Positions 1 to 64,000 of a stretch of 64,000 bases of DNA are shown piece by piece; the first letter of the stretch is position 1; every line of letters begins with the position of its first letter. This DNA comes from the human T2T-CHM13v2.0 reference genome, Homo sapiens. Both the position numbers and the translations under genes were made by a program. The DNA is taken from assembly GCF_009914755.1 (NCBI RefSeq), contig NC_060931.1; one strand, 5' to 3'. The notes under the pieces are model-generated. The model ran no database searches. It was not told where the DNA came from and saw only the letters and a list, made by a program, of their open reading frames with translations.

Positions 1-487
1 TCCTGACTACTCAACACAGGCTGTCTTGAGCCTGACCTTACTCCCAGCCACTAGGGAGCCAATCTGAGCCCGCCATGCCAAGGAGCCCTGCCCACCAACG
101 AATCAATGTTTTATCTCTGTCCTGAAGTTGCATCAGGATCTCATATCCCCCACCCTGTTAGATGAGGGGGTCCTGATGTGCTTTCCCAGTTCCTCTAAAA
201 TTGGAAAACTCTTAAAGATTGAGCCCCTGCCCCCCTCCATCATTTTATTTTTTGGCTTAGAAGATACCTCTAAATTGGGGGAACTCCTTCATCTCTCATG
301 GCTAAAATTTGTAGCAGGGATTTCACTCAGAACCTCTATGGGATTTGTGCCTGATGTGACTTCCACTGGACTTTGGGGTTCTCAACACATCATGTATTTT
401 GGGGGTTCCCTTTTTGTCCTCTCCTCCATTCAAGGACTACTGTCTTACTTCATTAAAATACAGAGAATTTTGCTGAAAAAAAATAAA
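1..487 (+). pseudogene. ARAFP: ARAF processed pseudogene, 3' end (last codons, 3'UTR, ATTAAA at 452-457, A-tail at 476-487)
   Basis: Mirror of 61112-61598, which is contiguous with ARAF kinase-domain sequence; has a poly(A) signal and A-tail. Confidence 0.8.
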
Positions 488-739
488 GTGTTTCAAATAA
501 AACCTTCCCAACCTTTGCCTCTGGGGAAAACATAATTTTATTAAATTATTTATGTATGTATTTGACCTCTGCTCTAAAAAGAGACACTACTCACTTCACA
601 CAAGGCTGTTAGTTATTTAAAAACATCCTTGAAAAGATTGTCCAAATGGAAGCTTATATAAGATGTAAAACAAATTAACCAACAGGTCTATAAAAATTGG
701 CTCCCAACAGAGTACAACATACACTTAAAAATACAGAAA

Positions 740-1260
740 TATTGGTACAACCATTACAGAAACACTGTGAAGCTTTCTCAAATAATTAAAATAGAATTGC
801 CATATTATCCAGCAATTTCACTTCCAGATATATAACCAAAGAAAATAAAATTAGTATCTAAAAGAGACACCTGCCCTTCTGTATTCATAGCAGAATTATT
901 TACAATGACAGAGACATGCAAACAATCTAGGTATCCATTAATAGATGAACGGGTAAAGAAATTATGGAATATTTATATAATGGAATATTATTCAGCCATA
1001 AAAAAGAGAATTCTGCCATTTGCTACAATACGAATGAACCTAGAGGACATTAGGTTAAATGAAATAAGCTAGACACAGAATGACAAATACTGTTTGATTT
1101 CACTCATATATGAAGCCAAAAATGTCAAAGTCATAGAAACAGAGAGTCCACAGTGGTTGCTAGGGGGTGGTGGCTGGCAGAAATGAAGACACGGTGATCA
1201 AAACTTTTAGATATAAAATAAACAAGTTCCGGTGATTTAGTGCACAGCATGGATGTTCAC
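740..1260 (+). mobile_element. Old L1 (L1MA/L1MB) 3' end; mirror at 60339-60859
   Basis: atagaattgccatattatccagcaat...gaatgaacctagaggacattaggttaaatgaaataagctag, typical L1M ORF2-end/3'UTR sequence. Confidence 0.75.
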
Positions 1261-1264
1261 GAAT

Positions 1265-1390
1265 GTTGTCTTAGGCTATCCCTATTTCTGTAATAAAATA
1301 CTTTAGAACAGGTAATTTATATAGAGTCTAAACTTACTTCTCACAGTTACAGAGGCTGAGAAGTCCAAGACCAGGGCACTAGCAGATACA
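1265..1390. mobile_element. MaLR LTR fragment (MST/MLT1); mirror at 60209-60334
   Basis: ttacttctcacagttacagaggctgagaagtccaagacc motif. Confidence 0.6.
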
Positions 1391-2581
1391 CATAATATAG
1401 TACCTGCTAATTACATTAATTTGATAATTGCACCATATATATGTATGTAGGTAGGTATTGGAGCTTCACATTTTAACCTTATATTCATTTTATGAAAACG
1501 TTGCTCCTGTACAACTTTATTCTGTCTTTCCCTCCTAGTTTGGGTACTAATGTTTAAATCTACATATGTTACAAACACAACAGTTTGTAGTTATCTGCTT
1601 ACATAATTTTATTTTTTTAAATAAGCTGAAATAAGAAAAAAGAGCACTTGTGTATTTACAGGTTTGTTTTGTTAAACTTCTTATTATTCATTATGTTATT
1701 GTAATCCTTCACTTTTTCTGACGTACTTTTTTAAATCTTTGTAGATACAAGTTATTATCTGGAAAGATTTTCTTAGCCCAATATATCTTTTCTTGAACCC
1801 ACTTTCTCTGTGCTGTAATTGGCAAATAAATTAAATTTCTTTATGTTATAGCACTGAAGATCCCATTACAAACAATATTACACAGTTGCTTTTGACAATC
1901 AGATAATATGAGAAAAAAATTTCTTATATTGCCTTAAATATTTGTTACATTTACTAGTCCTCTTTGTCTTTTGGGGGCATTAAAATTATCTGGGATTACT
2001 TGCATTCAGCCTGAAAACTTATTTTTATTCTTTCTCAAATGATCTGTCTGCTATCAAAAAATTGCCTCAGCTTTTATTTACCTGAAATGTCTTTTTTATT
2101 TATTTTTAATTGATAGTTTTTCTGAGGATAAAATTTTTAGTGGACATTTTTTCATCTTTGAGCATTGAAATATGTATATATTCTTAGAAGTTGAAAAGCT
2201 TTTAAGAAGAAAAAAAGTTTTGATCTGAGAATGTTCAGTGATTTGAGGAATTCAGAAGGGAAGGAAATGCTTTCTGATGAGTGAGCCACAAGTACTCTAT
2301 GAGTATAGATAATGTGCACCCTACATGGGTGTGATTGTGGATGTATGGAAGTTTCAGATACGTATAACTTATTTGTTGTAAGATAAAATGCTTAGGCTAC
2401 ATTTTAAAGAATTTATATGAGATAGTCCAGGTTAATCAGGATAAATGGGTAAAATTAAAATGATAATATTGGTAATAATTTTGACCGTGCAATAAATAAT
2501 ACTGATGATAGGATATCTATTGCTTTTTCAGATATATAAAATATGATCCCTCTTCACCATTAAGACGACCATAGTCCACTT

Positions 2582-3470
2582 ATGACACTATTAAAAATTG
2601 CCCTTTTTTCCCAAGCTGGTATTGGACTCACAGCCAACACCTTCCTCCTTTTCTTCTGTATCTGCACACTCCCTCTGGACTGCAGGCCTAAGCCCACTGA
2701 CCTCATCACCTGTCACCTGGCCCTTGTCCACTTAGTGATGCTCCTCACTGTGAGCTTCTTGGCATCTCTGGACCTCTTTGAGTCACAGTATTTTCAGAAT
2801 GACTTCAAGTGTAAGGTATTCTTCTACATGCATAGAGGGATGAGGGCTCTCCATCTGCACCACCTGCCTCCGGAGTGTGCTCCAGGCTGTCACCATTACC
2901 CCCGGCACCTCCTGGTTGGCAAGAATTAAACAGAAATTCACACATTGCATCTTTCACTTCTTGGGGTTCTCAGTTTCTTTCTCAGTAGTAACCTGCCTTC
3001 CTCCACTGTGGCCTCTTCTAATGTGACCGACAGCAATGTGCCAAGTATCAGTAAATACTGTTCACTTTCTTACATAAGCTACATCATCAGGAGTCTGTCT
3101 TTCATGCTGCCACTACTTGCAGATGTCTTCTTTGTAGCAGTCATGTTGCTCTCAAGGGCATACATGGTAATTCTTTTGTCCAGGCATCAGAGACAACCCC
3201 AGTACCTTCCCAGCACCAACCTGTCTGCAAAAGCCTCCCCAGAGAAAAGGGCCACCTAGACCATTCCGATGCTGGTGAGTTGCTTTGTGCTCATGTATTG
3301 GGTGGGCCTCATCATCTCATCCTCCTCAACCCTGTTATGGGCTTATGACTCATTCATCATGGGTGTCCAGATGCTTATGGGCAATTTCTATCTGTTAGCC
3401 CTTTTATGCTAATTAGTTCTGATAATAGAATAATCAAAATTTTGCATAATGTGTTATATAAATATCATAG
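2582..3470 (+). pseudogene. Vomeronasal type-1 receptor (VN1R) pseudogene
   Basis: IGLTANTFLL, RPKPTDLITCHLALVH, DFKCK, SICTTCL, SKYCS, LSRHQRQ..YL.ST.LS.KASPEKRAT. Frameshift near 2846 and stop at 3257-3259. Confidence 0.93.
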
Positions 3471-4029
3471 ATGATAATAAATTATGAAAATAATTATCTG
3501 AAAAACAGATTTGGACATCAAATAATTCAAGAAGCAGGTGATTTTATATATTATTTTATTACACTTTTATTTCATCTAAATACTTTTGAAAACTATGCTG
3601 CCAAGAACTTGGTGGTTTCTTTAAAGTCCACCGTCATAGTCCCCTGTGTCCACAAGTTTCTTATATTTAATTTTGATCCCTTAAGTTTTATATAAGACAA
3701 CTTTTCTATCTTCTTGAAGTGTACACTTAAGATGCTCCTGTTGGTAGATAAAATTTCTCTTTGTGTGTGTGTGTGTGTTTTACTTCTGAAGGTTATTTAG
3801 TTTACCCTTATTTATTAAATATATGCTAGCTATGTATTCAGTTACTGGTTGAACAATAATTTTTCAGCACTCTTAATATTTCCTTCTCAGTTTTCTGGCT
3901 CTGCCTGGGCTGTGGAGATTTCACTCTCACATGTGTAGATTCTCTCTCTCTCTCTCATGGCTTTGAAGTTTCTTCATTCTCTTTGGTGTTATGCAGTTTG
4001 ACTTATGGTGTTGGATATCTTTCTTTATT

Positions 4030-4332
4030 GCTTTTTCTTTTTTTAATTTGGTGACGGAATCTTGCTCTGTCACCCAGGCTGGAGTCTTGGCTCGCTGCAA
4101 CCTCCGCCTCTCGGGTTCAAGGGATTCTCCTGCCTCAACCTCCGGAGTAGCTGGGATCACAGGCAGCTGACACCATGCCCGGCTAAGTTTTTTGTATTTT
4201 TTTGTATTTTTAGTAGACACGGGGTTTCACCTGGTTGGCCAGGTTGGTCTTCAACTCCTGACCTCAAGTGACCCGCCCTCCTTGGCCTCGCAAAGTGCTG
4301 TGATTACAGATGTGAGCCACTACACCCAGCCT
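4030..4332 (-). mobile_element. Alu (S-like)
   Basis: Reverse Alu consensus with T-rich tail. Confidence 0.9.
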
Positions 4333-4908
4333 CTTTATTGCTTGCTTTCAGGCACAGTGTCTCTTTTAGGCACATGTCTGGTTTTTACTTTTAGAAATTT
4401 GTAAATAATTATTTATTAGTATGACTTATTATTTGTATGAATTCAAGTGAAATAATTGTGCTTTATTCTTTGTCATTCTATTCTTCACATATGTATAATT
4501 ACATTCATATTACTATTATTTTGTTTCTCTTTCTTTTATTTGGTTATATTCGTTCTGCTCAAAATTTCAGTTCATTAATCCAGTTCACTAATTCTCTCAT
4601 CAACGTAGTCTAATTTTATAATTAACTCACATATCGTATATTAAATTTCTTTATGTTTAAATTATTCCATTTCTATTTGACTCTTTTCCAAATTTCCTCA
4701 TTCAGTTTATAGTTTCCTGCTCTTTCAAAAATTATTTGGATATCATCTTTTCCTCAATTGTTTTTACCTAAACATTTAAAATATTTAAATTTAATATTTT
4801 ATATTAATATGTACAAATATAAATATATTTATAATACTTTTAAAATTTAAAATATTACAAATATATTTCCAGTATGCAAAGTTTATGTGATATCAAATTT
4901 CTTCCAAC

Positions 4909-5190
<282 letters not shown>

Positions 5191-5240
5191 AATCTTCTAA
5201 CCCTTTTTCCTCGTAGCTTATTTTCTTCTGTGCTTCATAC

Positions 5241-6850
5241 TTTTTATTTATTTTTTATTTTTTACAATAGGATCCGGTTTATTCTGCCTTGGCAGGGTGA
5301 TCCTGAGAGTGGTGGGTGTCACCCTCTCCTGGGCAGAGGGAGGGGCCGTGGGCCAGTCAAGCCAATGGTAGGAGAAGCGCTGGTGAGGGGTGGAATTTGG
5401 GGTTCAGGGGTGTAACCCCAAGAATGCAGTGAAACCAGGCCGAGGCCCAGAGGCAGCTGTGGTAGGCCAGGGCAGGGTGGAAGGCAGTGGACTGGGCCCG
5501 GGCCGGGATGACAGGGCCAAGGACTCAGGCCACACTGGCACCCCGGGAGGCGGGGCGCAGTGTCGCATGACGTAGAAAATGAATCACAGGCCCAGGGCTC
5601 ACAATAAGCACATGGACAAGTGGGCACAGACTCACAGGCCAGATGGACCTCCAGCCACGGCCGGGCCAGACTCGTGGACACAGGCGCAGTGTCACGTACA
5701 GACCACGGGGAGACATGGCACTAGGGGACAAATGGACGTGACACCACAATGCACAGGGCAGGCCACAGAGCTCGAGGGACGTGGGCAGGGGCCTTTTGGC
5801 ATTTCTGCGCTGGAATCATGTGAGACAAGGGTGGTGGCCGCTCTGGAGGTGCCTGGGGGGTTCCCTCATTACCCCTCTGGGCTTAGTCCATCCTCCACAC
5901 TGTTGTGCAGCTTCTCCACCTCCTGGTAGAGGATAAATACTGTTACCCTTATCCCTGGTCACATCCAGGGAGACGCGGTCCAGCGGCCCAGGCGGGGGAC
6001 AGTGCCGTTCTAGAGGTCCTTGAGCCCCTCCTTCCTCAGGATCTGCAGCCATAGGCCGGTGTGTTCCGCGTTTGTGCTGCTCCAGGCCCCGCATCCGGTC
6101 TCGATCCCATCCAGAGGAGCGTTTCCCAAGACACTGGCTGCGCCCACAATGGCTCCGAAGACCCCAGCGACCAGCGGGTCCATGGGCTTGCTGGGGTTGT
6201 CCCCTCGGTACCAGCTGTGCAGGGAGGTCAGGAGGAGAAGCAGACGGCCTGGTTCCAGCCCTGCTTTAGCGTGGGTGCCATGAGGCCCCGGTGAGTCCCC
6301 TTGTTCTCGCACAATCTCTCTAACCTGGTGGGAGACTCCTCTGCACTGGAGGTCTGGGAAGGTCTGGCCGTGGATGAACTTCACCTTGATGGTGTCCATG
6401 GAACATACGACCACCATGGCCTCGGCCACGCCAGCGCCCTGGCCGCACCGCAGCCAGCGCTGCCGTCAGGCCGTCCCTGGGCATCCCGCGTCTGGCTGCT
6501 GTGGAACTGGAACATTCAGAACCCAACGCCGCCCTGGAGACAAGAGCCGCAGAGCAGGGAGCCGAGGCCGCGGTGCCGGCCCGGGACGCCATGACCGCGA
6601 CAGTGCGCACGCGGGATCCATGCGCGGTGCCCGGCTGGTGCCAGCGCTCGTCCGGCTGCAGCTACGACCTCCCGCGCTCCGTGGGGAGCGGACGCCCATT
6701 TCAATGCCGCCGGCCAGGCCGCCTGCTGGTGTCGCCTTCCCCGGAGCCTCCGCTGGGCCTTCCCGGACGCGGCGCGGCGTGGCCACGGCGGGCGGGAGGC
6801 GGGCGCCCGCTGTGATCTGAAGTCCCAGCCTCCTAAACTCCGCACTGGGA
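5241..6850 (-). pseudogene. SLC25A1P: SLC25A1 (mitochondrial citrate carrier) processed pseudogene
   Basis: [79 protein letters not shown]. Intronless, with 3'UTR, AATAAA and A-tail; multiple frameshifts. Confidence 0.95.
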
Positions 6851-9189
6851 CCTTAATTTGGTTTTAACACAAATGAAGATCTCACTAAAGATAAAAAGGG
6901 ATGTCTTGGCTTCTAATTTTTGTTAAAAGCAATAGCATATGTTGTATAGGATAGTGCATTGGGGTAAATCTTTTTTTTATTATTTTTATTTTTTCATCAG
7001 CCCACTGACATTGAAAGGGGATAGGTTTTAGGTTATTGACGAGCAGTTTTCTCTCAGATAACTGCCTTAGTATAGGGGTTTGTGGTCATGTTGATGAGAG
7101 GGTAGGCTGGGGTTAAAAGTCGTTATGGCAGTAACAACCTTCTGAGGACCAGGAAATTCAAATCCCTCTCATGATACTTTGCTAATATCTCCCGAGTTTG
7201 CTGTGCCTTCCCTTTGTGCCTCTTCCCACACGTGGTTTCTTGCACTTGGCCCAGCTATATTCCACTGTTTTGACTCCATGCTTCTTAGCCTGGTGGCAGT
7301 GGTGAGGGAGTGAGGAGATCTCTAATGTTCTGAGGAAGCCTCAGACTTAGCACTGTGAACTGGGGTGTGGGGTTACTGACCGTTGAAGAGTTTCCTGCCC
7401 ATCCTGTACATGCAATGCCAGGACAAGAGCACATTCCTGTCCCTCCTTGTCCATGGTAGGGGAAACGTGCTCCTTCTCCATGCTCTTAACTCCCAGTTGA
7501 AGTGGGCCTTGAACAGTGCCCTGTAAATTAATGGTTTCTTTTCTTTATGGGAGATGCATCTGTGCAGAAATGCGGGTGTTGGCCTTGTTCCTTCACCCTC
7601 AGTTCCATGAGCTTTTCCCCAGTGCCCTTTGGCTCAGGTTTGGATGCTCTTTCTCTGCAGATTAGGCCTCATGTTATATAGGAGAGATGTGAGGGCTGTG
7701 TCTCCAGAGTTGCAGTAGTGGATGGGATAGTGGTCCCTCCCCATCAGCACTGTGGGGTAAGCATCCTCAGGATTCTAACCCCATCTTCCCTGACAGGCCT
7801 TGTAGGGTTCCTAGAAAAATTATACACAACGGTATAAACCCTACGTCTGTAGACTCCAGGGTTTCTCATTCTCCTCACCCACCCACACACAGCCACCAGG
7901 AACTAGTTCAAAAGTTCTGGCTTAATTTTACCAGTTTACATGGTCTTCAGGGTACACATAAAAGCCTGGAGCCTGTGTGACCTGCAGGCTTTCTGCATCC
8001 CCTGATGTTGGGTTTGTAGTCTGCCCTGTGACCTCAGTTCTTTAAAGGGCTCAGGAGAAACCATCCATTCATTTGAAGTTTCTCCAGCATTTTTGTTTGT
8101 TTGTTTAATGTGTAGGAGCAACTCTTTGTCAGGTCTCTATATCTACAAACTTAACTCAGAAACTAATATTTTTAAATATATTTCTTTTCTATCATACTTT
8201 TAGTGCTCCTCTACCTATGCTAATTGTTCTTCAGTATTTTTTATATTTGTATGTCTTTATCTATTTTAAAATCAGGTTTAATTCCTTCTTAATCAAATTA
8301 ATAACTTTTCATTTATTTCCCTACGTAACTTTCTTTTCAGACGTTTAAAGTATTGCTGTGTGTTTCAAGTGGAGGAGGTCATATTACAACTGACATTTGT
8401 CCTTGACTACTGGACATATCACACCAGCCCTGATTGCAGTTATACTTGAAGCCAGATCTACCCTTAACGTATATTCATTTTACTATTCAATAAATATTAA
8501 CTTATCATGAATGGTATATATTGTTACAGTTGTAGGTTTATGGACCTGAATAGACAATAAAATAAATAAAACCCAAATTACATGGCTTCAGGGGGGGTAT
8601 AACTTTTTATTAAGTTTTTAGTTAAAACATTTTTGCCTTTCTGTGATTTGCAACTTTGAGTGATTGCCTTGAAAAAGGAACCAGAGTTGAAACTGAAGTA
8701 GTAGGTGTTGGTGAGATTTTGATGGCTAAGAGCATCGGGCTCATTTTGTAACTGAAGGGGAAATTAGAACAGGTCACCAGTTCCATCTGACCACAATGCA
8801 GTTGGAATAATCACCATGGCAACCCATGACTTGTATTTTAGGGGAGAAGAATTGGAAATAAAATGACCAAGCATAAAGCTGACCCAGTCTACATGGATCT
8901 TTGTCTTTAAAACATATCTGCAATACTCATGTAGGCAGTGTATAAATAACTTGTCAGAAATATCGTTTATGCCAAGGTTCTTCTTGAATTTTCAGGATTT
9001 TGCTTCTCCAGTAGTGAGTGTGTTACTGAGCAAAAGGGGCTTTCTATCCAAAACACTAGAACCCAAAACTGTGGCACTGGGTTTTTCTTTTTAAGAAAAA
9101 AAAAAAAAAGCTGCTCCTTATTATAATTTTTGTTTATATTATAATTATGTAAGTATAATTTTAATTTTATTATAAATTTGCTTTATTAT

Positions 9190-9485
9190 AATTTTTATTT
9201 CAGTATCACTTACAGTACAAGTGGTTTTTGGTTACGTGGATGAATTATATAGCAGTGAATTCTGAGATTTTAGTGCACCTGTCACCTGAGTAGTTTATAT
9301 TGTACCAAATAGGTAGTTTTTTCATCCCTCATCCACCTCCCACTCTCTGCTTCTGAGTCTCCAAAGTCCATTACATCACTCTGTATGCCTTTGCATACGC
9401 ATAGCTTAACTCCCACTTATAAGTGAAAAATAATAGTATTTTATTTTCCATTCTTGAGTTATTTCACTTAAAATAATGGCCTCAT
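9190..9485 (-). mobile_element. L1PB-like 3' end; mirror at 52114-52409
   Basis: ggtttttggttacgtggatgaattatatagcagtgaattctgagattttagtgcacc, L1PB 3'UTR in antisense. Confidence 0.75.
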
Positions 9486-10079
9486 ATCCCTTGCCCTGAA
9501 ATTAACAGCCAGCAGGGGTGTCCTCAGTATCAAAACAAGTCGACCACACAAAGCCGTCAAAGACTCCAGGAACCCAGGTCCATGGGGTGCAGCCCTGCAA
9601 GGTGGAAAAGCTGACCAAGTCTTCCTTCCAGCCAAATCTGGAAGAAAGGCCCCTTGCCTGGAGCAGTGTTCCTGGTACCCAGGCCTCTGTGGGCATCCCT
9701 CAGCACAAAGACCCTCTCCAAGGGGCATGGGCCGGCCCTTCCAGGACCACCAGCCCAGCTCCAGAAGCCCATGGGTCATCCCCACCCTCACCTGACTGAG
9801 CTGTCCCTGAGGCTAAGGCCCAGCAGCATGAAGAGACTTCCACAGAAACCAGGGCAATAGGCTGCTCTCTGGCGGCACTGGGGGCTCAGGGTCTGGCTAG
9901 CCTGTCCCTGGCTCAAGTCACATGCCTGGAAATTAGGGTTTTCTCCTCTGCTCTTAGCATCTCCTGGGTAAACCAATAATTACCCTCCTTCATGTCTCAA
10001 AATTCACATCCATGTAAAAGGCTCTGGTGAGGGTGACATTTCCAGGAAGCCACAGCCCATGTCAACCCCCTGCAAAGCT

Positions 10080-11170
10080 GTGACCTTGTCCGCGGGCAGG
10101 TGAGGCGGCGGAGTTCTCCCAAAAGCCGGTGAACTGGCGCTCTGGCTGGAGAGCGCGGAGGGCGGCAGCACAATGGACAGCGTCTGGGACCTCAGGCCAG
10201 TTCCACAGCAGCCTAGGAAAGCAGGCGGCTCCTGTGCTGGAGGAGGCGTGATGCTCTGGAGGGAAACCGAGCTGAGCAGCGAGAGGTGGGGTGAGGCTGA
10301 GACCCGCCCGATTTAGGCAAAGATGAGGTGCACTTCGCAGCGTCACACTCTTCTCACTGCCCAGCCCCGACTTGCCCCTTAAGTCCCTCTCTGGACTCAC
10401 TCCCCTTAGCCAGGGATGGCACAGAATCAGTGGCCAGCATAGGTTTGGAAGCAGAGAGGTCCACACGGCTTGCGCCTCCCTCCGGGACTGCTCACCACCC
10501 CGCAGCCCGGCGCTTGCTGGGACTGTAGGCCGGTAGCCCTGCGACCAACAGCCGAAAGCGGTTAAGAAACTACTCCCAGAATGCCTGGCGAGGCGCGCAC
10601 CACGCGGCCCCTTCCTCCAGGCATTCGCACCACCCCCCACTCCCGTTGCATGCTGGGATTGTAGTTGATCGCCTGCGATCAACGGCCGGAAGCGGCTAAA
10701 ACTACTCCTGCCTGCATACCCCGCAGGAGCAAACCGCGCCATGTCTCCCTCCAGGGATCCGCACCGCTCACAATCCTGTTTAGTGCTGGGATTGTAGTCC
10801 TGCGAGCCTACGACTAATAGCTGGGTGCGGATAAGAGACTACAGCTCCCCCCATTCCCAGCAAAGGTCCCTCCTCCACCGAGCTCCTCCAGGCTTCCAGT
10901 GCAGTTCCGCCGTGCGGAGGGAAGCTTGGCTGTTCACAAACCTCTCCTGCCCGCGAGGAGACAGCTTGGCCAGGGCGGCTGATCTCACCTTGTCATTGTG
11001 ACACGGTGTCTCCCCAACGTGCTGGCTTCATGACTTGTGCCCAGAGTTTGATTTTCCACAGACCAGGTAGAGGCCAAGAGCCTCTCACAGACTCTGCAGC
11101 AGGGTTGCTATGGTAACGCTTGCGCCCCCGCCCCCCCCAGCAGCCGGCTCGACACCGCCCTTTCCCTCTG
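10080..11170. promoter_or_regulatory. CpG island / promoter-like region with ZNF143-THAP11 motif cluster, ETS site and RFX X-box
   Basis: High GC and CpG. ACTACAnTCCCA-type motifs at ~10512, 10568, 10648, 10783 and 10838; CCGGAAG at 10686; GTTGCTATGGTAAC at 11104-11117. Confidence 0.8.
10895..11116 (+). pseudogene. TP53TG3-like fragment
   Basis: A frame absent from the ORF track reads SSAVPPCGGKLGCSQTSPAREETAWPGRLISPCHCDTVSPQRAGFMTCAQSLIFHRPGRGQEPLTDSAAGLLW*. This is colinear with the TP53TG3 C-terminal half as recalled (AVSPCGEE..ISPAEET..GRLVSPGNCDTLSP..AGF..SLI..PLTASAAGL). Confidence 0.7.
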
Positions 11171-12461
11171 AAGGGCCACTCGTTTTAGCCACGTCCTCTT
11201 ATTGTCCCTCCCCTGGCCACACCCCTTCAGACATGCGTAGTGCTCCCCTTGGTCCAGCGCGGGAAGCTCCCTCGTGAGTGTCCGAAACTATTAGCTCACT
11301 CACTGCCTCATGTGAAGGTACCCAGTCTCTGGTAACCTGGCACTTCCCTTTTGAAAACCACCTTTTTCTCTCTCTCTGGGCTGCCACGAATCCCCCTGTA
11401 CTCCCCAGATGCACCTGTTGGACCCCGGGCTGGCTGCATGGCCCACACCTGGGTCAGGCCTCGCACAGGGGCGCTCCTGCCACTATAATAACGATGAGAA
11501 AATGTCCCAGGGGAAAGGCCTGACCCTGCTGCATCCAGTCAGGAAACTGCCACGGGGAAGGGACCACCTAAACTACTTTGCGAGCCACATCCACCACTTC
11601 TTTGTCCCCCACCCAGGCTGGTTCCCAGGCCTTGGGGTCCTAGTGTAGACCTCCCGGCCATAACTAACACAGGTGCAGGACCAGAGAGCGCCTTGGTTCC
11701 TCCCAACACATGAGGAAGTTTGTGTGGTGAGGTTTGGACAGTGTCTTTGTTTTTGCTCTGAATAGGGTGCCCTGGAAAAATCTTTACCTCTTATTAAATA
11801 CTCCCTTTGGAACCACTTTTAAGACTTTGCCGATGGAACTTAACAGTGATCATTTATTGAATCCATTTTTCTATTCGCTTTTTTAGATTAACTCTTAAGT
11901 ACTCCACAACTACACGCTTTTGAAACTGGCGTTGGCATAGCGTTAGTTCTGTGCAGGGCGGACGCAGCAGGACAGAATCTCCCTGGGCATCTTTTCGGAG
12001 CATCAATTTTACTGCAAAATTTTGAAAAAACAAATTTAATTGATTTCCAAGGTAAGAAATTAAACCTTGAAAAATAGACTAAAGAGTCATCTGCACCTGA
12101 CATATCAGACTTTCTGCAGGAAGAAAACTCTAAGGAGAGCATATTGTCCATTATTATAAATAGTGAAAATGAGAAATCATAGCAAGTCCCTTGAAAACCC
12201 TGCCCTGCCAGTTTTCTAATAGGGCCTTGGTATGGTTTTATGTGTATTTTCTTTTGAAGTGTGCTCATCTTTTGAATATACAAATTTGAGGTTTTGACCA
12301 AATTTTGCAAGTTTTCAGCTATGAGTTGTTTATTTGCTCTTGTATCATATTTAATTTTTCTGTCTCTCCCTCTCCTTCTCGGACTCAGTCATTCCACAGG
12401 TCTCTAAGGAGCTTTTCATTTTCTTCAAACTTGTTTCACTCTTCAGATTGGATGATGATGA

Positions 12462-12848
<387 letters not shown>

Positions 12849-13944
12849 TTTCTGGTGTTTTATCAGAGGAGCAAAACCTGAGGTAATTCAGATTCTGCTC
12901 TTTGTTATCTTCTAGGAGTTTTGTGAGTTTTCCTCCTATATAGGTCTATGATCCATTCTTAGTAATTTCTGTGAAAGTTGTCAGGTCTGGGTTTAGGGTT
13001 TTTTTTTTTCTTCTTTTCTCTTGTATGTGGATGTCCAGTTGTTCCAGTACTGTTTGTTGAAAAAGTATTGTTTCTCAATTGAATTTCCTTTGCTTTTTCC
13101 TCAAAGATAAGCTGACTATATTTCATGGGTCAATTTATGAGCTTTATCTTTTGTTTGATTGATCTGTTTCTCTATTATTTTTTACCAGTACCGTGTTTTG
13201 ATTACTGTAGCTTTATAGTAGTGCTTACAGTTGGGTAGTGTCATTCCTATAACTGTTCTTTTAAAATATTTTCTTGGTTATTCTGAGTCTTTTACCTTTC
13301 CATATAAACTTTAGAATCAGTTTGTCAATATCCACAAACTAGCTTTGTGGAATTTTGATTGGGATTGCACTGAATATGTAGATCTAGTTGGGAAGTACTG
13401 ACGTTTTAACAACGTTGAATCCCTCTTTACTTGAATGTGGATTATCTCTCCATTTATTTAGATCTTCTTTGATGTTTTCACAGTTTTGTAGTTTTCTTCA
13501 TATGGTTTCTATATTTATATTTATTTTCTTATATTTGTACCTAAAGAATTTCATTGTTATTGGTGCTAGCATAAATGTCACTGAATTTTTAAATTTCAAA
13601 TTCTAATTACATTACTGATATATAGGACAGTAATTGACATTTGTATATTAATCTTATATTGTGCAAAGTTGCTATAATTGCTCATTAAAATTGGTTATTC
13701 TAAGATTTTGTTTTGTGATCTTTTTGTATTTCTCCATAGGCAATTATATCATCTGTGTAAAAAGACTGTTTTATTTCTTCCTTCCCAGTCTATGTACCTT
13801 TTCTATTCTTGTCTTATTGCATTACCTAGGGCTTATAGTATAATATCATATAGGAATGGTGAGAGGAGACATCTTTGCCTTGCTCCTGATCTTAGCAGGA
13901 AGGAATCTAGTGTTTCTACATTCAGTATGAGGTTAGATGCAGGT

Positions 13945-14238
13945 TTTTTTTTTTTTCTTGAGATGTCGTCTCGCTCTGTCACCAGGCTAGAGTGCAGTGG
14001 TGTGACCTCAGCTCGTTGCAACCTCCGCCTCCCGGGTTCAAGCAATTCCTTGCCTCAGCCTCCCAAGTAGCTGGGACAACAGGCACGCACCAGCATGCCC
14101 GGCTACTTTTTTGTATTTTAGTAGAGACGGGGTTTCACCATGTTGGCCAGGATGGTCTCAATCTCCTGACCTCATGATGCACCCACCTCAGCCTCCCAAA
14201 GTGCTGGGATTACAGGCGTGAGGCACTGTGCCCGGCCA
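13945..14238 (-). mobile_element. Alu (Sc-like) nested in L1M
   Basis: Full Alu with tgcaggttttttt TSD on both sides. Confidence 0.92.
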
Positions 14239-14404
14239 GGTGCAGGTTTTTTTAATAGACATTATTTATGAAATTGAGGAAGTTTTCCTCTATTTCTAGT
14301 CTGCGGAGAGTTTTTCTCATGAATGGGTTTTGGATATTGTCAAATGATTTTTCTGAATGTACTGATGAAATCTTATCTTTTTAAAACTTAATATGATGAA
14401 CTAA

Positions 14405-14530
14405 TTTTTTTTAAAGACAGAGTCTTGCTATGTTGCCCAGGCTTAGTTTGAACTCCTGGCCTCAAGTGATCCTCCCTCCTTGGCTTCCTACTGCATTAGG
14501 ATTACAGGTATAAGCCACCACACTTAGCCT
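14405..14530 (-). mobile_element. FLAM/Alu monomer; mirror at 47069-47194
   Basis: Single Alu monomer. Confidence 0.75.
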
Positions 14531-15539
14531 AATTTATTTTCAAATGTTGAACCAGCCTGGCATGCCTGTAATAAATCTCACTGGGTTGCAGTATATAATT
14601 ATTTTTTACATTTTTGGACTTGATTTCTTAATATTTTGGTGAGGATTTTTGCATCTTTCTTCATGTGAGATATTGTCCTGCATTTTTTTCTTGTAACGTC
14701 TCTGTCTGAATTTGACACTATGGTAATCCTGGCCCCATTGAATAGTTTGAAAGTATTCACTCTGCTTCTGTTTTCTGGAGGAGATTGTAGAGGGTTGGAA
14801 TAATTTCTCTTAAATGTTTGCATAAATATACTAGTTACCTCATCTGGGTCTGGTACTTTCTATTTGGTAAGGTTACTTATCATTGACCCAATTTCTTTAA
14901 TAGATGTAGTACTATTCAAATTGTCTGTTTCTTATTGTGTGAGTTTGGGTAGGTTGTTTCTTTCAAAGAATTTGTCTGTTACATTTGGGTTACCAAATTT
15001 GTGGGCAAAGAGTGGTTTATAATGTTTCTTTATTATTCTTTAATTCTTCATGGGATCAGTAATGATAGATCCTCTTTCATTTCTGAAATTAGGACTGTGT
15101 CTTCTGTCTTTTTCAACCAAAACTAAAAAGGAACGTTTTAAAAAGTGAAAGCTATTTTTGATAAACTATCTAATTTCCCATGATCTGCAACTGTGGGTAC
15201 ATAGGAAGTACATGGAAACAGATGTTTGGCAGAGCTTGCCAACAAATTCTTTTCTGCATCAAGAAGGCATGCCTCTCAGCATGACACTCTTAAGAGGCAG
15301 AAATGTGACAAAAGAAGGATGCGATCTGCTCCTGGTGAAGAGCCACCTGACTCTCCCTCAGCTGCACATAGTGGCCTTAACGTGCATCTTGCTAGAAGGG
15401 GCATGCAAGCCAGGGGCTGCCAGCCAAGCCATACAGGCCAAGGACAGTTTCAAGTCTGCCTTTTATTTCATCGAACTGTTGTTCTAGTAAGCAGCTAGAG
15501 TTTTATGAACACTGTAAACTCTTTATCATATTTCTTTGC

Positions 15540-15833
15540 TATTTCTGGAGGATTTGTTCTAGGAGTCCTCTTGGATACCAAAATGCATGGATGTATAAGT
15601 TCTTTATATATAATGGCATAGTATTTACATATAACCTATGCATATTCTCCTGCATACTTTAAATCTTCTCTAGATTACTTTTAATACCTAAATTGTTGTT
15701 ATGCTGTGTTGTTTAGGGAATAGTGAAAAGAAAAATAAAATTCTGTAAATGTTCAGTACAGAAACCTTATTAAAATATTTTTGATTCACATTTGTTGAAT
15801 CCAGGAATGCAGAAATAAGGAGGGACAGCTCTA
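15540..15833. mobile_element. MER2-like (Tigger) DNA transposon; mirror at 45766-46059
   Basis: ggataccaaaat...atggcatagtatttacatataacctatgc...tactttaaatcttctctagattact...gttgaatcc. Confidence 0.7.
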
Positions 15834-15946
15834 CCTATGTTTGGAGTCCATGAATGTGTCATCTTGCTGTGTTTGTAAATAGAAATTTATTTCACAAAAT
15901 GACTCAACTGCTTCTTCACTAACATGTTCAAAAACTTGCAAGAAGC

Positions 15947-16250
<304 letters not shown>

Positions 16251-18224
16251 AGAGAGAGAGAGAGAAAAGAAAAGAAAAACACTTGCAAGAAGCAAAATAA
16301 GAATTGAGAAAGGGGAAAGATGATGACTGAGAGTTGGAAGGTTGCACATTTTCACAGAAAAGTAGAACGGAATTGTAACAAGCACTCTGATAGGAAATCA
16401 TAGTTTATGTCTCGCAACTGTCCCTGAAAAAATACAATGGTTGGCAGAAAAGACAAGAAATGAGATAGACTATAAATTAACTGGAGAAGAGAAAAAATAA
16501 TTCCCAGAAGTAAATTGTCAACGAGTTTGAAAGCAGGTAAAATGTAGGTGCATTATCCCTACTCTTTCTGAATAATTTTACAACCTTGTGCAACAGGAGC
16601 TTCTGTCACTGCAGAACCAGGGTCACCTGTGGAAAATCCTTGCTGAAGCCATCTCCCTGTCTGCCTGTCCCTCAGGCCCAGGAGTCATGAGTCCTTTCTC
16701 CAATAAGTCATTCAGTTGGCTGGCAGCAAACCCTGGTAAGATTCTTCAAGGCAGCTACTTTTTATCTTAGATTTTAACAGAAACTCATGAAGAAAAGTCT
16801 TAAGACCTAAACTCCCAAGTCCCTTACTGTATCATTTTGAGTATTAGGAAATCAGTCAGAGGTCTTTTCAGCATCTCTGAAATCACAATGCAAAAATAGC
16901 CCCAGCTTCATAAGGCCGATTCTTGGTATCTCTGTTCTGCAAAGTAGGGTAAGCAAGATGCCACAAAAGGCAGGTTGAATGCAGCATTATCCTCACTCCA
17001 CCAACAGAACTATCATACTTTAAGTAACCCAGCAGGTCTTTAAAATAAAGAAATTATAAAACATAAGGAAAAACTTTCTTGAGAGGAAAAAATTTACAAA
17101 TCAGAGGAAAATCTTCTAGAACTTTTACATCTTATAACAAATAAATCATATGCTTTATTGTTTTCCTCTGAGTACATCATCAGTACTTCCATAATACTTC
17201 TAATTTTTGGCTTGAAAACACCAGTTGCTTAAAAAAACACAGGGACACAAAACAAAATCCCAGAAATGTATAATTATTTTTTTTAAGCTGACAAAGGAGT
17301 AACACACCACTGACTTCTCAGGGAAAAGCTTTCAAGCAAAGCAGTCATTTCTGGTGGGGATTATAGAAGAGGGAGTTATCATGGTGAGATGGTGGAACTA
17401 ATCCAGAACAAGCCAGATTTTTAGTATTGACAAAGGGATTTAATCAGTTGCCCAGGAATACTCACTCACTTGGAAATCAAACTTCCATCATTATTCTTGG
17501 AAGAATTTCTGGAACTTCCCCTTTGGAAACAAATTTTTATCTTCAAAAATACCAGACAATAGAAGAAAAGAAATGAAAAAGGAGGCAGAGGAAGATGAAT
17601 CTTGCTTAGGCAGGGACTGAAAGGGAATTCGTGGCCATAGGCCACATTTTTCAGCGCCCACTGTGTGACGGCTTTCCCCAGGACCACACGTGTGCCACTG
17701 AACAAGAAGAGTCCACAGGGACCTTCACCTTATTCCTCCCCAACATCAAAACCAAAATGGAACAACCTACCATGAGAATATGAGTATATATCACAACTTC
17801 CATTACATTTAAAGCATGCAGAGTATCTAATTGCAAATTCAAACAGTGGAAAAACAAATCTACTTGCCTCCTGGCCACAGCCTTACTCTTTTAAGAGAAT
17901 GTGGTCTATGCTTTCTAATCCCATCACCAGGGATAAATAACCACAGGTTTGTGTGACATAGAACCACCTCCATGCAGAGGTAAATATGCATTTATTTTTT
18001 ATAAAATAAGAATTATACTCTGTACTTTTATACCATACTTTTAGAATATAACAGTTCTTATGATCATTTTATAATTATTTGAAACAACCTCCGTAGCTAT
18101 ATAACATTAAATCAAAAGAACATTTCATAATTTTACCATTTTCCTATTGGACATTGAGTTTGCTCTCATGAAGTTTATATTTGTGTGATGATTTGGGGGA
18201 AGTTTCTCGGCCTCACTAGATTGA

Positions 18225-18611
<387 letters not shown>

Positions 18612-19999
18612 TGAATGAATGAATGAATCTCTCCTTCAAATCTTGGCTAAAGTCTGCCTCATCCACAAAAGTTCCTGACCCTCACTTCAATCATAAACCT
18701 CTTTCTCTTCTATAATTTCCCATGTAGCTGTTTGTTTGTTTTTTTTTAACTCCCTGGCAGGAAAAAGAGGAAACATGCTATTTATTGAGCACTATTCTGA
18801 GTCAGGGACTGTGGTAAATACATTCAAGAAGAAAGCATCAAAAGGGCTATACGTCAGCCTAGACAGTGTGCCCCAGAGGGTCCTTGACTGAACATTTGGT
18901 GACGAGCATGTTGGGCATGTGCTCTAGGCTGAGGTGCAGCTCTTATGCCACAGACTGACCCTGGATCAATTATGGCTCAAGTCCCACCCTGAAATCTCTC
19001 TTTCCCATTTCTAGGTTTGTCAAGGAGGACAGAAACTCAGAGCACCCTGCACTTGGGGATCGGCACTAGGAGCTGCTCTCTGGATGGGGAGATGGGAGCT
19101 AGCAGCTCACAATGGGGTCACAAGGTAAGTTCCAAACAGCTCTGTCACAGAGAGCGTCAGCAGATCGCAAAGAAAGGGAGCATGTGAAGGAGAAAGCCCT
19201 GAGTGATGTCACAGCTCATTTCTGGGCAAAGGGAGAAGAAATTAGCACCCTGAGGCCCTTCCGCCTTATTAACCCATTGCACTTATTCTCAGAGGCTCCT
19301 GCCAAAAATAGAGACATTATTCCACCTCCACCTCCTCAAATTCTAAGCCAGAAATATGTGTGTGTTATCATTCAACTTATATCATTTTTTCCTCCTTAAA
19401 TGATATTTTCACCACTAATAAATTTATCAAAATTGTACTTCACATGTGTAATACAGAAGAAACAAGGCTTCCTTCAACACTGAATTAATGAAAAACAACT
19501 CAGGATATTTACTTTTCTTCACACCATAAATTTTGAAGAGCTTTTTCGTTATGCACTGTGTGTTACAACATATGTGCTTAAGCAGTCAAGCAAGTATCTC
19601 ATATCTGAATTGGAAAGCTTTAGAGTATTGACAAAGAAGATGTATGTATGTATGTGATGTTGCTGGCCTAAGACAGGCCACTGCTACTGCACACAGAGCA
19701 ACTGTATGTTAACAACTGCTGTGCTAGGGGCGTGTCCCCTGAAGTTAGTGTTGCTAGCATGGAATTGAAAATATTTATGAGTCTCAGACATGGCATCACG
19801 GTGTTTGACTATTATTACATTAGTTACTTTTAGTCACTGTTTTATTACAACATTTTAATGTACATTTGTTCACAGTGTAAAGAAACTGAAGTTTTTGTTT
19901 GTTTGTTTTTTCTTTGTTTCTGTTTTTGTTTTTAACTTTTATGGTTGTGTGCCCATGGGCCCCCACAAGAGGTCTCTGTTTGATCTCATTTCTGTGCTA

Positions 20000-20415
20000 G
20001 TGATATTTCTAGGAGTCCAATAATATGGGGCATGTTATAATATACCTTTTAGAATGAAGAAAAAGTGGTTACGTATACATTCTCCTACATCAAAAAAAGG
20101 CGCAAGAGCTGGCAGGTTTCTTTGGGTTATGAGAAACCCATTCCTAGTTTGAGTATGATACCGTGGCCCATTCAATGAATGTAATGGAAAACTGCTACTT
20201 TTAAATTGGGCACAGAATAATAGAAGGCCTGCAAAAAGTCCAGAGTGCAATGCAAGCTACTTTGCCACTTGTGCCATATGACTGCAGATGCAATGGTTTT
20301 TGAGGTGTGACTGGGAGATAGGAATGCTGTTGTATCTTTGATAGGTTGCTATACATAAAGCCTGGTGTAGGTCCTTATAATTTTGGAGCAGAGCCTTAAA
20401 ACCTTCTGCAGATAA
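20000..20415 (+). mobile_element. ERVL internal pol fragment; mirror at 41184-41599
   Basis: gcaagctactttgccacttgtgccatatga...ataggaatgctgtt...ttttggagcagagcc...tctgcagataa resembles the HERV-L RT/RNaseH connection as recalled. Confidence 0.65.
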
Positions 20416-20738
20416 TTCTTTCTTTCTTTCTTTCTTTTTTCTTTCTTTTTTTTCTTTCTTTTGAGGCAGTGTCTGCCTCTGTCAACTTGGCTAGAGTTCA
20501 GTGGCATAATCATGGTTCACTGCAGCCTCAACTTCCTAAGTGCAAGCAATTCTCCAGTCTCAGCCTCCTGAGACTACAGGTGCATGCCACCACATTCCAT
20601 GGATTTTAAATATTTTTGTACATATGGGGGCTTGCTGTGTGTGCCCAAGCTGGTCTCGAAATCCTTGCCTCAAGCAGTCCTCCTGCCATAGCCTCCCAAA
20701 GTGGTGGGATTACAGTTGTGAGCCACCACAATCAGCCT
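20416..20738 (-). mobile_element. AluJ-like with (TTTC)n tail; mirror at 40868-41183
   Basis: Diverged reverse Alu. Confidence 0.85.
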
Positions 20739-20870
20739 TACCTTTTGAAACTATTGTAAATGGAATTGTTTCTTCATGTCATGTTGAGATTGTTCATTGC
20801 TAGTGTATAGAATTTTTATTAATATTTTTATATTATTTTAAATCATGCAATCTTAACTCATTTATTATAG

Positions 20871-21930
<1,060 letters not shown>

Positions 21931-22330
21931 GTTTAATCTCTAATTGTTTTGGTTCTATTCATATATTCTACTTATTCTTGAACTTACTGTAATAACGTAT
22001 GCATATTATCCACTAATCAATTTCTAATTTGTAGCATACTATCTTTTTATATTTTCATTGCAATAAAAAGTAAAGGGAAGAATAATGTGGAAAGACAAAG
22101 ATTTTGGCAATCCATGTTTCCCTAGTGTCTCAGGGTCCTCTGTTGTAGGGAGGAGATTATTGTACTTGTTGTACTTAATACTCACATATGTTCATGAAGT
22201 AGATGGGACCCATCATCTAAAGTAAATTAGAGAACTTTGCAAAATGTAACCAAAATAAAAGTTTGTGCCTACCTCTCTTTTAATCAATATTTAGACGGGA
22301 CAGGAATATAAATTTCAAGAAAAACAAATA

Positions 22331-23238
22331 CATATTTCTTGGAGGCTTTGTTGATTTCTTTTTACTGTTTTTTTCTCTAAACTTCTCTTCTTGCTTCATT
22401 TCATTCATTTTATCTTCAATCACTGATACCCTTTCTTCCAGTTGATCGAATTGGCTACTGAAGCTTGTGCATTCGTCACATAGTTCTCGTGCCATGGGTT
22501 TCAGCTCCATCAGGTTATTTAAGGACTTCTGTTAACCGGTTATTCTAGTTAGCCATTCGTCTAATCTTTTTTCAAGGTTTTCAGCTTCTTTGCAATGGGT
22601 TCGAACTTCCTTCTTTAGCTCAGAGAAGTTTGATGGTCTGAAAACTTCTTCTCTCAACTTGTCAAAGTCATTCTCCTTCCAGCTTTGTTCTGTTGCTGGC
22701 AAGGAGCTGTGTTCCTTTGGAGGGGGAGAGGCACTCTGATTTTTAGAATTTTCAGCTTTTCTGCTCTGTTTTTTCCCCATCTTTGTGGTTTTATCTACCT
22801 TTGGTCTTTGATGATGGTAATGTACAGATGGGATTTTGGTGTGGATGTCCTTTCTGTTTGTTAGTTTTCCTTCTAACAATCAGGACCCTCAGCTGCAGGT
22901 CTGTTGAAGTTTGCTGGAGGTCCACTCCAGACCCTGTTTGCCTGGGTATCAGCAGCAGAGGCTTCAGAACAGCGAATATTGCTGAACAGCAAATGTTGCT
23001 GCCTGATTGTTCCTCTGGAAGCTTCATCTCAGAGGGGTACCCGGCCATGTGAGGTTTCAGTCTGCCCCTACTGGGGGGTGCCTCCCAGTTAGGCTACTCG
23101 GGAGGCACCCTGTCCGTTCTTGAGGAGGCAGTCTGTCCGTTCTCAGATCTCAAACTCTGTGCTGGGGGAACCAGCACTCTCTTCAAAGCTGTCAGACAGG
23201 GACATTTAAGTCTGCAGAGGTTTCTGCTGCCTTTTGTT
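22331..23238 (-). mobile_element. L1PA fragment (3' part of 5'UTR + ORF1 N-terminus), truncated at both ends
   Basis: ORF1 start MGKKQSRKAENSKNQSASPPPK (ATG at 22780) followed by coiled-coil peptides; ends at the arm junction. Confidence 0.92.
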
Positions 23239-23239
23239 C

Positions 23240-23470
23240 CATAACTATAGTTATTAATAATGTATTGTACACTTGAACTTTGATAAGAAAATAAAACTCA
23301 AATAGTCTCACCACACTAGGAAAAGGCAACTAGGTGAGGTGTGAGGGACATGTTAATTCGCTTGATTATATTAATAATTTCACAATATATAACTTTATTA
23401 GAACATATATGTAAGGTGATACAACTTATACAATTTTTATTTGTCAATCATATCCCAATTAAAATGGAAA
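23240..23470 (+). mobile_element. L1MA 3' end fragment
   Basis: actatagttattaataatgtattgtacacttgaa...caatttttatttgtcaat. Confidence 0.6.
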
Positions 23471-24015
23471 AATTAAGTGTAACCAAACTAATGTCTAGCC
23501 ACATGCAAATTTTATTTAGACCCATTTAAATAAATTCTAGATTTTCAATATAAAATCCAAACTGACATAATTTTTACAGAATCAGGAAAATTCTAATGAG
23601 GAAGCATGATATTAAAGATATAATTGAATAGTCATAATACCTAATACCCCTACATAATACCATAATATCCCTACTTATTAAAGTAGGGGTAAATTAAAAT
23701 ATTTTCAAAAGCTAAAATTTTGAGAGATTTGATTACCAACAGGAGCTTAAGAGTACCTTTTAAGAAAAAAGAAACATTTACTAATATGAAGTTAAAATGA
23801 AAATTAAAGAGAAAAAGATTTGATATGAGAATATCAATTTATGGTAGATATTGAACTTAGCAAGCTATAAAGTCCTTAGTAATATCAGCTTCAAAAGTAT
23901 TCATATATAATTTTAAAAGGTGATCTTATACACATTGGTTAAATCAGATAAAAAATGAGCTACTTGAGCAGTTTAAATAATAGCAGATGACTATTTTTCA
24001 GAAAACGTTTTTCAT

Positions 24016-24916
24016 CAATAGCTTGTTAAAATTGGTGGCACATCAATTACAATTCTGCAGAATACTTTTTTTTTTAATCAGAACTAATTTGTCCCAGTGG
24101 AATAACAGTGGCATATGCATTGAGCACAAGCCTCCGGAAATTCAGGACAACTGGGTCATACACCCATAACAGGATTGAGGATGTTGAAATAAGAAGGTTC
24201 ATAGGATACATGACCACAAAGCAACTCATAACAGCAGGATGGTCTGGGTGGCCCTTTTCTCTGAGGAGATTCTTGGAGAGATGCTGGTGCTGTGGAGCTG
24301 GGATTGCTTCTGATTTCTGAAAAAGAGGATCCACATGAATGCACTTGAGAGCAGCATAACTCTGACAAGGAAGGCATCCCTGGATAATTTCACTCCCTGA
24401 TGATGAGGTTCATGGGGAAAAGTGAGCAGTGTTTACTGACATTCAATAGATCAGTCTGAGTCACATTTGAAAAATACACAGTGAAGAAGATTAGGCTGCT
24501 ACTAAAAGACAAATTGAAGAACCAAAAAAGAAGAAAAACATTGGTAATGTAATTTGTAAATTTATGTTTAAACCTTGCCAACCATGAGTTTCTGGGACTG
24601 ACGGTGATGGCCTGGAGCACACTCAAGAGCCAGGGGGGACAGAGGGAGATGCCTCTTATCACCCTTTTTGTGTAAAATAATAGCTTACATTTAAAGCCAT
24701 TCCCAAATTCAGTGATTCAAACACAACTTGAGGAAAAAAATCCACTGCAGTAAGGAGCATTAGAATATGACTGAGGACCAAGTGGCAGATGATCAAGTCA
24801 TGGAACTTTGGCCTGGGATCCAGAAGAAATGTAAAGATTTGAAAGAAAAAAAAAATGGTATTGATGAATAATCCAATGCCAACTCGAAAAATAAAGGCAC
24901 TTGTTAATGATAACAT
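24016..24916 (-). pseudogene. VN1R pseudogene (spacer)
   Basis: GIGLFINT, LLDPRPK.HDLIICHL, LLSVLQAITVSPRNSWLARFKHK, SKHCSLFPMN, LLWVYDPV..N..RLVLNAYAT..PL.QISSD, spread over three frames. Confidence 0.92.
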
Positions 24917-25184
24917 AAGTAAAAATTGTTTTCATCTTAATGACATAGAAGAAACATTTTTGTATGTCTGGAAGAAACAATATACCTCACATCATCAATG
25001 TTCATTCTAAAGTGACATTATCCCAATCATCATTATTTTTATTTTGCTCATTTATTCATCATTAAGCTTATCTCATATGAATTCTTGACAATCTTCATTA
25101 TTCATCATTAACCTTATCTCATATGAATTCTTAACAATCTACCTTCTGTGTTATTTTGTACAGTAAATAATATATACATTACAT

Positions 25185-25560
25185 GTTGTTTTGGTTACTA
25201 TAACTCTGTAGTATAATTTGAAGTCAGGTAATGTGATTCCCTTAGTTTTATTCTTTTTGTTTTATTTAGTTTTTTTCTAGGTCTTTTAAGGTTTCATATG
25301 AATTTTAGAATTTTTTTCTTATTTCTGTGAAGAATGTCATTGGTATTTTGATAGGAATTGCATTGAAACTGAGATTGCTTTGGCTAGTATAGACATTTTA
25401 ACAATATTGATTCTTCTAATCTATAAAAAGCAAATTAAAAAAAAATTTTGTGTCCTCTTCAATTTTTTAAAAATCAGTGTTTTATAGTTTTCATTATACA
25501 GATATTTTACTTCTTTGATTAAGTACATTGCTAGGTATTTCATTTTATTTGTGGCTATTT
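25185..25560 (-). mobile_element. L1MA ORF2 fragment
   Basis: tgttttggttactataactctgtagtataatttgaagtcaggtaatgtga...ggtattttgatagg. Confidence 0.75.
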
Positions 25561-25854
25561 TTTCTTCAGTTTCTAATGTTACTCATTTCTGTCTCATACC
25601 TCATTAGATTGGCCTTTAATGTCCATATTTTTACCAACATTGTCTTCAAAATTATTTACATATTTTCTAAGAAGATGAAAACTTCCTCTGCAGTTGTATT
25701 TTCTTCCTGAGCCCTCATCAGAATTCAGCTTGATTACATATTTTTAATATGCACTTCCAAACTCTTTGATGCCTTTATACATCATTCAGTTCCAAAGCTG
25801 CTTACACATTTAGGTGTTTATTATATCAGGACCCCACTTCTCCATATCAAAATC

Positions 25855-26080
25855 TGTATTAGCATCCTTTAGATGCTATAGTAGAATACCATAGACTTAG
25901 TAGCTTAAACAATAGGTATTTCTTTCTTGTAGCTCTGGAGACTGAAAAGTCCAAGATCAAGGTGCCAGCTGATTCAATTCCTCAGCGAACTATCTCTTCC
26001 TTGCTTGAAGATAGCCACCTTCCCTCTGAGTTCTTGCATGATAGATAAAAAGCATGCTCTGGCTGGGCATGGTGGCTCAC
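25855..26080. mobile_element. MLT1 (MaLR LTR) fragment
   Basis: tgtattagc...ctctggagactgaaaagtccaagatcaaggtgccagc. Confidence 0.7.
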
Positions 26081-26258
26081 ACCTGTAATCCCAGCACTTT
26101 GGGAGGGCGAGGTGGGTGGATCACCTGAGGTCAGGAGTTTGGGACTAGCCTGGCTAACATGGTGAAACCCTGTCTCTACTAAAAGTACAAAAATCAGCTG
26201 AGCGTGGTGGTGTACACCTGTAATCCCAGCTACTTGGGAGGCTGAGACAGGAGAATCG
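26081..26258 (+). mobile_element. Alu, 3' truncated
   Basis: Alu consensus ~1-185, ending at ggagaatcgc. Confidence 0.9.
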
Positions 26259-26261
26259 CCA

Positions 26262-26416
26262 CCATGTGCCACCATGCCTGGCTAACTTTTGTATTTTTAG
26301 TAGAGATGGGTTTTCACCATGTTAGGTAGGCTGGTCTCAAATTCCTGACCTCAGGTGGTCCTCCTGCCTCGGCCTCCCCAAGTGCTGGGATTACAGGCAA
26401 GAGGCACCATGCCAGC
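26262..26416 (-). mobile_element. Alu left monomer, inverted and fused to the preceding Alu
   Basis: gccaccatgcctggctaactttt...gggattacaggc. Confidence 0.9.
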
Positions 26417-27734
26417 CAGAGTTGGTTCTTGATTTTAACATCCCAGTTGGCAAACTCTGCATGTTGATTGTTGAATACTTTTATATTTAATGTTTCTAAA
26501 TTTTGTTTTCTACATGTCTCATTTTTTTCTTTCCTTAACTGCTTTCTTTTGCATTAAGTAAATACATTTTATCTTACATTTTAATATCTATATGGCTTTT
26601 TTCTTTGAGTTATTTAATTACTGTTCAGACTAGGATTTAATACATACATTTTAACTCATCAGAATCTGCTTCAGATTTCTTTTTTTACTAGAAGCATCTA
26701 TTTATTGCACAGTTCCAGGTTCTTTCCAAATAAGCCACAGCCCAGTGCTTTATTCAGACATACGTACTGTCCAGCCAGTTTGGAAGAAGGAAAGAAAAGT
26801 CAGGCACAAATAAAGACACAGAAGTGTTGGGGAAGTGCACTAGAAACCATTTATTTCATTTGAAATGACAGAAGTTTGAGAGGAGGGGGCAAACAAATAA
26901 GATCTAATAAGTTAGCTGGATTTGTCAATGATAACATAGTGATAGTAGCTGATTATAGAGTGTACCGGGTTGGAGAAAGCAGGAAGACATATAATTGCAA
27001 ACATTTGAAGTCTGCAGGGCAGGTGTTGAGTGTGGGAACTGTTTGCTTGAGCATTAGAGATGAAATGTGAGAGAGATACTTCAAAATGAAGCTAAACAGT
27101 TTGATCTAGTACCCAGGTAAAAAATGTATTGGTTTGTTAAAAGAAATCTTCACTTTAACACAAGATAGTGTTTGGTTAAGAAAGTGGGCCACAAATATGA
27201 TAGTCATAACAATTAAGGTTAAAGTTAGAGCTAATTACACAAAGATGTGGCTAGTTGTTGTCACAAAATCAAAACTGAATAGTGTTTAAAATGTGGATGT
27301 TCTCCTGCTGGATATGTGAGATCCAGTGTCTCTTGAGTAGAAGGAACCGAGGAGACTGAAGGTTGGGGTTGACAGAACACATCACCATGGGAGGCATGGC
27401 CATTTAGAACTCCATGTCTAAATAAGCTATATTGCAAAGAACAGTGCCGATCCTAACCCTCGGTGTTGCTTAAATAGATGGAACCCTTCTGCCCTCCGTA
27501 AAGAAAATTGATGAAATAGGTGGGGGAAATAAGTGTTAAAATGCAGCCTGCATTCGAATTCCAATGCCAGGTACCCTGGAGCAAGGCTGTGTCACCTGGA
27601 GAACAGAGCATTATTTCTGGGAATGTCAGTCAGAGGAGACTTTTTTTTCTTTCTCAAAAAGGTAGTTATAGTCCAGCTGGGACCCTAAGGTCATTGGATT
27701 ACAATAATTGTTTTATTTGAATGGCTATGGGTGA

Positions 27735-28135
27735 CACAGGAGGACATTATGCTCAGTGAAAATAAACCAGGCACAGAAAGGCAAATAATGTATGATCTCA
27801 CATATATGAAAGCTAAAATGTTGATCTCATAGAAACAGAGAAGAAAGGTGATCACCAGAGGCTATGGTCGGGGTGGAATGGGTATAGCAAAGATGTTGAT
27901 CAAAGGGTACAGGTTTCAGTTAGGCTGGGGAAAGAAGTTTTAGTGATCTATTGTACTGAATGATGACCAGAGTTCTTAATAATAAATTGTATATTTCAGA
28001 ATTGCTAAAAGAATAGATTGTTAGCAATTTGGTTAGGCGATATATTAATTAGCTTGACTGGATCTTCCTATAAATCAAAATATTACATTGTACCACATAA
28101 ATATACACAATTACCTTTGCCAATTAAAAAAAGAA
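27735..28135 (+). mobile_element. L1MA/MB 3' end
   Basis: gaggacattatgctcagtgaaa...ccaggcacagaaaggcaaata...A-rich end. Confidence 0.75.
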
Positions 28136-31100
28136 AATTATCAGGTGCAAGGCTTCCTACTGCTATAAGAAACTTCAGTATTTACTATGAAAACATTCTT
28201 AAGTCACCAGAGTCACACTGGGAAGACTGACATGACATTCTCATTACTTAGACAGGAGTGTTATTGGGAGAATCCTGTTTTGTTGACAAATACTGAGATC
28301 ATCCAACTCACCAGGCAAAGTTGACTTGTGTAAGTGATCTTCAGATATGAAAAGTGTGGAACCCAGCTGCTCCTCCTCAGATAGGTAAGTTCACTTTTCC
28401 CTTTGGTGGCTCCTTTTTCCACCAATCTCAACATCTGCTCTTATCCTTTTTCTACAGGCGACATGACAATTGTAGGCCTGGAGGGAGATGAGTTGACAAC
28501 ATCCCTTCCCTATAACCACTTGTTGGATCTGATCTCACATACACAGACTCACTCCAAAGACTGACCTGGGTGTCTGCTTCTCAGCTTCATTAACAGTGGG
28601 TGCTCACAAGTCTAGGTGAGTGGTGAATCGAGATAGAATTTTATTAGCTAGTTGTTAGAATTAGCTCCTAATAATTTCAGTCTGTGGTTCATTGAATTCT
28701 AACTATCATAAGAAGGTGTTTCCAGATACAAAATAATTAATCTTATGAAGTAACAAATTTATAGATTTGTAGAAAAACATTTAGATTTTTGGAGATGTTC
28801 TACTTGAATTTGTATACATTTGACTTTTCTCAATATAATAGCTGAACTCTCAATATAATTAGCTGAACTACAACTTTCTGCATTTATGTGAAGTTTTAAT
28901 TTGTAAACACAGAAATCTGAACTAATAAAATTATTTAGTCATACTTCTTGCTTCTTTAAACTTTGAAGATTGCTTTATATAATTCTGATATTTTAGAACT
29001 GTTTCAAATTAGGATGTTAAAAACACAAGATATGTCTAACATTTTACAGTAATAAGATTTTAGCAGATACCCAGATTCTTTTGTTTCATTTCATTATAGT
29101 AATTGCCAATAGAGATTTTTTTCTTGTGATATTAAAACTATCTGAAAATATAATGTTCTGCTGTTTATATAAATTTCTGTTGAGCTAACTACTACCTTGT
29201 ATAAATGGGGAGGAGGTGATACTCAGTGTGCTTTGAAATCTTTTCCTAAAGTAAATTGTTTTAGTATGGTATTGTTTCTAAGTAAACCAAAACTTTAAAA
29301 TACTCTGTGTATTAGTTTGGGTGAGGTTATTTCATGATGAGAACAATGGTATTAAAACAATGGTATTTTCTTATTATAAAACATCCTCTTGGTTTAGTAT
29401 TTCTGCTTATACCTCTGAAGACTACCAACTGCAATGTGTTCAATAAAACACAGTCCAAAATGTGACAAGTAAATTTGGTTTTTAAAAACACAAATAATCA
29501 TTGTCTGTATTCAGCAGGCATATCGTCATCAAGCATGTGTGTTTCTTTAAAGTAGAAAACAGAGAGGATGAAATCAGGATAAGTAAAACACAGAAAGGAA
29601 CAAATGATGATAAAATAAATTTGTGGTCCATGTGGGCATCAAAATATTAAGGAACATACTCAGTGGACAATTGCTATATTTCTGAATATGAATGAATTTG
29701 TCTTAAAATAATTTGTGTTGAAAGCCCCTGTCTTCCATGCATAGTGGAGAGAATGTCTGAGAAGAGGAGGACCTTGACTGCTCCTGAACCGGAGACCTCA
29801 GGTACACAAGGCATGCCCTCCATTTTCCTCCAAATTCTCCAGTTGAATGCAATTGGTATGACTATGATCTTCTCATTACTGTGATGCACAGATATCTGAT
29901 ACTAAAACACCACATAAGCATTTTCACATAAGAATTGTATATTTCGCTGGTATCTTCTAGGTTGTGTTGATTACAAAAACACATTTCCAAACAGGTTTAT
30001 AGGGTTTCCCAAAATTTATAACACAAGATTTGTGGTCAAACATTTTGTGTGTTTTTCTGTCTCCTACTTTTGCTTTTTTATTCTGTTTTCTCCTTTCCTT
30101 GGGAAAGCTGAGAATTAAATGTCTTTAAGTTATAATTTCCTTGTCAGCAGCATTGTGTTCCTAGCTGTTCCTACACTAATTTCAAATTCCAAGAAAAAAT
30201 AGTAGCTGTTTTATCAGTTACTCACTACTGTCTCATGTTTATTATATTTATTCTTCACCATTTATGCATTTCATAAAGGTAATTTCATGGAATTAATCTA
30301 GATGGAAAGGTGTTTTCCTTCCTGCCACTGTCAGCTATGTTTCTCAGGTTGCCAAATATTGCCATTGGGTTAACAAACTCACCCTGGCCTTGTCACCTGA
30401 AAACTTCATTATGACTTATGCTGTCCAAGAACAGCAATAGGTTGTGCAATGCTGTTCATAGAATGTGGGAAAAATTTACAAGCAAAATAATGCCATTAAT
30501 TAATACAATAATAAAGCAAAACACATACATAAAGGCAGAGTACAAAGAACTGTACTAAATAATATGATTTATAAGATGATAAAACTCTAAAATTATATTA
30601 CTATAAATATGAGACAATATATTACTATAAATATGAGAAAATAGATTTTATCAAATTTTATTTTCTCCAAAATATTTTTTATGCATAATAGCACTTAGGA
30701 TATTATAAGTAGCTTCTTACTTTTAACATGTTTTCCTATTACTTTGGATGTCTACATTAAAAAACTTTTGTACCTAGTCTATTTGATGGTGCTATTTTCT
30801 CCACCTTTATCTGTGCTTATGTTCCTGCTTTTGAATTTACAATATTAAGATAGCCTACAGTGAAGCCATAATACTAAGAACGAACTTTAACTGCATTATC
30901 TGAGTGCTCAGGAGCTTCACGCTTAGGCCAACAATCTGGTTGTCACTGCTAATAGTAAATGCTGAGATGTACATTCAGATTTATGTATTTTAAGGCAGCT
31001 GTTAGAGGCAAATTCTCCTTTATACTCTGACCGATATGACTTTCATGTTTTTTTCTATTTTGTTTTTATGATACTAACCATGTTATCTAAATTTCATAAT

Positions 31101-32509
31101 TCTTTCATGGTGGGGTTTCCAGATTCACCAAATAACAATTCAAGTTGTAGTTAAGTTTGAAATTCAGAAAGATGACCGTAACTTTTTAGCATAACTATGA
31201 AATATTTTGCATACTTGAATGTAATAGTTGTATGTGATACTTTGGAGATACATACACCGAAGTAGTTATTCATTTTTTACCTGAAGTTTAAATACTATGT
31301 GTTGTGCTTTATTCTCTGAACTCTAATTCACAGAACCATGGTGCTCTCCTGTCCAGGCTGAACACTAATGCTCTTGAGAGTCACATTGAAGAAAGCCAAC
31401 ATTTTTAAATCTAATGGATACATTCATTTTGTGGTATGTGATGTTTAGAAAGAGGGAGCTAAAGTTAGTGGTCATGAGCTAAATACCCTGTGAGGTAAGA
31501 AATGAAAATATTAACATTATTATCTATGTTCTTTTATGTGATAAATTTTACTATTTTGGGGATATGACTTGTGATAGATGCAGTATATTAGTAAAATAAT
31601 TCATATATAGTTACTAAATGATTACACATATATTAGTGGTTCGTGCCCAAATATTATTTTACTGGTACTGGACTGTGATTCTTAAAATGTGGAAATTATT
31701 GTGCCTTAATACTAATCTTACACTTGTTCCCACATAGCAGTAGAAGTCAACTGTGCTTAGCATGGTTCCATACGTTGGTAGTAATTATCAGTTATTTGGT
31801 TTTTGTATTAAAGATAAATGGATTCCTTCAGTAGATTAAGATGTAGGAAAAGTGTTATAACAATTTAACAAAATATACAATATTTTCTTTATATGTTCAT
31901 ACATATTAGTCAGTTTTAGAGCAATATTCTCCACCATATATGACCTTCTGACTTGAAGCCAAGAACACTAGCAGAATGTCTGCATTGAAAACATAAGTAA
32001 ACATTCTTTCATCTCAGGGAAAGTATCTGAATGCCTATGCACTTTTCCATTATTTATTTATTGGTGTCATCAGCTAAACTGTTCTCAGCATTAAATTGAT
32101 TTATATGGTTGAAATAGTAATGCCTGCATCTAGAAAAATAACATGATAATATCATTGCAAACTTATTCAGTGAAATTTTACAAAGGGTTCTAATGTGAAA
32201 ACATCTTGATTAAACTTCAAAAAAGAATCTTTTCCATAGAAGATCTAAATATTTTTAAAGGCACAGGAGGCTATCCCTCCATTAAAATCTCAAGAATAGC
32301 ATCACCATGTAAATATTTCAATACAACCTCACAGATGTCAAAATGTAAAGAAATATGGTGACTGTCTTTCCAAAAATTGAAAGCTAGATTTTAACAATTT
32401 TCTTGTGAGATGAAAATAGTTTATATAATGGATCTCTCAAATTTAAAGTAAATTAGAAGATGGCCAGAATAATATTTAATAAAAATAGTGAATAAGATCG
32501 GTGATAAAC

Positions 32510-33095
32510 AGACTAATGCTTTTCCAACGGTGTCCACATCCTAATCCCCAGACTGCAGATATATTAGGTCATGCAGCAATGGGAAATAACATTGCAGATA
32601 GAATAAAGGTTATAGTCACTTAACTTTAAAGCAGGGAGGTTATCCTGGATTACTAGGGTGAGCTTAATATAATCACAAGGGTCCTGAAATGCGAAAGAGA
32701 AATAGAGAAGAGAAAGTGTCAGAGTGATGCTGTCTTATTAGTCCATTCAAGATACTATAACAAAATATCATAGACTGAGTAGGTTATAAACAACAGAAAT
32801 TTATTATTCACAGTGCTGGAGGCTGAGAACTTCAAGATCAAAGTACTGGAAGATTTACTGTCTGGTGAGGGCCTGTATCCTAGTTCAGAGATGGCACCTT
32901 CTACATGTGTCCTCACACAACTGGAAGGGCAAGCCAGCTCCCTAGAACCTCTTATAGAAGGGCGCAGATCCCATTTATGAGGGCTTTTGTTGAAAATGTC
33001 CTAACTACTTCCCAAAGGTCCTACCTTCTAATACCATTACACTGGTGGTTTGGTTTTAACATACAAATTTGGAGAAAACAGAAACATGCAGGCTG
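32510..33095. mobile_element. MLT1 (MaLR) LTR pieces, probably two adjacent or nested
   Basis: gtccacatcctaatcccc...ttatcctggatta...aatataatcacaagggtcc, then ttagtccatt...aaacaacagaaatttatt...tcccaaaggtcc. Confidence 0.7.
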
Positions 33096-33625
33096 AAATT
33101 AATGTCATGTTACAAAGACTCACTTGGACATTCTTTGTTTTCAGTTGCATGTTTTGGGGGTTCTTTTACCATTAGCATAAAATTTGCTTCAGCTCAGCCA
33201 TACAAACACTTCTGCATCATATACATGCCTGTCACCATTGTGTGTGCTGAATATTAAACAGTGAAATACAGAACAGTAAAGCAAAGTTTTCTAAAGAGTA
33301 AGGCCAAGAACCGTAGGAGCATAGAAAATGAGTACATTACGTAGACATGATAGTGGATATGCTGGTGTTTTACATACACTACATCATCACTTAATATCAT
33401 GATAGGTTTTAGAAATGTGCAATTTTAAGTGTAAAAGTTTGTTTTATTCCATAGAAACTTAGTACCTGTTGATATCTATTAGCCTATGGTTAAATTGGTT
33501 TCATGATACAGTATATCATTTTGATTAAAGTCAATTTTTATGAACCTAGTGATTACATTAAGTGATCACTTATGTATATGTATACATATGTTAGATATGT
33601 ATGTATATATGTGTGTGTGTACATA

Positions 33626-33758
33626 GGCTGGGCATGGTGGCTACTTTCTGTAATTCTAGCACTTTGGGAGGCCAAGGCAGAAGGATTACTTGAGCCCATG
33701 GACTTGAGACCAGCCTGGGCAACAGAGTAAGATCCTGTCCCTACAAAACAAAACAAAA
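33626..33758 (+). mobile_element. FLAM/Alu monomer
   Basis: ggctgggcatggtggct...cctacaaaacaaaac. Confidence 0.8.
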
Positions 33759-34081
33759 CGATTATGCACAAACACATTATATATATGTTACTTGGCATAA
33801 AATTAATGCTGACTATATATATGTGTAATGCTGACATATACATTTACATATAGTGTCTCTCACACACACTGAAGCATTGTGCAAATAAATACATGTAATG
33901 CCGAAGGAGTATTTTCTAATAATTTATATTACATTGTAAGTCTTAATAATTGGGAGAAATAAACATAATCATAGTTGTGATAATTTTAACTATAGAACAG
34001 CACTGAAGATGTCTAAACTTGTTTTTTCAGATATACAAATATGTTTCCTCTTTGCCACTACAATGTACATATATATCATGT

Positions 34082-34998
34082 ATGTTATTAAAAAGCTGCT
34101 TTGTTTTACAAGTTGCTGTTGGAATCTCAGTCAATACTTTTCTGTTCCTCTTCAGCATCTTCACTCTCCTTCTGTATCACAGACTAAAACCCACTGACTT
34201 GATCATCTGTCCCTTGCCCCTCGTCCACATAGTGAACTTCTTCATTGCACTGTTATTGCAGTCTCCAAATCTGTTTGCATCATTGAACTTCAGAATGACT
34301 TCAAGTGTAAGGCACTTTTCCACCTGAGCAGGGTGTTGTGGGGCCTCTCTATCTGCACCACCTGCCCCCTGAGTGTGTTCCAGGCCACCACCATCAGCCC
34401 CAGCACCTCCTGATTGGCAAGGTTTAAACATAAATCTTCAAATTACATTATCCATGTTTTCTTCTTCTTATGGTTCCTCAACTTGTCTTTCAGTAGTAAC
34501 AGGATCTTCTACACTGTAGCTGCTTCCAGTGTGAGCCAGACAAATGTACTGAATATAGGTAAGTACTGCTCAGTTTTCTCCATGAGCTTCATCCTCAGGG
34601 CCACGTTTCTTATTCTGACAACACTTAGGGATGCTTTCCTGGTAGGAATACTGCTGTTCTTAATTGCATACATGGTGACTCTCTTATTCAGGCCTCAGAG
34701 GTGATCCCACCACCTTCACAGCAATGGTCCTTCCCCAGGAGCTTCCCCTGAGAAACGGGCCATCCAGACCATACTGCTGCTGGTAAGTTTCTCTGTGGTC
34801 CTCTGTTGGGTGGATTTCATCATCTCCTTCTCCTCAGCAATGTTGTGGGCATATGGCCCAATCAACCAGCAAGTTCAGAGTCTTGTAGTCAATGTCTATG
34901 CCGTGATCAGTCCTCTGGTGCTCCTCACTTCAGATAAAAGAAGAACCAATATTCTGAAAAATACACAACAGAAGTGTCATAGATTTAATATCAATTAA
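34082..34998 (+). pseudogene. VN1R pseudogene (spacer)
   Basis: VAVGISVNTFL, HRLKPTDLIIC, GLSICTTC, ARFKHK, GKYCS, ASPEKRAIQTILLLV, YAVISPLVLLTSDKR. Frameshift near 34290 and in-frame TGA stops. Confidence 0.93.
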
Positions 34999-35267
34999 TA
35001 ATAAAAATAATTCTTGGAAAAATGAGTTCTTCTGCCATCAGTTAAATCATTCCAGTAGCAGATAACTTACTTTAATTAATTAAAATATGTAAAAGTATAC
35101 TTTTATTATATCTAAATAATTTTGAAACTGATGCTGCCAAGAACTTGGGTGATTTTTTAAGTTTGATGTGTATGTTGACTGAAGTCCCATATGTCTTAGA
35201 AGTTTCTTACATTTCATTTTGATTTTGTAAAGTTTATACAAGGAAACTTTTCTGTCTTCTTGAGTTA

Positions 35268-35607
<340 letters not shown>

Positions 35608-36053
35608 TTATAAAAGTGTTTTACTTTATAAATTTGTTTAGGCTACCCTCATTCATAAAAGATATTTTAGCCAGGTATCCAGTATAAGAACAATAATAAT
35701 TTTTCTCGGCACTACTTCTCTGCTCTCTGACTCTACACAGGCTTTGGACATTTTGCTCTTATATTTATAGGTGGTTTCACTTTTCTTTCTCACACTTCTT
35801 TTAGTTTTCTGCTTATCTTTAGTATTTTATAGTTTGTTACATTGAGTTGTATTTTTATATCTTTTTGGTATAGTACAATTACACATTTAAATATTTGTAT
35901 ATCTGATTTACAACTTTAGAAATTAGTAAATTGTTTTACTACTGTGATTCATTATTTTATGTATTCTAGTGAATTGTTTTTATTCTATTTCAATACACAT
36001 AATTATACTCATATTTTTATTTATTTTTATTTTTATTTTTGAGATTTACTGAC

Positions 36054-36808
36054 TTTTTTTTATTATTATACTTTAAGTTTTAGGGTACATGTGCACAGTG
36101 TGCAGGTTAGTTACATATGTATACATGTGCCATGCTGGTGTGCTGCACCCATTAACTCGTCATTCAGCATTAGGTATATCTCCTAATGCTATCCCTCCCC
36201 CCTCCCCCCACCCCACAACAGTCCCCAGAGTGTGATGTTCCCCTTCCTGTGTCCATGTGTTCTCATTGTTCAATTCCCACCTATGAGTGAGAACATGCGG
36301 TGTTTGGTTTTTTGTCCTTGCGATAGTTTACTGAGGATGATGATTTCCAATTTCATCCATGTCCCTACAAAGGACATGAACTCATCATTTTTTATGGCTG
36401 CATAGTATTCCATGGTGTATATGTGCCACATTTTCTTAATCCAGTCTATCATTGTTGGACATTTGGATTGGTTCCAAGTCTTTGCTATTGTGAATAGTGC
36501 CGCAATAAACATATGTGTGCATGTGTCTTTGTAGCAGCATGATTTATAGTCCTTTGGGTATATACCCAGTAATGGGATGGCTGGGTCAAATGGTATTTCT
36601 AGTTCTAGATCCCTGAGGAATCGCCACACTGACTTCCACAATGGTTGAACTAGTTTACAGTCCCACCAACAGTGTAAAAGTGTTCCTATTTCTCCACATC
36701 CTCTCCAGCACCTGTTGTTTCCTGACTTTTTAATGATTGCCATTCTAACTGGTGTGAGATGGTATCTCATTGTGGTTTTGATTTGCATTTCTCTGATGGC
36801 CAGTGATG
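36054..36808 (-). mobile_element. Young 5'-truncated L1PA (about L1PA2-3)
   Basis: Intact ORF2 C-terminus ([13 protein letters not shown]...[10 protein letters not shown]), 3'UTR with GAG (non-Ta) diagnostic, and TSD aattatactcatatttttatt at 36001-36021 and 36809-36829. Confidence 0.96.
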
Positions 36809-38224
36809 AATTATACTCATATTTTTATTACCTTTTGTTTATCTGGTGATATTTATTCTTCTAAATATTATAATTCACTATTATTTTTGTCAGTTCAGCC
36901 TAATGCCAAACACTGTGCATTGAATTTATTTATTTTTCAATTGTTCAACTTCTTTGTGGTTCTTTTCCAAATATGCTTGTTAAGTTTATAGTTTCTTGCT
37001 TTGCCAAAATATTTTCATTTTCTATTTTTTACCATTTACTTCACTTAAGCATTTTAAACACATTTTCAATATCTGAATTTTATGTGATGTCTAGTTTCTT
37101 CTAATTCTTCATCTTGGTAGCTTCTTTTGTACTTCATAGTATGTGAGAAATTATAATTTAAAAATAATTTTGGTTTTGTATTTGAGAGATTTTGTACAAA
37201 ATAACTTTAGTCAGTACTTTTTTTGTTGTTTATTCCAAGAAGGTAGTTGAATAATCCCCAAAGCCTGAGGTCCCTGTGATCATCCAGTACCTGGAGGCGG
37301 CACTGGCTTCTCACTTTGATTACTCCTCTGGGTTGTTCTTTTAATTTACTTCTTGTCCTGGAAGGTTCCATGTTTTCTATTAGCTTTGGTGGGTATTTTA
37401 TGAATTCTTGTAACTTCTGAGTATTTTCAGATGTCTGCATCAAATGAGATTTGTAAATACATTTTTGTTCTAAAACATCAAATATTCACCATGCATCTGT
37501 AAGTAAAATATTTCACATTGATATTTGTTGCAGAATAATGTCTCATTGGAAATCTCAACATTCTTCATTTAGAACACCACCGCCAATATCTACCATATGC
37601 CGGGATTATTGTGCAGGGTAATTTTTATTATTACTTGAATGTATATTTATATACTGCAGGAACTATACATGTTTATGGCTAGAATTACTGTTTTTCCTTA
37701 ATATTAAGATAGTATTGGTAGATTTAATTATCTGAATTTAGTCATTTGGCTCCAGTCAAAATGGTTTCTCCTTAGCAGTACTCTGACTTTGTAAAAGTAA
37801 TCACATTTGGATTCTGTTTCCTCCAGTAGTTTTTAAAATGATTTTTTTGATTATTCATATAACTTTTTTTTAATGATCTTTTAAAAACTAGTATGTGGTT
37901 ATATATTACTTGTTACACTTTTTGTTTTCTTTATTTTTTGGTTGGTTACACCTTAAATGATTATTTCTATTGCCTTTTAATGTTACTTAGAAAATATCAC
38001 ATGTAAGACTTTTGCTTTTATAAAGTTAGTAATACATTTTCAAGCCTAAACTCTTGAAATTTTAATAATTTCTATGATATTTGAAAATTATTTTTATCTT
38101 CTTTTGAGTGCTAAAAGATAATATTTGTCTACCTGATTAACTAGCACAACTTTTAAAAAGTTATTTAGCACTCTTTATATTCATTCATTTGTTTTCTACG
38201 AGAAAACTTCTTTCTCTGATATTT

Positions 38225-38500
38225 GTGTGTTTGTTTTAGAGATGGGATCTCACCCTGTCACCCAGGCTGGAGTGCAATGGTATGGTCATGGCTCACTATA
38301 ACCTCAAACACCTGGGTTTAAGCAGTCCTCCCATCTCAAACTCCCAAGTAGCAAGGACGACAGGTGCATGCCACCATGTCTGGCTAATTTTTAATTTGTA
38401 GACATTGCCCAGCCTGGTTTCAAACTCCAGGCCTCAAGTTATCCTCCCACCTTGGTTTCCCAAACTGTTGGATTATAAGTATGAGCCACTGTGCCTGGCC
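38225..38500 (-). mobile_element. AluJ-like
   Basis: Diverged reverse Alu. Confidence 0.85.
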
Positions 38501-38663
38501 TCTAGAATGATTTTAATGTCACCTAATATTTTTATAAAGGTATAAATTCCTCACTTACATGAAAATTTGGGTTACACATTAAACTCTTTGTTATTAAATA
38601 TATACATACAAATGGCTTGGAATTGTGCCTAAAACATCATATATCCTAAGTATTAACAACTCT

Positions 38664-38946
38664 GGAGCTCAGTACAATGGCTCACACCTGTAATTCCAAA
38701 CACTTTGAGATGCTGCTGTGGGACTGCCCACAGGAGTTCAAGACAAGGCTGGAAAACATAGTGAGACCCCATCTCTAGAAAAAAATTTAAAAATTAGCCT
38801 GGCATGGTGACAAGTGCCTGTAGCCCCAAGCTACTCAGGAGGGTGAGGTGGGAAGATCACCTGAGCTCAGAAGTTTGAGGTTGCAGTGAGCTATAATTGT
38901 GCCACTGCACTCCAGTCTGAGCAACAGAGACCCTGTCTCTAAAAAA
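38664..38946 (+). mobile_element. AluJ-like
   Basis: Diverged forward Alu. Confidence 0.85.
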
Positions 38947-38962
38947 TTTTAAAACAACTCTA

Positions 38963-39211
38963 GGCCGTGTGTGTTGGCTCATGCCTGTAATCCCAGCACT
39001 TTGGGAGGCTGAGGTGGGCGGATCACAAGGTCAACAGTTCAAGACCAGCCTGGCCTACATAGTGAAACCCTGTCTCTACTAAAAATACAAAAAATTGGCC
39101 AGGCAAGGTGGTGGGCACCTGTAATCCTAGCTACTCAGCAGGCTGAGGCAGGAGAATCGCTTGAACCCGGGAGGTGGATGTTGCAGTGAGCCAAGATCAC
39201 GCCACTGTACT
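38963..39211 (+). mobile_element. AluS-like lacking 3' end and A-tail
   Basis: Ends at gccactgtact, directly followed by TSD aaacaactct. Confidence 0.88.
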
Positions 39212-40352
39212 AAACAACTCTGATATATTAGGTTTTTATCTTTTCATGCCATTCTTAATTTACCATGTCATTTTGTATATGTTTTTCTTGAAATTTATAT
39301 TCCTGTCCCGTCTAAATATTGATTAAAAGAGAGGTAGGCACAAACTTTTATTTTGGTTACATTTTGCAAAGTTCTCTAATTTACTTTAGATGATGGGTCC
39401 CATCTACTTCATGAACATATGTGAGTATTAAGTACAACAAGTACAATAATCTCCTCCCTACAACAGAGGACCCTGAGACACTAGGGAAACATGGATTGCC
39501 AAAATCTTTGTCTTTCCACATTATTCTTCCCTTTACTTTTTATTGCAATGAAAATATAAAAAGATAGTATGCTACAAATTAGAAATTGATTAGTGGATAA
39601 TATGCATACGTTATTACAGTAAGTTCAAGAATAAGTAGAATATATGAATAGAACCAAAACAATTAGAGATTAAACTTTTTCTATGAAGAAAAGCTCAGTA
39701 GATAGTTTCACTTGTAAATTTGACCAAATATTTAATAATGAGTTAAAACCAGGTCTTTTAGTTGACTGCCCCACAAAAAAACAAAACAAAACAAAACTGA
39801 ATAACAGAAGAAACTTACCAATTCATTCCATGAGGCCAGTATTGCCCAGACAAAAGTCAGGAAAAATCACTACGAGACTATAGACTATTATCCCTTATCC
39901 ATATTGACACAGAAATCCACAAAAATAATAACAAAATAAATGTAGCCACAAATGAAAATTATTGGACACCATTACCAAGAGGGGTATCTCACAATACAAA
40001 TTTAACATTCAAAAATCAGTCAATATAATACAGCTTAATAAAACAATAAAATATCAAAATGATCATTCTGAAAAACACAGAACATTTGACAAATCTAGAC
40101 CCGTTTATGAAAAAACCCTAACTAGACTAGAAACACAAGCAAAATTTTTACACCTGCTATAAGACATCTATTAAAAACCTACAGCTAATATCATGCATAA
40201 TGTTGAAATCTTGGGTTTGAGAACGTTAGTTTGGAAACAAGACAAGAATATATTTTTACCACTTCTATTTTAACAGTATACTGGAGATTTTGGCCAGAAA
40301 TATCATGGAACAAAAATAAATTCATGACCTTCAGATAAAGATCGGAAGCCTA

Positions 40353-40735
<383 letters not shown>

Positions 40736-42987
40736 CTATAATAAATGAGTTAAGATTGCATGATTTAAAATAATATAAAAATATTAATAAAAATTCTATA
40801 CACTAGCAATGAACAATCTCAACATGACATGAAGAAACAATTCCATTTACAATAGTTTCAAAAGGTAAGGCTGATTGTGGTGGCTCACAACTGTAATCCC
40901 ACCACTTTGGGAGGCTATGGCAGGAGGACTGCTTGAGGCAAGGATTTCGAGACCAGCTTGGGCACACACAGCAAGCCCCCATATGTACAAAAATATTTAA
41001 AATCCATGGAATGTGGTGGCATGCACCTGTAGTCTCAGGAGGCTGAGACTGGAGAATTGCTTGCACTTAGGAAGTTGAGGCTGCAGTGAACCATGATTAT
41101 GCCACTGAACTCTAGCCAAGTTGACAGAGGCAGACACTGCCTCAAAAGAAAGAAAAAAAAGAAAGAAAGAAAGAAAGAAAGAATTATCTGCAGAAGGTTT
41201 TAAGGCTCTGCTCCAAAATTATAAGGACCTACACCAGGCTTTATGTATAGCAACCTATCAAAGATACAACAGCATTCCTATCTCCCAGTCACACCTCAAA
41301 AACCATTGCATCTGCAGTCATATGGCACAAGTGGCAAAGTAGCTTGCATTGCACTCTGGACTTTTTGCAGGCCTTCTATTATTCTGTGCCCAATTTAAAA
41401 GTAGCAGTTTTCCATTACATTCATTGAATGGGCCACGGTATCATACTCAAACTAGGAATGGGTTTCTCATAACCCAAAGAAACCTGCCAGCTCTTGCGCC
41501 TTTTTTTGATGTAGGAGAATGTATACGTAACCACTTTTTCTTCATTCTAAAAGGTATATTATAACATGCCCCATATTATTGGACTCCTAGAAATATCACT
41601 AGCACAGAAATGAGATCAAACAGAGACCTCTTGTGGGGGCCCATGGGCACACAACCATAAAAGTTAAAAACAAAAACAGAAACAAAGAAAAAACAAACAA
41701 ACAAAAACTTCAGTTTCTTTACACTGTGAACAAATGTACATTAAAATGTTGTAATAAAACAGTGACTAAAAGTAACTAATGTAATAATAGTCAAACACCG
41801 TGATGCCATGTCTGAGACTCATAAATATTTTCAATTCCATGCTAGCAACACTAACTTCAGGGGACACGCCCCTAGCACAGCAGTTGTTAACATACAGTTG
41901 CTCTGTGTGCAGTAGCAGTGGCCTGTCTTAGGCCAGCAACATCACATACATACATACATCTTCTTTGTCAATACTCTAAAGCTTTCCAATTCAGATATGA
42001 GATACTTGCTTGACTGCTTAAGCACATATGTTGTAACACACAGTGCATAACGAAAAAGCTCTTCAAAATTTATGGTGTGAAGAAAAGTAAATATCCTGAG
42101 TTGTTTTTCATTAATTCAGTGTTGAAGGAAGCCTTGTTTCTTCTGTATTACACATGTGAAGTACAATTTTGATAAATTTATTAGTGGTGAAAATATCATT
42201 TAAGGAGGAAAAAATGATATAAGTTGAATGATAACACACACATATTTCTGGCTTAGAATTTGAGGAGGTGGAGGTGGAATAATGTCTCTATTTTTGGCAG
42301 GAGCCTCTGAGAATAAGTGCAATGGGTTAATAAGGCGGAAGGGCCTCAGGGTGCTAATTTCTTCTCCCTTTGCCCAGAAATGAGCTGTGACATCACTCAG
42401 GGCTTTCTCCTTCACATGCTCCCTTTCTTTGCGATCTGCTGACGCTCTCTGTGACAGAGCTGTTTGGAACTTACCTTGTGACCCCATTGTGAGCTGCTAG
42501 CTCCCATCTCCCCATCCAGAGAGCAGCTCCTAGTGCCGATCCCCAAGTGCAGGGTGCTCTGAGTTTCTGTCCTCCTTGACAAACCTAGAAATGGGAAAGA
42601 GAGATTTCAGGGTGGGACTTGAGCCATAATTGATCCAGGGTCAGTCTGTGGCATAAGAGCTGCACCTCAGCCTAGAGCACATGCCCAACATGCTCGTCAC
42701 CAAATGTTCAGTCAAGGACCCTCTGGGGCACACTGTCTAGGCTGACGTATAGCCCTTTTGATGCTTTCTTCTTGAATGTATTTACCACAGTCCCTGACTC
42801 AGAATAGTGCTCAATAAATAGCATGTTTCCTCTTTTTCCTGCCAGGGAGTTAAAAAAAAACAAACAAACAGCTACATGGGAAATTATAGAAGAGAAAGAG
42901 GTTTATGATTGAAGTGAGGGTCAGGAACTTTTGTGGATGAGGCAGACTTTAGCCAAGATTTGAAGGAGAGATTCATTCATTCATTCA

Positions 42988-43374
<387 letters not shown>

Positions 43375-45348
43375 TCAATCTAGTGAGGCCGAGAAACTTC
43401 CCCCAAATCATCACACAAATATAAACTTCATGAGAGCAAACTCAATGTCCAATAGGAAAATGGTAAAATTATGAAATGTTCTTTTGATTTAATGTTATAT
43501 AGCTACGGAGGTTGTTTCAAATAATTATAAAATGATCATAAGAACTGTTATATTCTAAAAGTATGGTATAAAAGTACAGAGTATAATTCTTATTTTATAA
43601 AAAATAAATGCATATTTACCTCTGCATGGAGGTGGTTCTATGTCACACAAACCTGTGGTTATTTATCCCTGGTGATGGGATTAGAAAGCATAGACCACAT
43701 TCTCTTAAAAGAGTAAGGCTGTGGCCAGGAGGCAAGTAGATTTGTTTTTCCACTGTTTGAATTTGCAATTAGATACTCTGCATGCTTTAAATGTAATGGA
43801 AGTTGTGATATATACTCATATTCTCATGGTAGGTTGTTCCATTTTGGTTTTGATGTTGGGGAGGAATAAGGTGAAGGTCCCTGTGGACTCTTCTTGTTCA
43901 GTGGCACACGTGTGGTCCTGGGGAAAGCCGTCACACAGTGGGCGCTGAAAAATGTGGCCTATGGCCACGAATTCCCTTTCAGTCCCTGCCTAAGCAAGAT
44001 TCATCTTCCTCTGCCTCCTTTTTCATTTCTTTTCTTCTATTGTCTGGTATTTTTGAAGATAAAAATTTGTTTCCAAAGGGGAAGTTCCAGAAATTCTTCC
44101 AAGAATAATGATGGAAGTTTGATTTCCAAGTGAGTGAGTATTCCTGGGCAACTGATTAAATCCCTTTGTCAATACTAAAAATCTGGCTTGTTCTGGATTA
44201 GTTCCACCATCTCACCATGATAACTCCCTCTTCTATAATCCCCACCAGAAATGACTGCTTTGCTTGAAAGCTTTTCCCTGAGAAGTCAGTGGTGTGTTAC
44301 TCCTTTGTCAGCTTAAAAAAAATAATTATACATTTCTGGGATTTTGTTTTGTGTCCCTGTGTTTTTTTAAGCAACTGGTGTTTTCAAGCCAAAAATTAGA
44401 AGTATTATGGAAGTACTGATGATGTACTCAGAGGAAAACAATAAAGCATATGATTTATTTGTTATAAGATGTAAAAGTTCTAGAAGATTTTCCTCTGATT
44501 TGTAAATTTTTTCCTCTCAAGAAAGTTTTTCCTTATGTTTTATAATTTCTTTATTTTAAAGACCTGCTGGGTTACTTAAAGTATGATAGTTCTGTTGGTG
44601 GAGTGAGGATAATGCTGCATTCAACCTGCCTTTTGTGGCATCTTGCTTACCCTACTTTGCAGAACAGAGATACCAAGAATCGGCCTTATGAAGCTGGGGC
44701 TATTTTTGCATTGTGATTTCAGAGATGCTGAAAAGACCTCTGACTGATTTCCTAATACTCAAAATGATACAGTAAGGGACTTGGGAGTTTAGGTCTTAAG
44801 ACTTTTCTTCATGAGTTTCTGTTAAAATCTAAGATAAAAAGTAGCTGCCTTGAAGAATCTTACCAGGGTTTGCTGCCAGCCAACTGAATGACTTATTGGA
44901 GAAAGGACTCATGACTCCTGGGCCTGAGGGACAGGCAGACAGGGAGATGGCTTCAGCAAGGATTTTCCACAGGTGACCCTGGTTCTGCAGTGACAGAAGC
45001 TCCTGTTGCACAAGGTTGTAAAATTATTCAGAAAGAGTAGGGATAATGCACCTACATTTTACCTGCTTTCAAACTCGTTGACAATTTACTTCTGGGAATT
45101 ATTTTTTCTCTTCTCCAGTTAATTTATAGTCTATCTCATTTCTTGTCTTTTCTGCCAACCATTGTATTTTTTCAGGGACAGTTGCGAGACATAAACTATG
45201 ATTTCCTATCAGAGTGCTTGTTACAATTCCGTTCTACTTTTCTGTGAAAATGTGCAACCTTCCAACTCTCAGTCATCATCTTTCCCCTTTCTCAATTCTT
45301 ATTTTGCTTCTTGCAAGTGTTTTTCTTTTCTTTTCTCTCTCTCTCTCT

Positions 45349-45652
<304 letters not shown>

Positions 45653-46483
45653 GCTTCTTGCAAGTTTTTGAACATGTTAGTGAAGAAGCAGTTGAGTCAT
45701 TTTGTGAAATAAATTTCTATTTACAAACACAGCAAGATGACACATTCATGGACTCCAAACATAGGTAGAGCTGTCCCTCCTTATTTCTGCATTCCTGGAT
45801 TCAACAAATGTGAATCAAAAATATTTTAATAAGGTTTCTGTACTGAACATTTACAGAATTTTATTTTTCTTTTCACTATTCCCTAAACAACACAGCATAA
45901 CAACAATTTAGGTATTAAAAGTAATCTAGAGAAGATTTAAAGTATGCAGGAGAATATGCATAGGTTATATGTAAATACTATGCCATTATATATAAAGAAC
46001 TTATACATCCATGCATTTTGGTATCCAAGAGGACTCCTAGAACAAATCCTCCAGAAATAGCAAAGAAATATGATAAAGAGTTTACAGTGTTCATAAAACT
46101 CTAGCTGCTTACTAGAACAACAGTTCGATGAAATAAAAGGCAGACTTGAAACTGTCCTTGGCCTGTATGGCTTGGCTGGCAGCCCCTGGCTTGCATGCCC
46201 CTTCTAGCAAGATGCACGTTAAGGCCACTATGTGCAGCTGAGGGAGAGTCAGGTGGCTCTTCACCAGGAGCAGATCGCATCCTTCTTTTGTCACATTTCT
46301 GCCTCTTAAGAGTGTCATGCTGAGAGGCATGCCTTCTTGATGCAGAAAAGAATTTGTTGGCAAGCTCTGCCAAACATCTGTTTCCATGTACTTCCTATGT
46401 ACCCACAGTTGCAGATCATGGGAAATTAGATAGTTTATCAAAAATAGCTTTCACTTTTTAAAACGTTCCTTTTTAGTTTTGGT

Positions 46484-48709
46484 TGAAAAAGACAGAAGAC
46501 ACAGTCCTAATTTCAGAAATGAAAGAGGATCTATCATTACTGATCCCATGAAGAATTAAAGAATAATAAAGAAACATTATAAACCACTCTTTGCCCACAA
46601 ATTTGGTAACCCAAATGTAACAGACAAATTCTTTGAAAGAAACAACCTACCCAAACTCACACAATAAGAAACAGACAATTTGAATAGTACTACATCTATT
46701 AAAGAAATTGGGTCAATGATAAGTAACCTTACCAAATAGAAAGTACCAGACCCAGATGAGGTAACTAGTATATTTATGCAAACATTTAAGAGAAATTATT
46801 CCAACCCTCTACAATCTCCTCCAGAAAACAGAAGCAGAGTGAATACTTTCAAACTATTCAATGGGGCCAGGATTACCATAGTGTCAAATTCAGACAGAGA
46901 CGTTACAAGAAAAAAATGCAGGACAATATCTCACATGAAGAAAGATGCAAAAATCCTCACCAAAATATTAAGAAATCAAGTCCAAAAATGTAAAAAATAA
47001 TTATATACTGCAACCCAGTGAGATTTATTACAGGCATGCCAGGCTGGTTCAACATTTGAAAATAAATTAGGCTAAGTGTGGTGGCTTATACCTGTAATCC
47101 TAATGCAGTAGGAAGCCAAGGAGGGAGGATCACTTGAGGCCAGGAGTTCAAACTAAGCCTGGGCAACATAGCAAGACTCTGTCTTTAAAAAAAATTAGTT
47201 CATCATATTAAGTTTTAAAAAGATAATATTTCATCAGTACATTCAGAAAAATCATTTGACAATATCCAAAACCCATTCATGAGAAAAACTCTCCGCAGAC
47301 TAGAAATAGAGGAAAACTTCCTCAATTTCATAAATAATGTCTATTAAAAAAACCTGCACCTGGCCGGGCACAGTGCCTCACGCCTGTAATCCCAGCACTT
47401 TGGGAGGCTGAGGTGGGTGCATCATGAGGTCAGGAGATTGAGACCATCCTGGCCAACATGGTGAAACCCCGTCTCTACTAAAATACAAAAAAGTAGCCGG
47501 GCATGCTGGTGCGTGCCTGTTGTCCCAGCTACTTGGGAGGCTGAGGCAAGGAATTGCTTGAACCCGGGAGGCGGAGGTTGCAACGAGCTGAGGTCACACC
47601 ACTGCACTCTAGCCTGGTGACAGAGCGAGACGACATCTCAAGAAAAAAAAAAAAACCTGCATCTAACCTCATACTGAATGTAGAAACACTAGATTCCTTC
47701 CTGCTAAGATCAGGAGCAAGGCAAAGATGTCTCCTCTCACCATTCCTATATGATATTATACTATAAGCCCTAGGTAATGCAATAAGACAAGAATAGAAAA
47801 GGTACATAGACTGGGAAGGAAGAAATAAAACAGTCTTTTTACACAGATGATATAATTGCCTATGGAGAAATACAAAAAGATCACAAAACAAAATCTTAGA
47901 ATAACCAATTTTAATGAGCAATTATAGCAACTTTGCACAATATAAGATTAATATACAAATGTCAATTACTGTCCTATATATCAGTAATGTAATTAGAATT
48001 TGAAATTTAAAAATTCAGTGACATTTATGCTAGCACCAATAACAATGAAATTCTTTAGGTACAAATATAAGAAAATAAATATAAATATAGAAACCATATG
48101 AAGAAAACTACAAAACTGTGAAAACATCAAAGAAGATCTAAATAAATGGAGAGATAATCCACATTCAAGTAAAGAGGGATTCAACGTTGTTAAAACGTCA
48201 GTACTTCCCAACTAGATCTACATATTCAGTGCAATCCCAATCAAAATTCCACAAAGCTAGTTTGTGGATATTGACAAACTGATTCTAAAGTTTATATGGA
48301 AAGGTAAAAGACTCAGAATAACCAAGAAAATATTTTAAAAGAACAGTTATAGGAATGACACTACCCAACTGTAAGCACTACTATAAAGCTACAGTAATCA
48401 AAACACGGTACTGGTAAAAAATAATAGAGAAACAGATCAATCAAACAAAAGATAAAGCTCATAAATTGACCCATGAAATATAGTCAGCTTATCTTTGAGG
48501 AAAAAGCAAAGGAAATTCAATTGAGAAACAATACTTTTTCAACAAACAGTACTGGAACAACTGGACATCCACATACAAGAGAAAAGAAGAAAAAAAAAAA
48601 CCCTAAACCCAGACCTGACAACTTTCACAGAAATTACTAAGAATGGATCATAGACCTATATAGGAGGAAAACTCACAAAACTCCTAGAAGATAACAAAGA
48701 GCAGAATCT
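46484..48709 (+). mobile_element. Old L1M ORF2 fragment (mirror)
   Basis: Mirror of 12890-15115. Confidence 0.8.
47361..47654 (+). mobile_element. Alu (mirror)
   Basis: Mirror of 13945-14238. Confidence 0.92.
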
Positions 48710-48750
48710 GAATTACCTCAGGTTTTGCTCCTCTGATAAAACACCAGAAA

Positions 48751-49137
<387 letters not shown>

Positions 49138-50428
49138 TCATCATCATCCAATCTGAAGAGTGAAACAAGTTTGAAGAAAATGAAAAGCTCCTTAGAGACC
49201 TGTGGAATGACTGAGTCCGAGAAGGAGAGGGAGAGACAGAAAAATTAAATATGATACAAGAGCAAATAAACAACTCATAGCTGAAAACTTGCAAAATTTG
49301 GTCAAAACCTCAAATTTGTATATTCAAAAGATGAGCACACTTCAAAAGAAAATACACATAAAACCATACCAAGGCCCTATTAGAAAACTGGCAGGGCAGG
49401 GTTTTCAAGGGACTTGCTATGATTTCTCATTTTCACTATTTATAATAATGGACAATATGCTCTCCTTAGAGTTTTCTTCCTGCAGAAAGTCTGATATGTC
49501 AGGTGCAGATGACTCTTTAGTCTATTTTTCAAGGTTTAATTTCTTACCTTGGAAATCAATTAAATTTGTTTTTTCAAAATTTTGCAGTAAAATTGATGCT
49601 CCGAAAAGATGCCCAGGGAGATTCTGTCCTGCTGCGTCCGCCCTGCACAGAACTAACGCTATGCCAACGCCAGTTTCAAAAGCGTGTAGTTGTGGAGTAC
49701 TTAAGAGTTAATCTAAAAAAGCGAATAGAAAAATGGATTCAATAAATGATCACTGTTAAGTTCCATCGGCAAAGTCTTAAAAGTGGTTCCAAAGGGAGTA
49801 TTTAATAAGAGGTAAAGATTTTTCCAGGGCACCCTATTCAGAGCAAAAACAAAGACACTGTCCAAACCTCACCACACAAACTTCCTCATGTGTTGGGAGG
49901 AACCAAGGCGCTCTCTGGTCCTGCACCTGTGTTAGTTATGGCCGGGAGGTCTACACTAGGACCCCAAGGCCTGGGAACCAGCCTGGGTGGGGGACAAAGA
50001 AGTGGTGGATGTGGCTCGCAAAGTAGTTTAGGTGGTCCCTTCCCCGTGGCAGTTTCCTGACTGGATGCAGCAGGGTCAGGCCTTTCCCCTGGGACATTTT
50101 CTCATCGTTATTATAGTGGCAGGAGCGCCCCTGTGCGAGGCCTGACCCAGGTGTGGGCCATGCAGCCAGCCCGGGGTCCAACAGGTGCATCTGGGGAGTA
50201 CAGGGGGATTCGTGGCAGCCCAGAGAGAGAGAAAAAGGTGGTTTTCAAAAGGGAAGTGCCAGGTTACCAGAGACTGGGTACCTTCACATGAGGCAGTGAG
50301 TGAGCTAATAGTTTCGGACACTCACGAGGGAGCTTCCCGCGCTGGACCAAGGGGAGCACTACGCATGTCTGAAGGGGTGTGGCCAGGGGAGGGACAATAA
50401 GAGGACGTGGCTAAAACGAGTGGCCCTT

Positions 50429-51519
50429 CAGAGGGAAAGGGCGGTGTCGAGCCGGCTGCTGGGGGGGGCGGGGGCGCAAGCGTTACCATAGCAACCCTGC
50501 TGCAGAGTCTGTGAGAGGCTCTTGGCCTCTACCTGGTCTGTGGAAAATCAAACTCTGGGCACAAGTCATGAAGCCAGCACGTTGGGGAGACACCGTGTCA
50601 CAATGACAAGGTGAGATCAGCCGCCCTGGCCAAGCTGTCTCCTCGCGGGCAGGAGAGGTTTGTGAACAGCCAAGCTTCCCTCCGCACGGCGGAACTGCAC
50701 TGGAAGCCTGGAGGAGCTCGGTGGAGGAGGGACCTTTGCTGGGAATGGGGGGAGCTGTAGTCTCTTATCCGCACCCAGCTATTAGTCGTAGGCTCGCAGG
50801 ACTACAATCCCAGCACTAAACAGGATTGTGAGCGGTGCGGATCCCTGGAGGGAGACATGGCGCGGTTTGCTCCTGCGGGGTATGCAGGCAGGAGTAGTTT
50901 TAGCCGCTTCCGGCCGTTGATCGCAGGCGATCAACTACAATCCCAGCATGCAACGGGAGTGGGGGGTGGTGCGAATGCCTGGAGGAAGGGGCCGCGTGGT
51001 GCGCGCCTCGCCAGGCATTCTGGGAGTAGTTTCTTAACCGCTTTCGGCTGTTGGTCGCAGGGCTACCGGCCTACAGTCCCAGCAAGCGCCGGGCTGCGGG
51101 GTGGTGAGCAGTCCCGGAGGGAGGCGCAAGCCGTGTGGACCTCTCTGCTTCCAAACCTATGCTGGCCACTGATTCTGTGCCATCCCTGGCTAAGGGGAGT
51201 GAGTCCAGAGAGGGACTTAAGGGGCAAGTCGGGGCTGGGCAGTGAGAAGAGTGTGACGCTGCGAAGTGCACCTCATCTTTGCCTAAATCGGGCGGGTCTC
51301 AGCCTCACCCCACCTCTCGCTGCTCAGCTCGGTTTCCCTCCAGAGCATCACGCCTCCTCCAGCACAGGAGCCGCCTGCTTTCCTAGGCTGCTGTGGAACT
51401 GGCCTGAGGTCCCAGACGCTGTCCATTGTGCTGCCGCCCTCCGCGCTCTCCAGCCAGAGCGCCAGTTCACCGGCTTTTGGGAGAACTCCGCCGCCTCACC
51501 TGCCCGCGGACAAGGTCAC
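50429..51519. promoter_or_regulatory. CpG island / promoter-like region (mirror copy)
   Basis: actacaatcccagca at 50801 and 50934; gttaccatagcaac at 50482-50495. Confidence 0.8.
50483..50704 (-). pseudogene. TP53TG3-like fragment (mirror copy)
   Basis: Reverse complement of 10895-11116. Confidence 0.7.
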
Positions 51520-54500
51520 AGCTTTGCAGGGGGTTGACATGGGCTGTGGCTTCCTGGAAATGTCACCCTCACCAGAGCCTTTTACATGGATGTGAATTTT
51601 GAGACATGAAGGAGGGTAATTATTGGTTTACCCAGGAGATGCTAAGAGCAGAGGAGAAAACCCTAATTTCCAGGCATGTGACTTGAGCCAGGGACAGGCT
51701 AGCCAGACCCTGAGCCCCCAGTGCCGCCAGAGAGCAGCCTATTGCCCTGGTTTCTGTGGAAGTCTCTTCATGCTGCTGGGCCTTAGCCTCAGGGACAGCT
51801 CAGTCAGGTGAGGGTGGGGATGACCCATGGGCTTCTGGAGCTGGGCTGGTGGTCCTGGAAGGGCCGGCCCATGCCCCTTGGAGAGGGTCTTTGTGCTGAG
51901 GGATGCCCACAGAGGCCTGGGTACCAGGAACACTGCTCCAGGCAAGGGGCCTTTCTTCCAGATTTGGCTGGAAGGAAGACTTGGTCAGCTTTTCCACCTT
52001 GCAGGGCTGCACCCCATGGACCTGGGTTCCTGGAGTCTTTGACGGCTTTGTGTGGTCGACTTGTTTTGATACTGAGGACACCCCTGCTGGCTGTTAATTT
52101 CAGGGCAAGGGATATGAGGCCATTATTTTAAGTGAAATAACTCAAGAATGGAAAATAAAATACTATTATTTTTCACTTATAAGTGGGAGTTAAGCTATGC
52201 GTATGCAAAGGCATACAGAGTGATGTAATGGACTTTGGAGACTCAGAAGCAGAGAGTGGGAGGTGGATGAGGGATGAAAAAACTACCTATTTGGTACAAT
52301 ATAAACTACTCAGGTGACAGGTGCACTAAAATCTCAGAATTCACTGCTATATAATTCATCCACGTAACCAAAAACCACTTGTACTGTAAGTGATACTGAA
52401 ATAAAAATTATAATAAAGCAAATTTATAATAAAATTAAAATTATACTTACATAATTATAATATAAACAAAAATTATAATAAGGAGCAGCTTTTTTTTTTT
52501 TTTCTTAAAAAGAAAAACCCAGTGCCACAGTTTTGGGTTCTAGTGTTTTGGATAGAAAGCCCCTTTTGCTCAGTAACACACTCACTACTGGAGAAGCAAA
52601 ATCCTGAAAATTCAAGAAGAACCTTGGCATAAACGATATTTCTGACAAGTTATTTATACACTGCCTACATGAGTATTGCAGATATGTTTTAAAGACAAAG
52701 ATCCATGTAGACTGGGTCAGCTTTATGCTTGGTCATTTTATTTCCAATTCTTCTCCCCTAAAATACAAGTCATGGGTTGCCATGGTGATTATTCCAACTG
52801 CATTGTGGTCAGATGGAACTGGTGACCTGTTCTAATTTCCCCTTCAGTTACAAAATGAGCCCGATGCTCTTAGCCATCAAAATCTCACCAACACCTACTA
52901 CTTCAGTTTCAACTCTGGTTCCTTTTTCAAGGCAATCACTCAAAGTTGCAAATCACAGAAAGGCAAAAATGTTTTAACTAAAAACTTAATAAAAAGTTAT
53001 ACCCCCCCTGAAGCCATGTAATTTGGGTTTTATTTATTTTATTGTCTATTCAGGTCCATAAACCTACAACTGTAACAATATATACCATTCATGATAAGTT
53101 AATATTTATTGAATAGTAAAATGAATATACGTTAAGGGTAGATCTGGCTTCAAGTATAACTGCAATCAGGGCTGGTGTGATATGTCCAGTAGTCAAGGAC
53201 AAATGTCAGTTGTAATATGACCTCCTCCACTTGAAACACACAGCAATACTTTAAACGTCTGAAAAGAAAGTTACGTAGGGAAATAAATGAAAAGTTATTA
53301 ATTTGATTAAGAAGGAATTAAACCTGATTTTAAAATAGATAAAGACATACAAATATAAAAAATACTGAAGAACAATTAGCATAGGTAGAGGAGCACTAAA
53401 AGTATGATAGAAAAGAAATATATTTAAAAATATTAGTTTCTGAGTTAAGTTTGTAGATATAGAGACCTGACAAAGAGTTGCTCCTACACATTAAACAAAC
53501 AAACAAAAATGCTGGAGAAACTTCAAATGAATGGATGGTTTCTCCTGAGCCCTTTAAAGAACTGAGGTCACAGGGCAGACTACAAACCCAACATCAGGGG
53601 ATGCAGAAAGCCTGCAGGTCACACAGGCTCCAGGCTTTTATGTGTACCCTGAAGACCATGTAAACTGGTAAAATTAAGCCAGAACTTTTGAACTAGTTCC
53701 TGGTGGCTGTGTGTGGGTGGGTGAGGAGAATGAGAAACCCTGGAGTCTACAGACGTAGGGTTTATACCGTTGTGTATAATTTTTCTAGGAACCCTACAAG
53801 GCCTGTCAGGGAAGATGGGGTTAGAATCCTGAGGATGCTTACCCCACAGTGCTGATGGGGAGGGACCACTATCCCATCCACTACTGCAACTCTGGAGACA
53901 CAGCCCTCACATCTCTCCTATATAACATGAGGCCTAATCTGCAGAGAAAGAGCATCCAAACCTGAGCCAAAGGGCACTGGGGAAAAGCTCATGGAACTGA
54001 GGGTGAAGGAACAAGGCCAACACCCGCATTTCTGCACAGATGCATCTCCCATAAAGAAAAGAAACCATTAATTTACAGGGCACTGTTCAAGGCCCACTTC
54101 AACTGGGAGTTAAGAGCATGGAGAAGGAGCACGTTTCCCCTACCATGGACAAGGAGGGACAGGAATGTGCTCTTGTCCTGGCATTGCATGTACAGGATGG
54201 GCAGGAAACTCTTCAACGGTCAGTAACCCCACACCCCAGTTCACAGTGCTAAGTCTGAGGCTTCCTCAGAACATTAGAGATCTCCTCACTCCCTCACCAC
54301 TGCCACCAGGCTAAGAAGCATGGAGTCAAAACAGTGGAATATAGCTGGGCCAAGTGCAAGAAACCACGTGTGGGAAGAGGCACAAAGGGAAGGCACAGCA
54401 AACTCGGGAGATATTAGCAAAGTATCATGAGAGGGATTTGAATTTCCTGGTCCTCAGAAGGTTGTTACTGCCATAACGACTTTTAACCCCAGCCTACCCT

Positions 54501-54748
54501 CTCATCAACATGACCACAAACCCCTATACTAAGGCAGTTATCTGAGAGAAAACTGCTCGTCAATAACCTAAAACCTATCCCCTTTCAATGTCAGTGGGCT
54601 GATGAAAAAATAAAAATAATAAAAAAAAGATTTACCCCAATGCACTATCCTATACAACATATGCTATTGCTTTTAACAAAAATTAGAAGCCAAGACATCC
54701 CTTTTTATCTTTAGTGAGATCTTCATTTGTGTTAAAACCAAATTAAGG

Positions 54749-56358
54749 TCCCAGTGCGGAGTTTAGGAGGCTGGGACTTCAGATCACAGCGGGCGCCCGC
54801 CTCCCGCCCGCCGTGGCCACGCCGCGCCGCGTCCGGGAAGGCCCAGCGGAGGCTCCGGGGAAGGCGACACCAGCAGGCGGCCTGGCCGGCGGCATTGAAA
54901 TGGGCGTCCGCTCCCCACGGAGCGCGGGAGGTCGTAGCTGCAGCCGGACGAGCGCTGGCACCAGCCGGGCACCGCGCATGGATCCCGCGTGCGCACTGTC
55001 GCGGTCATGGCGTCCCGGGCCGGCACCGCGGCCTCGGCTCCCTGCTCTGCGGCTCTTGTCTCCAGGGCGGCGTTGGGTTCTGAATGTTCCAGTTCCACAG
55101 CAGCCAGACGCGGGATGCCCAGGGACGGCCTGACGGCAGCGCTGGCTGCGGTGCGGCCAGGGCGCTGGCGTGGCCGAGGCCATGGTGGTCGTATGTTCCA
55201 TGGACACCATCAAGGTGAAGTTCATCCACGGCCAGACCTTCCCAGACCTCCAGTGCAGAGGAGTCTCCCACCAGGTTAGAGAGATTGTGCGAGAACAAGG
55301 GGACTCACCGGGGCCTCATGGCACCCACGCTAAAGCAGGGCTGGAACCAGGCCGTCTGCTTCTCCTCCTGACCTCCCTGCACAGCTGGTACCGAGGGGAC
55401 AACCCCAGCAAGCCCATGGACCCGCTGGTCGCTGGGGTCTTCGGAGCCATTGTGGGCGCAGCCAGTGTCTTGGGAAACGCTCCTCTGGATGGGATCGAGA
55501 CCGGATGCGGGGCCTGGAGCAGCACAAACGCGGAACACACCGGCCTATGGCTGCAGATCCTGAGGAAGGAGGGGCTCAAGGACCTCTAGAACGGCACTGT
55601 CCCCCGCCTGGGCCGCTGGACCGCGTCTCCCTGGATGTGACCAGGGATAAGGGTAACAGTATTTATCCTCTACCAGGAGGTGGAGAAGCTGCACAACAGT
55701 GTGGAGGATGGACTAAGCCCAGAGGGGTAATGAGGGAACCCCCCAGGCACCTCCAGAGCGGCCACCACCCTTGTCTCACATGATTCCAGCGCAGAAATGC
55801 CAAAAGGCCCCTGCCCACGTCCCTCGAGCTCTGTGGCCTGCCCTGTGCATTGTGGTGTCACGTCCATTTGTCCCCTAGTGCCATGTCTCCCCGTGGTCTG
55901 TACGTGACACTGCGCCTGTGTCCACGAGTCTGGCCCGGCCGTGGCTGGAGGTCCATCTGGCCTGTGAGTCTGTGCCCACTTGTCCATGTGCTTATTGTGA
56001 GCCCTGGGCCTGTGATTCATTTTCTACGTCATGCGACACTGCGCCCCGCCTCCCGGGGTGCCAGTGTGGCCTGAGTCCTTGGCCCTGTCATCCCGGCCCG
56101 GGCCCAGTCCACTGCCTTCCACCCTGCCCTGGCCTACCACAGCTGCCTCTGGGCCTCGGCCTGGTTTCACTGCATTCTTGGGGTTACACCCCTGAACCCC
56201 AAATTCCACCCCTCACCAGCGCTTCTCCTACCATTGGCTTGACTGGCCCACGGCCCCTCCCTCTGCCCAGGAGAGGGTGACACCCACCACTCTCAGGATC
56301 ACCCTGCCAAGGCAGAATAAACCGGATCCTATTGTAAAAAATAAAAAATAAATAAAAA
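54749..56358 (+). pseudogene. SLC25A1P: SLC25A1 processed pseudogene (mirror copy)
   Basis: Same motifs as the left copy; ends aataaaccggatcctattgt followed by an A-rich tail at 56316-56358. Confidence 0.95.
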
Positions 56359-56408
56359 GTATGAAGCACAGAAGAAAATAAGCTACGAGGAAAAAGGGTT
56401 AGAAGATT

Positions 56409-56690
<282 letters not shown>

Positions 56691-57266
56691 GTTGGAAGAA
56701 ATTTGATATCACATAAACTTTGCATACTGGAAATATATTTGTAATATTTTAAATTTTAAAAGTATTATAAATATATTTATATTTGTACATATTAATATAA
56801 AATATTAAATTTAAATATTTTAAATGTTTAGGTAAAAACAATTGAGGAAAAGATGATATCCAAATAATTTTTGAAAGAGCAGGAAACTATAAACTGAATG
56901 AGGAAATTTGGAAAAGAGTCAAATAGAAATGGAATAATTTAAACATAAAGAAATTTAATATACGATATGTGAGTTAATTATAAAATTAGACTACGTTGAT
57001 GAGAGAATTAGTGAACTGGATTAATGAACTGAAATTTTGAGCAGAACGAATATAACCAAATAAAAGAAAGAGAAACAAAATAATAGTAATATGAATGTAA
57101 TTATACATATGTGAAGAATAGAATGACAAAGAATAAAGCACAATTATTTCACTTGAATTCATACAAATAATAAGTCATACTAATAAATAATTATTTACAA
57201 ATTTCTAAAAGTAAAAACCAGACATGTGCCTAAAAGAGACACTGTGCCTGAAAGCAAGCAATAAAG

Positions 57267-57569
57267 AGGCTGGGTGTAGTGGCTCACATCTGTAATCACA
57301 GCACTTTGCGAGGCCAAGGAGGGCGGGTCACTTGAGGTCAGGAGTTGAAGACCAACCTGGCCAACCAGGTGAAACCCCGTGTCTACTAAAAATACAAAAA
57401 AATACAAAAAACTTAGCCGGGCATGGTGTCAGCTGCCTGTGATCCCAGCTACTCCGGAGGTTGAGGCAGGAGAATCCCTTGAACCCGAGAGGCGGAGGTT
57501 GCAGCGAGCCAAGACTCCAGCCTGGGTGACAGAGCAAGATTCCGTCACCAAATTAAAAAAAGAAAAAGC
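57267..57569 (+). mobile_element. Alu (mirror)
   Basis: ggctgggtgtagtggctcac...A-tail. Confidence 0.9.
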
Positions 57570-58128
57570 AATAAAGAAAGATATCCAACACCATAAGTCA
57601 AACTGCATAACACCAAAGAGAATGAAGAAACTTCAAAGCCATGAGAGAGAGAGAGAGAATCTACACATGTGAGAGTGAAATCTCCACAGCCCAGGCAGAG
57701 CCAGAAAACTGAGAAGGAAATATTAAGAGTGCTGAAAAATTATTGTTCAACCAGTAACTGAATACATAGCTAGCATATATTTAATAAATAAGGGTAAACT
57801 AAATAACCTTCAGAAGTAAAACACACACACACACACAAAGAGAAATTTTATCTACCAACAGGAGCATCTTAAGTGTACACTTCAAGAAGATAGAAAAGTT
57901 GTCTTATATAAAACTTAAGGGATCAAAATTAAATATAAGAAACTTGTGGACACAGGGGACTATGACGGTGGACTTTAAAGAAACCACCAAGTTCTTGGCA
58001 GCATAGTTTTCAAAAGTATTTAGATGAAATAAAAGTGTAATAAAATAATATATAAAATCACCTGCTTCTTGAATTATTTGATGTCCAAATCTGTTTTTCA
58101 GATAATTATTTTCATAATTTATTATCAT

Positions 58129-59017
58129 CTATGATATTTATATAACACATTATGCAAAATTTTGATTATTCTATTATCAGAACTAATTAGCATAAAAGGG
58201 CTAACAGATAGAAATTGCCCATAAGCATCTGGACACCCATGATGAATGAGTCATAAGCCCATAACAGGGTTGAGGAGGATGAGATGATGAGGCCCACCCA
58301 ATACATGAGCACAAAGCAACTCACCAGCATCGGAATGGTCTAGGTGGCCCTTTTCTCTGGGGAGGCTTTTGCAGACAGGTTGGTGCTGGGAAGGTACTGG
58401 GGTTGTCTCTGATGCCTGGACAAAAGAATTACCATGTATGCCCTTGAGAGCAACATGACTGCTACAAAGAAGACATCTGCAAGTAGTGGCAGCATGAAAG
58501 ACAGACTCCTGATGATGTAGCTTATGTAAGAAAGTGAACAGTATTTACTGATACTTGGCACATTGCTGTCGGTCACATTAGAAGAGGCCACAGTGGAGGA
58601 AGGCAGGTTACTACTGAGAAAGAAACTGAGAACCCCAAGAAGTGAAAGATGCAATGTGTGAATTTCTGTTTAATTCTTGCCAACCAGGAGGTGCCGGGGG
58701 TAATGGTGACAGCCTGGAGCACACTCCGGAGGCAGGTGGTGCAGATGGAGAGCCCTCATCCCTCTATGCATGTAGAAGAATACCTTACACTTGAAGTCAT
58801 TCTGAAAATACTGTGACTCAAAGAGGTCCAGAGATGCCAAGAAGCTCACAGTGAGGAGCATCACTAAGTGGACAAGGGCCAGGTGACAGGTGATGAGGTC
58901 AGTGGGCTTAGGCCTGCAGTCCAGAGGGAGTGTGCAGATACAGAAGAAAAGGAGGAAGGTGTTGGCTGTGAGTCCAATACCAGCTTGGGAAAAAAGGGCA
59001 ATTTTTAATAGTGTCAT
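58129..59017 (-). pseudogene. VN1R pseudogene (mirror copy)
   Basis: ORF fragments 58670-59017 and 58340-58654 are identical to the left copy. Confidence 0.93.
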
Positions 59018-61111
59018 AAGTGGACTATGGTCGTCTTAATGGTGAAGAGGGATCATATTTTATATATCTGAAAAAGCAATAGATATCCTATCATCAGTAT
59101 TATTTATTGCACGGTCAAAATTATTACCAATATTATCATTTTAATTTTACCCATTTATCCTGATTAACCTGGACTATCTCATATAAATTCTTTAAAATGT
59201 AGCCTAAGCATTTTATCTTACAACAAATAAGTTATACGTATCTGAAACTTCCATACATCCACAATCACACCCATGTAGGGTGCACATTATCTATACTCAT
59301 AGAGTACTTGTGGCTCACTCATCAGAAAGCATTTCCTTCCCTTCTGAATTCCTCAAATCACTGAACATTCTCAGATCAAAACTTTTTTTCTTCTTAAAAG
59401 CTTTTCAACTTCTAAGAATATATACATATTTCAATGCTCAAAGATGAAAAAATGTCCACTAAAAATTTTATCCTCAGAAAAACTATCAATTAAAAATAAA
59501 TAAAAAAGACATTTCAGGTAAATAAAAGCTGAGGCAATTTTTTGATAGCAGACAGATCATTTGAGAAAGAATAAAAATAAGTTTTCAGGCTGAATGCAAG
59601 TAATCCCAGATAATTTTAATGCCCCCAAAAGACAAAGAGGACTAGTAAATGTAACAAATATTTAAGGCAATATAAGAAATTTTTTTCTCATATTATCTGA
59701 TTGTCAAAAGCAACTGTGTAATATTGTTTGTAATGGGATCTTCAGTGCTATAACATAAAGAAATTTAATTTATTTGCCAATTACAGCACAGAGAAAGTGG
59801 GTTCAAGAAAAGATATATTGGGCTAAGAAAATCTTTCCAGATAATAACTTGTATCTACAAAGATTTAAAAAAGTACGTCAGAAAAAGTGAAGGATTACAA
59901 TAACATAATGAATAATAAGAAGTTTAACAAAACAAACCTGTAAATACACAAGTGCTCTTTTTTCTTATTTCAGCTTATTTAAAAAAATAAAATTATGTAA
60001 GCAGATAACTACAAACTGTTGTGTTTGTAACATATGTAGATTTAAACATTAGTACCCAAACTAGGAGGGAAAGACAGAATAAAGTTGTACAGGAGCAACG
60101 TTTTCATAAAATGAATATAAGGTTAAAATGTGAAGCTCCAATACCTACCTACATACATATATATGGTGCAATTATCAAATTAATGTAATTAGCAGGTACT
60201 ATATTATGTGTATCTGCTAGTGCCCTGGTCTTGGACTTCTCAGCCTCTGTAACTGTGAGAAGTAAGTTTAGACTCTATATAAATTACCTGTTCTAAAGTA
60301 TTTTATTACAGAAATAGGGATAGCCTAAGACAACATTCGTGAACATCCATGCTGTGCACTAAATCACCGGAACTTGTTTATTTTATATCTAAAAGTTTTG
60401 ATCACCGTGTCTTCATTTCTGCCAGCCACCACCCCCTAGCAACCACTGTGGACTCTCTGTTTCTATGACTTTGACATTTTTGGCTTCATATATGAGTGAA
60501 ATCAAACAGTATTTGTCATTCTGTGTCTAGCTTATTTCATTTAACCTAATGTCCTCTAGGTTCATTCGTATTGTAGCAAATGGCAGAATTCTCTTTTTTA
60601 TGGCTGAATAATATTCCATTATATAAATATTCCATAATTTCTTTACCCGTTCATCTATTAATGGATACCTAGATTGTTTGCATGTCTCTGTCATTGTAAA
60701 TAATTCTGCTATGAATACAGAAGGGCAGGTGTCTCTTTTAGATACTAATTTTATTTTCTTTGGTTATATATCTGGAAGTGAAATTGCTGGATAATATGGC
60801 AATTCTATTTTAATTATTTGAGAAAGCTTCACAGTGTTTCTGTAATGGTTGTACCAATATTTCTGTATTTTTAAGTGTATGTTGTACTCTGTTGGGAGCC
60901 AATTTTTATAGACCTGTTGGTTAATTTGTTTTACATCTTATATAAGCTTCCATTTGGACAATCTTTTCAAGGATGTTTTTAAATAACTAACAGCCTTGTG
61001 TGAAGTGAGTAGTGTCTCTTTTTAGAGCAGAGGTCAAATACATACATAAATAATTTAATAAAATTATGTTTTCCCCAGAGGCAAAGGTTGGGAAGGTTTT
61101 ATTTGAAACAC

Positions 61112-62144
61112 TTTATTTTTTTTCAGCAAAATTCTCTGTATTTTAATGAAGTAAGACAGTAGTCCTTGAATGGAGGAGAGGACAAAAAGGGAACCCCCAA
61201 AATACATGATGTGTTGAGAACCCCAAAGTCCAGTGGAAGTCACATCAGGCACAAATCCCATAGAGGTTCTGAGTGAAATCCCTGCTACAAATTTTAGCCA
61301 TGAGAGATGAAGGAGTTCCCCCAATTTAGAGGTATCTTCTAAGCCAAAAAATAAAATGATGGAGGGGGGCAGGGGCTCAATCTTTAAGAGTTTTCCAATT
61401 TTAGAGGAACTGGGAAAGCACATCAGGACCCCCTCATCTAACAGGGTGGGGGATATGAGATCCTGATGCAACTTCAGGACAGAGATAAAACATTGATTCG
61501 TTGGTGGGCAGGGCTCCTTGGCATGGCGGGCTCAGATTGGCTCCCTAGTGGCTGGGAGTAAGGTCAGGCTCAAGACAGCCTGTGTTGAGTAGTCAGGAAG
61601 GAAACTCATCAGCTTGGGTTTGATAAAAGGACGATTTAGAGGTATTCCCCTCCATCTTGGGGAGCGACCCTTGCAGCAGAAAAATTGTGGTGAGAGTCTG
61701 GGGCAAATGGAGCCACTCCTTTTGCTGGAACATGAGGCAGTCAGACAGCAGGCACCACATGGCTTCGGGCAGTTGCTGGAGATTTTTCTGAGGTCCAGGG
61801 ATGAAGAGTCACAGCCCACCATAAAGATAATCTGGTCACAGCTGCCAATGTGGCTGTAAGGCAGTGAGCCAGTCGTGAGATTTTAGAGCACAGCCACACT
61901 GGCATAGACGTCCGACTGGAAGCTGAAGGGGTTCAGGTCAGCTGCGATCCACAAAACAGAACCTGAAGGCTTCTCCAAGGGCTGGGCCCTGCTTCACTCT
62001 GTCTTCACTGTGGCCAGACGAGAGTCACTCATCTTTGTGTTGAAAAATGTTATTAGACTTGAGATCGCCTTGGATGATATTCTTGGCATGGAGGTAGTTC
62101 ATGCCCTGGGCAGTCTGCTGGGCCATGTCAATTAGCTGGACTAT
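61112..62144 (-). pseudogene. ARAFP: ARAF processed pseudogene (C-terminal kinase lobe + 3'UTR), 5' truncated or interrupted
   Basis: Minus strand reads [33 protein letters not shown]...LATVKT...[15 protein letters not shown]...FQSDVY...[20 protein letters not shown]...KISSNCPK. It is intronless with stops and frameshifts. QPLE.PSGS and PYSHIG are ARAF-type rather than BRAF or RAF1. Confidence 0.9.
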
Positions 62145-62520
62145 ATAATATAATATATAATGCAACATAATATAATATAATATAATATAATATAATATAA
62201 TATAATATATTATATAATATAATATACTGTGACATAATATATGTCAGACATAATATATAATGATGTCATAATATATTGTGATATAATATCATGTATTATA
62301 CATACGATATATATCATAATACATTGTGATATCATAATATAATACATGATATATAATCATATATAATATATGGTATAATACATTGTGATATCATAACATA
62401 AAATTTTGTTTTTTTGTATATGTTTTATGAAATAACAAATTATATATATGACACCGTATCTGACAAAATTTTATTATATTACATGATATTACATAATATA
62501 TTGTGATATTATAACATATA
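62143..62520. repeat. AT-rich (TAATA)n microsatellite / degenerate minisatellite
   Basis: tataa arrays and recurring acattgtgatatcataa units. Confidence 0.85.
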
Positions 62521-63258
62521 AAATTTTGTCAGATAATCTTATGAGAAAACTGAGTTAAATTTTGTAACAACATTAACATATAAACTTAATAGAACCTAAG
62601 AAAATTATCTGCTCTTGTGTAAATGACCATTTTTTCGATAACTCTGAAGGCCAGCTATGGGTGTGAAAGGGGTCTGCTACTTACTTTATGAGACATTGAC
62701 CTCCAAATCTTTGCTGTTATTAACCAGTGCCCTTGCAAGATAAGAGAATATTTTACTCTAAGAAAGCATTTTCATAGATACCATAATAGGAATTTTGCTC
62801 ATGTTAGTTAATAAATTATTATAACTTTTTTGGTTATTAATAGTTTGTCATTAAAATATACTTCTACAGATAACCCATTGCACAGGTGTTTTGATTCATC
62901 CTTTAGCCACAGGTCAAATTTTAAAATGTTTATTCGTCAAATTTTATTTATTTTAGATAAAAGAGTCCTTGTATCTACCATGTGCTGTAAGATCTGTATG
63001 TTGTTAGAAAGACAAATTCTCAGACAAAACTCATGTCTATTTTGAAATTCTCAAACCAAGTTCAGGTCTATTTTTTTCAAAATCTAGATTTTACGTAATG
63101 TTTCTAGGTGTTTCCTTTCAATAAAAATCCAAACTAAAAGAAATAAAAAATGTATAGGTAATTCCCATGCATATCAATATTGTTAAGTGGGGTACTTTTA
63201 TTTTTACGAAAGGGATTGTTTATATGGATGTATTGATGTGTCAAACAGGTACAGTTAA

Positions 63259-63563
<305 letters not shown>

Positions 63564-63744
63564 AAGATTGGTCCTTTCAATGAGCTCACATCTTATTTTA
63601 AAAAAGAAAAACTAATTAAAAGATAAAGTCTGAGTAACAAATGGGTTCACGTTAATGATTATTAACTTGGGTACTTCTATTCTTAAAAGAAAAATTGTTT
63701 ATTATGTGTACTGATGTTTAAAAAGGTACAGTTAAGAGTAAACC

Positions 63745-64000
63745 TTTCTTTTTTTTTTTTTTTGAGACAGTCTCACTGTCACCCAGGCTTGTGTGTAGCT
63801 GCCCAATCACATCTCACTAAAGCCTCACCCTGCCAGACTCAAGGGATCCTGCTATGTCAGCATCCCAAGTAGCTAGGAATACAGGCATGCACCATCATGC
63901 CTCATTTTTTTTTTTTTTTTATTTTTAGTAGCCATGTGGTCTCACTATGTTGCCCAGGCTGCTCTTAAACTCTGACGCTCAAGTGAGCCTCCTGTCTTGT
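63745..64000 (-). mobile_element. AluJ-like (runs off window)
   Basis: T-tail followed by gagacagtctcactgtcacccaggc. Confidence 0.85.

What the first reader, a model, noticed from the sequence alone, without database searches (positions are those of the whole stretch)
1..61598. Giant near-perfect palindrome: >=22.3 kb arms around a 17 kb spacer
Seen: 1-22326 is the reverse complement of 39280-61598. All ORF pairs translate identically, and the long poly(A), (GT)n and (GA)n tracts keep a constant offset. The ARAF pseudogene crosses position 1/61598, so the arms probably extend further. Inference: a very recent inverted duplication, or one homogenised by arm-to-arm gene conversion as in sex-chromosome palindromes. 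It predicts recurrent NAHR inversion of the spacer and fold-back or isodicentric fragility.
Basis: partly seen in the sequence, partly recalled or inferred. Interest (0 to 1): 0.85.

Follow-up and report, generated by a model that had tools for sequence, protein, structure and literature searches.

The report
Core of a 309-kb autosomal palindrome
The window holds the centre of a 309-kb mirror-image duplication on human chromosome 7 whose inner 75 kb of each arm is almost letter-perfect while the outer half is 2-3% diverged, a known kind of structure carrying only pseudogenes and non-coding RNAs.

Summary
Window 1-22326 is the reverse complement of 61598-39280, with 1 substitution and one 7-bp microsatellite indel. 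The arms run far beyond the window: left arm chr7:64,416,890-64,564,326 (147.4 kb), right arm 64,581,280-64,725,698 (144.4 kb), around a 16,953-bp non-palindromic spacer.

The palindrome has two tiers. The outer ~72 kb is evenly 2-3% diverged and carries kb-scale arm-specific indels. Within 445 bp, just past the 3' ends of ZNF733P and ZNF734P, it switches in register to an inner ~74.8 kb with only 28 substitutions and 11 small indels. Those differences thin out towards the spacer: 15, 12 and 1 substitutions in 6.6, 37.2 and 31.0 kb.

This excludes a single very recent duplication of the whole arms. It fits an old inverted duplication whose inner part was later copied arm-to-arm, with conversion continuing. 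A rival I cannot exclude is that the inner 75 kb is a later secondary inverted duplication made by template switching. The left junction cuts an L1.

Arms hold no coding genes. It is a known kind of structure, and I found no paper on this locus. Inversion and fragility predictions were not testable.

The parts
1..22326 (.). Spacer-proximal 22.3 kb of the left arm. The whole arm is chr7:64,416,890-64,564,326, window -125110..22326. This part carries ARAFP3 (3' part), VN1R30P, an SLC25A1 pseudogene, LOC100287704 and the first exons of LINC03075.
   Evidence: given annotation.
22327..39279 (.). Spacer, 16,953 bp, GC 35.4%, not palindromic. It carries VN1R31P (-) and VN1R32P (+).
39280..61598 (.). 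Right-arm segment that mirrors window 1-22326. It carries SLC25A1P2, VN1R33P, ARAFP2 (part) and LOC100287834.
61599..64000 (.). Continuation of the right arm. It mirrors the 2.4 kb upstream of the window. The right arm runs on to window 183698 (chr7:64,725,698).
14372..14372 (.). The only substitution between the arms inside the window's exact-match part. Its partner is at 47227.
20416..20461 (.). (TTCT)n tract, 7 bp longer than its mirror (AAAG)n at 41145-41183. This is the only indel between the arms inside the window.
22331..23239 (-). 5' part of an L1 (5' UTR plus the start of ORF1), cut off exactly at the left arm/spacer junction. Its 3' part is missing.
   Evidence: 91-92% identity to at least 38 genomic copies, all starting at the junction. 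ORFs. PF17489 L1 ORF1p trimerization domain, E = 1.6e-12.
38967..39213 (.). Alu-sized masked repeat 66 bp inside the spacer from the right junction. The right junction itself lies in unmasked sequence.
   Evidence: The Alu label is inferred from size and multi-copy cross-matches.
23870..25056 (-). VN1R31P region. Its only inverted partner in the spacer is the VN1R32P region (33945-35146), at 67.7% identity. These are old paralogues, not a continuation of the palindrome.
34156..34782 (.). Exonic sense-antisense overlap of the two convergent lncRNAs, LINC03075 (+) and LOC101929050 (-). They start at mirrored arm positions and meet in the spacer.
   Evidence: Given RefSeq annotation. The mirror arithmetic uses the offsets.

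Best explanation
The window is the centre of a 308.8-kb palindromic segmental duplication in 7q11.21, with arms of 147.4 and 144.4 kb and a 17-kb spacer.

Step 1 (inferred): an inverted duplication arose long ago. Today its outer ~72 kb per arm is evenly 2-3% diverged, roughly 10-25 Myr depending on the rate used.

Step 2 (inferred): the inner ~74.8 kb next to the spacer was later overwritten arm-to-arm, in register, by non-reciprocal copying. This could be gene conversion in the broad sense: many tracts, or a long replicative one. It leaves a sharp edge just beyond the 3' ends of ZNF733P and ZNF734P.

Step 3 (inferred): conversion went on afterwards, more often or more recently near the spacer. 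Substitution density falls from 2.3 per kb to 0.32 per kb to 0.03 per kb. The last 31 kb would have been made identical about 1,300 generations ago (95% interval 33-7,200, at 1.25e-8 per bp per generation, a recalled rate).

No coding gene lies in the arms, so the homogenisation would be a by-product of intrachromatid recombination between nearby inverted copies, not something kept by selection. The high-identity zone would sustain itself because about 2% divergence leaves too little uninterrupted identity for recombination to start. That last point rests on established knowledge, recalled, and was not tested here.
For: Shown directly:
- One continuous colinear alignment crosses the identity step, with no junction or large indel there.
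- The last dense differences are at -52522 and the next sparse one at -52077. Outside the step there are 164 substitutions in 7,404 bp. Inside there are 28 in 74,849 bp.
- Outer identity is flat at about 96-98% in 3-kb bins right up to the step, with no intermediate patches.
- Outer arms carry arm-specific blocks of 351, 575 and 2,265 bp, a ~3.75 against 3.97-kb non-homologous block, and a 108-bp block. The largest inner indel is 18 bp.
- Inner substitutions are not uniform: 15, 12 and 1 in 6.6, 37.2 and 31.0 kb, Kolmogorov-Smirnov test against uniform p = 4e-6.
- 26 of 34 microsatellite tracts have the same length in both inner arms.
- Steady-state rates implied by the three zones are 1.1e-5, 7.7e-5 and 7.8e-4 per site per generation. 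These bracket the 2.2e-4 quoted for Y palindromes in PMC3723533.
- Inner-arm GC is 41.0%, against 39.4-39.9% in the outer arms and 35.4% in the spacer. This is weak evidence, in the direction expected for GC-biased conversion.
- No other copy above 92% identity turned up elsewhere in the genome (where only 36 of 61,211 candidates were scored).
Against: - Only one haplotype was seen. No conversion event is observed directly, and no ape orthologue or second human haplotype could be read.
- The flat outer divergence and the abrupt step look more like the end-point of one discrete event than a long-term conversion equilibrium. A single 75-kb tract would be far longer than the tracts inferred for Y palindrome P6 (mean 2 kb, maximum above 9 kb; PMC3723533).
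- The zone limits used for the 15/12/1 counts were chosen after seeing the data, and zone 3 rests on a single substitution.
- PRDM9-type motif density is the same in all zones, so it does not explain the gradient.
- The GC difference is small and could reflect sequence content.
- The L1 cut at the left junction, with at most a 5-of-6-bp microhomology, is what a later template-switch duplication would also leave.
Confidence: 0.5

Rival explanations
1. Secondary inverted duplication. An older pair of inverted duplicates (today's outer arms) once flanked a single-copy inner segment plus spacer. About 0.2% divergence ago, a replicative template switch copied the 75-kb segment in inverted order. 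One switch used the homology of the old inverted repeats and is now the identity step. The other was a microhomology junction inside an L1 and is now the left arm/spacer junction. This mechanism resembles the inverted-repeat-mediated rearrangements described at disease loci. Later conversion produced the internal gradient.
For: - The step is abrupt (445 bp) and in register, and outer divergence is flat up to it.
- The left junction cuts an L1 that keeps its 5' part and lacks its 3' part. That is the reverse of normal 5' truncation, so it is a breakpoint.
- Only an imperfect 6-bp microhomology lies at the junction.
- There are no large arm-specific indels in the inner 75 kb.
- Abstract starts in the search listing for PMC11293582, PMC4352052 and 10.1101/2023.10.02.560172 describe inverted low-copy repeats mediating template switches with two junctions in cis.
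Against: - A single event predicts even divergence across the inner zone, but it varies about 70-fold, so conversion is needed anyway.
- The L1 cut could equally date from the first duplication.
- No triplicated segment exists. The best other match in the genome is 92% identical.
- No outgroup reaches the junction. The chr7:65.12-65.13 Mb paralogue stops at window 16249.
Confidence: 0.35
2. One very recent inverted duplication created the whole palindrome.
For: The 22.3 kb seen in the window is 99.96% identical, with identical microsatellites.
Against: The same arms continue for ~72 kb at 2-3% substitution divergence, with several arm-specific insertions of 0.35-4 kb. A single event cannot give 0.003% divergence and 2.2% divergence in one colinear arm.
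Confidence: 0.03
3. Assembly or polishing artefact. The inner arms would be one locus assembled twice, or two diverged copies wrongly made identical.
For: - The inner arms have stretches of up to 14,973 bp without any distinguishing difference. Such stretches are hard to assemble.
Against: - The two copies are anchored in clearly different outer arms (2-3% divergence, different insertions) and differ at 39 sites spaced at most 15 kb apart.
- Both arms carry separately named pseudogene pairs in RefSeq: ARAFP3/ARAFP2, VN1R30P/VN1R33P, ZNF733P/ZNF734P and PHKG1P1/PHKG1P2.
- An hg19-based table places VN1R31P and PHKG1P2 about 155 kb apart, against 144 kb here (PMC5516382). So the older clone-based reference has at least the right arm at a similar scale.
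Confidence: 0.04

Closest known systems
Human Y-chromosome palindromes P1-P8 (arm-to-arm gene conversion)
   Same: - Large inverted repeats around a unique spacer, with arm identity at or above 99.9%.
- Differences are few paralogous variants.
- The implied conversion rates here (1e-5 to 8e-4 per site per generation) bracket the 2.2e-4 quoted in PMC3723533.
   Different: - This one is autosomal and pericentromeric.
- No coding or testis gene families are annotated.
- The high-identity zone is only the inner half of a longer, older inverted homology.
- Conversion is inferred here, not shown across lineages.
Human X-chromosome palindromes (26 annotated; criteria: arms above 8 kb, identity above 99%)
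   Same: - The inner zone meets the stated criteria.
- Its 74.8-kb arms and 17-kb spacer fall within the published ranges of 8-140 kb and 77 bp-358 kb (PMC8327919).
- That paper reports structural instability centred on spacers. Here array copy-number calls overlap the spacer and arms (PMC5516382).
   Different: - 21 of 26 X palindromes carry protein-coding genes and are argued to be preserved by selection. This one carries only pseudogenes and lncRNAs.
- The authors of PMC8327919 note that autosomal palindromes had not been studied in this way.
Ordinary inverted segmental duplications of human pericentromeric regions
   Same: - It is a mosaic of pseudogene duplicons (VN1R, SLC25A1, ARAF, KRAB-ZNF, PHKG1, SEPTIN7).
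- Further copies lie at chr7:65.1 Mb (89-92% identity), chr19:30.3 Mb, chr16:38.9-39.0 Mb and chr7:56.76 Mb (70-87% identity).
- The outer arms are 97-98% identical.
   Different: It has a two-tier identity profile with an abrupt in-register step, and an internal gradient towards the spacer.
Mouse chr12 palindromic SD locus SD12A1
   Same: It is a large autosomal palindromic SD architecture (abstract of PMC13688818).
   Different: The mouse locus is Mb-scale and about 93% identical. Its authors report no evidence of inter-arm conversion. Here the inner 75 kb is 99.96% identical.
Inverted-repeat-mediated template-switch rearrangements (DUP-TRP/INV-DUP loci such as MECP2 and PLP1)
   Same: Here one junction would lie inside older inverted repeats and one at a non-homologous or microhomology site. 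That matches the step plus the L1-cutting junction (abstract starts).
   Different: Those are recent pathogenic copy gains with a triplicated segment. Here there are only two copies, fixed in the reference, with later divergence and a gradient.

Membership tests
Large palindrome as annotated on human X and Y (criteria in PMC8327919) | Inverted repeat arms longer than 8 kb | tested here: met
   Arms are 147.4 and 144.4 kb. The high-identity part is 74.8 kb per arm.
Large palindrome as annotated on human X and Y (criteria in PMC8327919) | Arm-to-arm identity above 99% (inner zone) | tested here: met
   28 substitutions and 11 indels in 74,849 bp. 3-kb bins range from 99.47% to 100%.
Large palindrome as annotated on human X and Y (criteria in PMC8327919) | Arm-to-arm identity above 99% over the whole inverted homology | tested here: not met
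   The outer ~72 kb is 94-98% identical in full 3-kb bins, with 2.0-3.0% substitutions per alignment block.
Large palindrome as annotated on human X and Y (criteria in PMC8327919) | Unique spacer between the arms | tested here: met
   The spacer is 16,953 bp. Its only internal inverted match of 1 kb or more is the VN1R31P/VN1R32P pair at 67.7%.
Large palindrome as annotated on human X and Y (criteria in PMC8327919) | Ongoing arm-to-arm gene conversion shown by variant states across haplotypes or species | not testable with these tools
   Only one human haplotype is available.
Large palindrome as annotated on human X and Y (criteria in PMC8327919) | Protein-coding (often testis-biased) gene families in the arms. 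This is typical rather than strictly defining. | tested here: not met
   RefSeq lists only pseudogenes and lncRNAs. The longest inner-arm ORF is a 317-aa zinc-finger fragment of ZNF733P. The others are 226 aa or shorter, and some look like L1 pieces (that label is recalled). Expression was not examined.
Segmental duplication (at least 1 kb and at least 90% identity; definition recalled) | Length and identity thresholds | tested here: met
Inverted-repeat-mediated template-switch product (DUP-TRP/INV-DUP type) | One junction within pre-existing inverted repeats | tested here: inconclusive
   The in-register identity step at -52522..-52077 is compatible, but it is equally a conversion end-point.
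Inverted-repeat-mediated template-switch product (DUP-TRP/INV-DUP type) | Second junction without extended homology | tested here: inconclusive
   The left junction cuts an L1 and shows at most 5 of 6 bp of microhomology. Its age relative to the step is unknown.
Inverted-repeat-mediated template-switch product (DUP-TRP/INV-DUP type) | Inverted triplicated segment | tested here: not met
   There are only two near-identical copies. The best other genomic match is 92% identical (where only 36 of 61,211 candidates were scored).

The most novel reading that the evidence does not exclude
This gene-free autosomal palindrome may be a natural experiment in intrachromatid gene conversion. Conversion would be active in the present human lineage at Y-palindrome-like rates. 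It would fall off about 70-fold with distance from the spacer, as partner separation grows from 17 kb to about 170 kb. It would stop dead where older divergence of about 2% begins. If so, palindrome homogenisation needs no selection on arm genes. The 39 arm differences would be polymorphic 'pseudo-heterozygous' sites from which conversion rate, tract length, distance dependence and the divergence threshold could be measured in pangenome haplotypes with normal meiotic recombination as a background.
Probability: 0.35. Interest if true: 0.6.

Novelty: new member of a known kind. Interest (0 to 1): 0.4.

Why it matters
Large near-identical palindromes have been studied almost only on X and Y. There, gene conversion is tied to arguments about protecting testis genes. 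This is an autosomal example with 75 kb of 99.96% identity and only pseudogenes and lncRNAs. It suggests that homogenisation can be a default consequence of closely spaced inverted copies.

Its sharp boundary against 2%-diverged homology, and its gradient towards the spacer, give measurable handles on how distance and divergence limit conversion.

Practically, short reads multi-map across about 150 kb here. The spacer orientation can only be phased through sparse differences up to 15 kb apart. Array studies already call common copy-number changes across the region (PMC5516382). Variant calls and association signals here therefore deserve caution.

Tried and rejected
1. Spacer as a degraded inner palindrome: rejected. 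The only inverted self-match of 1 kb or more is the VN1R31P/VN1R32P pair at 67.7%. The rest are Alu-sized repeats (rows under 150 bp dropped).

2. Outgroup for the junctions: failed.
- The chr7:65.12-65.13 Mb paralogue stops at window 16249 at an Alu-like repeat (rows under 250 bp dropped).
- Searches with junction-spanning queries were swamped by interspersed repeats.
- The arm's last kb has no paralogue better than 74%.
- One 66% match on chr1 crosses the right junction. It could not be fetched or confirmed.

3. PRDM9-type 13-mer density as a cause of the gradient: no difference between zones, 0.06-0.15 per kb.

4. GC content as a mark of biased conversion: only a 1-1.6 point excess in the inner arms. 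Not decisive.

5. Search for the missing 3' part of the junction L1 beside the left outer boundary: no masked repeat lies in the 1.2 kb outside it.

6. Literature on this locus: none found.
- Searches found no description of this palindrome.
- PMC10234299 and the bioRxiv version of the T2T segmental-duplication paper have no passage with chr7, 7q11 or palindrom.
- PMC8600007 has no passage on position effects along arms.
- The ~450-kb 7q11.21 structural variant of 10.1101/2023.07.11.548567 is tied there to RABGEF1, which lies 3.3 Mb distal, so it is another locus. The ~449-kb inversion of 10.64898/2025.12.16.694547 is probably the same variant.
- PMC10378017 concerns a single case and was not used.
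- Warburton et al. 2004 (PMC524409) is not held. It may list this repeat.
- Supplementary tables of segmental-duplication and inversion catalogues were closed. They very likely contain this pair.

Full report
OBSERVATION

A minus-strand self-alignment of the window gives a single long hit: 1-22332 against 61598-39274, 99.960% over 22,332 columns, 2 mismatches and 1 gap opening (rows under 500 bp dropped). BLAST only runs on through an imperfect 6-bp match.

Within 1-22326 the arms differ by one substitution (14372/47227) and by 7 bp in a (TTCT)n tract. The mirrored poly(A)23, (GT)8, (TC)8 and (GA)7 tracts are present and equal in length. The spacer is 22327-39279 (16,953 bp).

TRUE EXTENT

I fetched 300 kb of flanking chr7 sequence and aligned the region against itself. 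Coordinates below are window coordinates, equal to the chr7 position minus 64,542,000.

- The same alignment continues without a break to -59904/121584, 99.59% over 82,346 columns.
- Inverted homology continues to -124841/183471.
- A more sensitive look carries it to -125110/183698, where the left arm has an extra 42-bp tandem copy.
- Nothing inverted matches beyond that in the 15-20 kb examined on either side (rows under 400 bp dropped).
- The palindrome is therefore chr7:64,416,890-64,725,698, 308,809 bp, with arms of 147,437 and 144,419 bp.
- RefSeq's mirrored pseudogene pairs agree with this: ARAFP3/ARAFP2, VN1R30P/VN1R33P, ZNF733P/ZNF734P and PHKG1P1/PHKG1P2.

TWO TIERS

In 3-kb bins along the left arm, the outer 24 bins are 94.1-98.2% identical. 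Two bins with under 800 aligned bp are lower. There is no trend and there are no high-identity patches. All bins from -52841 inward are 99.47-100% (only colinear alignments of at least 500 bp with a diagonal offset under 6 kb were used).

Substitution divergence per outer block is 2.0-3.0%. The switch is abrupt. Dense differences run up to -52522 (right arm 114146), and the next, sparse ones begin at -52077 (113701). That lies 83-528 bp beyond the annotated 3' end of ZNF733P, and 109-554 bp beyond that of ZNF734P.

The alignment is colinear across the switch. The outer arms carry arm-specific blocks of 351, 575 and 2,265 bp, a block of about 3.75 against 3.97 kb, and one of 108 bp. The largest inner indel is 18 bp.

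GRADIENT INSIDE THE INNER ZONE

The inner 74,849 bp have 28 substitutions and 11 indels.

| Zone (window coordinates) | Length | Substitutions |
|---|---|---|
| -52.5 to -45.9 kb | 6.6 kb | 15 |
| -45.9 to -8.7 kb | 37.2 kb | 12 |
| -8.7 kb to the spacer | 31.0 kb | 1 |

- A Kolmogorov-Smirnov test against a uniform spread gives p = 4e-6.
- The zone limits were chosen after seeing the data, so the binomial p-values (0.004 and 1e-6) are indicative only.
- At 1.25e-8 per bp per generation (a recalled rate), the zones correspond to about 91,000, 12,900 and 1,300 generations since identity. The 95% interval for the last is 33-7,200.
- As steady-state conversion rates, the same numbers give 1.1e-5, 7.7e-5 and 7.8e-4 per site per generation.
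- Passages of PMC3723533 quote 2.2e-4 per nucleotide per generation for Y palindromes, tracts of mean 2 kb and maximum above 9 kb for palindrome P6, and rare inversions.
- 26 of 34 microsatellite tracts are equal in length between the inner arms.

JUNCTIONS AND CONTENT

- **Left junction.** The spacer begins with a ~905-bp interspersed repeat (22331-23239). It is 91-92% identical to at least 38 genomic copies, and all of those matches start exactly at the junction. A minus-strand ORF there carries the L1 ORF1p trimerization domain (PF17489, E = 1.6e-12). The L1 therefore keeps its 5' part and lacks its 3' part. That is the opposite of ordinary 5' truncation and marks a rearrangement breakpoint (inference).
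- **Right junction.** It lies in unmasked sequence, 66 bp from an Alu-sized repeat.
- **Spacer.** It is not palindromic. Only VN1R31P and VN1R32P match in inverted order, at 67.7%.
- **Coding potential.** No protein-coding gene is annotated in the arms or spacer. The longest inner-arm ORF is a 317-aa zinc-finger fragment.
- **GC content.** 41.0% in the inner arms, 39.4-39.9% in the outer arms and 35.4% in the spacer.
- **Other copies.** Copies of parts of the arm exist at chr7:65.1 Mb (89-92% identity), chr19:30.3 Mb, chr16:38.9-39.0 Mb and chr7:56.76 Mb (70-87% identity). The SLC25A1 parent gene is on chr22. Nothing above 92% was listed (36 of 61,211 candidates scored; the window's own arms were not listed by that search).

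INTERPRETATION

A single recent duplication of the whole structure is excluded by the 2-3% outer divergence. The in-register step means that one arm's inner 75 kb was copied onto the other side using the older inverted homology as a guide.

Whether the other side already held a diverged copy or held nothing cannot be told from one haplotype.
- If it held a diverged copy, the event was gene conversion of an old complete palindrome. This is my best explanation, at 0.5.
- If it held nothing, the event was a secondary inverted duplication by template switching, with the L1-cutting junction as its second breakpoint. This is the rival, at 0.35.

The flat outer profile and the abrupt step favour at least one discrete event about 0.2% divergence ago. 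The internal gradient requires later conversion in either case. A plausible reason for the gradient is that partner sites near the spacer are only 17 kb apart, while those at the step are about 170 kb apart. This is inference and was not tested. PRDM9-type motifs do not explain it.

An assembly artefact is unlikely, because the two copies are anchored in different outer arms and differ at 39 sites at most 15 kb apart. Reads could not be checked.

WHAT IS KNOWN

- **Palindrome criteria.** The inner zone meets the criteria used for X palindromes: arms above 8 kb and identity above 99%. Published ranges are 8-140 kb for arms and 77 bp-358 kb for spacers, and 21 of 26 X palindromes carry coding genes (PMC8327919, passages). 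That paper notes that autosomal palindromes remain to be studied.
- **This locus.** My searches and look-ups found no description of this locus as a palindrome. Warburton et al. 2004 was not held, and supplementary catalogues were closed. Any of these may list it.
- **Copy-number calls.** PMC5516382 (passages including the text of Table 1) reports array 'deletion' segments at hg19 chr7:62,764,248-62,990,599 in about 16% of its cohort. It quotes database frequencies ranging from very rare deletions to gains in 121 of 270. Anchoring on VN1R31P and PHKG1P2 in that table and, this spans roughly from inside ZNF733P, through the spacer, to most or all of the right arm. This is my approximate mapping, with an offset uncertainty of about 11 kb. 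It shows that the region is called copy-number variable.
- **Comparison cases.** The mouse chr12 palindromic SD (abstract) is an autosomal case without conversion. Inverted-repeat-mediated template switching is described in the abstract starts of PMC11293582, PMC4352052 and 10.1101/2023.10.02.560172 (search listing only).

VERDICT

The finding is real and much larger than reported. It is a new, well-resolved member of a known kind, a palindromic segmental duplication with arm-to-arm homogenisation. Its interest lies in being autosomal, gene-free and two-tiered with a gradient. Interest is scored at 0.4.

Noticed in passing
window 10875-51010 (exon overlap at 34156-34782): LINC03075 (+) and LOC101929050 (-) start at mirrored positions in the two arms and share mirrored exons, for example 19015-19124 against 42475-42584. 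They converge in the spacer, where their exons overlap antisense over VN1R32P. This could yield double-stranded RNA.
   Followed up: no
window 36010-36810: A young interspersed-repeat piece sits in the spacer, 96-98% identical to many genomic copies. It has a 172-aa ORF at 36270-36788 (-) that looks like the end of L1 ORF2 (that label is recalled; no Pfam hit). It also matches pieces in the right outer arm at 94-95%.
   Followed up: partly
chr7:64,417,117-64,417,200 (window -124883..-124800): A 42-bp unit is present twice in tandem near the outer end of the left arm and once in the right arm.
   Followed up: partly
chr7:64,465,394-64,482,122 (window -76606..-59878) and its mirror, window 121693-136387: A rearranged patch in the outer arms: 2.27 kb present only on the left, a non-homologous block of ~3.75 kb against 3.97 kb, and a 309-bp overlap on the right. 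The identity step lies 7.4 kb inside this patch, not at it.
   Followed up: partly
chr7:64,482,096-64,489,500 (window -59904..-52500): Substitutions between the outer arms show a transition:transversion ratio of only 87:77. The inner arms give 19:10. This is unusually transversion-rich for human sequence.
   Followed up: no
chr7:64,490,267-64,491,220 (window -51733..-50780), minus strand: A 317-aa open reading frame of C2H2 zinc fingers sits in ZNF733P, and in its mirror ZNF734P. It lies in the 0.23%-diverged belt just inside the identity step.
   Followed up: no
window 39214-39650, against chr1:226,725,399-226,725,836: A 66%-identity match runs across the right arm/spacer junction. It may mean that the spacer and right arm are the ancestral contiguous sequence. 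It could not be fetched.
   Followed up: partly
chr7:65,122,000-65,146,400; chr19:30.31-30.33 Mb; chr16:38.95-39.02 Mb; chr7:56.76 Mb: Older copies of the SLC25A1P-VN1R-ARAFP duplicon, 70-92% identical, lie in other pericentromeric or duplication-rich regions. The chr7:65.1 Mb copy has the orientation of the right arm.
   Followed up: partly
hg19 chr7:62,764,248-62,990,599 (approximately window -45 kb to +175/184 kb): Array-based copy-number 'deletion' segments in about 16% of one cohort overlap the inner left arm, the spacer and the right arm (PMC5516382). Probes in near-identical arms make such calls uncertain.
   Followed up: partly
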